Shown here piece by piece: positions 1 to 64,000 of a DNA stretch of 64,000 nucleotides. The DNA comes from Torpedo marmorata (lineage: Eukaryota): NCBI GenBank assembly GCA_977017645.1, contig OZ360239.1:10912001-10976000 (forward strand). The letters are read 5' to 3'. Numbering within the stretch: position 1 is the first letter of the stretch; every line of letters begins with the position of its first letter. Made by a program: the position numbers and the translations under genes. The notes under the pieces were generated by a model. The model was not told where the DNA came from, did not search any database, and worked only from the letters and a program-made list of their open reading frames with translations.

Positions 1-56
1 GACGACATCGATGTTGTCCTCCTGGGGAGCTGTCGGACCAACAATGTGGTGCCTTG

Positions 57-1140
57 AGCTGACTGTAGTGTGTGGTCCGACCGTGAGCTGTCTGTAGTGT
101 GTGGTCTGGGCCGTGAGCTGTCTGTAGTGTGTGGTCCGACCGTGAGCTGTCTGTAGTATGTGGCCCGACCGTGAGCTGTCCATAGTGTGTGGTCCGACCG
201 TGAGCTGTCTGTAGTGTGTGGTCTGGGCCGTGAGCTGTCTGTAGTGTGTGGTCCGACCATGAGCTGTCTGTAGTATGTGGCCCGACCGTGAGCTGTCTGT
301 AGTATGTGGTCCGACCGTGAGCTGTCTGTAGTGTGTGGCCCGACCGTGAGCTGTCTGTAGTATGTGGTCCGACCGTGAGCTGTCTGTAGTATGTGGTCCG
401 ACCGTGAGCTGTCTGTAGTGTGTGGTCCGACCGTGAGCTGTCTGTAGTGTGTGGTCTGGGCCGTGAGCTGTCTGTAGTGTGTGGTCTGACCGTGAGCTGT
501 CTGTAGTGTGTGATCTGGGCCGTGAGCTGCCTATAGTGTGTGGTCTGGGCCGTGAGCTGTCTGTAGTGTGTGGTCTGGGCCGTGAGCTGTCTGTAGTGTG
601 TGGTCTGGGCCGTGAGCTGTCTGTAGTGTGGGGTCTGGGCCGTGAGCTGTCTGTAGTGTGTGGTCTGCGCCGTGAGTTGTCTGTAGTGTGTGGCCTGGGC
701 CGTGAGTTGTCTGTAGTTTGTGGTTTGCGCGGTGAGTTGTCTGTAGTTTGTGGTCCGACCGTGAGTTGTCTGTAGTGTGTGGTCTGCGCCGTGAGTTATC
801 TGTAGTTTGTGGTCCGACCGTGAGTTGTCTGTAGTTTGTGGTCTGCGCACTGAGTTGTCTGTTGTGTGTGGTCTGGGCCGTGAGTTGTCTGTAGTTTGTG
901 GTCTGCACCGTGCGCTGTCTGTAGTGTGTGTTCCGACCGTGAGTTGTCTGTAGTTTGTGGTCTGCACCGTGAGCTGTCTGTAGTGTGTGGTCCGACCGTG
1001 AGTTGTCTGTAGTTTGTGGTCTGCACCGTGAGCTGTCTGTAGTGTGTGGTCCGACCGTGAGTTGTCTGTAGTTTGTGGTCCGACCGTGAGTTGTCTGTAG
1101 TTTGTGGTCTGACCGTGAGCTGTCTGTAGTGTGTGCTCTG
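57..1140. repeat. Minisatellite with mixed 29/30-bp units (GTGAGCTGTCTGTAGTGTGTGGTC-CGACC/TGGGCC), about 36 copies
   Basis: Head-to-tail units with no unique spacers; sequence variants grade along the array. Confidence 0.95.
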
Positions 1141-1461
1141 GGCCATGACAGTCACCCCCGAACCCATAGAGCCAGCGTGGAATGAAGTCATCGATCCCGT
1201 GGCCAGCTCAGGAGGGGAAAGCAGTCCCGTGACTCAGCCTGTAGTAACAGTGCCACATAACTCACTGTAGTGACAGAGTCACAATGATTTACACTGTTGG
1301 AATAGTGTACACCACTCACTACAGTGACACAGTTACACCACTCACTACAGTGACACAGTTCACTTTAGAGACACAGTTCACATAACTCACAATAGTGACG
1401 GTCACATGGCGCTCTATCATGGCACCAAGTCACGTGATTCACTCAACATTCTCACATTATC

Positions 1462-3690
1462 TGCTGAAAAGGCTTTTGATAGATTAGAGTGGAATTTTTT
1501 ATTTAAGGTATTGGAGAAATTTGGTTTCGGAACTACATTTATTAATTGGATTAAAACTATATATAAAGAACCATCTGCTAAAGTAATTACAAATGGACAA
1601 ATTTCTTCAAGATTTCCCCTGACTAGATCTACTAGACAAGGATGTCCTTTGTCACCAGCGTTATTTACTTTAGCGATAGAACCTTTGGTAGAATTAGTTA
1701 GAAAAGATGTTAAAATTGTAGGTATCAAAGTTGGAACGGAAGAACATAAAATTAGTTTATTTGCAGATGATGTATTGATATATATGACAAAATCTACTAC
1801 ATCTTTAATACAACTGTCTGCGTTATTGAGAGAATATGGGGAAATATCTGGATATAAAATTAACTCTGATAAAAGTGAAATTATGGCATTATCACAAGGG
1901 GATTATAGTAAGTGTAAAGAAATTACACAATTTAAATGGGCAAAAGAAGGAATTAAATATTTGGGAATAAAGATTGATACAAAATTGGATAATTTATATA
2001 AATTAAATTATCTACCATTGTTTATGAAAATTAAAAAAGATTTAGAAAATTGGAAAGATTTACCTATAACTTTAATGGGAAGGGTAAATTGTATTAAAAT
2101 GAATGTTTTTCCAAGAATTCAATATCTTTTTCAATCAATTCCTTATGAAATTCCTCAAACATTTTTTAAAGATTTAAATTCAATTATTAGGAAGTTTTTA
2201 TGGAAAGGAAAGTTGGCAAGGGTAGGTATAGAAAAATTAACTTGGAATTATGAAATGGGTGGTTTACAACTTCCTAATTTTCAAAATTATTATAAAGCAG
2301 CTCAATTAAAATGTATTAATGAATTTTTTGATTTAACTAAATCTTCTGCTTGGATTAGAATAGAATTAAATAATATAGGAGAAGAATCTAAAGAAGAAGT
2401 TATTTATAAATGGGATTCTAAATTAATATCAACAAGAAGAAAAAATTCTCCTATTCTTAAACATCTGTTAGAAATATGGAACAAGACGGATAAGGAAATA
2501 GGAGGAAAAGGAACGATTTCTCCAAAGATGCCTTTATATCAAAATGAACTTATTCCATTTACTATTAATAATCAATTATTTAAAATTTGGTTTAAAGAAG
2601 GAATTAAGAAAATAAATGACTGTTTTGAAGCTGGGAAATTTATTACTTTTCAAAGAATGAAAGATAAATTCAATATATTGGATAATACACTTTTTGCTTA
2701 TTATCAAATTAGAGCATTTTTGGTTGGGAAATTAGGTTATAGTTTGATCTTACCAAGACAGAATGAATTAGAATTATTAGTTACTAAAGGAGATGTAAAT
2801 AAATTTATTTCTCAAATGTATAAATTGTTTCAGAGAAAAATTCCTAAAGTAGGAATTCATAAATCAAGATTAAAGTGGGAATTAGATTTGAATGTAATAA
2901 TAGATGAAAATCATTGGAAAGTATTATGTAAATTAAGTATGACGAAGATTATTAATGTTAGATATAGATTAGTACAATACAATTTTTTTCATCAATTATA
3001 TTTAACACCTAAAAAATTAAAGAAATTTAATCCGACACTATCAGGTTTATGTTTTAGATGTAATAAAGAGGAAGGTTCTTTTGTACATTCTACATGATTT
3101 TGTCCAAAAGTTTATGATTTTTGGTTGAAAGTTAAAAAATTTTTAGATAAAGTATTTAAGATTATATTCCCAATGGACCCTATGATATTTTTGTTTGGAG
3201 ATATTAAAAAACTTAGTATTAAGATGAAATTAAATATGTATCAAATAGAATTTCTGCGAATTGCTTTAGCTGTTTCAAAGAAATGTATTGCTATTGGAAA
3301 TCTGATTTAGATTTAGGGTTAGAAAGATGGCATGCGGAACTTCGTTCATGTATACCACTTGAAAAAATTACTTATAATTTACGTAATAAGTATCATTTCT
3401 TTTTAAAAATTTGGAGCCCATATATGAAAGTTGTTGGTTTAAGGATCTGAAGATCTCTGGACATCGGATCTACTGGCGAACCTAACCTCCATAATAGAAT
3501 TCGTTTATAGATGTATTTTTTTAGATTGACATTCTCCTTACTCTATCTTTTTCTTTCTTTTATTTTATTTTATTAGATTAGTAGGGATGGGAGGGTTAGA
3601 GAGGGGAGGGTGAAAATGTATCACAAGTATTTTGATAATTTTATATTTTACCTTATGTATTTTGTGATTTAAATAAAATATTTTAAAAAA
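1462..3690 (+). mobile_element. 5'-truncated L1-clade LINE (ORF2 RT C-terminal half, CCHC region, 3' UTR)
   Basis: ORF 1406-3097 has AEKAFD, RQGCPLSP, LFADD and CFRC..H motifs; nonsense codon at 3095-3097; AATAAA at 3672-3677 and an A tail; 17-bp TSD AACATTCTCACATTATC at 1445-1461 and 3691-3707. Confidence 0.95.
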
Positions 3691-4164
3691 AACATTCTCA
3701 CATTATCGTGATTCCATATCACGATTCACAAGATTGTGTCACATGACTCCCACTTTAGCGATACAGTGTCTCCTGACACCCTCGAGTGACAGTGTTTTGT
3801 GACTCTCGGTAGTAGTGTCACATGACTCATTTAACAGTGTCACGTGATTCCTTACCGTGATACAATCACGCTGTTCACTCTGTTGTGAAGTGGTACCGAT
3901 TTTTAAAAAATCTCCTCCTGGGACTAGGGGAGTCTGAAGAATCCCCTGCTGCCCCACTGGAACCCCTGGAGTCCGGGTGAAGGAGCTCCCACGGTGCTGT
4001 TGGGGAAGAGGTCGTGGGTGACGTGTTCCCAATCAGGATGGTGTACAACCTGGGGGTGGTCTTCCCTCCTGTGTCCTTCTCAGTGAGGTCACGGGTGTGG
4101 GAGGCGCTGACAGAGGGACTTGGGTGAGGAACCGGCGGGTATCCTGTAGGCAGATCACACTGTG

Positions 4165-4435
4165 GGGATGTGGCAGAGGAAGGGAGGGAGGGATAAGAGG
4201 AACAGGGGAGGGAGAGAGGGTGGGAGGGAAGGAGGGAGGGAGGGACTGACTGAGGGAGGGATGAAGGGAACAAGGGAGGGAGGGATGGAGGGAGGGAGGG
4301 AGGAGGGGGGAGAAGAGAGGGAGAGCAGGAGAAGTGAGGGAGGGAGGGGAGGGAAGGAGAGATGGAGGGGAGGTTGGGATAGAGGAAGGAAGAGACGGGG
4401 ACAGAAGGACGGAGAGAGGGAGGGAGGGAGGGAGT
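4165..4435. repeat. Purine-rich (GGGA)n-like low-complexity tract
   Basis: Almost pure G/A on the plus strand. Confidence 0.85.
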
Positions 4436-4656
4436 GTTTTGCACTGCGTCTGCCTTGTCAGGTGAGTGTCCACAGCGATCGGGCTGATTTGAGGGGAATA
4501 GTGTCACGTGGCTGAGCCATGGATGGTGGACAGGCTCTGGGCTGCGGGGCTGAGGGAGACACTGATTACATGAGTCATGGGTTGGATTTGCTTTCTGATC
4601 CTTGTTCCCCAGAGAGGGTTCAGGGTGCGTCTGAGCCATGCCTGACCAACTGTTAC

Positions 4657-4764
4657 CTTCACTGCCAGAACTCTATTGCCTTTAGCAGCCTCCTGGTACT
4701 TCTCCTTCTTCAGGTCATCTGTGTCCATTTCAGTGCTGACCGCCTTACAGCTCCGGGGCTTCTG
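4657..4764 (-). CDS. ANKRD2: Probable ANKRD2 (MARP family) coding exon 2: QKPRSCKAVSTEMDTDDLKKEKYQEAAKGNRVLAVK
   Basis: Acceptor ctctcag|CAG (NAGNAG) and donor AAG|gtaaca; 108 bp, phase 0/0, in frame with exon 1; weak resemblance to the ANKRD1/2 N-terminus (EK..EA, ending VK). No ankyrin repeats are seen in the window. Confidence 0.5.
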
Positions 4765-5149
4765 CTGAGAGTGTCGAGGGAACCAAAGGTTGGTTAGGAT
4801 GCGGAAGCCTTTACCTCCATATCAGTCCCCTCTATTCCAGTCATGGAGTCGATGGAGTCACAGAGCACAGAACAGGCCCTTCGGCCCATCTTGTTCGTGC
4901 CCACCGTTGCCATTCCGGGCTAATCCCATTGACCTGCATTTGGTTAAGAGCCTCCGAAACCCTTCCTCTCCATGCACCTGTCCACGTGCCTTTAGAACAT
5001 TCCCTCATTTCCTCTGGCACGTCGTTCCAGACTCGTAGTGTCACAGAGTGGTAGCGCACAGAGAGAGGCCACACAGCCCATCATGATCGATGCCAATCAA
5101 ACGGATGAGCGGATCATCCAACACAAAGCAGCCTGGGTGGTTTGGGAGT

Positions 5150-5735
5150 AAAAACACAAAGCTGGAGAAACTCAGCTGGTCAAACAGTGAACTTTATATA
5201 GCAAAGATAAAGATACATAACCAACGTATCGGGCTTGAGCCCTTCATCAAGGTATGACAAAATGTAGGCAGGCGCCCGGACAAAATGGTGGGGGGAGGGG
5301 CAGGGGAGGAGCGCGGTCCCACAGGCAGGAGGTAATAGGTGGATAAGGGAGGGAGGGCACAGCAGCAAACAGGGGGAGGGGGATGGCTCTGTGAATGGAG
5401 AGGGAAGGGGGTGGAGAGCTGGAGGAAAGAAGACAGAGGGATGGGGAAGGGAGGGAGAACGGGGAGTGGTCTAGCAGAAACCGGAGAAGTCGATGTTAAT
5501 GCCATCCAGTCGGAGAGTGCCCAGATGGAAAATTAAATGTTGCTCCTCCAATTTACGGGTGGTCTAGGTTTGATAGTGCATGAGGCCATGGGCAGACATG
5601 TCAGCATGGGAGTGGGGCGCGGAATTGAAATGGTTGGCCACTGGGAGGTCCCTGTCACTGATGTGGACAGAGCGAAGGTGCTTAGCGAAGCGATCTTCCA
5701 ATCTGCGTCCAGTCTCTCCGATGTAGAGCAATGTG
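5150..5735 (-). mobile_element. Penelope-like element 3' fragment (GIY-YIG endonuclease remnant plus hammerhead-bearing tail)
   Basis: ORF 5564-5803 LYIGETGRRLEDRFAKH..PVANHFN; tail motif TTGATGAAGGGCTCAAGCCCGATACGTTGG at 5221-5250 (minus). Confidence 0.85.
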
Positions 5736-6249
5736 GGTGGTCTGAGAGTCCCTGTGCATGGTTCACTACAGGTACAACAAGTCATTACAAAAGCTAACAA
5801 CATCGTTTACTGCAAGGGGACTAGGATACAGAAGCGGGGAGGTTATGCTTCAGTTACATGGGGCTTTAGTGAGTCCACATCTGGAGTCTCTTCATTTCAG
5901 GAAGGATGTCAGTGTATTGAGAGCAGCCAAGGAAGGTTCACCAGATGAGAGGGAGTGCCTTAAGTTTGTACAGACCGTACTTGGAGGCACAGGAAAGACT
6001 CCTGGTACTGGAACCTGCAGCTATGCAGGTGAATAAAGTCACAGTAAGGTAAATAGTTGCAGTCTTTATCCCGGGCTAGGGCTGTCGAAAGCTTAGAGGG
6101 AATTTAGGGTGAGGGGGGAATGATTTACAAAGGACTTGAGGGGCAGGTTTTTCACACAGAGGGTGGTTGGATATGGGAACAAGCTGCCAGCGGAAGTGGG
6201 AGAGGCAGGTACCACGGTGAACTTTAAAAGAGGTTTGGACAGGTCCATG

Positions 6250-8038
6250 ATGGAATGAAGGTGGGGCCGCTAAAGGATAAAGGAGGCAACATGTGCCTGG
6301 AGGCAGAGGAGGTTGGGGAGGTCCTAAATGAATACTTTGCTTCAGTATTCACAAGAGAAAAGGACCTTGATCAGGGTGAGGTCGAAATTGAACAGGCCTG
6401 TGTGCTGGACAATGTGGAGATTAAGGAAGTGGAAGTGTTGGATCTTCTTAGAAACATCAAGATTGATAAGTCCTTGGGGCTGGACGCAATATACCCCAGG
6501 CTGCTGTGGGAAGTGAGGGAAGAGATAGCTGGGGCAGTAGCTATGATATTTGAATCCTCTTTGGCCGCAGGGGAGATACCGGAGGATTGGAGAATGGCAA
6601 ATGTAGTCCCCTTGTTTACAAAAGGTAATAGGGAGAATCCTGGGAATTATAGACTGGTGAGTCTTACGTCAGTGGTGTGTAAACTAATGGAGAGGATTCT
6701 TCAGGATAGGATTTATGAGCATTTGGAAAAGTACAGTCTACTCAAGGATAGTCAGCATGGCTTTGTGAAGGGAAGGTCATGCCTCACGAGCCTAATTGAG
6801 TTTTCTGAGGAGGTAACAAAAGAAATTGATGAGGGTAGGGCGGTAGATGTGGTTTACATGGATTTTAGCAAGGCATTTGACAAGGTCCCCCACGAGAGAG
6901 TCATCCAGAAAGTCATGAGGTACGGGATCAGTGGAACCTTGGCTGTGTGGATAAAAAATTGGCTTGTAGGAAGAAAGCAGAGAGTAGTAGTGGAAGGAAA
7001 GTATTCTGCCTGGAGGTCGGTGACTAGTGGAGTGCCGCAACTATCTGTTCTGGGACCCCTGCTCTTTGTGATTTTTATAAATGACCTGGATGAAGAGGCG
7101 GAAGGATGGGTCAGTAAGTTTGCGGATGACACGAAGGTTGGAGGAGTTGTGGATGGAACTGAAGGTTGTCGAAGGTTACAAGAGGATATAGACAGGATGC
7201 AGAGTTGGGCAGAAAAGTGGCAGATATAGTTTAATCCAGATAAGTGTGAGGTGATGCATTTTGGAAAGACAAACCAGAAGGTTGAGTACAGGGTTAATGG
7301 TCGGTTACTTAGGAGTGTGGATGAACAGAGAGACCTTGGGGTTCAAATCCATACATCCCTCAAGGTCGCTGCACAGGTTGATAGGATAGTTAAGAAGGCC
7401 TATGGGATACTGGGCTTCATTAATAGGGGGATTGAGTTCAAGAGTAGAGAGGTCATGTTGCAACTCTACAAATCTCTGGTGAGACCACACTTAGAGTATT
7501 GTGTTCAGTTCTGGTCACCTCATTATAGGAAGGATGTGGAAGCTATGGAGAGGGTGCAGAGGAGAGTTTCCAGGATGTTGCCTGGATTGGAAAATAAGTC
7601 TTATGAGGCAAGGTTAGCAGAGCTGGGACTTTTCTCTATGGAGCGTAGAAGGATGAGAGGAGACTTGATAGAGGTCGACAAGATTATGAGAGGCATAGAT
7701 AGGGTGGACAGTCAGCACCTGTTTCCCACGGCAGGATCAGCAAACACCGGAGAACATATGTACAAAGTTAAGGGAGGGAAGTTTAGGGGAGACATCAGGG
7801 GTAAGCTTTTTACACAGAGAGTTGTGGGTGTCTGGAATGTCTTGCCAGGGATGGTGGTGGAGGCTGGAACATTAGGGGCATTTAAGAGACTCTTAGACAG
7901 ACACATGGATGGAAGAAAAATAGAGGGTTATGGGGTAGGGAGGGTTTAGTACTTTTTTTTTTAGGAAGGAATATATGGGTCAGCACAACATCGAGGGCCG
8001 AAGGGCCTGTACTGTGCTGTATTGTTCTATGTTCTATA
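6250..8038 (+). mobile_element. CR1 LINE, 5'-truncated ORF2 and 3' UTR
   Basis: [26 protein letters not shown] and VRPHLEYCVQFWSP motifs; stop at 7227-7229; TTCTATG tail. Older CR1 debris lies at about 5735-6250. Confidence 0.95.
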
Positions 8039-8039
8039 T

Positions 8040-8492
8040 CAGTGTATTGACTGGTTACACCACAGCCTGGTTTGGGAATTTGACCGCCCAGGAACGCAGA
8101 AGGTTCCAGAAGGTAGCTAACACACCCAGGTCCATCATGGGCTCCGACCTCCTATCCATTGCAGACATCAACGTGAGGCACTGCCTCAAGAAGGCAGCCA
8201 ACATCATAAAGGATCACAACCTCTTCTCACTGCTCCCTTCAGGGAGAAGGTACAGAAGCCTGAAGACCAGCACCTCTAGGTTCAAGAACAGTTTTTAATC
8301 CAACAACCATCGGGCTCTTGAACCTCTCCTTGTTACACTAATCAGGGGCTGCTTCAACACCACAAAAGGACTGTCTGCACTATTGCAAAGTCACTTTGTT
8401 TGCACTGGGATTACTGTGAAGTACCTGTTTGGCTGCAGCAAGTAAGAATTTCAGTGTATATGTACATTGTACAATGTGTATGACAATAAACA
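8040..8492 (+). mobile_element. Rex1/Babar-type LINE 3' fragment
   Basis: LLPSGRRYRSLKTSTSRFKNSF C-terminus and GACAATAAA tail. Confidence 0.75.
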
Positions 8493-8617
8493 TTCCCGTG
8501 ATCAATATTTGTCTTTGCCACGTGGCTGTAGACCTTCTATAATAAACCCATGGACTGCCATGGGACCGCGGACCACTGCTTTACAAATACTGGTCGAGAG
8601 AGTTTTTTACAGGGAGG

Positions 8618-9810
8618 TGAAGAGGATGTAACAAAGAAGATAGATGAAGGTAGAGCGGTGGATGTGGTGTACATGGATTTCAGTAAGGTATTTGATAAGG
8701 TTCCCCATGCAAGGCTCATTCAGAAAGTAATGAGACATGGAATCCAAGGAGACCTTGCTTTGTGGATACAGAATTGGCTTGCCCAGAGAAGGCAGAGGGA
8801 GGTTGTAGATGGTTCGTATTCTGCATGGATGTCGGTGACCAGTGGTGGTCTGCAGGGATCTGTTCTGGGACCCCTCCTCTTTGTGATTTTTATAAATGAC
8901 CCGGATGAAGAAATGGAAGGTGGGTTAGTAAATTTGCAGATGACACGAAAGTGGGTGGTGTTGTGGGTAGTCTGGAGGGTTGCCAGAGATTACAGAGGGA
9001 TATTGATAGGATGCAGAGCTGGGCTGAGAAGTGGCAGATGGAGTTTAACCCAGAAAAGTGTGAATTTCGGTAGTTCAAATTTGAAGGCAGAATACAATGT
9101 TAATGGGAGGACTCTGAGCCGTGTGGACAAACTGAGATCTTGGGGTTAATGTCCACAGGACACTCAAAGCTGCTTCACAGGTTGATAGTGTTGTTAAGAA
9201 GACGTATGTTGGATTGGCCTTCATTAACCGTGGAATGTTACAGCTACAGTATACAAGACCTTGGTTAGACCCCACTTGGAATATTGTGTTCAGTTCTGGT
9301 CACCTCACTAGATGAAAGATGTGGATGCAATAGAGAGAGTGCAGAGGAGATTTACAAGGATGTTGCGTGGATTGGAGAGCATGCCTTATGAGGATAGGTT
9401 GAGTGAACTTGGAGCGACGGAGGATGAGGGGTGACCCGATAGAGGTGTACAAGATGATGAGAGGCATTGATCGTGTGGACGGCCAGAGGCTTTTTCCCAG
9501 GGGCTGAAATGGTTAACACGAGGAGGCAGAGTTTTAAGGTGCTTGGGAGTAAGTACAGGGGGGGGTGTAAGAGGTAGGTTCTTCATACAGAGAGTGGTGG
9601 GTGCATGGAATGCGCTGCCGGCAGCGGTGGTGGAGGCTGGTACAATAGGATCTTTTAAGAGACTATTAGATAGGTGGATGAACAGAGTAAAATGGAGGGT
9701 GATGCAGCAGGGAAATTCTAAGCAGTTGGTAGAGAATGTTATTATGTTAGCACAACACTGTGGGCCGAAGGACCTGTACTGTGCTGGAGATTTCTGTTTT
9801 ATGTTCTTCC
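8618..9810 (+). mobile_element. Degenerate CR1 LINE 3' fragment
   Basis: YMDFSKVFD and QGSVLGP motifs with several frameshifts. Confidence 0.9.
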
Positions 9811-10084
9811 TCTTGTGAGGGAATCCAGAATGATAACAAGTTTATTGTCATACACATTGTACAATGTACACATCCACTGAAATTCTTACTTGCTGCAGCC
9901 GAACAGGTACTTCATGAAAAAACAACAAATTAAGTTGAAAATAGATAATAAATACAAAAGATAGATAGATAATAAATATTCACAGTTTCCATAGTGCAGG
10001 GGAAAAAAGTGGCATTACAACAGTGCAGCGTTTTTGTGGTGTCAGAGTATTTTGTAATTAGTACAGAGGAGACAACCCTAGAGG

Positions 10085-10700
10085 ACAGTGACCACGGCGG
10101 CGGACCAGCGAGGGGCTCAGAGGGTGAAGGGCCCTACATGATGGTGTCCACGGCAGCGGACCAGCGAGGGGCTCAGAGGGTGAAGGGCCCTACATGATGG
10201 TGTCCACGGCAGCGGACCAGCGAGGGGCTCAGAGGGTGAAGGGCCCTACATGATGGTGTCCACGGCAGCGGACCAGTGAGGGGCTCAGTGGCTGAGAGAC
10301 CGACACAGGTTGCCGGTGACTTGCTGTTGAGGGACCTGTACAGGTTACGGGCTGCTGGAGTCTGGCCCCTGGGAACCAGGTATCGGAGCTGGGATTCAAG
10401 AGGGAGGGTAAGAATGGCTCCCGAAGAGCCTTAGCGCTGAAGGCTTCCTGATCGTGTCGGAGGTTTGTATCTGGAGCTCGGGTTGCCGATGGATCGAACA
10501 GGAGTCTGTGCGGCTGCAGAGGCTGCGGGAGCGCTGGAGGCGAATCCACGGACACTCAGTGACTGAAGGGACTCTCTTTTGCTTCTCTTTCTCTTGTACT
10601 GTAAGGGGCGCCGGGCGACACCTTACGGCAGGCAGAAGGCAATTTCGTGTAATATTACATGTTCTGTACAATTACACATGACAATAAAAGAATCTTGATT
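10085..10700 (+). mobile_element. Non-coding GC-rich SINE-like element (same family as 25062-25880) with an internal ~56-bp tandem amplification at 10085-10290
   Basis: Shares GACCACGGCGGCGGAC..GAGGGGCTC, CTGGAGCTCGGGTTGCCGATGG and the ATGACAATAAA/TCTTGA tail with the 25 kb copy. Confidence 0.75.
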
Positions 10701-12261
10701 CTAGTGCGGGGAGGTTCAAGAGCCTGACAGCTGTTGAAAAAAAACACCGAGTGTCCATGGATTCGCCTCCAGCGCTCCCGCAGCCTCTGCAGCCGCACAG
10801 ACTCCTGTTCGATCCATCGGCAACCCGAGCTACAGATACAAACCTCCGACACGATCAGGAAGCCTTCAGCGCCCGCGAGGCCCTTCGGGAGCCCTTATTG
10901 CCCTCCCTCTTGAATCCCAGCTCCGATACCTGGTTCCCAGGGGCCAGTGTCCAGCAGCCCGCAGTCCGTGTGGGTCCCCCGACCGCAAGTCGCCCGCAGC
11001 CCGTGTGGATTCTTACTTTTGTATTTGCTTCCACCACTACCCCTGCCAGCCCATTCCAGGCACCTGCTGCCCTCTGCACATCTCCCTTAAACTTCCTCCC
11101 TCTCAAAAGCATGTCCTCTAACAGGTGATATTTTTACCCTGGGGAAAAGACTGACTGTGCACCCTAACAGCACTTCTCATGATTTTATAAACCTCCCTCA
11201 GGTCTCCCCTCAGCAGCCAATGCCCCAGAGATAACAACCCAAGTTTGTCTGACCTCTCCCCATAGTTCATACCCTCTTATCCAGGCAACATCCTGGGACA
11301 CCACTTCCAAATACCCCACATCCTTTCTATAATGAGATGACAATGGAATTGCTCTCAGTATTCCACAATACTTTAACGCAGAGTTAGAAAGATTAAATTT
11401 GGGGGTGGGGGAGGGGTGAGGGGGGTGTGACAGGTTATCGAGGGTAGACAGGGAATGCAGAGCTGATGTTATAACCCAATCAGCCTCGATGCTGGAACTG
11501 GCTAGAGGGTCTGAATGGCCTGATCCCTGCCCCTAATGCCTACGTTCCTCCGCTGTGTCAGCCTATCGAGTCAAACAAGAAAGTCTGCAGACGTTGGGGT
11601 CAAGTGCAATACACAAATGTGCTGGAGAAACTCAGCAGGTCACACAGCATCCATAGGGAGTAAAGCATCACCAACATTTCGGGCCTGGGCCTTTCGTCAG
11701 GTATAATAAAAAAAAACAAATGAGAAAAAAAAGCTTTTTTTCTTATACCTGACGAAGGGCTCAGTCCCAAAACGTTGGTTCCGTTTACTTCCCATAGATG
11801 CTGCGTGACCTGCTGAGTTTCTCCAGCACGTTTGTGTGTTGCAGCCTGTTGAATCTGTCCTATATTTATTCATACCTTGAAGAAGGGCTCAGGCCCGAAA
11901 CGTCAGTAATATATCTTTACCTCCTGTAGACAGCCGCTCCCATCGGCTGCTCTGCACCCGCTGCAATCGCGTTACAGCCACCGTACTTGCAACTGCGCAT
12001 GCGCGAGCTCGGTGAGGGCGGGTTAGTTTAAATCGAGTACTTGCAGAGAGCAGACGCCCGCCTGCTGGGCTCTCTCTCTCTCTCCCTCTATGGCTATGTT
12101 CAGTAAACTGTTTGGTTAACATCACCTGCCGACTCGTCTCGTTACTCAGCACGTACAAGAATAAACATGGTGTCAGAAGCGGGATCGCCAGCGTCCCAAG
12201 CCTGAAGCCTTCCAATCGGTCGCAGTGAGTAACCAGAACCACGTTTGTAACAGTCGCCAAA

Positions 12262-13104
12262 ATGGCGGACGGATTTAGACGGCCCGACCCAATCGTGTTT
12301 GAAGGAAATGTGGCAGAGAACTGGCGCGTCTTTGAGCAGGAATATGACACATTTATTGCGGCAGCGCACAGCAACAAGTCTGCCCGCACGAGAGCATACA
12401 TTTTGTTGAATTTGGCGGGCCCGGAAGCCATTGAAAAGGAAACGGCGTTCGTATACTCAGACGAAGTGCGCGGCGAAGGGGGCCTCGTTACCAGCCCGGC
12501 TGAGTCAAGAGAGGACCCCGAATTTTTAAAACGCAAATTTAGAGAAATGTGCAATCCACAGCGAAACGTAATGATGGAACAGCACAAGTTTAACTGCAGA
12601 AACCAAAAGCCTGCCGAGTCAATTAACTCATACGTCAGCAATTTGAGAATCAGGGCAAAGACCTATAATTTCGGTACGCTCCGCGAAGAATTAATTAAAG
12701 ACAGAATGGTCTGTGGCATTCGTGATGACGGTATGTGGAAGGTGCTCCTGCGCGACAACGAATTAACGCCAGCAAAGGCCATCTATACCTGTCTGGCGTA
12801 CAAAGCCACCGAGGAAGACAGCAGAAAGTTGGCCTCTCCACAGCAGCAGGCCATGAGCATCGACGCGATCCAAGCGGGACCGGCAAACAGACAGTGGCTG
12901 GAGGCCAGAAGAAAGAGCCAGTCAGGCTACCCCACACCCCCGTCCATGGCAGGATGCGGCAACTGCGGAGGCGACCACGTGGCGAGAAAAGAGATGTGCC
13001 CGGCATTCGGCCAGCAGTGCAGGACCTGCGGGAAGTGGAACCACTACAGCGATGCTGCAGATCCAGGCAGCAAACCAACACATGGACCAGACCCAGAAGG
13101 ATGA
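12262..13104 (+). pseudogene. Gypsy gag (frameshifted near its 3' end)
   Basis: CGNCGGDH..C and CRTCGKWNH motifs; ATG just downstream of the PBS. Confidence 0.85.
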
Positions 13105-15962
13105 TCAACCAGCTAGAGCCGGAACAAGAGGAAGACAACCCCGGTGAGGAGTACTATGTGGACAGGCTGACCCCGTGGACAGCAGACAACCCAGCAGAAA
13201 ACCGGATCAGAGGAAACAACGAGGCCTTCGTATCCATGAAAATCAATGGCAAGGTGGCGGAGGTGAAGGTAGACACAGGGACGAAGTGCAACGTCATGTC
13301 ACTGAAGATGTTCAACCGGCTAAAAAAAGTGGAACAAGTTAAACCATGTGGCAGATCAACGAGCCTGGTGGCGTACGGAGGCAGTAGAATCCAGACCAGC
13401 GGCACAGTGCGGCTCCAGTGCCATGTACAAGGACGGCTACACATACAAGCATTCTTCATGGTCCGTGAGGACGTTATGCCGCAGCTAGGCCTGAGCACGT
13501 GCATGGACATGGGACTCATCTCATTCAGCAGGGAGGTACACCAGATAAGCCCCTCCGAAGACGACTTGTCCCAGAAATTTTTTTCCGAATATAGCGAGCT
13601 TTTCACAGACGAACTGGGGAGGCTGCCGGTGACATACTCCATGCGGCTCGATCTGGAGGTGCGACCCATGGTGCGTCCAGCACACCACATTCCGGTGGCA
13701 ATGAAGGACAAGGTCAAGGCCGAGCTGGACAGAATGCAGGACTTGGGCGTAATCATTCCAGTCTCGGAACCGACCGAATGGGTGTCCTCCATGGTGGCCG
13801 CCAAGAAGAAAGACGGACAAGAAATCCCAATCTGCATAAACCCGCAAGACCTCAACACCGCCCTGAAGAGACCACATCACCCCATGCGCACCGTAGAAGA
13901 AGTGGCTGTGAACAAATGGTCGGTGCGATGGTATTTTCGGTCCTAGACGCGAAAAACTCGTTCTGGCAAGTCTCACTCAACTACAAATCGTCACTACTGA
14001 CCACGTTCAGCACTGGGTTCGGTCGATACATGTTCCTGCGGATGCCATTCAGGATCAATTCGACCAGTGAAGTATTCCAAAGGTCCATGGAGCAAATCTT
14101 CACCGGCTACCCCTTCGCCATCATAGTCGATGACATACTGGTGGGCGGAAAAACTCAAGACGAACACGACGAAAACTTAAAGAAGGTGCTCGACCGAGCA
14201 CGGAAAGTGAACCTGAGGGTCAACCCCCGGAAGTGCAGGTTCCGTAGGCCATGTGTTCACGAGCAAAGGCCTGAAGGCGGACCCTTCCAAAACAAAGGCC
14301 ATCAGCGAAATGCCGGTGCCAATGGACGTGGCAGCGCTGCAAAGATTCCTGGGCATGGTAAACTACCTGGGCAAGTTTATCCCCAAAACGAGCGAGCTGA
14401 CAGCTCCACTGAGGCAGCTGACGAACAACAGCAGAATGCGTTTGATGCTTTAAAAAGACACATGTCGTGCCCTCCAGTCCTGTCCTACTACGACGTACGA
14501 AGACCGCTGATGTTGACCTGCGATGCCTCGCAGTATAGCCTAGGTGCAGCATGCCTGCAAGATGGGAAACCAGTGGCATACGCCTCAAGGTCACTCACTG
14601 ACACGGGAACCAGGTACGCACCAATTTGAAAAATAAGTGTCACCTTTGGTGACAATACTGAACAAACCAATACATGTGGCGCCGGCGAGACTACAGCGAA
14701 TGACGCTCAGACTCCAGAAGTACAACATCACTCTGGTGCACAAGTGCGGTAAGGAAATGCACTTAGCCGATGCGCTCTCACGCGCCCCCATAAAATGCAC
14801 GGTACAGCAGGTCGAAGAAGAAGACAGTTACGATGTGATGACAGTTGCCCATGTATCCTCGGCCCGGCTGGATGAACTAAGAAAACACACAGTGGAAGAC
14901 GGCACTCTAAGTACCCTGGGCACCTTCATCAAGGCCGGCTGGCCGAACAAACAGCGCAGCCTGCCACAAGCCGTGCAACCCTACTTTCCCTTCTGTGACG
15001 AGCTACTCATTGACGAAGGGGTCGTAATGAAGGGCCAAAGAGCGGTAATCCCAAGCTCACTGCAGGACGCATATGTTGAAATCCTACACAGAGGACACCC
15101 AGGCGCGGAGGCGACCAAACAAAGGGCGAGGGACGTCGTTTTCTGGCCAGGCATGACAGAAGACATAGATCAAGGGGTGCAGGCTTGCTCGGTGTGCAAC
15201 AGCACTAAGCCACACCAACAGAAAGAGCCACTACAGCTCCACCCCGTACCAGACCTACCCTGTGGTCGCGGACATTTTCAAATGGCGAAGAGATCAATAC
15301 TTGGTACTAGTTGACTTGTACTCGGGATGGTTCGAGATAGACCTGCTGCGCGACGCAACCTCCTCCGCGGTCATTACAAAGTTGAAACGTCACTTCGCAG
15401 TGCATGGGATGCCTCACACTCTGCTATCAGACAATGGCAGACAGTTCACCAGTGAGAGAAATTTGCAACGGCATGGGATTTCACCCACATCACCAGTAGC
15501 CCAGAGTACCCACATTCAAACGGGCTGGCTGAGAGTGCTGTAAGAAGCGCAAAGCAGCTCATGGAGAAGTCTCACAGAGAAAAGACAGTCGTGTTCCTTA
15601 ACCTGCTAAACCTGAGGAACATCCCTCACGACACCACACTTGGCTCACCGGCTCAACGGTTAATGTCAAGGAAGACCAGAACGACTCTGCCGGTAGCAAG
15701 GAGGCTTCTGGAACCTCAACTAAGAGTCCCGCAAGAAGTCAAGGCCCAGCTGCTGAACAGGAGGCTTGTGCAAAAGAAATGGTATGATAGAACAAGTCGA
15801 CCGCTCGAGCCATTGGCAGAAGGGCAGGTCATAAGAATGCAGACTCCACAGGGTTACCACCGCTCGGGGATAGTCGAAAGGAGCTGCCAGGAACCCAGAT
15901 CATACCTAGTTCGTTCAGAGGGGAGGGTGTACAGAAGGACAGACCGCACATCCTCCCAGTAA
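13100..15962 (+). pseudogene. Gypsy pol (PR-RT-RH-IN) broken over several frames
   Basis: ORF pieces 12735-13946, 13778-14629, 14637-15314, 15262-15543 and 15561-15962 carry the domains in PR-RT-RH-IN order. Confidence 0.9.
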
Positions 15963-16717
15963 GGGAGCCACCCCCATCTCAGGCCAACCCCAGAGAGACT
16001 GTATACCAGGATTTGGAACGCGAACCTGAGATCGGCGGGACTCCCCCAGAAACCAACAGGGAGACAATGGACAATAAACACTCTCAGGACGAGGCACCCC
16101 AAGCCTCCACGTCCACAGAGGGCTACTACAGAACACGCTTTGGACGCATCTGTAAACCCAACCCGAAATATCAGGACTGAACTGGGTTGGCTGTTTGATC
16201 AATGTCTGCAAATGTTTAAAATTGGTTTGAACTGTAATATGTAAGGGGCCGCTCAAAAAAGGGGATGTAGACAGCCGCTCCCATCGGCTGCTCTACACCC
16301 GCTGCAATCGCGTTGCAGCCACCGTACTCGCAACAGCGCATTACGCATGCGCGAGCTCGGTGAGGGCGGGTTAGTTTAAATTGAGTACTTGCAGAGAGCA
16401 GACGCCCACCTGCTGGGCTCTCTCTCTCTCTCCCTCTGTGGCTATGTTCAGTAAACTGTTTGGTTAACATCACCTGCCGACTCGTCTCGTTACTCAGCAC
16501 GTACAAGAACAAACACCTCCTATGGACGCTGCGAGACCGGCTGAGTTCCTCCAGCATTTCTGTGTGTTTTTACTACAATCACAGTGTCTGCAGACTTTCA
16601 TGTTTCACTCTGTGGAGAAGGATATCCAATTATTCTTAGTACCCCTCCCCATTACAGTCTAGACATTTCCCTGCTCACAGAATGTTCCGGATGTTCCAGC
16701 TGCATGTTCGACAATAC

Positions 16718-16792
16718 CTGTTCTGCTCTCTCCAAGCTCTCCTTTTGTTCCAGCTGGTCGATCAGTGAAGTGATTTCCATGTCTCCTTCCAT
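16718..16792 (-). CDS. ANKRD2: Probable ANKRD2 coding exon 1: MEGDMEITSLIDQLEQKESLERAEQ
   Basis: ggcATGG start about 50 bp downstream of a TATA box; donor CAG|gtattg; peptide resembles human ANKRD2 ATALIEQRLAQEEE; lies downstream of UBTD1 on the same strand, as in human. Confidence 0.6.
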
Positions 16793-16819
16793 GCCCGTTC
16801 CTTTCTCGGTCTGTGCTGC

Positions 16820-17270
16820 AACCGCCTGCCTCCGCTGGCCTGCTTTATAGCCGTGAACTGTTGGCGTTGGGGAGGAGAGGAGGGGCGGGAGGCCGGCAGT
16901 GGCAGGGCTGGGAGTGTGCGAGAGGGGACGCAGGGAGGAGGCTTTGCCCGACCGTCACGCTGCCCGACAGGTGGGCCCTGACAATGCGTGGGACGGGGTC
17001 TGGCAACGTCACTGCTGGTCAGGATGGGGAGGAGAGGGCCAACTTTAGCAACCGGCGCTGATGTGCTGGGAATGCAATGGCTTAGAGGTCATTCAGCAAG
17101 CTCACTGCCACGGCGAGGTGTATGTGATTTTGCATCAAAAGGACACACACAATGAGCCCTTGTAAATCATGGAAGTAGCCCAGACAGGCAGATGACACAA
17201 AGGTCCAGGCATGTGGAATATGAGTGACTGAGGTTGAGCGATCGGAACGGGAGGAGGAATGTGGAGATTA
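16820..17270 (-). promoter_or_regulatory. Putative muscle-type TATA promoter of ANKRD2
   Basis: TATAAA (minus) 16844-16849, GC box 16882-16889, E-box CAGGTG 16968-16973, MCAT/TEAD GGAATG at 17069-17074 and 17256-17261; non-repetitive and GC-rich. Confidence 0.55.
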
Positions 17271-17435
17271 CAGTTTAATTTGTGGAGCTCGTGCCCTGAC
17301 AGAGAGTCGACACTAAACTCTCCACAGCAGCTTGCCAACCCCCACTTCGATTGAATCAGAATTTATTGACATGAACATGTCATGAAATTCGTTGTTTTTG
17401 TGGCAGCATCACAGTGCAAACATTGCTACAAATCA

Positions 17436-17951
17436 CCGTATATAATCGTGTCATCAACGAATTTTTTGTACCACTTTTTCGGGCCAAATTTGGGGGGTTG
17501 ACTTTTACATGGGTCATACTTTTGACCGTGGTAAGTACCTGCGTTATTCAAGGCGTCTGGAGCTCGGATGGCCGGGACCGGGTGGTAAGTCCGCGTTCGG
17601 GATGTCGGGAGCTTGGAGTGGCGGGCGGTCGGGGTGTAGGAGAGAGTTTGTGGCCGGGACGTTTGGGGATTCGATGGCCGGGGCGAGGGTCTGCGGTCGG
17701 GGCGTCGGGAGCTCGGGTGGGCGGGCGGCCGGGGTGAGGATCCGCGGTCAGGTGTTCGGATGGGCGGGCAGTCAGGGCGTTGGGAGCTCGGATGGGTGGG
17801 TGCCCAGGGTGTCGGGAGCTCCGGTGGGAGGGCGGTCGGATCCAAGAATAAGGGGAAGGGGTGGTCGACTTTTACACTGGTCATATGGAAAATACCCAAT
17901 GTTTGAGCCAAAAAAAGGGGGGGGGGTCGACTATTACACGAGTATATACGG
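17436..17951. mobile_element. Tc2-like MITE (CCGTA...TACGG termini)
   Basis: TIRs CCGTATATAATCGTG / CACGAGTATATACGG, TA-type target; interrupts a Rex1 tail. Confidence 0.75.
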
Positions 17952-18029
17952 TACATTTCAAAAATAAATCAACAGTGCAAGAAAATAGGAGAAAGTGAGG
18001 TAGTGTCTGGTTCATTGTCCATTCAGAAA

Positions 18030-18600
18030 TCTCAGAATCAGAATTTATTGTCATGAACAAGTCATGAAATTCGGTGTTTTGCGGCAGCATCATAGTGCAA
18101 ACATTCATATTATAACCATCTTACGACATTACTATAAATATATATAAATAATAGTGCACGAAAAGTAAGGCAGTGTCTTTGGTTCATTGATTATTCAGGA
18201 ATCTGATGGCAGCGGGGAAGAAGCTGTCCTTGTGCCGTTGAGTGCTCGACTTTAGGCTCCTGTACCTTTTTCCTGATGGTAGCAGAGTGAAGATGGCATG
18301 GCCTGGGTGGTGGGGGTCTTTGAGGACAGATTCTGCTTTTTTAAGACACCGTCTCGTGTTGATGTTCTCGATGGAGTGAAGTTTGGTGCCTGTGATGTCA
18401 CAGGCCGAGTTAACAACCCTCTGGAGTTTATTCTTGTCTTGAGATTTGGCGCCTCCATACCAGGCAGTGATGCAACCAGCCAGAATGCTCTCCACGGTAC
18501 ACCTGTAGAAGTTTACGAGAGTCTTCGGTGACATACCGAATCTCCTCAGACACCTCACAAAGTATAGCCGCTGACGAGCCTTCTTTGTGATTGCATCAAC
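18030..18600 (-). mobile_element. Rex1-type LINE 3' fragment
   Basis: ORF 18184-18558 FYRCTVESILAGCITAWYG..LLPSGKRYR; near-identical to the copy at 47440-48075. Confidence 0.85.
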
Positions 18601-19209
18601 GTGATGGCAGAGGGGACAAGCTGTCCTTGTGCTGCTGGATGTTCGTCTTCAGGCTCCTGTACCTCCATCCTGATGGTAGCAGTGTGAAGGGGGCATGGCC
18701 TGGGTGGTGGGGGTCCTTGAGGATAGAAAATAATCTTTAATCTTTCCAGAGGATGGGTGGTAGGTACACCTTGGGCCAAACGGAAAGGAAACTGGCAGGT
18801 CATGGAGGCGGATATCACAGAGGGCACCGGGGACGGGGAGCGAGGGTCTTCTGCAGAATGATCTTGCCCCCCGAACATGGAGCTCTCCCCCGCAGTGAGG
18901 GGTGGGGGTGGACAGTCTCGATGTGTTTCGGGGAACTTATCTCTGGAGTTCCCATCTATGCACCTGTCTAAAGGTCTTTTAAACATTACAATTGTCCCCC
19001 ACGTCTACCCCTTCCTCGGGCAGCTCGTTCCACACACCCACCACCCTCTGTGTGAAGAAGGTGCCCCTCAGGTTCCTTCCAAATGTACGAGGGTTGTCAG
19101 TTAATTGGGATATTTGGGTGGCACAGGCTCGTGAAGTGCCTGTTACCATGTTCAAAATTTAAAGTTAAAAGAAAAATTTAAAAATCTTTCCCCTCTCCAC
19201 TTTAAATCT

Positions 19210-19561
19210 CTTTCCAATATTTTATTGATTTTTTTTATATATATATATATATATATATGCTCATACATAGGTAATAACAAGAATATATATCCAACAAAGT
19301 AAACGTATATTAACAAATAGCTGTAAACAACCTATGAAAGACAAAAAAAACAAAATGTATATAAAACAAAAACAACTCTAATAATCTAACCCCTCCCTTG
19401 TGAAGTTATGATTAAACATATATGGTCCATTAATGCATGAAAGAAAGAACAATCAAACCATAAAATGGGATCCAATAATCTTATAAATTCTGAAAATAAT
19501 TAAGGAAAGGACCCCATAAATTTAGAAAATTAAGGTTCATTACATTAGTAGAGCATCTGAT
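19210..19561 (-). mobile_element. Short L1 3' end with (TA)n, inserted in a CR1 remnant
   Basis: 13-bp TSD CCACTT(T/A)AAATCT at 19197-19209 and 19562-19574; TTTATT poly(A) signal on the minus strand. Confidence 0.7.
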
Positions 19562-20184
19562 CCACTTAAAATCTAAGTCCTCTATTTTTAAATTCCCCTA
19601 CGCTGGGATAAAGACTGCCACCATTCTCTTTATCCACGCCCCTCACGATTTTATAAACCTCAATAAGGTCCCCCCTAAGCGTCCTACACTCCAGGGAGAA
19701 AAGACCCAGCCCCTCCAGCTTCCACTTGTAACTCAAGTCCTCCAGTCCTGGCAACATCCTGGTGAACCTTTTCAACTTCAAGTTCATTATCATTTTACTC
19801 GACATACAACCAGACAAAACAGCGTTTCTCCGGACCACAGTGCACACACTCACACAGATAATACATGGTGCATAATGATTCATATACATAAAGATATAAT
19901 ATAAAATAAATATATATAAATATTTTGGAATAATTTACTCGTTTCATTTATAAAAGACCCAAGGTTACAGGATACTGTTCATCAATCTCACAGCCTGCGG
20001 GAAGAAGCTATTTCCCAGCCTGGTAGTCCTGATTTTGATGCTCCTGTATCTCCTTCCTGATGGTAGTAGGTTAAAGATACCGTGTGATGGATGGTAGGGA
20101 TCCTCAATAGTGCACGCTTTCCAGCTTCAAAGGTTCTTTTTATTGTCTGGTAATAATACATTAAAATGTAATATACATGATATA

Positions 20185-20365
20185 CAGTAAGTCCTTGAAT
20201 AACATCGTTTTGTTCAACGTCGTTTTGTTATAACGCAGATGAGAAAAAAAATAAAATAAAATACGACAGTATTTTACCAGGATATAAAATTGGTTTTGTT
20301 TAATGTCATTTCACTTAAAGTAGCATTTTCCAAGAACATATCAACAACGTTACGAGGATCTGCTG
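20185..20365. mobile_element. Tigger/pogo-like MITE
   Basis: CAGTAAGTCCT..AAC / GTTACGAGGATCTGCTG termini with internal palindromes. Confidence 0.55.
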
Positions 20366-21179
20366 TGCTTCAACTTACATCTGCTATAAGGCATACAAAG
20401 AGCCACCATGATAATCGCCCAGCGCCCCTCGCAAAAGGGGAAAGAGAAGCAAAAGAGAGTCCCTTCAGAGTCACTGAGCGTCCGTGGATTCACCTCCAGC
20501 GCTCCCCCAGCCTCTGCAGCCGCACAGACTCCTGTTCAATCCATCGGCAACCCGAGCTCCAGATCCAAACTTCTGACACGATCAGGAAGCCTGAGGCCCT
20601 TCCGGAACCCTTCGCCCTCAGCACCCTCTCGAATCCCGGTTCTGATACCTGGTGCCCATGAGCCAGTCTCCAGCAGCCTGCAACCTGTGCAGGTCCCCCG
20701 ACCGCAAGTCGCTTCAGGGAACTATGTAATTTTTGTGTGTTTTAATATCTAAGGGTGAAAGGGGAAATGTTAAAAGAGGGCATGAGGGGGAACTTCTTCA
20801 CACAGAGAGTGGTGGGAGTGTGGAACGAGCTGCCAGCTGAGGTGGTGAATGCGGGCTCAATTTTAACATTTAAGAAAAATTTGGTCAGGTACATGGATGG
20901 GAGGGATATGGTCTGGGTGCAGGTCGATGGGACTGGGCAGAAAAATGGTTCGGCACAGAGTCAAAGGGCCGAAGGGCCTGTTTCTGTGCTGTAGTGTTCT
21001 ATGGTTCTTTGAAAATACATGATAAAAAAACATTTAACACAACGTCATTGAGGTTCTGGCCTGGGATTCAAGTTCATGTTTATTGTCTCTTGTAACGAGG
21101 TACAGTGTGTTTGCTGAGGGATCAATGAAGGCAGAGCCTCACAGGGCAAGACCTTGGTTCCAATGGCCAGCTGAACTGG

Positions 21180-21315
21180 GTCATCCCGGCCAGCTGGTGG
21201 CGCCGTTGGCAACAGGCCCCGCGTCGCTCTTGCTGCTCTCTCGTTGGTGCGCGGCCTCCACGATGGCGGCGCCCTGTGCTTCGCGGATGCGGCTGGTGTC
21301 CTTCGCGGAATCAGG
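21180..21315 (+). promoter_or_regulatory. CpG-rich candidate promoter/first exon of the zinc-finger gene
   Basis: Local CpG cluster, GATGGCGGCG (YY1-like/uATG) at 21262-21271, possible donor CAGG|GTGGGA at 21315/21316. Confidence 0.45.
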
Positions 21316-21454
21316 GTGGGAAACGGGCAACTTTAAAATCAACTGCGGAGAGATTAAAGGAGGGATGGGGGGGGAGAGGGAGGGGAGGATGGGGGGGAAG
21401 AGAGGGAGGATGGGGAGGGGGAGAGAGGGAGGATTGGGGGGAGGGGTGGGGGAG

Positions 21455-22595
21455 TGAGGGGTTCAGGGTGGAGGAGGGGTTCAGGGTGGAGGAGGGGTGG
21501 GGGAGTGAGGGGTTCAGGGTGGAGGAGGGGTGGGGGAGTGAGGGGTTCAGGGTGGAGGAGGGGTTCAGGGTGGAGGAGGGGTTCAGGGAGGAGGAGGGGT
21601 GGGGGAGTGAGGGGTTCAGGGTGGAGGAGGGGTGGGGGATGGGGTTCAGGGTGGAGGAGGGGTGGGTGGTGGGGTTCAGGGTGGAGGAGGGGTGGGGGAG
21701 TGAGGGGTTCAGGGTGGAGGAGGGGTGGGGATGGGGTTCAGGGTGGAGGAGGGGTGGGTGGTGGGGTTCAGGGTGGAGGAGGGGTGGGGGTGGGGTTCAG
21801 GGTGGAGGAGGGGTGGGGGAGTGAGGGGTTCAGGGTGGAGGAGGGGTGGGGGATGAGGGGTTCAGGGTTGGAGGAGGGGTGGGGGATGAGGGGTTCAGGG
21901 TTGGAGGAGGGGTGGGGAGTGAGGGGTTCAGGGTGGAGGAGGGGTGGGGGATGAGGGGTTCAGGGTTGGAGGAGGGGTGGGGGATGAGGGGTTCAGGGTT
22001 GAGGAGGGGTGGGGAGTGAGGGGTTCAGGGTGGAGGAGGGGTGGGGGATGAGGGGTTCAGGGTTGGAGGAGGGGTGGGGGATGAGGGGTTCAGGGTTGAG
22101 GAGGGGTGGGGGAGTGAGGGGTTCAGGGTGGAGGAGGGGTGGGGGATGAGGGGTTCAGGGTTGGAGGAGGGGTGGGGGATGAGGGGTTCAGGGTTGAGGA
22201 GGGGTGGGGGATGAGGGGTTCAGGGTTGGAGGAGGGGTGGGGATGAGGGGTTCAGGGTTGAGGAGGGGTGGGGGAGTGAGGGGTTCAGGGTGGAGGAGGG
22301 GTGGGGGAGTGTGGGTTCAGGGTTGGAGGAGGGGTGGGGGATGAGGGGTTCAGGGTTGGAGGGATGGGCGAGTGTGGGTTCAGGGTTGAGGAGGGGTGGG
22401 GGGGTGAGGGGTTCAGGGTTGAGGAGGGGTGGGTGAGTGAGGGGTTCAGGGTGGAGGAGGGGTGGGGAGTGAGGGGTGGGGGATGAGGGGTTCAGGGTTG
22501 GAGGGGTGGGGGATGAGGGGTTCAGGGTTGAGGAGGGTTGGGGATGAGGGGTTCAGGGTTGAGGAGGGGTGGGGGGTGAGGGTATCAGGGTTGGG
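21455..22595. repeat. G-rich minisatellite, unit about 33 bp (GAGGGGTTCAGGGT(T/G)GAGGAGGGGTGGGGGA(G)T)
   Basis: About 35 imperfect head-to-tail units with extreme G skew. Confidence 0.95.
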
Positions 22596-23204
22596 TGCAA
22601 GGGTACACGTTTGCAGCTTTAATGCAAAACTTCCCAAGAATTGCATTCTGTTGTTTCCATATTTAAGAGTTTTTTAATTTTTATCCATTCTCGTGCCAAT
22701 TTTTTTAAATTTCAAAGTTTATGCAGGGGTTCTTCACGGAGAAACAGTCAGGCTTAGAAACCTGGGATGCTACTCCTTGGAGTTGAGAAGGATGAGGGGA
22801 GATCATATTGAGACATAAAATTACAAAAGGAATGGAACGATAGAAGCAGGGAAGTTGCTTCCACTGGCAGGTGAGACTAGAAGTCAATATTCAGGGGAGT
22901 AGATTTAAAACAGATGAGGAGAGTAGTCAATCTTTGGAATTCTCTGTCGAAGGATGGTACACAAGGGCACAGTGTTCCATTGAGCTATTCAGAGCATCAC
23001 AATGCAAAGACCCAAAATCTGCACAAATTCTCCAGGATAATGAATGACGCAAGAATGACGGGATGATTCTGATTCAAGGTTATTTCAGGCAAACTTTGCA
23101 ACCCCATATTCACACTGGTTTGGGTCATTTCCTTAACAACTACGGAGAGAAGTGCCAGTGCGCCTGTGGCCACTCCTCAAGACAGATGTTTCTCCCAAAG
23201 TGGA

Positions 23205-23780
23205 ATCAGAATTTATTGTCATGAACATGTGTCATGAAATTTGTTGTTTTGCGGCAGCAGTATTGTGAATTACACGTGCAGAAATTGCTATAGATTACAT
23301 TGCCAAATACATTAAGAAAAATAAATTAGTGCAGAAGAAGAGAAAGTGAGGTTGTGTCTGTGGTTCATTGTCCGTTCAGAAATCTGATGGCGGAGGGGAA
23401 GAAGCTTTTTCTGTACCGTTGGGTGTTCGTCTTCAGGCTCCTGTACCTCCTTCCTGATGGTATTAGTGTGAAGAGGGCATGGCCTGGGTGGTGAGGGTCC
23501 TTGAGGATTGAGGCTGCTTTCTGGAGACACCACCTCTTGTAGATGTCCTCACTGGAGTGAAGACTGATGCCCATGATGGCGTTGGCTGAGTTTGCAACCC
23601 TCCGTAGCCTTTTCCTGTCCTGTGCATTGGCATCTCCATACCAGACAGTGATGCAACCAGCCAGAATGCTCTCCACAGTACACCTTTTGAAATTTGGTGT
23701 AGAGTCTTTGATGACGTACCAAATCTTCTCAAACTCCTCACGAAGTACAGCCGCTGGCGAGCCTTCTTCAAGATTGCATC
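23205..23780 (-). mobile_element. Rex1-type LINE 3' fragment (an opposite-strand tail follows at about 23955-24245)
   Basis: ORFs 23365-23676 and 23463-23771 (KKARQRLYF, LIPSGRRYR). Confidence 0.85.
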
Positions 23781-24516
23781 GACCAGGACCTGCCCAGAGT
23801 ACTTTGGAAAATTATCACCAAAGCATCTATTTTACCTTCCGCCATTTCTTTCAGTCCCCTGGGATCCACTCCTTCAAGACCAGAGGACTTATCTGCCTTT
23901 AAACCCACTAGTTCGCTCAGCACTACCTCTTTAGTGATAGCGATTGTAAGCAGCCTCTATCCTCAAGGATCCCCACCACCCAGGCCATGCCCTCTTCACT
24001 CTGCTACCATCGGGAAAAAGGTACAGGATCCTAAAGACGAGCACTCAACGGCACAAGGACAGCTTCTTCCCCTCTGCCATCAGATTCCTGAATGATCAAT
24101 GAACCAGACACTGCCTTACTTTGACTTTTTCTTGCACTATTTTTATTTATTTTTGTAAGGTGGTTTATATAAATGTTTGCACTGTGATGCTGCTGCAAAA
24201 CAATGAATTTCGTGACATGTTCATGACAATAAATTCTGATTCTGAGGTCCTCACCTCCTGTCGCATCCTTAACAACACTTTGGTACATTAGATATGTCTT
24301 CCACTGTGAAGACTAAAGTTGTGTGGATTCCTTGTTCACTGACCTGAAGGATTGTTTCTCCACAGATTCTGCCTGATCTGCTGAGTATCCCCACTGTTGG
24401 CCTTTGTGTTGGACGCCGAGCATCTGCAGTGGATTGCTTTTGTCTGAGAGAAGGTGGATGAGAGATCAGGCTGCTTGCTTTGCCCTGAACCGGATCTCTT
24501 CCAGCCGCTGACCCAG

Positions 24517-24820
24517 ATGGAGGCCGCTGAGCACTCGTTGACAACAGCGCCTGAGCAGAGCACGGCCGGTGAGACAAGCCCGCACGATGCCGGCAACTTC
24601 GCCTCTGTCCCGGCAACGGCACAAGCTGAGAATGGAGTCCCCGCAGCGGGCAACCCAATGCGCGCCCACCCTTTGCCTCCAGGCGTCCAGACTCCAGACA
24701 CGGAACCAACCGCTGACTGCTCCTCCCTGCCAGGCGTTCCGGAGGGAGCAGCTTCTGGGAATGATCGGGTTCCTGGAGTGCCAGCAGCTGCCACTGCTCA
24801 AAGTCTGGAGCTGGCAAAAG
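24517..24820 (+). CDS. C2H2 zinc-finger gene, first coding exon (MEAAEHSLTTAPEQ...SLELAK)
   Basis: cagATGG start; donor AAG|gtaagg, phase 1, matching the next exon; the upstream acceptor (24365 or 24504) is uncertain. Confidence 0.65.
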
Positions 24821-25061
24821 GTAAGGATACAGCATGTGGTCATAGCGGCAAGCGAAATGTCGCCTGTTCAAAGAAACTGGGTTTTGTGAATGTGAGAAAT
24901 GTTTGTGACTGGGACCTGCATTGAAGGGTGGTGCTTTACCGTCTTCCAGAGATGATAACCTACACTGAAAACATTCCATTTCCATTTCTTTCAGTATGAA
25001 AGCAGCACTTTGGTCCAACTTGCCCATGCCAACCAAGTTGACTACCTGAGCTACTCCCATT

Positions 25062-25880
25062 TGCTTACATTTGCCTGTATCTCCGCTCCCGCGGGGAGCG
25101 AGGAAGCGGAGATACAGCGCTCCCGCGGGGTCCAGTCGACTGCCGTCGGTTCCGCACGGGCTTTGAACAGCCCGTTAAAGGAGCCGACGGTGGTTTTATT
25201 TGAGATCCCGCGACCGCGGGGTCTGCGCCCAAGATGGCAGCGCCTTTTAACCGGCAGCAGCCACGAGGGGCTGCAGACTCCGGGGAAGCGGAGGACTGGA
25301 GCAGGGCAACAGAGGATGGGAAGATCACCTCCCCCGTCTGAGAAGGAGAAGCGGAGGAGACGACCCACGGGACGGTGACCACGGCGGCGGACTGGTGAGG
25401 GGCTCTGAGGCTGAAGGACCAGTGCATGCGGCGGGCTGCTGGCGACTCGAGGCGAGGAACCCGCGGAGGCTGTGGGCTGCTGGAGACTGCTGTCGGGGGA
25501 CTCACGCCGGGCTGCGGACTGCTGGAGGCTGGCTCGAACTGGCTGGAGGAGTACCATGTATCGGAACCGGGATGCGAGGGGGTGCCGAGGGCGACCTGAC
25601 CGTGTTGGAGGTTCAGATCTGGAGCTCGGGTTGCCGATGGTTTGGACTGGACTCTGTGTGGCTGTGGAGGCTGCGGAAGCGCTGGAGGCGAATCTATGGA
25701 CACTCGGTGACTCTGGGGGGACTCTCTTTTGCTTCTCTTTCTCTGACTGTAATGAATGTTAGAGGTGCTTAGGCAATTTCTGCCGGTGGCGAATGTGTCT
25801 GCCTTGCAGAAGGCACAAAGAAATTTAATGGAATATGACACTGTCTTATTACTATGACAATAAATTGAATCTTGAATTCT
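25062..25880 (+). mobile_element. Near-complete GC-rich non-autonomous retroelement with a Rex1-like tail
   Basis: CpG-rich head with AAGATGGC, no RT coding, ATGACAATAAA plus (TCTTGA)n tail; relatives at 10085-10700, 10745-11005, 20390-20715 and 43670-43910. Confidence 0.7.
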
Positions 25881-26487
25881 TGAATCTTGATCTTGAATTT
25901 TAGGATGTAGGTGGTTTGGAGAGTGCAGAGATTTACCAGGATGTTGCCTGGATTGGAGAACTTGTCTTATGAACCACGGTTAGCAGAGCACGGTTGGAGT
26001 GATGAAGGATGAGGTGACTTAATAGAGGTCTACAAGATCATGAGGGGCATAGATAGGGTGGACAGCCAGCACCTTTTTCCAAGGGCAACAGTAGCAAACA
26101 CCAGAAGGTGAAGGTGAAGGGAGGAAAGTTTAGGGGAGACGTCAGGGGTATGTTTTTTTTACAGAGAGTGGTGGGTGTCTGGAATGCATTGCCAGGGGTG
26201 GTGGAGTTACTGTGCCCTATGTCTAAATTTTAAAAATCTAATGGCAGTATTCAAAAGACTCTGATAAGCATATTGTTACAACTCAAACCAGCACAACAGA
26301 AAACTCAATTCAAAAGGGTTAAATTTTAACTCTATATTTATTAATGACTATTAACAATATAATGTCTTAACACAATTAACCCCACTATAAGTATCTATAG
26401 CAAATATACGGATATCATATATTTATAAACAGTGTGTATGTGAAAAAACCCAGACCATTACAGTCTGTGCCCAATATTCAAAAAGGA

Positions 26488-29400
26488 GAAGTTAATGAGG
26501 TTCTTAGTTCTTTAACAAGTGGAAAATCTCCGGGGGAGGACGGTTTCCCACCAGAATTTTATAAGGAATTTAAAGATTTATTGATACCTGCATACATGGA
26601 GGTGTTAAAACAAATAACGGAAACTCATTCTCTACCGGGAACATTTTCGAATGCAATAATAACAGTTATACCAAAAAAAGACAGAGACTTGTTGAAAACA
26701 GAATCATATAGACCACTTTCATTGTTAAATGTGGATTATAAGATAATGGCGAAAATATTAGCAAATAGACTGGCTAAATATTTACCAGATTTAATTCATG
26801 TAGATCAAGCAGGTTTTATTAAGAATAGATATTCAAAAGATAATATAGCTAGGTTAATTAGTTTAATAAATGTGGCTCAAAAGAAAGAGGAATTAGCATT
26901 AGTATTAACATTAGATGCTGAAAAGGCTTTTGACAGATTAGAGTGGAATTATTTATTTAAAGTATTGGAAAAATTTGGTTTTGGAACTACATTTATTAAT
27001 TGGATTAAAACTATTGTTATGGACCATGACTGACCATTTGGACTGTGGACGGTCAGCAGGAAGGATGAAGTCTTTTGGAGTACACACTGGGACCAGGTAC
27101 TGAAAGAGTTAACTTGCCCAGGACTTGGTGTACCCAGAGAGAGAGAGAGATCAGAGAGAGTGACAGGCTGTGAAAAAGATACTTTGTTGCACTTTTGCAA
27201 AAGCAGGTGCAAACCTCTGCAAAAAGCAGGCAGTTTTGGAGTTGCAAAGGCTAGAGAACACAGCAAAATCCAGGCTTGTGCATCCCAGAGGAAAAGGCTG
27301 GAAGAATAGCACATGGCCTCCTGTCTCAGAGAAATCCTGAGTTAAAGCAACTTTTGTGGAGAACAGGCGTGAGATCAGCGAGACCAGCTGTGAGATCCAA
27401 GCACACGCCTAAATCAGTGGTATACTGATCTGAACTCGCAATCCTTATGAAAACACAAGAAGGGAACGTCATCAGAGAAGAAAAACAAGCCAAGTATTTG
27501 TAAGCATAAACAGTCATTGTCTCTCTCCAACGTTCATTCAGAAGTACTTCTACCAGCACACCGAGCTGAATTTGAAACCTGAACTTAGAGAGTGGAATTT
27601 TGTGGACTGTATTATTCTTTTTATGACTGACTTGTTTTTATGACTGACCTGGGGTTTTTGGGGAAAGTTTTTCCATTTTTACATGAGGGTTTGGCACAGA
27701 CTGTAATGGTCTGGGCTTTACACACACACACACCTTTTAGATAAGAATAGTGTTTATAGACGTTTATAGACGTTTATAGTGGGGTTAATTGTTGTGAAAT
27801 TATATGTTTAATTGTGTTTAATAAATATAAATTTCAATTTTACCCCTTTTGCATTGCGTCTTCTGTCGTTGCTGGTTTGATTTTGTAACACTATATATAA
27901 AAAACCCTCTGCCAGAGTGGTGACAAATGGACAAATTTCTTCAAAATTTTTGCTGACTAGGTCGACTAGACAAGGATGTCCTTTGTCACCAGCATTGTTT
28001 ATTTTAGCAATTGAACCTTTGGCAGAATTAATTAGACAAGATATCAAGATTGTAGGTATTAAAGTCGGAAGAGAAGAGCATAAAATTAGTTTATTTGCAG
28101 ATGATGTACTGATATACATGACAAAACCTATTACTTCTTTAATACAATTGAATGTTTTATTGAAAGAATACGGGGAGATATCTGGTTATAAGATTAATTC
28201 TGATAAAAGTGAAATTATGGCATTAACACAAGGGGATTATAGTAAATGTAAAGAAATTACACAATTTAAATGGTCAAAGGAAGGAATTAAATACTTGGGA
28301 ATAAAGACAGACACAAAATTAGTTAATTTATATAAATTAAATTATATACCATTATTTATGAAAATTAAAAAAGATTTAGAAAGTTGGAAGGATTTACCGA
28401 TAACTTTAATAGGAAGGGTAAATTGTATTAAAATGAATGTCTTCCCAAGAATTCAATATCTTTTTCAATCAATTCCCTATGAAATTCCTCAGAAATTTTT
28501 TCAAGATTTAAATTTAATTATTAGGAAGTTTTTGTGGAAAGGAAAGTTGGCTAGAGTAGGTATGCAGAAATTAACTTGGAATTATGAATTGGGTGGTTTA
28601 CAACTTCCTAATTTTCAAAATTATTATAAAGCAGCTCAATTAAAATTTATTAATGAAATGTTTGATTCAGGAAAATCTTCTGCTTGGATTCGAATAGAAT
28701 TAAATAATATAGGAGAAGATTTGAAAGAAGAAGTTATTTATAAATGGAATTCTAAATTATTATTAACAAGAGGGAAAAATTCTCCTATTTTTAAACATTT
28801 GTTAGAAATATGGAATAGAGTGGATAAGGAGATAGGAGGGAAAGGGTTAATTTCGCGAAGAATGCCTTTATATCAAAATAAACTTATTCCATTTACTGTT
28901 GATAATCAATTATTTAAAATTTGGTTTCAAAAGTGAATTAAGAAAATAAATGATAGTTTTGAAGCTGGTAAATTTATTACTTTTCAGAGAATGAAAGAAA
29001 AGTTGAATGTATTATATAATACACTTTTTGCTTATTATCAAATCAGAGCATTTTTAGTTGAAAGGTTGGGTTATAGTTTGACTTTACCAAGACAAAGTGA
29101 ACTGGAATTATTAGTTACTAATGGAGGTGTAAATAAATTTATTTCTCAAATGTATAGATATTTACAGAGAAAAATGCCTAAAGTAGGAATTCGCAAATCA
29201 AGATTAAAATGGGAATCAGATTTGAATGTAACAATAGATGAAGAACATTGGAAAGAATTACCGGTATGTAAATTAAGTATGACTAAGATTATTAATGTCA
29301 GATATAGACTAGTGCAATATAATTTTTTCCATCAATTATATTTAACATCTAAAAAATTAAAGAAATTTAATCCGACATTATCTGGTTTATGTTTTAGATG

Positions 29401-30053
29401 TAACAGAGAGGAAGGTTCTTTTATACATTCTACATGGCTCTGTCCAAAGATATATGATTTTTGGTTGAAAGTTAAAAAGTTTTTAGATAAAGTATTAAGA
29501 ATTACACTCCCAATGGATCCTATGATATTTTTATTTGGAGATATTAAAAGAATTAGTACTAAGATGAAATTAAATATGTATCAAATAGAATTTTTGTGAA
29601 TTGCTTTAGCTGTTTCTAAGAAATGTATTGCTATTACATGGAAATCTGATTTAGGATTAGATAGATGGCATGCAGAACTTCGTTCAGCTATACCACTTGA
29701 AAAAATTACTTATAATTTACGTAATAAATATCATTTCTTTTTGAAAATATGGAGCCCATATATATAAAAACAGTTGGTTTAAGGATTTGAAGATCTCTGG
29801 ATATCAGATCTGACTGGTGAACCTATTTTCCACAATAAAATTAGTTTATAGTTGTTCTTTTTTTTTTAGATTGACATTCTCCTTATTCTATCTTTTTTTT
29901 CTTTCTTTTCTATTTTATAGATTAGTAGGGGTGGGAGGGTTAGGGTGGGGAGGGAGGCAGGGGGGGAGAAAATGTATCACATGTATTTTGATAATTTTGC
30001 ATTTTATACAGTGTATTGTGTGATTTAAAATTTTAAATAAAATATTTTTTTTA
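26488..30053 (+). mobile_element. 5'-truncated L1-clade LINE, same family as 1462-3690
   Basis: KSPGEDG, YRPLSLLNVDYK, LDAEKAFD and LFADD motifs; nonsense codons; AATAAA/A tail; probable TSD AAAAAGGA. Confidence 0.93.
27015..27890 (+). mobile_element. Solo LTR (876 bp) inserted in L1 ORF2
   Basis: TGTTA..TAACA termini, CTAT TSD (27011-27014, 27891-27894); the L1 peptide WIKTI|YK rejoins when it is removed. Confidence 0.9.
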
Positions 30054-31461
30054 AAAAAGGAAAAATCCCCAAAACCTCAGGTCAGTCAGTCAAGTAAGTC
30101 AGTCCAAAAAACACAGTCCACAAAATTCAGTCTCAAAGTTCAATGTCCAAGTTCAGTTAACTGATAACAAAGGACGTCGTATTGAATGTTGGAGAGAGAA
30201 ATGACTGATGTTGCATTGCAGTAAGTTTACGAATCCTTTTTAAGGCTTCCTCAGATGACTTCCCTTGGTTCTCAGTGTGGTTTTTAACCCTTCCTCACTT
30301 ATGAGGCATGTGCATTTCACACAGCGCTCCAACTGCCGTTCCATTGTCTCTCTGTCTGCACAGCTCGACCTTGGCGAGTCAGCACTCAGCTGTACCACAA
30401 GTCACGCAGAGTTGTCAGCAGAATTTCATCCTTTATAATGACAGTCCACAGTCCAAAAGGTCAGTCCATGGTCCATAACAATATGGATGTAAGAAAAATA
30501 GAGGGTTACGGGTGTGAAGTAGTAAAAAATTAGATTGTTGTGGAGTAGGTTTACAAAGATCAGCACATCGTGGGCTGAAGGTCCTGCACTTGCTCTGTTT
30601 GTCCATCAGTTGACAGCCCTACTCTTCCCCATAGCCTCGTATCCTTCCCCATTTAACCAGCCTCACGGTGGTCACTGCACGCCTTCACCAGAGTTGGTGT
30701 AGAGATCGTGTATTTGTGTTAATACATTCATTGGGATCGTGCTGGGATTTTGTTCCCAATCCTGAGCCAAATGGGGGAAGTGAGAGTTTCCTCAGCAGGG
30801 AGTCCAGAACCAGGGCACTGCCCCAGGAGAAGGTGCCAGGGCATTTGGGGCCAGAAACACAACAATAATATTCTACTGGGTTTAAACCAGAAAGGAATTG
30901 TAAAAGGAACGATTTTTTTTAAAAGGGATGAGGTAGATGACAAATTAAGGCAGCAAATGTGTAATTTATAGCCATCTTCACCTTGAAAGAAGGTGGTGCC
31001 AGAGCGTCTGTTAAAGGAGATGTGATTGAAATGCTGGATTGGATGGACATTTTAAGTCCAAGTTCAAGTTTATTGTTAGAGTAAATAAATGACATCACAT
31101 GCAAATCTGAGATTCTTTTTCCTGCGGGCCAGGCAGAATTTCTACTTATCGGTAGTGTAAACTGTACTCGAGAAAAAGATACATGTACAAAAGAGAGAAA
31201 TGTAAACAAACTGTGTAAATACAGAAAAAAAAATTCAGTAATAAATAATGTGCAAAGTAAGAGGCCTTAAATGAGTCCCTGATTGAGTTTGTCGTTGAGG
31301 AGTCTGATGGTGGAGGGGTAGCAGCTGTTCCTGAACCTGGTGGTGCAAGTCTTGTAGCACCTATACCTCTTTCCTGATGGCAGCAGCGAGAACAGAGCGT
31401 GTGCTGGGTGGTGTGGATCCTTGGTGATTGCTGCTGCTCTCCGATGGCAGCGTTCCATTTA

Positions 31462-32220
31462 CTGTATATTTTTCCGGATAAGACGACCTTCAGATAAGAC
31501 GGGACCCCAATTTCAGTCTGAATTTCATGGTTTTAGCTCGTATCGGTCGTATTAGACGACCCGCCAATTTTCTGCTCAAAGCCTCAGAGCGGCTGCAAGG
31601 AACGTGCCGGAGACTGCTGTCCAGGCCTCCCAGCAACAACCCAAACTTTGTTACAACACCCCAATCGCCAAGTAACAAATCTGTAAATTAAGCAAGCAAG
31701 TGATTACAATAACAGTAAAAAAAAAACAAAATCTTTGCTTCTGGCCGGGAAGATGCCAAACGGAGCTGGGTCCAAGTCTTCAGCATTGGCTGCAGCTGGA
31801 GTCGGCGACGGCATTCTCAACATCGGGTGCGGTGCCATCCGCATCGAAGAAGTCGCCTCGCTGCCCAAGTGTGCTCGGTGCCGGAACCACAGCTAGCGGG
31901 GAGCTTGGGCTCCCGGGCAGGAGCGGGGACCTCGGGCTCTACAATTCTTTTTTTACAATTTTCAATTGTAAAATGTCTGGGTGGATTATGGTGGGGAGGT
32001 GGTCGGGACCGGCGGCAGCGGTGGGGAGGTGGTCGGGGACCGGAGGCGGTGGGGAGGTGGTCGGGGACCGGCAGCGATGGGGAGGTGGTCGAGACTGGTC
32101 TGCTTTTTTGGCCAGAATTTTAAGGTCACCTGTTTTTGTATGTGGCCTATAAGACGACCCCTTTTTTTCTGGGGTGTTTCTTGGTTGCTTCAAGGGTCGT
32201 CTTATCCGCCAAATATACGG
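31462..32220. mobile_element. Tc2-like MITE inserted in a minus-strand Rex1 fragment (about 31060-32390)
   Basis: TIRs CTGTATATTTTTCCGGATAAGACGACC / GGTCGTCTTATCCGCCAAATATACGG flanked by TA; repeated TAAGACGACC subterminal motif. Confidence 0.8.
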
Positions 32221-32623
32221 TAGATTGTCTTGATGGTGGGGAGTGTTTTGCCCATGATGCACTGGGCTGTGTCCACTACCTTTTGCAGGGCTTTTCGCGC
32301 AGAGGTAATGGTGTCCCCATACCAGACCGTGATGTAGCCGGTCAGCACACTTTCCACCACACATCTGCAGAAATTTGCCACGGTTTCCCATGTCAGAGGG
32401 GGAAGTAGAAAAGCTTATTGCACTAAAGATGGACGTCGCCTCGTCCAGAGGTGATGCTTTTTGGTTGCTTAATCTTCCAAAATGTCTAGGTTCAGGGTTG
32501 TGCATGAGGCCTGGAACATTGAAAATGTTTCATCCATGTTCAAAGAAGGGGTATGGGGACAAGCCCAATAACTGCAGACCAATCATTGTAACTCTGCAGT
32601 TGGCCAGTAGCTAGAATCAATAA

Positions 32624-33212
32624 CCCTGGGCAACATTTTTTTCAAAAGGTTTGCTTCCTGAAAGATAATTGGTGATTATGATTGAACACAAAGATAATTT
32701 CAGATTTGCTGTAGCACGTAGGAAGTTAGAGGAACATTAAATTAATTTTATTGAATTTAGCATGTTGAATCACATAATGATGCTGACACATTGCGTTAGT
32801 TCAACTGACCTAAAAATGTTTTGCCGCTGATTTTCGTTTGTACTCAGCATCTGATGCCTCTTGTGTCAGTGTCCAACAATAGTCGGCCAGCATTGATGGA
32901 TTCCAGTTGCTCTGATACCGCTTTTCCATGGTCGCAATTTCCTGGTGAAACCTTTCATCACTGACTGCACCAAGATCAGCAGGGAAGAAGTCCAAGTGTG
33001 AATGCAGAAAATGAATTTTCAATGACATGTTGCACTTCATGGTTTTGTATGTTTGAAGTAGATTTAAAATACGACAGGAAATCACAAAAATAGTGTATAT
33101 CTAAAAAACGGTATGTGATGGAAAATTTTAAGGTGATTTTCATGATCAGCAGTCCAAAATCCACAAAATACACCCAAAAGTGTTCAGGAAGCACAATCTT
33201 CGTTGTCCAGTG
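32624..33212 (-). mobile_element. Internally deleted Chapaev3-like (CMC) DNA transposon
   Basis: Transposase C-terminus MSLKIHFLHSHLDFFP..LGAVSDE..RFHQ..MLADYCW; termini C(A/C)CTGG(G/A)CAAC; TAA on both sides. Confidence 0.7.
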
Positions 33213-33547
33213 TAATCAGGGACAGAACGTACAGTACAGTCTTTTGGCCAAGCGTGGATTGGGTTAGCGTTTAGAGTTAGAGAAGGCCAGTATGAATTTG
33301 TTAAAGGCCAGTTGTGTTGAACTTATAGATGAAAGACTAGAGAGGATTGATGAGGGATTTGTGAGTGATGTGGTATATATAGAGTTCCACAAGGCATTTG
33401 ATAAGGTACCTCTTCACAAGCAACAGTTAAAAGGCATGGAATAAAAGGGGGAGTCGCAACTTGCATAGAAAATTGGCTAAATACCAGGAAAAGCTACTTG
33501 ATCAAACTGAAGGGAACTATACTCTGATCCTTCCCCACTACTCACAG

Positions 33548-33810
33548 AGAGCTGGGACCTCCTGGAGACAGCGCAGGTGCTGAGTGAGATTGCGACGCCT
33601 CTCTTGGCCGGGAGCAACACGTTGCAAGGTGAGGGGCAGGCGGAACCCTTCTCAGAGACGCCCGACACGCACGTCCTGGTCTTGTCGACGGTGCAGCAAG
33701 AAAGCACAGAGCTTCAGGTGCCCGAGGAGGTGATACTGGAGCTCCCCAACGGCATCAAGATGTACGGAAAGGACCTTGAGGGGATGACCGAGCTCCTGCA
33801 TCCCACCCAG
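33548..33810 (+). CDS. Zinc-finger gene coding exon 2 (ESWDLLETAQVL...LLHPTQ)
   Basis: ctcacag|AG acceptor, CAG|gtaccg donor, phase 1 to 0, open frame. Confidence 0.8.
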
Positions 33811-33879
33811 GTACCGTAGAGGGGTGGGCTGGGTACCACATCCTATCTCGCCGAGCAAACCTTTCCCAGTTCTGACTGA

Positions 33880-34675
33880 TAGAGCACAGAACATTACAGC
33901 ACAGTACAGGCTATTCGGCCCACAATGCTGTGCTGATCTATATAAACCTATTCAACAATTTAACCCTTCCCTCCCTCACACCCATAACCCTCCATATTTC
34001 TTACATCCATCTGCCTGTCTAAGAGGCTTTTAAATGTCCCTGTTGTACCACCAGCCTCCACTACCATCCCTGGGCAATGCATTCCAGGCACCCACCCCTC
34101 TCTGTGTAAAGAAACGTACCCCTGATGTCTCCCCTAAACTTCCCTCACCTTATACAGATGTCCTCTGGTGTTTGCTACTGTTGCCCTGGGAAAAAGGCGC
34201 TGGCTGTCCACCCTATCTATGCTTCTCATAATCTTGTGATTATCTTGTGACCTCTATTAAGTCCCCTCTCATCCTTTTCCGCTCCAAAGAGAAAAGCCCT
34301 AGCTTTGTTAACCTTGCCCCATAAGACACGTTCTCCAATCCAGGCAACATCCTGGTAAATCTCTTCATCCTCTCCATAGCTTCCACATCCTGTATCAGGA
34401 ATCCTTCTTGGACACACCTGACAAATTCTGCCCCATCTATCCCTCTTACAGTAAGGAGGTACCAATCAGTATTTGGGAAGTTGAAGTCTCCCATAACAAC
34501 AATACTGTTATTTCTGCACCATTCCAAAATCTGTCTACTTATCTGCTCCACAGTGTCCTGAGGGCTATTTGGGGGCCTATAGACGACTCCCATGAGAGTG
34601 ATCGCTCCCATCCTGTTTCTGACTTCCACCCACACTGAATCAGTAGATAGTCGGGAGTGGGAGGCTTCCAAAGTT
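33880..34675 (-). mobile_element. Internally deleted CR1 (endonuclease piece joined to the 3' end)
   Basis: VYRPP..MGDFNFP is followed directly by DVEAMER..RMLPGL. Confidence 0.8.
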
Positions 34676-34902
34676 TAGTGCTGGTATGAGGAGTATGAGA
34701 GTTTGTTGTCATATACATAAGTACAATGCACACATGTCCTGGAATTCTTACTTGCAACCACACACATACATAATATACTAACTACATTAGTATAAATGGT
34801 AGACAAACTGATGAGGGGTATAGCTTGGGTAAATGCAAGCAGCCTTTTCCACTGAGAATGGGTGGGACTAGAACTAGAAGATATAGGTTAAGGGTGAAAG
34901 GG

Positions 34903-35830
34903 GAATTTGCCGACGATACCACTGTAGTAGGTTGTATAAAGGAAGGGGATGAGTCAGCATACAGGATGGAGATTGAAAACTTGGCTGAATGGTGCACCAT
35001 CAACAACCTTGCACTCAATGTCACCAAAACTAAGGAGCTGATTGTTGACTTCAGGAAAGGAAAGCCAGAGGTATTCAGTCCAGTGATCATTGGGGGATCA
35101 GAGGTGGAGAGGGTGAGCAAATTTAAGTTCTTGGGAGTCACTATCTCGGAGGATCTTTCCTGGACCCAACACACTAATGGCATTGTGAAGAAAGCACGTC
35201 AACGCCTCTACTTCCTCAGGAGTTTGCGGAGGTTTGGTATGACACCAGAAACCCTGGCAAATTTCTACAGATGTGTGGTGGAAAGTGTGCTGACCGGCTG
35301 CATCACGGTCTGGTATGGGAACACCAATACCCCTGAGCGTAAAGCCCTCCAAAAGGTAGTGGACACAGCCCAGGACATCACAGGCAAAACCCTCCCCACT
35401 ATTGAGTACATCTACAGGGAACGCTGCCGTTGGAGAGCAGCAGCAATCATCAAAGACCTTCACCACCCAGCACACGCTCTGTTTTCACTGCTGCCTTCAG
35501 GAAAGAGGTATAGGTGCCACAAGACTCGCACCACCAGGTTCAGGAACAGCTGCTACCCCTCCACCATCAGACTCCTCAACGCCAAACTCAATCAGAGACT
35601 CATTTAAGGACTCTTACTTGTGCACTTTAATGATTTTCTTTTTGTTCTCTCTGTATTGCACAGTTTGTTTACATTTGTTATCTGTTTACAGTTCTTTATT
35701 TGTTACATGTTTACGCTGTGTACAGTTTATTTTTTGCACTACCAATTAGTGGTAATTCTGCCGCGCCCGCAGGAAATAGGAATCTCAGGGTTGTATGTGA
35801 TGTCATGTATGTACTCTGACAATAAAGCTG
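34903..35830 (+). mobile_element. Rex1-type LINE 3' portion
   Basis: FADDTT, LNVTKTKELIVDFR and KKARQRLYFL motifs; GACAATAAA tail. Confidence 0.9.
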
Positions 35831-36164
35831 AAATGTTGAAGCGGAACATGAAGGGGAACTCGATTACCACATTTAAGAGAAATTTAGATAGGTATATGGA
35901 TGGGAGGGGTATGGAGGGATATTGGAAGGTCAATGGGACTGGGCAGAATAATAGTTTTGTTCTCTGTATCTAACCCGTGCTGTCCCTGCCCTGGGAGTGT
36001 GTGATGGGACAGTGTAGAGGGAGCTTTATTATGTGGATGGTTGTGAGTGTATGGGAAAAGCTGCACACCCTGGGACAGTAACATAGCTCATCATGATGGG
36101 GAGAGAGTCAGGTTACAGTGCTGAGCATTGGGTTTACGTTGGGAATGTGACCCCTGCCCTCCAG

Positions 36165-36291
36165 GTCTTGCTGCAGACTGGTCCTCGGAAGTTCACCTTG
36201 GCCACAGCTGATGCCCTGCTCTCGGCAGGGTCCCTGCTCTTCACCGTCTCCCAGGAAACCAGCCTGGTGGAGCCTCCGCTGAAGCATCCTG
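36165..36291 (+). CDS. Zinc-finger gene coding exon 3 (VLLQTGPRKF...LKHP)
   Basis: ccctccag|GTC and CTG|gtgagt; phase 0 to 1. Confidence 0.8.
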
Positions 36292-36910
36292 GTGAGTCCG
36301 CCTGGTCGCCATGGCTACCACCCCCCAAGGCGAGCAAACCACGAGCTGTCGGAGGGACTCAGTGGGTCAGGCTGCATCGTGGGTAGAAATGGTCTGTCAA
36401 CGTTTTGGGTCGGGACCCTTGATCGAGAATAAGGCGGGAAGGAGTGATGTCAAGTATATCGGGGAGGGGGATAGTGGAGTAGAAGATGGGTAGGGGCCTA
36501 GAGATGATGGGATTATGGACAGAAGGTGGGAGAGGTGGAGAGACAGGGAGGGATCACTGGGAGGGTGGGGGTGGGGGGGGGGGGAAGGTTAGAGAGAAAA
36601 GTAAGAACAGGAGTAGTTACAAAAAGATGGAAACAGTGTAACCAGAGAGAGGTGGGGGGGCGTTGGTTTACAGTGTGCATGCTGTTGGGTGGAAGGCTGT
36701 CCAGGAGGAGTATGATGAGTTGATCCTAAAATTTACTTTTGGCTTCACCCTCAGCGGAGGAGGCCGAGGACAGACATGTCTGTGTGGGAATGGGCAGGGG
36801 AATTGAACCGTGAGTTCCAGCTCAGACCCACAGAACGCAGGTGGTCAGAGAAGCGGTCAAGTCTCCTCTCTTCCTGAACCCAGATTCCTGGAACGTGTTT
36901 TTTTCAACAG

Positions 36911-37017
36911 ATCCGGAAGTGGAAGGGAAGTTGTACAGATGCTACCTCTGCAGTTTGACCTTCAATCGCCGTGGCAACTATGTCCGACATAAGAAGATCC
37001 ACATGGTCAACACGGAG
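36911..37017 (+). CDS. Zinc-finger gene coding exon 4, finger 1 (YRCYLCSLTFNRRGNYVRHKKIH)
   Basis: ttttcaacag| acceptor, GAG|gtgggg donor, phase 1 to 0, canonical C2H2 motif. Confidence 0.9.
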
Positions 37018-37800
37018 GTGGGGGGACTTGTCATGACTTCCCATCACCATACCTGTCCTTTGTGATCACCTGTGTTCCTATTATGGTGGGATTTGATCTT
37101 GTGTCTCCAGATCTATAGATCAGGTCCTTGGTTGCAGGTTCAATAATTCCACCACTGCACTATCATTTCCCCCAGGTCCTGAGCTGTGATCATAAATGTT
37201 TCCCTGTATGTATCACATAGAACATTACAGCACAGTACAAGTCCTGCGATGTTGTGCCGTCCTATGTAAACCTACTCCACAACAATCTAACCCCTACCTC
37301 ACACCCATAAGCCTCTATTTTTCTTAAATCCACGTGCCTGTCTAAAAGTATTTTAAATGTCCCTGAAGTACCAGCCTCCACCACCACCCCCAACAATGCA
37401 TTCCAGGCACCCACCACTATCTGTTTAAAATAAAAAACTTACCTCTGACATCTCCCTTAAACTTTCCTCCACTCACCTTAAACAAATGTCATCTGTTTTT
37501 GGCTTCTGTCACCCCAGGAAAAAGGCGGTGGCTGTCCACCCTATCTACACCTCTTGTAATTTTGTACACCTTTACTAAGTCGTCTTTCATCCTCTGTCGC
37601 TCCAAAGAGAAAAGCCTTATCTTGCTCAACCTTTCTTCGTAAGACATGCTTTCCATTCCAGGCAACATCCTGGTAAATCTCCTCCGCACCCTCTCACATC
37701 CTTCCTGTAACGAGGCGACCAGAACTGAAAGCAATACTCCATGTGTGGTCTAACTAGTTTTACAGAGCTGCAACATTACCTCGCGGTTCTTGAACTCAAT

Positions 37801-39330
37801 ACATAAGAACATAAGAAATTAGGAATAGGAGTAGGCCAACCGGCCCATCGAGCCTGCTCCGCCATTCAATAAGATCATGGCTGATCTGATCAATGACCTA
37901 ACTCCACCTACCTGCCCTTTCCCCATATCCCCTAATTCCTTTTTTATGTAAAAATCTATCCAACTGAACCTTAAATATGTTCAATGAAGCAGCCTCAACC
38001 GCTTCCCTGGGTAGAGAATTCCACAAATTCACCACTCTCTGGGAAAAACTGTTTTTCCTCATCTCTGTCCTAAATCTACTTCCCCGAATCTTGAGGCTGT
38101 GTCCCCTAGTTTTGGTCTCACCCGCCAGTGAAAAAAACCTTCCTACCTCTATCCTATCCATCCCCTTCATAATTCTATATGTTTCTATAAGATCTCCTCT
38201 CATTCTTCTGAACTCGAGCGAGTATAATCCCAGACGATTTAATCTTTCATCATAAGTCAACCCCTTCATCTCAGGGATCAACCTAGTAAACCTCCTCTGG
38301 ACTGCCTCCAAGGCCAGTATATCCATCCTCAAATATGGAGACCAGAACTGCACACAGTACTCCAGGTGCGGTCTCACCAGTATCTTGTACAGTTGCAACA
38401 TTACCTCCTTGCTCCTGAATTCAATTCCTCCAGCGATGAAGGCCAACATTCCATTTGCCTTCTTAATAACCTGCTGCACCTGCAACCCAACTTTTTGCGA
38501 TTCGTGCACAAGCACTCCCAAGTCCTTCTGCACAACAGCATGCTGCAGTTTTTCCAACATTTAAATAATACTCTGCTCTTTTATTTTTCTTGCCAAAGTG
38601 GATAACCTCGCACTTACTAACATTGTACTCCATCTGCCAGACCTTTGCCCACTCACCTAACTTAACTATATCCCTCTGCAGCCTCTCCACATCCTCAGTA
38701 CAATTTGCTCTTTCACTCAATTTAGTATCATCCGCAAACTTGGCTACACCACATTTTGTCCCCTCCTCCAAATCATCAATGTAAATGATGAACAGTTGTG
38801 GGCCCAGCACCGACCCCTGCGGCACCCCACTTACCACTGTCTGCCAATCAGAAAAACACCCATTTATCCCGACTCTCTGCCTCCTTTCAGACAACCAATC
38901 CTCAATCCATGCCAATATACTTCCCTGGACTCCATTCACCTGTAACTTACTGATAAGTCTCTGCGGCACATTATCAAATGCTTTCTGGAAATCCAAATAT
39001 ACAACATCAACCTGTTCCCCTCTATCTACCGTACCCATTATGTCCTCAAAGAACTCTTAACAAGTTTGTCAAACAAGATCTGCCCTTCCTAAACCCATGC
39101 TGCATCTGCCTGATTGAACCCTTTCGTTTTAAATGTCTCACTATTTCATCCTTAATGACAGCTTCAAGCATTTTCCCAACTACAGACGTTAAGCTAATTG
39201 GCTGATAGTTCCCAGTCTTCTGCCTACATCCCTTCTTAAAAAGTGGCGTGACATTTGCTGTTTTCCAATCTGCTGGGACCTGCCCAGAATCCAGAGAATT
39301 TTTGGTATATGACCACCAATGCATCGACTA
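37801..39330 (-). mobile_element. CR1 LINE 3' half nested in an older CR1 (about 37220-37800 and 39330-39530)
   Basis: ORFs 39046-39324, 38463-39038 and 37898-38560; TTCTTATG tail; the host CR1 resumes on both sides. Confidence 0.9.
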
Positions 39331-39635
39331 ATGAGGCCAGCATACTGTACACCTTCTTAACCACCCTATTAATGTGAGTTGCAAGCTTGAGGGATCTATG
39401 GACCTTTGTTCCTCCACACTGTTAAGAATCTGGACATTAACCACGTATTCTGCCTTCATGTTCGACCTTCCAAAGTGCATCACTTCACACTATCAGACTG
39501 AGCATCTGCCATTTCTCTGCCCAACCCCGCTGCACTGTGTGACCTGGGACTGTGGTCTGGAAGAATCTGCTGTTGCACTGAGCATCCGTTGCTGCTAACC
39601 TGTCTCCTCCTCTCGTCCCCACACCCACTGCACAG

Positions 39636-39772
39636 GATGACGCCAGGTACAAGTGCCCCCAGTGTGACCGCCAGTTCATTCAGCACTGTGACCTGCGGAG
39701 GCATGCTCACATTCACACCGGGACGCAGCCCCACAAGTGTGACCTGTGTGGAAAGGCCTTCCTCAGGGCAAG
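39636..39772 (+). CDS. Zinc-finger gene coding exon 5, finger 2 and first half of finger 3 (YKCPQCDRQFIQHCDLRRHAHIHTGTQPHKCDLCGKAFLRA)
   Basis: gcacag|GAT and AAG|gtaagg; phase 0 to 2; TGEKP-like linker. Confidence 0.9.
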
Positions 39773-39882
39773 GTAAGGGGACAGTTCACCATCGACTGGG
39801 AACGATTCCACCGAGTCCTTCCCCAAAGTTTGTCCGAGTCACCCATTTGCTGCTTAAGTTGTGTTCTACTTTACATTCTCAG

Positions 39883-39965
39883 TGATCTGGTGGTTCACAA
39901 GCGGTTTCACACCAAGGATCGTCCATTTCAATGCAGCCAGTGTCAGAAATCCTTCTTTCAGTCCG
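39883..39965 (+). CDS. Zinc-finger gene coding exon 6 (SDLVVHKRFHTKDRPFQCSQCQKSFFQS)
   Basis: ttctcag|T and CCG|gtgagt; phase 2 to 1; completes finger 3 and starts finger 4. Confidence 0.9.
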
Positions 39966-40381
39966 GTGAGTATCACCAGGGTCCTTCCTTGCATAAACCC
40001 TCCACTAGATCCCAGCCCTTAACTCACTCCCAGGGAGCTGTTATTCTATATATATGGGTGGTATGGTAGTGTTGTGGTTAGCACCACCCGTGTTACGATG
40101 CCAGCAACACGGGTTAGTTCCATCTGTCAGGTGTTTGTACTTTCTCCCCGTGTCTGAGTGAGTTTTCTCCCACCCTTCAAAACATATGGGGTTGTAGGTC
40201 AATTGGGTGCAATTGGATGGTACGGGCTCATGGGCCAGAAGGGCCTGTTACCGTGTTGTATGTTTAAAGTTAAATTTAAAATTTAAGTTTAGATGCCATT
40301 GATTCCTTTGGAGGTGGTTGGGTTATGTGTGTGGAACCAGAATTTGTAGATCATTTTACTGAGCAGTGATTTACTCCACAG

Positions 40382-40550
40382 GTGACCTCCGGCGACATGT
40401 GAGAAACATCCACATGACCAACGCCCGGATGTTGAGCTGTGGCCACTGTAAGAAGAAGTACACCACGGAGGCAACACTACTCCATCACACCCAGACCGTG
40501 CACCAGGATATCTTGCTGCAGACCTTGAAGGAACAGGGGCAAATCAGCAG
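40382..40550 (+). CDS. Zinc-finger gene coding exon 7 (GDLRRHVRNIH..LSCGHCKKKYTTEATLLHHTQTVH..)
   Basis: ctccacag|GT and CAG|gtatgc; phase 1 to 2; completes finger 4 and encodes finger 5. Confidence 0.9.
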
Positions 40551-40929
40551 GTATGCTCTATAAATGGAGGCAAACTGGGAACCAACCATTGCTTTAGTGA
40601 CGAGCTCATTCAGATCGAGGTGTATGGTGTCTCTGCAAGGTTATCTGTTTCAACCTTACACAATATTGGTGAGTCCACACTTGAGATTATTGTGTGCAGT
40701 TCTTGTTACACAGCTGTAGGAAAGAAATCGTTGAGCTGGAAATGGTGCAGAAAAGGTTCACAAGAATTTTACCAGGACTAGCGGGCTTCAGGTATAAGGA
40801 AAGGCTGTATAAATTGGTGCTTTTATCCCTGGAGTGTACGAGGCTGATGGATGGACCTTAGAGGTTTATAAAATCATGAGGTGTATAAATAATTTAATAG
40901 TCCTGGACTTTTTCCCATTCCAGGGGAAT

Positions 40930-41165
40930 TGGTTAGCGCAACGCCTTTACAGCGATCGGGACCGGACCTAGGTTCGAATCCCACGCTGTCTGTAAGGAGT
41001 TTGTACGTTCTGCGTGGGTTTTCTCTGGGGGCTCCGGTTTCCTCCCACCCTTCAAAAACGTACCAGGGTGTAGGTTAATGGGGTGTAATTTGGGCGGCAC
41101 GGACTCGTATGGCCGAATTGACCTGTTACCGTGCTTTATGTCTAATTTAAAATTAAAAAAAAACT
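40930..41165 (+). mobile_element. HE1/V-SINE-like tRNA-derived SINE (others at about 40055-40290, 41520-41760 minus, 44940-45135, 52080-52290, 56636-56830)
   Basis: GGTTAGCG..GGTTCGAATCC A/B boxes and the V-domain GCGTGGGTTT..CTCCGGTTTCCTCCCAC. Confidence 0.8.
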
Positions 41166-42036
41166 AAATAGAGGGCACAAACTTAAGGTGAGACAGGAAA
41201 TATTTGAAAAGGACCTGAGGGGCTTTTATTTCACAGAGAGGGTGGTGGGTGTGTGGAATGAGCTGCCAGAAGTGGTAGAGGTGGGGATGTTTAAGAGACA
41301 GGTACGTGGATGGGAAAGGTTTTGAGGGATATGGGCTGAATGTAGGCAAATGGGTAGATCGCTTGATCAACATGGAGCTGTACACAAAGGTGCTGGAGAA
41401 ACACAGTAGGTCACACAACATCCATGGAAAGCAGAATGTTATCGACGTTTCGGGCCTGAACCCTTTTTCAGGTGTGACAAATCCATTGCCAGCATGGATG
41501 AGTTGTTTCTGTGCTGTCAAACTCTAGACATCTAAATTTAACTTTTAAAAATTTTATTTACAACATGGTAGAAGCTGATACTGGCCATTTAAACTCGTAC
41601 CGCCTAATTACATCCACATCAACCTAAAACCCCGTACGTTTTGAAGGGTGGGAGGAAACCAACGCAGACACAGGGAGAACATACAAACTCCTTACAGACA
41701 GCGCCGGATTCGAACCTGGGTTGCTGGCGCTGTAATAGCGTCGCGCTAACCATGCCGCCCGTGGATTGGATACAGAGATGCTCCCCTGCTCTATGGAAGT
41801 AGTTTGACCAAGTCGTTTGCATCCTCCTGGGAGAGATGGAATGTCTGCACCTCTGACAAAGCAGTGGGAGCACCAGAGTCCATTTTATGCTGAAGGAGGA
41901 ATTGAACCCAGTCTAATTCCCAGAGTCATGGCTACTGGTTTAAAATATAGAGCATGTAATAATTGTTTTGGACCAGTGTTTATTGTACGTCTTGCTGCCC
42001 TTGTTTTGACGTGTGCATCTGCCACTTTAATTGCAG

Positions 42037-42119
42037 CGAGGTCATGGTGTCAGAGGCTGGAAGTGTAGCTGAGGATGGAAGGTCCTTGAACACCTACACG
42101 TTGGAGACCATGGATCCAG
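42037..42119 (+). CDS. Zinc-finger gene candidate coding exon 8 (SEVMVSEAGSVAEDGRSLNTYTLETMDP)
   Basis: ttgcag|C and CAG|gttcga; phase 2 to 1 bridges the flanking exons. Confidence 0.55.
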
Positions 42120-43432
42120 GTTCGATGGCAAAGACAAGTGTTGTGGATTTGCTTGGTGGATGGGTATTGGACAGTAGCAATGTGTGCAAATGAGGACGAT
42201 CCCAGTAAGCAGGTTAGATTGGCACTGACCATTAAGACATGGGTCTAGTTGAGCACACTTCTGAAACACTGTCACATTTTCAGCAGCCTCCAACCATTGC
42301 CTGGGTTGGATCGGTCTCAGTTGTTGGGGGCTTTTAGTACCTGCATCCAGTGAGGAGCAGGGATGCTATCACCAAAAGGGTCACGCATTAAAGCTGATTT
42401 TCTTTCCTCACACCCTTCTGGCTAGGGAGAACACGCTTGCCCCACACGTCCAATCGCAACCTCTGCTACTCTTTCCCTACGGGTTTTCCCACAGGTGTAC
42501 AGAGAGGTCAGTTACTGGGCTGCTGTTAATTGTGTCAATCATTGGTCGAACCTGGGGTGAGGAGATGAGAGGATGTAGGATTTTCTTTATAAATAGAACC
42601 ATAGACCATTACAGCACAGAACCAGGTCCTTCTAGTCTGTGCCGAATTATTACAAGCTGCCTTGTCCCACTGACCTGCACCCAGTTCATACCCCCTCACA
42701 TTCACGTACCTGTCCAAACTTTTCTTAAATGTTAAAATTAAGCCCGTATTCACCATTCAGCTGGCAACTTGTTCCACACACTCACTACTATGTGAAGAAG
42801 TTCCCTTTAAACATTTCCCCCTTCATCAAATATCCTCTGGTTTGTATCTCACCTAACCTCAGTGGAAAAAGCCTACTTGCATTCACTATCTATACCCCCT
42901 CATAATTTTGTATAATATCAAATCTCTCCTCATTCTTCTACGCTAATATCTGTACTGAGATATTGTATAAAGCTGTTTTGTGTGCTATCCAGGCAAGTCA
43001 ACCCTTTTAAGTATAGTAGGTAGTGCAATAATAAAGTGCAGGGGCATCCTCTTTTACCAGCGAGGACAATTCAAGAGCCTGATTACAGCAGGAAAGCAAT
43101 GATCCTCGAACATGAAAGCTCACGTTTTGAAGCTTGTGCATCTTCTGCCATTAGCACAAATGGGTGCCTGAATGGCATGGACACAGTGGGCTGATTCCGT
43201 GCTATACAAATCTACGAACAAGACACTTTTAAACATTTCTAATGTGATCTCAGTGTAGTCATATCTTTGTTCCCTGTTATGAAGGGACAGGAAGAATAAT
43301 TATTTCACTTCAGAAATCATGAAAATCTTTACAGCCAATGAAATATTTGCATTGCTGTGAAGACGGTGTAGGATTCAGAGAGAGTAACTAACTTTGTATT
43401 GTAGTGAATTGGGTATTGCTTCTTTTCCACAG

Positions 43433-43695
43433 CACTACAAACCAAGCGAGGTGCAGGGGACAGTGCAGAGACCCTTCCTTCCATTGCAGGCAGCACAAGG
43501 GAACAAACGCAAGCTCTCCTTGGCTGCGGTGAGTCCGTGCCTACCCTTGTGTTGATCGATGTGCATCCTACAGTGTCCACCGAGGAGACACTGCATTACC
43601 CGGAGAGGGAAAAGGACTTGGACGACCCATCCCGCCAGTTTACCATGCTTGCAAAACGCGGGTCTGTTCAAGATTCCTATATTGTCATGCAATGA
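43433..43695 (+). CDS. Zinc-finger gene candidate last coding exon (ALQTKRGAGD...); 3' end uncertain
   Basis: Strong acceptor ttcttttccacag|, phase 1, open to TGA at 43693-43695; an internal donor GCG|gtgagt at 43528 is an alternative. Confidence 0.5.
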
Positions 43696-46224
43696 AACAG
43701 GTGTAATGTTACACAAAATCTGCTTTAGTCTGCTGTAAGGCAGACAGATGCACCATCAGCAGAAATTGCCGGGCGCCTCGTAGTCAGAGAAAGAGAGTCC
43801 CCCAGAGTCACCAAGTGTCCGTGGATTTGCCTCCAGCGCTCCCGCACAGACTCCAGTCCAAACCATCAGCAACCCGAACCTCCGACACGATCAGGAAGCC
43901 TTCAGCGCCCCAGGCATGAAAAGCTGGTCTTTAAATCAACCAAATGCTGCCACAGGTTGAGTGTGGCTGTGTAATCCTCAAGGAAGTGCCCCAGTGATCT
44001 AATGTAAAATGTTCTGCCTCGTGCTCAATAACAGCTATTGCTCAGGTCACAGTGGAAAAGGGTTGAATATTAAATTCCCCTTTAAAAAACAGAACATCCA
44101 TCATCTTCTTGGATATAGACTCTAGGAAGTGAGGTAGCTTGAAGGAACACATTTTAACAGCTGGAGATGTATTTTCTAATTTAGCAGTGTCTGTGAAATA
44201 GTGGCCAGGAAATTGGTTAATGCCTCTGTTTCTCCTCCCCTCCCACAATTGTGGTCTTGGTTCAACTTCAGCACTGGCTGAAGATGCTTTTGTTTTTAAA
44301 ATCGGAGATGTCAGTGTGGAATATGTACACCATTCCCTAGCTCAGGAGGACATGTTAGGCAGTGCTTGATTTAGTCATTGACTCAATCCAAAATAATGCA
44401 GTGACTCAAGAAATGTTCTCTGTTAGTGCACTGTGGGAGGGAGGGGCACTGTAGCACAGACGAGATCGCAGGCTAAGTTATTGAGAAGACAATTTGCACC
44501 CAGACTGGTGGGCAAAAACATGAATGTGGAGGTGTGTTCAGTGACGCCGCAGCACAGTATACGTGTAACCAAGCAGCCAGGGCTGGTTGTACTGTCGGAG
44601 TGAAGGCAGCTTTCCTCACCCAATGCGAGGCAAGTGGAGGAAGGGCCCTGCAATCTTCCACAGACAGTTAACATCTTAGGCAAAAGGCCAAAAGATGGCT
44701 GGCAAACAACAAGTAGGGAAGAGTAGGCGAGCCGAACGCAGTAAAGCTGGCAAGGTCCTTGGAGATTACCGGCACGTTACTTTGATTCAATAAACATCAG
44801 GACACTGACTTTTTTCTATTAGCATAGAGATCCAATTCTCACAGTGTAATTGTTCATTTAGTAACATTGGTTACACTGATGTAACCATGAACCATTGCTG
44901 TAACCACTGTTAACTGACCTACAGGTTAACCCACCAATGTTACTGTAGCGGTTAGCAACGCTATTACAGCACCAGCGACCAGGGTTCAAATCAGATGCTG
45001 TAAGGAGTTTGTACGTTCTCCCCATGTCTGCGTGGGTTTCCTCCCACCCTTCAAAATGTACCGGGGTTGTAGGTCAATTGGGTGTAATTGGGCAGCACAG
45101 GCTCATGGGCCAAAAGGGCCTGTTACCGTGCTGAATGCATGCCTAACATCCATTTCTCAAACACATAATCTTTACCACCAGCCCCACTGGTTCCTTGTTA
45201 CCACAGCTAAATGCAGGAGCACTTAACCAAGCACCAGGAACATTGTAGGAAGGATTTTAGTTCAGGAAAAAAAACATTTCCCAGAAAATAAACACAGGAC
45301 AGTTTTAAGGTTGCATTGGCCCATTTGATATTATTTACCATGTAGGCTATGCTAGCTTGGTGCACACCTTCACCAGCAGGGGTCACTGTGGAGCACTCGG
45401 GACTGGAGCTACCAAATCTGACCACTGAACCTTTGTCAAAAGTGTAGGTCACTGCAGTCTGCAGATTATGATTCCTTCTTAAGAATAAACATTAAAAAAC
45501 ACTTACAAATCACTGTAACCATTTTATAAATGTACATATTATAAAGAGCTTGTACAGATATAGAATTACTTTGAATAGGAGGAAAGAAAATAAACTTGTA
45601 TTCTGAAAACAATTCTGCTCCAAGAAGCTAAATATACACAAACATCATCCAATATTTACAGACATCACATAATCAGAGGAGAAGACCTGACTGCAGAATT
45701 CTGTATTGTGTAAACAGCACAAATCACTGGAAGATACTTCCCCTGTCTTCAACATAATTAAATGCAATGTTTAGAACAGTTGCTATTTATTTTTTGGGGG
45801 GTGGCCATGGACAGTATTTCACTGCTCTAGAATTCAGCATTCAATCTTCAGGCTGCCCAAGCCTCGTATCTCCAAGTGATCTTGAATTGCAGGATCCCAT
45901 TTTAAATCAAGTTAAAATAGTTTTCTTTGCTTATTTCACAATGAAAAAGGCCGATGTGCTCAATTGTGTTAGAACTGGATGCCAGTGGACATTAACCCCA
46001 CCCCCTCAATCACAGTGGCCGGAAAGTTATATCAGTAATGTCTGGCATTAAAGATATTTCCTCGAACTATACTCGAATTTGCAAGATAACTCCTGCCCCA
46101 TCAGTTATGGGGTCAATTGGTGTGCGGGTAGAACCTGCAAACATGTGAAAGGGGAATGTGTGAAAGGATGGGAATAGAGGCTGCAGAACAAATACCTGGT
46201 GTTAATTCTCAAAATGTAGGAGTG

Positions 46225-46472
46225 CAGTATTTCTCAGCCAGTGGTCCACAGATCACAGGTGGTCCGTGGATTTGTTAGGAAGTCCACAGCAAAGACAAAT
46301 ATTACTGACAGAATAAATGTAAGAGGCTGTAAGTATGATGACAAAAAATATTCCAACCATAACAAAAGAATCTCACATACGAGCCTGGTTAAGTGGGTTT
46401 GTCATAGGTGGTCTGCGGTAAGTAAAGGAATACTCAAGGTGGTCTATGAGTGAAAAAAGGTTGAGAACCACA
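46225..46472. mobile_element. hAT-like MITE remnant
   Basis: CAGTATTTCTCA / AAGGTTGAGAACCACAG termini with GGTGGTCC internal motifs. Confidence 0.5.
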
Positions 46473-47439
46473 GCCCTAGAATATTCTTCAGACCTGAAAA
46501 GGTAGGATGTGACGCAGGAGTGTTCGCCAACACACATTTCTGATGTACACAAAATTTTAAAGGGTAGGACAAGTATAAAATTTAAGCAGTGCAAATTCCT
46601 GTTGTTTGGGCATTCATGACAAGGAGAGAGAGTACTGATTTGGGGTGGCCCAAAGCTCAGTTTTGGGCCGCGGAAGTTTGATTTATTTCAATAACTGACC
46701 TACAAACAAAAAAACAAATGTGCTGGTGAAACTCAGCGGGCCGAGCGGCATCCATGGGGAAAGAATGGTCGACACTTCGGGTCAGGACTTGAAGGGTTCC
46801 AACCAGAAAAGTTGATAATTTTTCTCCCGCTGAGTTCCTCCAGCAGTTGGATTTCACTCCAGATTCCTGCATCTGCAGGCCCTTGTGTGTCTCCATTGAT
46901 TTCTACAAGTTTTACGTTTTGAAAGGTGCAAGTGAAACATTTTCTCCAGTCACAACCTGCCCTGCTGACACCTTGTTCTTATTTCATATTCCCAGCACCT
47001 GTAGTGCTGTTTAAGTTGCACAAGCAGGTATGATTTACCAGTGGTCTGCTCAGCTCTGCAAGGCAATAGAACAGCAAAAGAGAGCAGCAAGCAGATCTGC
47101 AAAGCAATTAGAGGTCAAGGATGTGAAGTGAAGTGGGAGAAACCTGGGACTTCTTAACCAATATCAATCCTGGGCTAAAGCAGCTCAGTGCCAGACAGAG
47201 GCAGACTCATGGCTAGGTAAGAATTTAAAACGAGATGAAACTCATCAAGATTAATCTAAAAACCAGGATGAGAACATGACATGATGAAAGCTTACAAACA
47301 GGCAGAATCTCAGTGAATTAGAACATTACAGCACAGGCCCTTTGGCCCACAATGCTGTGCCGACCTGTGTAAACCTACACAATCTAAACCTTTCTTAACC
47401 ATAACCTTTTTTTTTCATTCTGTGCCTTTGTCTTTTAAA

Positions 47440-48075
47440 TGGAGAGGGTCAAGAACTTCAAATTCCTGGGTGTCAACATCTCCGAGATCTGTCCTGGAGC
47501 ATCCACGTTGATGCAATCACAAAGAAGGCTTGTCAGCGGCTATACTTTGTAAGGTGTTTGCGGAGATTCGGTATGTCACCGAAGACTCGTAAACTTCTAC
47601 AGGTGTACCGTGGAGAGCATTCTGGCTGGTTGCATCATTGCCTGGTATGGAGGCGCCAACTCTCAGGACAAGAATAAACTCCAGAAGGTTGTTAACTCGG
47701 CCTGTGACATCACGGGCACCAGACTTCACTCCATCGAGAACATCTACATGAGGCGGTATCTTAAAAAAGCAGCCTCCATCCTCAAAGACCCCCACCACCC
47801 AGGCCATGCCCTCTTCACTCTGCTACCATCGGGAAAAAGGTACAGGAGCCTAAAGACGAGCACTCAACGGCACAAGGACAGCTTCTTCCCCGCTGCCATC
47901 AGATTCCAGAATAATCAATGAACCAAAGACACTGCCTTACTTTTCGTGCACTATTATTTATATATTTTTTAATAGCTATGTCGTAAGATGGTTAATATGA
48001 ATGTTTGCACTATGATGCTGCTGCAAAAAACACCAAATTTCATGACTTGTTCACGACAATAAATTCTGATTCTGT
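47440..48075 (+). mobile_element. Rex1-type LINE 3' fragment, followed by a minus-strand CR1 fragment (about 48080-48660)
   Basis: ORF 47610-47921 and (ATTCTG)n tail; ORF 48221-48601 is a CR1 C-terminus. Confidence 0.85.
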
Positions 48076-49053
48076 ATCAGTCTCCACCCCTGGCAATGCA
48101 TTCCTAGCACCCACTACTCTGTGTAAAAACACTTTCCTCTGACATGTCCCCACACTTTGTACAGATGTCCTCTGGTGTTTGCTACTCTCGCCCCAGGAAA
48201 AAAGGTGCTGTCTGTCCACCCTATCTATGCCTCTCAATCTTGTAGACTTCTATTAAGTCATCTCTCATCCTTCTTCGCTCCAAAGAGAAAAGCCCCATCT
48301 CTGTTAACTTTGCCTCATAAGACACGTTCTCCAATCCAGGCAACATCGTGGTAAATCTCTGCACCATCTCCACAGCTTTCACATCCTTTCTGTAATGAGG
48401 CGACCAGAACAGAACACAATATTCCAAGTGTGGCCTTACCAGAGTTTTATAGAGCTGCAACAGTACCTCACGACTTCTGAACTCAATCCCCCAACTAATG
48501 AAGGCCAGCATACCATAAGCCTTCTTAACTACTCTATCAACCTGCGCAGCAACCTTGAGAGATCTATGGATTTGAACCCCAAGGTCCCTCTGTTCTTTCA
48601 CACTAATCCGGTTTGAACTCCGTCTGCCACTTTTCCACCCAACTCTGCATTCTGCCTATATCCTATTCTTTACAGGAAAAGAGTGGAGCAATGAAGGAAG
48701 GTGATTTGGGAATTTCAAAGGCAGTTAATGAGGTGAACAAAGGAAGTTGCAAATTGGATTAAGGTGTATAATAATGGTCATCCTCAATGGGTCAACATTC
48801 TTACTGAAACACTAGATGTACCATAGCAGGCCACCACTCAAACCCAGATGCAACAGAGCCATCCTGGGACAACTGGAGCTTTAAGATGGTGAGAATAGAC
48901 AACTAACCAGTCAGCATGTGAAAAGCAAACTTATGACCCATTGTTTCTGGTTTTGGATCATCAGGATTGAAAAATAAAGAGTGGGCAATCTGAAGGAAGG
49001 AGCAACAAAAAGGAAAATAGTCATCAATTCTTTGAGTGATTTTCATTACATTG

Positions 49054-49290
49054 GGCGGCACGGTTAGTGTAGCGGTTAGTGCAATGCTATTACAGCGCCA
49101 GCAACCTGGGTTCGGATCCAGCGCTGTCTGCAAGGAGTTCGTACGTTCTCCCCGTGACCTGAGTCGGTTTCCTTCGGGTGCTCTGGTTTCCCCCCACCTT
49201 CCAAAACGTACGGGGTTGTAAGTTAATTGGGTGTCACGGGCTCATGGACAGAAAGGGCCTTTAACCGTGCTTCATGTCTAAATTTTAAAA
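49054..49290 (+). mobile_element. Full-length HE1/V-SINE-like element
   Basis: GGCGGCACGGTTAGTGTAGCGGTTAG head, B box, V-domain, CR1-like GAAGGGCC tail and AT-rich end. Confidence 0.85.
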
Positions 49291-49330
49291 AAGTTTTAAA
49301 AATTTAAATGTAAATTTAAAAAATGTAATA

Positions 49331-49681
49331 CAGGTGCTTATCCTTTTATCCGAAAACCTCTGAAATACAAACATTTTTTCCAGTATATTTTCAGGTGTTT
49401 AGCTTAGTTTGAGCCAGTTAATGTTTGAAGTTTTACTGTATGTTTTACTTAAAAATAAAAAGTAATCTATCTTTATCTCACTTCATTTACCACCCCCCCC
49501 CACCCGTCCAACGCCGCCGTCCAGAAACACTTCTAGTTGGAGTGTGTCTTTGTTCTGCGCGAATCTGAAGCAATGCAATTATTTAAAAGTATCGCCGTTA
49601 AAATAATTCTATAATCCGAAAAAATCCGAATTCCGAAAAGTGTCCGGTCCCAAGGATTTCGGATAAAAGGATAAGGACCTG
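49331..49681. mobile_element. Tigger/pogo-like MITE
   Basis: TA-CAGGTGCTTATCCTTTTATCCGAAA ... TTTCGGATAAAAGGATAAGGACCTG-TA. Confidence 0.8.
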
Positions 49682-50857
49682 TATTACCGCACACAGAAGG
49701 CAGATTTGATTTGCAGCCCAAGGGGTCACTTGTGGCAGTCCCATTCATGAAGCACCAGCAATTCCACAATCCTTTCTTACTCATTCACTGGTTTCTCAAA
49801 TGTGAACCTTACAGGTGCAAGAGTTTAGAAATGACAAGGATCTGACCAGCAACTTGGATCCAATGAGGCAACAGTCCCTTTCACATCTGCACACTTGAAC
49901 ACTATGCAGATTAAAAAGGGAACCCTTGGTAAAGATTGGTACGTGGTTCACTCACACACTGAGCACCTGGAGATGGGAAGCGTGGATGTTCATGTTCAGC
50001 AGGTCTTTACATACCACATTGTAATCAGCCTGTGCTGGTTTGGTTGCATTACAATCTTTAACAAAAAATAACTTGAATCTTCTGTAATTTGCACCAGTAT
50101 TGTACTTTTTAAAAAATGGAAGCACAGTTCTATTTGAAACTTCGATTGGTGTAATTAATGCATAAAACACAAGGGCATTTTTGGTGCTTAGTTAGGCCCT
50201 TGCATGCCTGCAGCATAAAGAAACGTGATTAACCACTGCACATTTAAAGCCAATATAAAACAGAGTACACTTTCTCTACAAAGCCGCAATATGCTACTGG
50301 AGAGCAGCCATAGAACATTACAGCACAGAAACAGGCCCTTCGGCCCTTCAAGTCTGTGCCGAACTATTATTCTGCCTTGAAAAGGTTTCCACTGCAAGTA
50401 CCCTGATCAAAAGGACCACAGTGAAATGGATGGCAATTCAGCCAGAATTATTGCCCTATTTTTTTGGAAGAGTGGAGCAAAGGTCAAAGTGGGAGGATAA
50501 GGGGCCAGTGGTGACTGAGTGATGGGGTGGGAGAAAGAGAAGGGTGGGGGGGGAGGGGGAAGGACGCAAGATGACAAAGAGGAAAATGGGATAGGAGAGC
50601 AAGAGAAATCACCTTCATTTACAGCTGAAGTACTTATCAGCAGGCCAGAGTAAAAGCTAAATTAAATACAGCTCCTATTTTTGGCCTCCACGGCAGCTGA
50701 CAGACAGCGACCAAAGGAGGCCATTGTACATATTCTAATGCACTCCTGCTCCAGCTTCCTCCACATGTCAACCATGTCCAGAGCCCTTCAGTTCTTTTAC
50801 AAGGTAAGATAGCTCACGTGTCTTGCATATGGATTCATTTTTTTTTAAACCTAATAA

Positions 50858-51237
50858 TTAAATAGCAGCTACCTCATTGACTATAACCTGCACCACAAAG
50901 TCCTTCTGGATTTTCGTCTCCTGCAGTCGCATCTTGTCGGTCAGCAGTCTTCCCGAGAAGAACCAGCGCTGCTGCGATGGCTCGATGCCCTCCTCGGCGT
51001 GCAGCTGCCGCTTCAGCTGGCCGATCGTGTCTGCCATGCTGGCGTTCAGTTTGACGTCCTTGCCCGTGGACAGGCGCACCTTCAGCTGGAACTCGCGCTT
51101 GGTGTGAGCCGGTGGGTCGGGCACATCAGTGGCCTCCTCGTCGCACTTCTCCGTGATGAGGTTGAGGGGCGGCGCCAGGCAGTAAACGGGAAGCCGGTAT
51201 CTGTTGCCAAGCTCGTCATAACATTCGGTCAAAGAAC
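50858..51237 (-). CDS. UBTD1: Ubiquitin domain-containing protein 1, last coding exon
   Basis: [71 protein letters not shown] matches UBTD1 better than UBTD2; acceptor cccacttccag|GT, phase 1; TAA stop. Upstream exons were not found in the window. Confidence 0.9.
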
Positions 51238-52774
51238 CTGGAAGTGGGAGACAGGAAACATTTTCAGTGAAGACGCTTCACGTTGGCTACTGAATGAACC
51301 CCAGTGCTCTTGTGCTGCTCTTGCTTGGTAGACCTTTCCTTTCATAGCAATTCCACACCCTGTAAATTGTGCTCTTTACATGGCTGTATGAAGTTAGAGA
51401 TAACCTGAGACTGCTCGCAGAAGAACCTCTCACCGTACTTGTTATAATGTGATAAATAAACTTGAACATTCAATTCCAACTTTCCACCCAGGACACACCC
51501 AGCTATAAGCAAATTCTTACTCCATCCCATCAATTCATCCTGAATACCTCTCACCACACTGATGCATTATCAGTAGTGCTACTCACCAGGGATCAGAAAC
51601 TCATTTCTGAATGAGCAAAATGGGTAATGAGATATTGGTGTTCCTGTCAAAGGATTTTACTGCATTCCATTTCAGACTCTTGCTGTCCCCTCCGCCTTTC
51701 CTGGTTACTCTCTGCCAACATTGATACACTCCCATGAATACAGTCACTTATCAACAACAATATTGGTGTTCCTGTGCTCAATTTTTTCTTCATTTGGGTT
51801 TTCTTCATTTGGCCCCTGAACTCCTCCATCCTGATCAAAAAGGCACAACAGCGCCTTTATTTCCTGCAGAGCATCAAGAAAGCTCACCTCTGTCCCAGGA
51901 TACTGATGGATTTTTACCACTGTACTATTGAGAGCATACTCACCTACGGCATCTCAGTGTGGTATGGCAACTGTCCCGTATCGGACTGTAAAGCACTCCA
52001 GCAGGTGGTGAAAACTGCCCAGCAGATTATTGGCACCGAATTGATCAGTGATCCATCAGGAGCTTTGGCTGATTATATAGGTGGCACGGTTAAGCAACGC
52101 TATTACAGTGCCAGGAACCCTGGTTCGAATCCATCACTGTCTGCAAGGAATTTGTACATCCTCCTCGTGTCCGCGTGGGCTTCTTCCGGTTTCCTCCCAA
52201 GTTCCAAAGACATATGGGATTGGCAGGGAAAATGGTCACATGGGTGTATTTGGGTGGCTAGGGCTCGTGGGCTGGAAGGGCCTGTTATGCTTCTCGGCCA
52301 AAAGCTGATCAAGACCAAATAAAACTCCCCACATTTACCTGGTTTGTGAAGTTTTACAGTGACAATTTTTGCTTACTGAATCTTTGGGAAATTTTTTTTA
52401 AAAAGCTGGTACAATTTAAATGACTCATGGATGCAAAAATGGAAGGTTATGGGCTGTGAGGTTGGGAAGGGTTAGATTAGGTTTACATAGCATCGTGGAT
52501 TGAAGTGCTTCTATGTAACCAGCATTTTAAAAATAATAAAATCACTGAATAGGTGAGGTGGCCAACACAATTGATTTTACTTTATAAAGGATTAGGGATG
52601 ACATCCTGATCTTTGCTTACCAGGACAAATTCCATCTCTTTCACATCCCTATTGTGCATGAGCTGTCATCCATGTCTGTTGTCTCCAGGCTCGACTATTC
52701 TTGTGACTCCCTTGCCAGCTATCTATTTATCAAAAACTCTGCCACCGGAATCCCAATGAACACCAAGGTTTGCT

Positions 52775-53205
52775 CTTCTACCACCCAGATTTGATAATAC
52801 CACCCAGCTCTTATACCACCCAGCTCTTATACCACCCAGCTCTTATACCACCCAGCTCTTATACCACCCAGCTCTTATACCACCCAGCTCTTATACCACC
52901 CAGCTCTTATACCACCCAGCTCTTATACCACCCAGATTTGATAATACCACCCAGCTCTTATACCACCCAGCTCTTATACCACCCAGATTTGATAATACCA
53001 CCCAGCTCTTCTACCACCCAGATTTGATAATACCACCCAGCTCTTATACCACCCAGATTTGATAATACCACCCAGCTCTTATACCACCCAGATTTGATAA
53101 TACCACCCAGCTCTTATACCACCCAGATTTGATAATACCACCCAGCTCTTATACCACCCAGATTTGATAATACCACCCAGCTCTTATACCACCCAGATTT
53201 GATAA
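52775..53205. repeat. Composite minisatellite of 16-bp (CCACCCAGCTCTTATA) and 19-bp (CCACCCAGATTTGATAATA) units
   Basis: Both unit types can be read directly in the array. Confidence 0.95.
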
Positions 53206-53349
53206 ACAACAGCAGCCCCAGATCTGACAATGACTTAGCTGGAAGCAAATTCCTACTGTCCCGTGAATTCATCCAATTACTCCAGTTCCAAACGCCACTC
53301 TTGCCTTGCCTTCTCCAACATTGTACACTGATCATGGACTGCTCCAACA

Positions 53350-56125
53350 GATTTCTGATTTACATGACATCACATACAACCCTGAGATTCCTTTTTCCTG
53401 CGGGTGCGGCAGAATTACCACTAATTGGTAGTGCAAAAAATAAACTGTACACAGCGTAAAACATGTAAACAAACAAAAGAACTGTAAACAGATAACGAAT
53501 GTAAACAAACTGACAGAGCAATACAGAGAGAACAAAGAAAATCAATAAAGTGCACAAGAGTCCTTAAATGAGTCTCTGATTGACTTTGTCGTTGAGGATT
53601 CTGATGGTGGAGGGGTAGCAGCTGTTCCTGAACCTGGTGGTGCAAGTCTTGTGGCACCTATACCTCTTTCCTGATGGCAGCAGCGAGAACAGAGCGTGTG
53701 CTGGGTGGTGTGGGTCTTTGATGATTGCTGCTGCCCTCCGACGGCAGCGTTCCCTGTAGATGTACTTAGTAATGGGGAGGGTTTTATCTGTGATGTCCTA
53801 GGCTGTGTCCACTACCTTTTGGAGGGCTTTACGCTCAGAGGTATTGGTGGTCCCATACCAGACCGTGATGCAGCCGGTCAGCACACGTTCCACCACACCT
53901 CTGTAGAAATTTGCCAGGGTTTCTGGTGTCATACCAAACCTCTGCAAACTCCTGAGGAAGTAGAGGCGCTGATGTGCTTTCTTCACGATGCCATTGGTGT
54001 GTTGGGTCCAGGAAAGATCCTTCGAGATAGTGACTCCCAAGAACCTAAATTTGGTCACCCTCTCCACCTCTGATCCCCAAATGATCACTGGATTGTATAC
54101 CTCTGGCTTTCCTTTCCTGAAGTCAACAATCAGCTCCTTAGTTTTGGTGACATTGAGTGCAAGGTTGTTGTTGGTGCACCATTCAGCCAAGTTTTCAATC
54201 CCCTTCCTTTATACAACCCACTACCGTGGTATCGTCGGCAAATTTGTAGATGGTGTTATTGTCGTACCGAGCTACACAGTCGTAGGTATAAGGTGAGTAG
54301 AGCAGGGGGCTAAGAACATAGTCCTGTGGTGCTCCGGTACTGATGGAGATTGTGGAGGAGAAGTTCTTACCAATCTTCACTGATTGTGGTCTGGAGGTGA
54401 GGAAATCCATGATCCAATTACGCAGTGGGGTGTTAATTCCCAGGTCTTGGAGTTTGCTGATCAGTTTTGAGGGGATGATGGTGTTAAATGCTGAACTGTA
54501 GTCGATAAAGAGCATCATGATGTATGCATCTTTGCTGTCCAGGTGTTCCAGGGCTTTGTGTTGGGCCAGTGAGATGGCATCCGCCGTACACCTGTTGCCA
54601 CGATAGGCGAACTGGAGTGGATCCATGTCACCGCTCAGACAGGAGCTGATATGCTTCATCACCAGCCTTTCAAAACACTTCATCACTGTTGATGTTGTTA
54701 TGAACTAACAAACCTTGCTAGTAACTAACAAATGAACAGCAATGGAATATGCACCAGACAATGGTAAATTCAAAAGAATAGTTTTATTTAAACTATTAAT
54801 AACATAACATATATTACTTATCTCTAAACTTCTCTAATTTAACCCCACTATGCACAAATGTAAATGTGTGTGTGTGTTAAAGTCCAAACTATTTCAGTTT
54901 AAACTTAAACTTGAAAAGTCACTTTTAAAGTCCAGTTTCCAACTTCTTGCTGAACTTTAGGATCTCTTTAAATTGTGATTCAGAAGTTATTATAAAGCAA
55001 GAATGGAGCATTCGATTTCTTTCAAACTCACATATCTTTTGATGAGTTGTCTTTCAGAGATAGTCTTCATACGAGTGTGTTCACAAGTTTCCCCCTTTCT
55101 TATTAAGGTTACGGAACTGTGATCTTCAAGATGATTTCTTTCTTAATCACGAATAACATACGGTGATGTCCTCTTTTCTTAGAAGCAATTTGAAAGTGGT
55201 CTTACTTATTTTAAAAGCCACTTATTATGTATTTCCTATGATAAGGATAATACACAGAGACAGTACCTCTATCCATTCAGAGATCGCTGCTCATAATCCT
55301 GACTTTCCAGCAAGCCAAATTTCTTCAGAATGCTTCAAATCTTTGTCTTTCCAAAGTGTCAGAGTTTCTCCAGTCTGGTACAGTCTGATTCAAAATGTCT
55401 GATTTCTTCAATAATATGGGTCACTGACATCATGTGACGTGACATCACCACAGTCCCAGCTTCATTTCTGCAAAACCTTTTGCCTTTCTTCAAAATCACT
55501 TACATCCACAAAAACATCTGACCTCATCTCTGTTCCAAGAGGCTTAAGTGCTTTATGATTCCGGAAAGTCTGGGCACATGTCACTCAAATGGCACTTGAG
55601 TTTAAAACAGTTGCTATCATAATGCTGATTGTACACAAAAATGCTTTTAAGAACCACTTCCTGGAATCTTTACAGTTGCCAGCTCCAGTTTCTTGTAAAC
55701 CACGTGACCTTCATAACTCTGTCTTGCAGACGTCACGACTCCGAAAGATGACCTCAGAAATGGTTTTTTTTCTGCTGTGACCTGTGTGACCCTGTACCAG
55801 CCCACAACTAACCTTACTAACAATATATATAACTTAACTTTAAATATTAATATTAACTTTAACACATCCGTTACAATGTAAGTGCTACTGGTCGATAGTC
55901 GGTAAGGCAGGTTACTACGCTCTTCTTGGGCACCAATATGATTGACGCCTGTTTGAAACAGGTGGGTACCACGCCCTGCTGGAGTGAGATATTGAAGATA
56001 TCCGTGAATACCTTGGTAAGTTGATCAGCACAGATTTTTAATACTCGGCCAGGTACTCCATCCGGGCCGGATGCTTTCCTCGGATTCACTCTCCTGAAGG
56101 CAGCACGCACGTCATCCTCAGATAA
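53350..56125 (-). mobile_element. Rex1-type LINE (RT region to 3' tail) interrupted by a solo LTR
   Basis: KASGPDG, YRPVALT|[16 protein letters not shown] and KFADD motifs across ORFs 55871-56110, 54195-54686 and 53798-54190. Confidence 0.92.
54696..55875 (-). mobile_element. Solo LTR (1180 bp)
   Basis: TGT..ACA termini, ATGT TSD (54692-54695, 55876-55879); the Rex1 frame rejoins across it. Confidence 0.85.
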
Positions 56126-57222
56126 CAGTACAGAAGGTGGTGAGTGTATGGAACGGGCTGCCAGAGGAGGTGGTTGAGGCAGGTACTATTGTAGTGTTTA
56201 AGAAAATATTGGACAGATACATAGATAGGATGGGTTTAGAGGGATATGGGTCAAACGCTGGCAGATGGGACATATGAGTGGGACATTTTGTTTGGAGTGG
56301 GCAAGTTAGACTCTAAGCATGAAATTATGAGTTTTGGGAAGTTAAACCAGGGCAGTAAATGACGTTTGGGAATGTTTCAGAACAGAGATATTCAGGGATG
56401 CAAGTCTTACAGTATACTCACCCTGCAAACGTTTCCAAAGAGTTATGCTCCAGTGGAAATTGAAATGTACAGGTGATGTGCGAAATTGGGATAGTCAATT
56501 CGAGGCAATCTTTAACCTTCATGGTCACAACATTCCAAAAATCCAAATCGCACATACTCTGTTGCATTTTCTACCAAAACATTTTATTCCAGTCTCTGAG
56601 ATAAACCCATGTTCAGTGACTTTCACCATAATCTAGGGCGGCAATGCTATTACAGCGCCAGCAACCCTGGTTCAAATCCGGCGCTGTCTGTAAGGAGTTT
56701 GTACGTTCTCCCAGTGTCTGCGTGGGTTTCCTCCCACCCTTCAAAAACATACGGGGGTTGTAGGTTAATTGGTGTATGTGGGGGGCACCGGTTCGTGGGC
56801 CGGAAGGGCCTGTTAGCTGGCTGTATTTCTAAATTAATAACCCTACATCACTCATTCTTACCTCGCAAGTCCCAGTTTGAGAATTTCCATGTTTCAAGGC
56901 AATCCAAGATGGGTACTGTTAAAAGGAAGGGTCTCCTACTTTCCCCTACACCTGCATGCAGGCATCTACTCCTGTATACTGAATTAGTTGTGACTTCTTG
57001 AAGTTAAGCTTCACTCATGCTCATTCAAGGATCTCTCCAATACTGGGTGTGCGTGCACACATTTTATGTAACAATAATCGGGATTTGAGGTCAGTGCAGA
57101 AAAACAGTGCTGAAGTAAAGATCAACCTAGATTTTACTTAATGGGGCAGGAGGCACAGGTTCCATGGAATGCAAGTGGCTTTAATTCTCTGAAGGAAAAT
57201 AGAACCAAGAGCTTAAGATACC

Positions 57223-57359
57223 CTGATGAAGGGCTCAAGCCCGAAACATTGGTTATGTATCTTTATCTTTGCTACATAAAGCACACTATTTGACCCAAGT
57301 TTCTCCAGCATTGTGTTTTTACTTCAACCACGGTGTCTGCAGACTTTCATGTTTTACTT
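57223..57359 (+). mobile_element. 137-bp Penelope tail insertion starting at a minimal hammerhead motif
   Basis: CTGATGAAGGGCTCAAGCCCGAAACATTGGTTAT; 17-bp TSD CAAGAGCTT(A/G)AGATACC at 57206-57222 and 57360-57376. Confidence 0.8.
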
Positions 57360-58763
57360 CAAGAGCTTGAGATACCAGATTAGATCTTGCACATTTACTA
57401 GGGTGCTAAATCCGAAAGACTACAAGATGACAAATAAAACAGTGATCTTCTCCAGCACTGTGGACACCACTGAGGCGAGGCCACAATTAGACCAGGGAGA
57501 GAGGCTTCAGTTTGAGTCCTTGGTTATTTGTCACATGTAGGAGGAAAATATACAGTCACTGGGAACAATCATTAGGAGGGTCAGAGTTTCTCCACTTGCA
57601 AGCACTGGAGTTAGGAGAAAAAACAGTTGGCATGCCACCAACACAAGTTGGTAATTACAGTATGTCAAAGTACATGAATACATAATAAACTCAGTAACAG
57701 AAAATTTATGCAGATTAGACATTCCATACCAACAATTCAGAACCTTTCAAATCAGGTCCACCATTCAATAAGACGGTGGCCAATCTGGCTGTAATCTCAC
57801 CGCCATTTCCTTCCTGCCTATTCATGCCTTGCTTCAAAAATACTGTATTCAAAGATTTCTTCTACCTCAGAATCAGGTTTATTGTCATGAAAGTGTCATG
57901 AAATTTGTTTTGTAGCAGCAGTATTGCGCAGAACAAGGCGCAAAATTACTATAAATTATAATTCTGTAAATACAAACTTAAAAAAAAACTAGTGCAAAAA
58001 AGAAAAAAAGTGAGGTTGTGTCCAGAGGTTCATTGTCTGTTCAGAAATCTGATGGCGGAGGGGAAGAAGCTGTTTTTGTACCGTTGAGGGTATACCTGCT
58101 TTTGAAAAATTGTTTCATAGGCTCTATACCCTCAGTCCCCTATGCGAAAGTTAACACTTTATATACCTCAGGAGGAAGTTAATAAACAAGCCCAATACAA
58201 ATTTGTCACAATTCCACAAGCTAATAAGATCTCACACTAAGTGAGAGTTTAACCTACTGTCAACTTTTACATCGGCCATTTCCTCACCTGGGTTTGTGCA
58301 AGACCCTGCTACCACACACAGCAGGGGAGCAAGAGAAGTTTGTACCTGACTCAGAGCAATAATTGGTCCATACCACATCTTACGTTTTGGCAGATTTTGC
58401 AAAACTCCTGCAAGCTTCCTTGCTGCTAACTGGCTCAAGTCAATGAAAACACTCAAGGATTATGGAGTGCACACATTCAACAAGATGGAAACAGCCTTGC
58501 ACAGTAAGTGACCTTGGGGAAATGTTATAAAGATTGAATGTTCCAAAGATTTACTTCGATTAAAAAAAAAAAATCCAATTGTATACGAGCTCTCAACAAG
58601 TTCGAGCAATGAAGTAAATACATCAAAAATTGCTTTGGACAGTGGGAAATCAAGTTTGAAACACATTGCTAAATTTTATTGAACATTCTCTAAATGCACA
58701 AAGTGCAGATATTATAAAGGAAAGCAGTCAGATTGGAACTCTGCTAGTCTGCGCACTATTGTA

Positions 58764-59422
58764 CAGTATGTTTCCGATTATCCGAAAACCATTTTACCGA
58801 AATTCTCAGTTATCTGAAATTTTTTTTGGCGGCAACATGATGTCACAAGTCGAAAAAGTTTTTTTCACCCAACGTGCTCATGTGGGGCTCTGACGCTCTG
58901 TGGCGCCAGTTTGGTAACAACAGAGCTCAGAACCAGACGGGAAGACAGGCGCTGAATGGTTGGATGTCGGCTCAGAGAAGCAGGCTGGAATCTCGAGCCA
59001 TCAGTGAGTGACTGGAGGAAGTCGGCGGGTCAGGCAGCGCATGGGGAGATTGTCCTCGTTTCAGGTAACTCCCTCCCCTCTCTCCATTTATTCTTTACCC
59101 TCCACTGTACTTGTTTCTCTGCCGCCTCGGCGTCATCAAGGAGAGCGGCCTCCCGGGCAGGAGCGGGGACCTCAGGCTCCTGGGCAGGATCGGCGACTGC
59201 TGCAGGAGCGGGGACTTCGGCCTCCCGGGCAGGAGCGGCGACGGCGGTGGAGAGATGTCGGGGATCGGCGACTGCAGCAGGAGCGGGGATCGGCGACGGC
59301 TGATACAAGTATTCTGCTGATGCTACTGGACTGCTTAAAGCAATTTCTCCGTTATCCGAAAAATCCGGTTAACTGATAAAGGTCCGGTCCCGAGCGGGTT
59401 TCGGATAATCGGAAACGTACTG
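58764..59422. mobile_element. Tigger/pogo-like MITE with a GC-rich interior
   Basis: TA-CAGTATGTTTCCGATTATCCGAAA ... TTTCGGATAATCGGAAACGTACTG-TA. Confidence 0.85.
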
Positions 59423-59449
59423 TATTTTAAAGTTCGATCAAGGTAAATA

Positions 59450-60240
59450 AGAAAACCTGCAGATGCTGGTGTCCAGTTCAGTACACAGAAGTGCTGGAGA
59501 AACTCAGCAGGTCACGCAGCACCATTAGGAAGTAAAAGACAGTCGATACTTTGGGTCTGAGCCCTTCTTCAGGAGTGGGCAGGCAGATATCCAACTAAAA
59601 ATATGGAAGAGGGAAGGGCACAGGTTAACAGGTGGATACAGATGGGAGGATAGAAAAGAAAGAAGCTGAGAAGTGAGAGGGGAAGAGGGCAGAAGGCGAA
59701 GAAAGATAGCTCTCTGATAGGAGAAAAGGAAGGGGATGGAGGAATGGAGACAGAGGGATGAGGTAAAGAGAGACTAGGGGAAGGGGGTTAATGGAAAATG
59801 GAGAAGATGACATTGATGCCACCTGGTTGGAGACTGCCGAGACGGAATACAAGGTGTTCCTCCTCCAATTTATTTGTAGTCTCAACTTTGCCATACGAGG
59901 CCATGGACTGTCATGTCAGTGTAGTAATGGTGAGTAGAATTAAAATGGTTCGTCACTAGGAGGTCTTTGCTGTTGTAGCAGACAGAGCAAAGGTGCTCAA
60001 CAAAGCGATCTCCCAGTTGGAGTCCAGTCTCCTCAACGTAGAGGTGGCCACATCCGGACTGCCAGATGCTCTGCAGATTCACAGATAAAGTATTGCTTAA
60101 CTTGGAAGGACAGTTTGTGGCCCCGAATAGTAGTGAGGGAGGAGGTGCAAGTGTTGCAGTCACAGCTGCACGTTTTGACAGGAATTTGATGGCTGGAGCA
60201 CAAGAAACAAAACTGAAATAGCGTGAAAGAATTGAACCCA
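59450..60240 (-). mobile_element. Degenerate Penelope-like element 3' part
   Basis: LYVEETG..GDRFVEH..VTNHFN GIY-YIG remnant; degenerate hammerhead tail at 59541-59576. Confidence 0.8.
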
Positions 60241-60439
60241 ATTATATTTTCTCTTTGGCAGTTCCTCAGAGTCAGATGCCTTGTTTCCACACCAGTTCTT
60301 GGGTTTGGAGATGGTTGTTGAGCCCACTACAGGTCCGCCACAGGACATGCTTGATAGGATGAAGTGAGAGGATGGGATCTGGGATCTGGTGCATATTTTT
60401 TTTATGTTAAACCTTTCCATGCTGAGCTCCACTCTTTAC

Positions 60440-62745
60440 AAAATCCCTCTCCATCATTTGGGGCCCCAACAGTTCTTCCAAGTGAAGCAACACTTCACTT
60501 GTGAATCTGCAGGAGTCATCAACTGCATCCGGTGATCCCGTTGTGGCCTTCTCAACATTGGAGAAACTGGACGCAGACTGGGAGATGACTTCGCTGAGCA
60601 CCTTTGCTCTGTTCGCATCAATGACAGGGATCTCCCGGTGGCCAACCATTTTAATTCTGCGCCCCACTCCCACATGTCTGTCCATGGCCTCATGCACTGC
60701 CAAACCAGGGCCATCCGTAAATTGGAGGAGCAACACCTAATATTCCACCTGGGCACTCTCTTTTCTTTTTAAAATATTTTTATTGAGTTTAACATATAAA
60801 CTTGTATACAAAAGATTTTGGAGAACACATAAAAAGTCATCTCATATACATACAAATACAAAAGAAAAAAAACCAGATGGAACTACAGTACATTGACCAG
60901 TTCCTGAATCCACATGAGAGACAAGTTATAAACATACTATAAAAATCATGTTGAAACCCATATTACAAATTATTCAAACTAAAAAAAAAGGTATAAAAAG
61001 AAAAAAAAGGACCAAAAAAAACCCTAAAAACTGAATCTAATCTAACCCCTCCCTCTAATCAAGGATACCTTTGTAAGAAAAAGGAAAAATATGGATCAGA
61101 TAGCGACCTCCAGACATCAGACAGAGAATCCTTGGAACATTCAAAATTCTTCCAATCATGATAGTATTCTATGAATGGGCCCCACATCTTTAGAAATTGA
61201 AACTTTCTATCTTTGATATTGTATCTAATTTTCTCCAAGCTCAAATAGGACATTACATCCTGTAACCACTGTATATGGGGAGGTGAGGAATCATTTTTAA
61301 AATTGCTCGTCTGGCTATCAACGTGGAAAAAGCTAAGACTTTCTCCTGAGATGCAGACAAAAATATATCTGGTTCACATGAAAAACCAAACAGAGCAATT
61401 ATCGGACATGGTTCTATTTTAATCTTGAAAATCATTGATAAAGTTTGGAAAATATCTTTCCAAAATCTCTCTAAATTTGGGCATTCCCAAAACATATGAA
61501 TCAGTGAGGCTTCAAAAATTTTACACTTCTCACCTAGTGGATCAATATCTGCACAAAAATTAAATAATTTAAGTTTGGACATATGGATTCTATGTACCAC
61601 CTTAAATTGTAATAAACAATGTCTTGCACAGAATGAAGAGGTGTAAATCAAGCTAAGAGTATGATACCAATCTTCATCTGAAAATGTTATTTTCAAATCG
61701 TTCTTAATCCCAGCTATAGAGGCTGATCTTATATCCAATAAATCATTATAAATGCACGATGTTAATCCACGATGAAAAAAAAAACCGTAAATTAAAAAGT
61801 GAATCGAAGATATTAGTATTTGAGATTCGAGGAAAATCAGAAAGCTTGGACTGAACAAAATGTCTAATTTGTAAATATCTAAAAAAATGTCTATTAGAAA
61901 GATTAAATTGGGCTACTAGTTGTTCAAAAGATGCAAAGTTATCTCGAATAAAACGATCATTATAGCTATGAATACCCAATCTATACCATTCCTTAAATCC
62001 TACATGCAGCACAGACGGCTGAAAAAGGTGATTATCTATAATGAGACTAGCCAGAGAAAAACTATTGAGACCAAAACATTTTCTAAATTACGCCCATATT
62101 CTCAACCTATTTCTCAATAACAGATTATGAGTCAATTTGGAAAAGGAAAATGGTAAAAAAAAATCCCAAAATTGCCAGCATAGATGTTTTTTTTGAAAAC
62201 TTCAGTTCCATTTCCACCCAAGAAGGGCGATTCACTAACTTATCAAAATGTAATAATAAAAGCAAATTACGAATATTAATCGCCCAATAATAAAATCTAA
62301 AATCTGGAAGTGATAAACCTCCATTCCTTTTAATCTTTTGAAGATGGGCTTCTGGGCACTCTCCAACCAGATGGCATTAACATCAACTTCTCTGGTTTCT
62401 GCTAGACCACTCCCCGTTCTCCCTCTCTTCCCCATCCCTCTGTCTTCTTTCCTCCAGCTCTCCACCACCTTCCCTCTGCATTCACACAGCCACCCCCTCC
62501 CCATGTTTTCTCGTGCCCTCCCTCCCTTATCCACCTATGACCTGTGCTCCTCCCCCTGCCCCCCCCCACCATTTTATTCAGGCGCCTGCCAACATTTTGT
62601 TCATACCTTGATGGTCTCAAGCCCGAAACATTGGTTATGTATCTTTATCTTTGCTATATAAAGGACACTGTTTGACCTGCTGAGTTTCTCCAGCATTGTG
62701 TTTTTACTTCAATCACAGTGTCTGCAGCCTTTCATGTTTCACCCT
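60440..62745 (+). mobile_element. Penelope-like 3' part split by a minus-strand L1
   Basis: GIY-YIG remnant at about 60480-60760 continues at 62352 into the same tail as 5150-5520. Confidence 0.8.
60761..62351 (-). mobile_element. 5'-truncated L1-clade LINE of a second family
   Basis: FFRYLQIRH, LLQFKVVHR, HMFWECP and EKIRY..KMWGP motifs; poly(A) at the 60761 end; 12-bp TSD CTGGGCACTCTC (60749-60760, 62352-62363). Confidence 0.88.
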
Positions 62746-63463
62746 CTTGACAAATGGACAAGGTCATTAATTTCATGCTAAGTGCTTCTCCACTTTTAGA
62801 GTAGCCATAAACAAAGTGTTCACACAATTCAGTAGGAACATTACCATTTTCTCCCACCCCCTCCCCACCCCGAGAAGGCTTTGTAAATATCCCTGTACCT
62901 CTTCCTCTATCCACTGTCAAATCTCTTGCCATTAAGCCCAATATGTAAACATGACTGTATAACCGTGACTCATCAAGTAGAAGACTGGTGCTAAAAATAA
63001 AATGCAAGGCATTTCCATTTGGAGTGTCCAGGGGATTTTATGCACAAAAGTCGCGTTATCACCTGCTCAAGTTTTTTTTTTTTTAAAAAGACGAATTTAC
63101 CTTTTATGCAGAGGACGGAAAAGGCGGATCGTGCCGTCCTTTTATGTAGCCCAGAGCAGCACGCCGGCTTCCCAGGGCAAAAGGGGGTGGGATGTGTAGC
63201 ACAGCAGCAGCCGCCCTGCGACAGCCCCACCACCCCGCTGCCTGACAGTCCCCCCACCCCGCTGCCTGAGCCTCGCTGCCTGACAGCCCCACCACGCCAC
63301 TCCCTCCCTCCTCCATTCCCCTCCCTCTCCATTCTCCTCCCTCCCCAGCCCTTCCCTCTCTCTTCCATTCCCCCTTCCTCTTGCCACATCTCCCCCCTTT
63401 CAGCCCCACACTGATCCCACCGCTCCGCTCCATCCCGACAGCCCCGTCAGGAGCGGGCGACGT

Positions 63464-63710
63464 GAGGGAGCGGGGCGGGGGAGCGGCTTGAGGGAGCGGG
63501 GCGGGGGAGCGGCTTGAGGGAGCGGGGCGGGGGAGCGGCTTGAGGGAGCGGGGCGGGGGAGCGGCTTGAGGGAGCGGGGCGGGGGAGCGGCTTGAGGGAG
63601 CGGGGCGGGGGAGCGGCTTGAGGGAGCGGGGCGGGGGAGCGGCTTGAGGGAGCGGGGCGGGGGAGCGGCTTGAGGGAGCGGGGCGGGGGAGCGGCTTGAG
63701 GGAGCGGGCG
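63464..63710. repeat. Perfect 26-bp GC-rich minisatellite (GAGGGAGCGGGGCGGGGGAGCGGCTT), about 9.5 copies
   Basis: Identical head-to-tail units. Confidence 0.95.
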
Positions 63711-64000
63711 GCGTGAGGGAGCGTGGCAGAATGAGCGAGCGCAGCCTGACAGCTCCACCGGCCACTTTGTGACAGCGCAGCGGGGCGACGGCGCTGTCAG
63801 CGCAACGTCAATCATCTTACCTTCCTGTTTGGAGCCGCTTTCAGCGGCAATCCTTTTATGCAGGAGGTGGAGCGACTTCGCTCCACCTCTGACACTACCA
63901 CCCTAGGCGGAGGGGACCTGGAGCTACTTGGACCAGCCAATCCACCTTTGGACCTTTTATGCAGGTAAGTGGAGCTCTTAAAGGCAGAGGAAACCTGTTT

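What the first reader, a model, noticed from the sequence alone, without database searches (positions are those of the whole stretch)
5216..62639. Dispersed family of minimal hammerhead-ribozyme motifs in Penelope tails
Seen: a recurrent motif CATACC-(C/T)TGANGA-A-GGGC-TCAR-GCCC-GAAA-CGT(T/C)-GGTTATG at 5216-5256(-), 11668-11705(-), 11745-11780(+), 11871-11906(+), 41441-41476(-), 57218-57256(+), 59541-59576(-) and 62602-62639(+), plus decayed copies near 36400 and 46770. It contains the CUGANGA/GAAA/UH core, a 4-bp stem II, a stem I (ACC/GGT) and only a palindromic AACGTT in place of stem III. Established: Penelope-like elements carry such minimal type I hammerheads, which cleave best as dimers. 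Three copies are still attached to GIY-YIG remnants. Inference: most copies carry core mutations, but the density (about 1 per 7 kb) means host pre-mRNAs here contain potential self-cleaving sites.
Basis: partly seen in the sequence, partly recalled or inferred. Interest (0 to 1): 0.7.

Follow-up and report, generated by a model that had tools for sequence, protein, structure and literature searches.

The report
Decayed Penelope tails with minimal hammerheads
The repeated motif is real and is the known minimal hammerhead-ribozyme motif in the end repeats of a very abundant Penelope-like jumping gene, but every copy in this window is damaged and likely inert, so it is not a set of live self-cutting sites in host RNA.

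Summary
All eight listed copies and both decayed ones are there. They are 3' ends of a Neptune-type Penelope-like element: intact relatives in this genome are 3.9-kb units with one RT + GIY-YIG frame and a motif in each flanking repeat. The kind is published (PMC4209133), and this scan has noted it many times before, in this genome and others. The fold is kept between subfamilies (compensatory stem changes), but dispersed copies decay without detectable protection, and none of the window's copies passes an intact-motif test. The density is ordinary for this genome. Only one intronic copy was found in sense to a host gene, and it has lost G12. Two side results: the dominant family has U3·G8 instead of C3-G8 (70,250 versus 157 exact matches), and older families show C-G, U·G and U-A. 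Short copies start at the motif's 5' foot rather than at the predicted cut. Cleavage is untested. Verdict: ordinary member of a known kind; the pre-mRNA inference is not supported.

The parts
5216..5256 (-). Minimal hammerhead motif, family A1; U3·G8 core, A14 mutated (GATA)
5137..5734 (-). 5'-truncated Penelope-like copy: GIY-YIG remnant with an internal stop (about 5470-5734), 3' UTR, motif and tail
11570..11843 (.). Head-to-head fold-back of two short family-B tails; motif 11668-11705(-) has G10.1 and C15.2 changed, motif 11745-11780(+) has G12 and one stem II base changed; predicted to form one long hairpin
11871..11924 (+). Motif of the C-type families with all core bases and stem II intact (U3·G8) but G1.1 changed, which breaks the closing pair of stem I; copy begins at the motif's 5' foot
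16515..16619 (+). Rest of the tail of the 11871 copy, separated from it by an inserted LTR retrotransposon (11925-16515)
36336..36903 (-). Old family-E copy: GIY-YIG remnant, decayed motif at 36400-36426 (U4, position 8 and G12 changed) and tail; antisense to a zinc-finger gene exon at about 36910-37017
41378..41477 (-). Short copy; motif 41441-41476 has C3 opposite A8 (no 3:8 pair)
46705..46860 (.). Decayed tail on the minus strand with only the 3' half of the motif, plus a short inverted tail piece
57218..57361 (+). Solo short family-A1 insertion with a 17-bp target duplication (1 mismatch); C3-G8 core but G16.2 changed, which breaks the palindrome needed for the dimer; antisense in a UBTD-type gene intron
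59437..60241 (-). 5'-truncated family-D copy: GIY-YIG remnant, motif 59541-59576 with G12 and A15.1 lost; the one copy found in sense within a host intron
60444..60760 (+). GIY-YIG remnant belonging to the 62602 copy
62351..62742 (+). 3' end of that copy; motif 62602-62639 has a 4-nt deletion across G8/A9 and the base of stem II

Best explanation
The motifs are 3'-end pieces of a very abundant Penelope-like retrotransposon family, each carrying the element's minimal type I hammerhead motif, and the copies in this window are mutated and likely inert. Shown: full-length relatives are about 3.9 kb, with one RT + GIY-YIG frame and the motif in both flanking repeats; genomic copies end about 78 or 112 nt past the predicted cut and are 5'-truncated, often with an inverted partner or a target duplication. 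Inferred: reverse transcription starts at those internal sites and runs through an uncut motif, as reported in vitro for the Anolis element; selection keeps the fold only in active master elements, where it likely works as a slow, dimer- or protein-dependent ribozyme; after insertion the copies decay neutrally.
For: Four window copies follow GIY-YIG remnants. 6 of 16 long-frame loci fetched carry two or more same-strand motifs 3.85-3.92 kb apart around the frame. That frame hits RVT_1 (E 4.4e-6) and GIY-YIG (E 0.0048), both under Pfam's cut-offs; its best named homologues are cartilaginous-fish proteins at 64-73% identity. Among 12 family majorities the 9 fixed core positions vary in one column only, against 4 of 4 loop columns and 21 of 22 flank columns; stems change in compensating pairs. 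In 45 untargeted A1 copies, non-CpG core positions diverge 13/358 (3.6%), stems 34/724 (4.7%), loop 3/152 (2.0%), CpG sites 68/249 (27%); core against the non-recruiting rest p=0.06. CpG decay hits catalytic G12 about as often as its neighbour (10 versus 13 of 74). 0 of 8 window motif hits are intact against 15 of 58 in 700 kb elsewhere. No excess of 5' ends at the predicted cut: 4 of 31, 2.9 expected. PMC11167929 reports internal RT initiation at two sites, cleavage only with protein, and insertion unaffected by ribozyme mutants.
Against: No cleavage was measured. The between-family invariance is partly built in, because recruitment anchored on stem II and GAAACGT, and 12 of the 26 rows were recruited with patterns fixing the stem bases and positions 3 and 8; on that alignment the number of pairs with double changes (3) did not exceed shuffles (273 of 500 as high). 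The core of dispersed copies is slightly, though not significantly, better kept than the rest (p=0.06). The youngest families carry up to three C-to-U changes opposite G (positions 2.1, 3, 11.1), which may mean the ribozyme is being lost even in masters. The pile-up of 5' ends at the motif's foot is not explained by simple random truncation.
Confidence: 0.85

Rival explanations
1. [quoted passage not shown]
For: Family A spread with U3·G8 (70,250 exact matches against 157 C3-G8 and 732 U3-A8). 5' ends cluster at the motif's 5' foot: 13 of 81 copies at -35 to -27 (window chosen afterwards) and 12 of 38 short copies at -36 to -26 in a fresh set (3.6 expected, p=1.5e-4). PMC11167929 found ribozyme mutants harmless for insertion in vitro.
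Against: The catalytic G12 stays while its CpG neighbour changed in family A3 (TG 28, CA 0 of 39). Old families show C-G, U·G and U-A but almost no C·A at 3:8 (19, 42, 49, 1), as expected if the tertiary pair matters. 7 of the 12 clustered ends were flagged as inversion joints and two share one junction, so the cluster may reflect template switching or microhomology.
Confidence: 0.25
2. Dispersed copies act as live self-cleaving sites that shape host pre-mRNAs.
For: 15 of 58 motif hits in 700 kb are intact by sequence and 4 neighbouring pairs within 1 kb share a strand, so some loci elsewhere in the genome could form dimers.
Against: 0 of 8 intact in this window; all 15 intact hits elsewhere have U3·G8. 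The 11745/11871 pair is predicted to be blocked by a fold-back (region -167.8 kcal/mol). Three of four intronic copies are antisense. A minimal motif showed no monomer cleavage and low dimer cleavage in PMC4209133.
Confidence: 0.05
3. The short copies are a separate non-autonomous retrozyme or SINE family cut out by the ribozyme and copied from small circles.
For: Short solo copies can carry 11-17 bp flanking duplications and many begin near one place.
Against: They begin about 30 nt upstream of the predicted cut, not at it; they share sequence with full-length elements; 38 of 87 copies run 255 nt or more upstream and the rest end at scattered points. No tandem arrays of the motif were seen in the window.
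Confidence: 0.07

Closest known systems
Minimal hammerheads (min-HHR) in pLTRs of metazoan Penelope-like elements, Cervera and De la Pena 2014 (PMC4209133; first 20,000 of 32,700 characters and parts 1-2 of 3 of supplement file 2 read; supplement file 1 not available)
   Same: Type I, no helix III, palindromic 15.2-16.2, one base between 9 and 10.1, G10.1-C11.1, place in pLTRs, mostly solo truncated copies, inverted close pairs. U3-A8 is reported for S. mansoni and a U3·G8 row appears for Saccoglossus in Fig. S3.
   Different: No cartilaginous fish is among the rows I read. Here U3·G8 is the majority state of the dominant family, and C-G, U·G and U-A all occur in one genome.
Poseidon element of Anolis carolinensis, Frangieh et al. 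2024 (PMC11167929; first two of four parts read)
   Same: Two genomic 3' ends about 35 nt apart downstream of the motif (the tail), copies that run through the uncut motif, partial tandems.
   Different: There the frame starts inside the hammerhead and the core is C3-G8; here the ATG lies about 150 nt after the predicted cut, the core is U3·G8 and the protein has the Neptune-type cysteine linker.
Neptune-clade EN+ Penelope-like elements, Craig et al. 2021 (PMC8557442; passages read)
   Same: Single RT + C-terminal GIY-YIG frame, CX2-5CxxC linker before the nuclease, partial tandem pLTRs, adjacent inverted truncated copy, optional tail.
   Different: No RT tree was built, so Neptune against Nematis is not settled. 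The frame is long (1160-1190 aa).
Non-LTR retrozymes (bioRxiv 10.64898/2026.07.22.740005; first part and passages read)
   Same: Type I hammerheads related to PLE pLTRs; reported in one chondrichthyan genome.
   Different: Retrozymes are tandem arrays with a motif in each unit; these are dispersed truncated ends of an autonomous element.

Membership tests
EN+ Penelope-like element | Single frame with RT and C-terminal GIY-YIG | tested here: met
   746-aa and 1160-1190-aa frames; RVT_1 and GIY-YIG hits below curated cut-offs; homologues carry both families
EN+ Penelope-like element | Partial-tandem pLTRs, inverted 5' copies, optional tail | tested here: met
   6 of 16 loci with same-strand motifs 3.85-3.92 kb apart; inverted copies in several; two 3' ends
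Neptune clade | CX2-5CxxC linker between RT and nuclease | tested here: met
   Seen directly in the frames printed; motif as defined in PMC8557442
Neptune clade | Placement in an RT phylogeny | not tested
   No named reference sequences were on hand
Minimal type I hammerhead (family level) | U4 G5 A6, A9, G12 A13 A14, A15.1-U16.1, H17 | tested here: met
   Invariant in 12 family majorities except G12 in B2, which reflects query bias and CpG decay; partly built in by recruitment
Minimal type I hammerhead (family level) | Watson-Crick 3:8 pair (C3-G8 or U3-A8) | tested here: not met
   Not met for the dominant family A (U·G 70,250; C-G 157; U-A 732); met for families B2, D, G (C-G) and E (U-A)
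Minimal type I hammerhead (family level) | Stems I and II with covariation | tested here: met
   93.3% of cells paired against 87.3 +/- 1.2 shuffled and at most 52% slid (partly circular); two double changes in distal stem I between families A1 and C2
Minimal type I hammerhead (family level) | Palindrome in place of stem III allowing a dimer | tested here: met
   ACGU in 12 of 12 family majorities
Minimal type I hammerhead (window copies) | Intact core, stems and palindrome in the copy itself | tested here: not met
   0 of 8 motif hits
Hammerhead ribozyme | Site-specific self-cleavage | not testable with these tools
   No raw RNA reads were offered; copy ends show no excess at the predicted cut
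Rfam hammerhead families | Match to a curated model | tested here: not met
   No hammerhead family at E<=10
Non-LTR retrozyme | Tandem units each with a motif, no coding partner | tested here: not met
   Copies are dispersed and continuous with the PLE frame

The most novel reading that the evidence does not exclude
This lineage is a natural experiment on the hammerhead's 3:8 tertiary pair: master elements moved between C-G, U·G and U-A while avoiding C·A, the family that made about 100,000 copies did so with the wobble, and the motif's 5' foot, not its cut site, marks where many copies begin, so in these elements the fold serves mainly as a protein-gated switch or RNA 5'-end signal for retrotransposition.
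Probability: 0.2. Interest if true: 0.6.

Novelty: new member of a known kind. Interest (0 to 1): 0.28.

Why it matters
As given, it matters little: solo minimal hammerheads from Penelope-like elements are published as widespread in animal genomes, and these copies are broken. The useful by-product is a test set for an open question, whether Penelope-like elements need their ribozyme to cut: one genome offers a young, intact, high-copy element with a wobble 3:8 pair and older relatives with both Watson-Crick versions.

Tried and rejected
Rfam scan: no hammerhead family. Pfam, NCBIfam and PDB sequence searches with the 746-aa frame: nothing; the 1185-aa frame gave weak RT and GIY-YIG hits. Protein atlas: unavailable. 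Sequencing runs: no RNA holder listed; four contig-only runs laid gave no start, end or splice information, so expression, cleavage and a possible 5' UTR intron remain open. Test of a circular template by comparing 5' and 3' repeats of single insertions: mixed, not decisive. Idea that copies start at the cut site: rejected. Idea that family B fixed G12A: rejected as query bias plus CpG decay (5 CG, 4 CA, 1 TG in 10 untargeted copies). Single-strand folding does not single out the hammerhead fold: 2 of 7 sequences had z below -2, and in other folds. Searches used the wrong strand for the ubiquitin-domain exon and are void; one search corrects this. Primary papers on the activity of 3:8 variants were not held and three searches found no rate for U3·G8, so its weakness is recalled, not read. 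The host-gene context of the copies at 5216 and 11.6-11.9 kb was not determined.
Full report
Observation. The two decayed copies are supported by their tails, and the one at 36400 also by an upstream nuclease remnant. Rfam has no matching hammerhead model. The motif sits in a repeat of about 150 nt or more whose downstream tail alone recruits 11 hits in the window, 45 in 200 kb of flanks and 79 in 700 kb of stretches taken at round coordinates, so this window is typical of its 6.2-Gb genome. The host is probably a cartilaginous fish: the best named homologues of the element's protein are from Chiloscyllium (64-66%) and Mobula (73%).

What carries it. Four window copies follow GIY-YIG remnants. 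A search with the element's C-terminal region had 208,902 first-look candidates in the genome, and a 35-nt stretch of the family-A tail matches exactly 102,214 times. Of 16 loci fetched for long frames, 6 hold two or more same-strand motifs 3.85-3.92 kb apart around a frame of up to about 1190 aa, and several have an adjacent inverted copy. The frame hits RVT_1 and GIY-YIG weakly and has the CX2-5CxxC linker that PMC8557442 (passages) gives for Neptune and Nematis. The ATG lies about 150 nt after the predicted cut; genomic 3' ends fall at two places, about 78 and 112 nt after it, which matches the two internal RT start sites and the tail reported for the Anolis element (PMC11167929, first two parts read).

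Is the fold kept? Clustering 366 copies gave about a dozen families. In their majority sequences the nine fixed core positions vary in one column, which traces to query bias, while 4 of 4 loop columns and 21 of 22 flank columns vary. Stem I differs between groups with pairing kept, and two distal pairs change on both sides between families A1 and C2; stem II swaps C-G for U-A at its outer pair. On 26 hand-picked least-diverged copies, 93.3% of cells pair against 87.3% in shuffles and at most 52% when slid, but the count of doubly changed pairs does not beat shuffles, and 12 rows were recruited with patterns that fix these bases. Recruitment also anchored on stem II and GAAACGT, so this is supportive, not independent. 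The tail holds 20 invariant columns of 55 as well.

The 3:8 pair. In the GUC/GAC-stem families exact genome counts are C-G 19, C·A 1, U·G 42, U-A 49 (Fisher p=3.5e-5, but copies descend from few masters, so this amounts to few events). In family A the counts are U·G 70,250, C-G 157, U-A 732. Cervera and De la Pena report U3-A8 in Schistosoma and list one U3·G8 family in Saccoglossus (PMC4209133, text and Fig. S3), so the state has a precedent. That U3·G8 weakens cutting is my recall; the primary papers were not held. In the youngest family C11.1 has also become U while G12 is untouched (28 against 0 of 39), whereas older dead copies lose the two equally (13 against 10 of 74).

Are the dispersed copies live? 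In 45 untargeted A1 copies the non-CpG core diverges 3.6%, stems 4.7%, loop 2.0%, upstream flank 8.8% and CpG sites 27%; core against the non-recruiting rest gives p=0.06. Each window copy has a lesion: A14 (5216), G10.1 and C15.2 (11668), G12 (11745), G1.1 (11871), U4, 8 and G12 (36400), C3·A8 (41441), G16.2 (57218), G12 and A15.1 (59541), a 4-nt deletion (62602), half missing (46770). A strict test passes 0 of 8 window hits and 15 of 58 elsewhere, all U3·G8. The only close same-strand pair, 11745 and 11871, is predicted to be blocked because 11745 pairs with the inverted copy before it. A UBTD-type gene runs on the minus strand, with its last exon at 50858-51277 and the previous one about 10 kb past the window's end: 57218 and 62602 are antisense in that intron and 59541 is sense but broken. 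A zinc-finger gene has plus-strand exons at about 36.9, 39.6-40.0 and 40.4 kb, so 36400 is antisense. The context of the 5.2 and 11.7 kb copies was not determined.

Where copies begin. If cutting made the template's 5' end, copies should start at the cut. They do not: 4 of 31 short copies, 2.9 expected. Instead 13 of 81 copies started 27-35 nt upstream, at the 5' foot of stem I (window chosen after looking), and a fresh set recruited by the tail alone repeated this (12 of 38 at -36 to -26, 3.6 expected, p=1.5e-4; 7 flagged as inversion joints, two sharing one junction). Five window copies also begin there. A transcription start near -35, RT release at the structure, or microhomology with the target (the 17-bp duplication at 57218 includes the stem I bases) could each explain it; I could not separate them.

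Mechanism. Most likely the element's protein starts reverse transcription downstream of an uncut motif and leaves truncated, inverted or tandem copies; the motif is maintained only in masters, likely as a slow dimer- or protein-dependent ribozyme, and decays after insertion. The layout, decay and copy ends are shown; the RT start and ribozyme behaviour are inferred from PMC11167929 and PMC4209133.

Verdict. The scan's earlier notes report the same family, the U3 core and the clustered starts many times (47 notes fit in this genome); I had measured these before the look-ups, except the replication. The host pre-mRNA inference fails for this window. Interest 0.28.

Noticed in passing
window 11925-16515: Gypsy-type LTR retrotransposon (LTRs 11925-12167 and 16266-16515, 94% alike; 5-bp target duplication; frames broken) inserted into the tail of the 11871 copy.
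   Followed up: partly
window 50858-51277 (-): Last exon of a UBTD1/2-type ubiquitin-domain gene; the preceding exon lies about 10 kb past the window's end.
   Followed up: partly
window 36910-40560 (+): Several C2H2 zinc-finger exons of one gene, not named.
   Followed up: partly
tail of all families, about 35-60 nt after the predicted cut (e.g. window 11810-11830): A block conserved in all families that could form a 7-bp hairpin or read as branch point plus 3' splice site; older families also have a pyrimidine tract and AG just before the core. Penelope is known to have a 5' UTR intron; no RNA reads to test it.
   Followed up: no
L299 (G000:C50:85324001-85334000): Three tandem near-identical 3.9-kb units of the young family, 99.4% alike.
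   Followed up: partly
window 60760-62350: About 1.6 kb of other, LINE-like sequence splits a Penelope-like copy inside the end of its nuclease frame.
   Followed up: no
family B2, e.g. window 11745-11780: One pyrimidine shorter between stem I and UGA than families A and C: canonical C3 at the price of a weak stem I.
   Followed up: partly
L371, G000:C1:4813832-4813968: A short copy starting at -29 directly after the 3' end of an inverted partner's tail region, one of many joint geometries among fold-back pairs.
   Followed up: no
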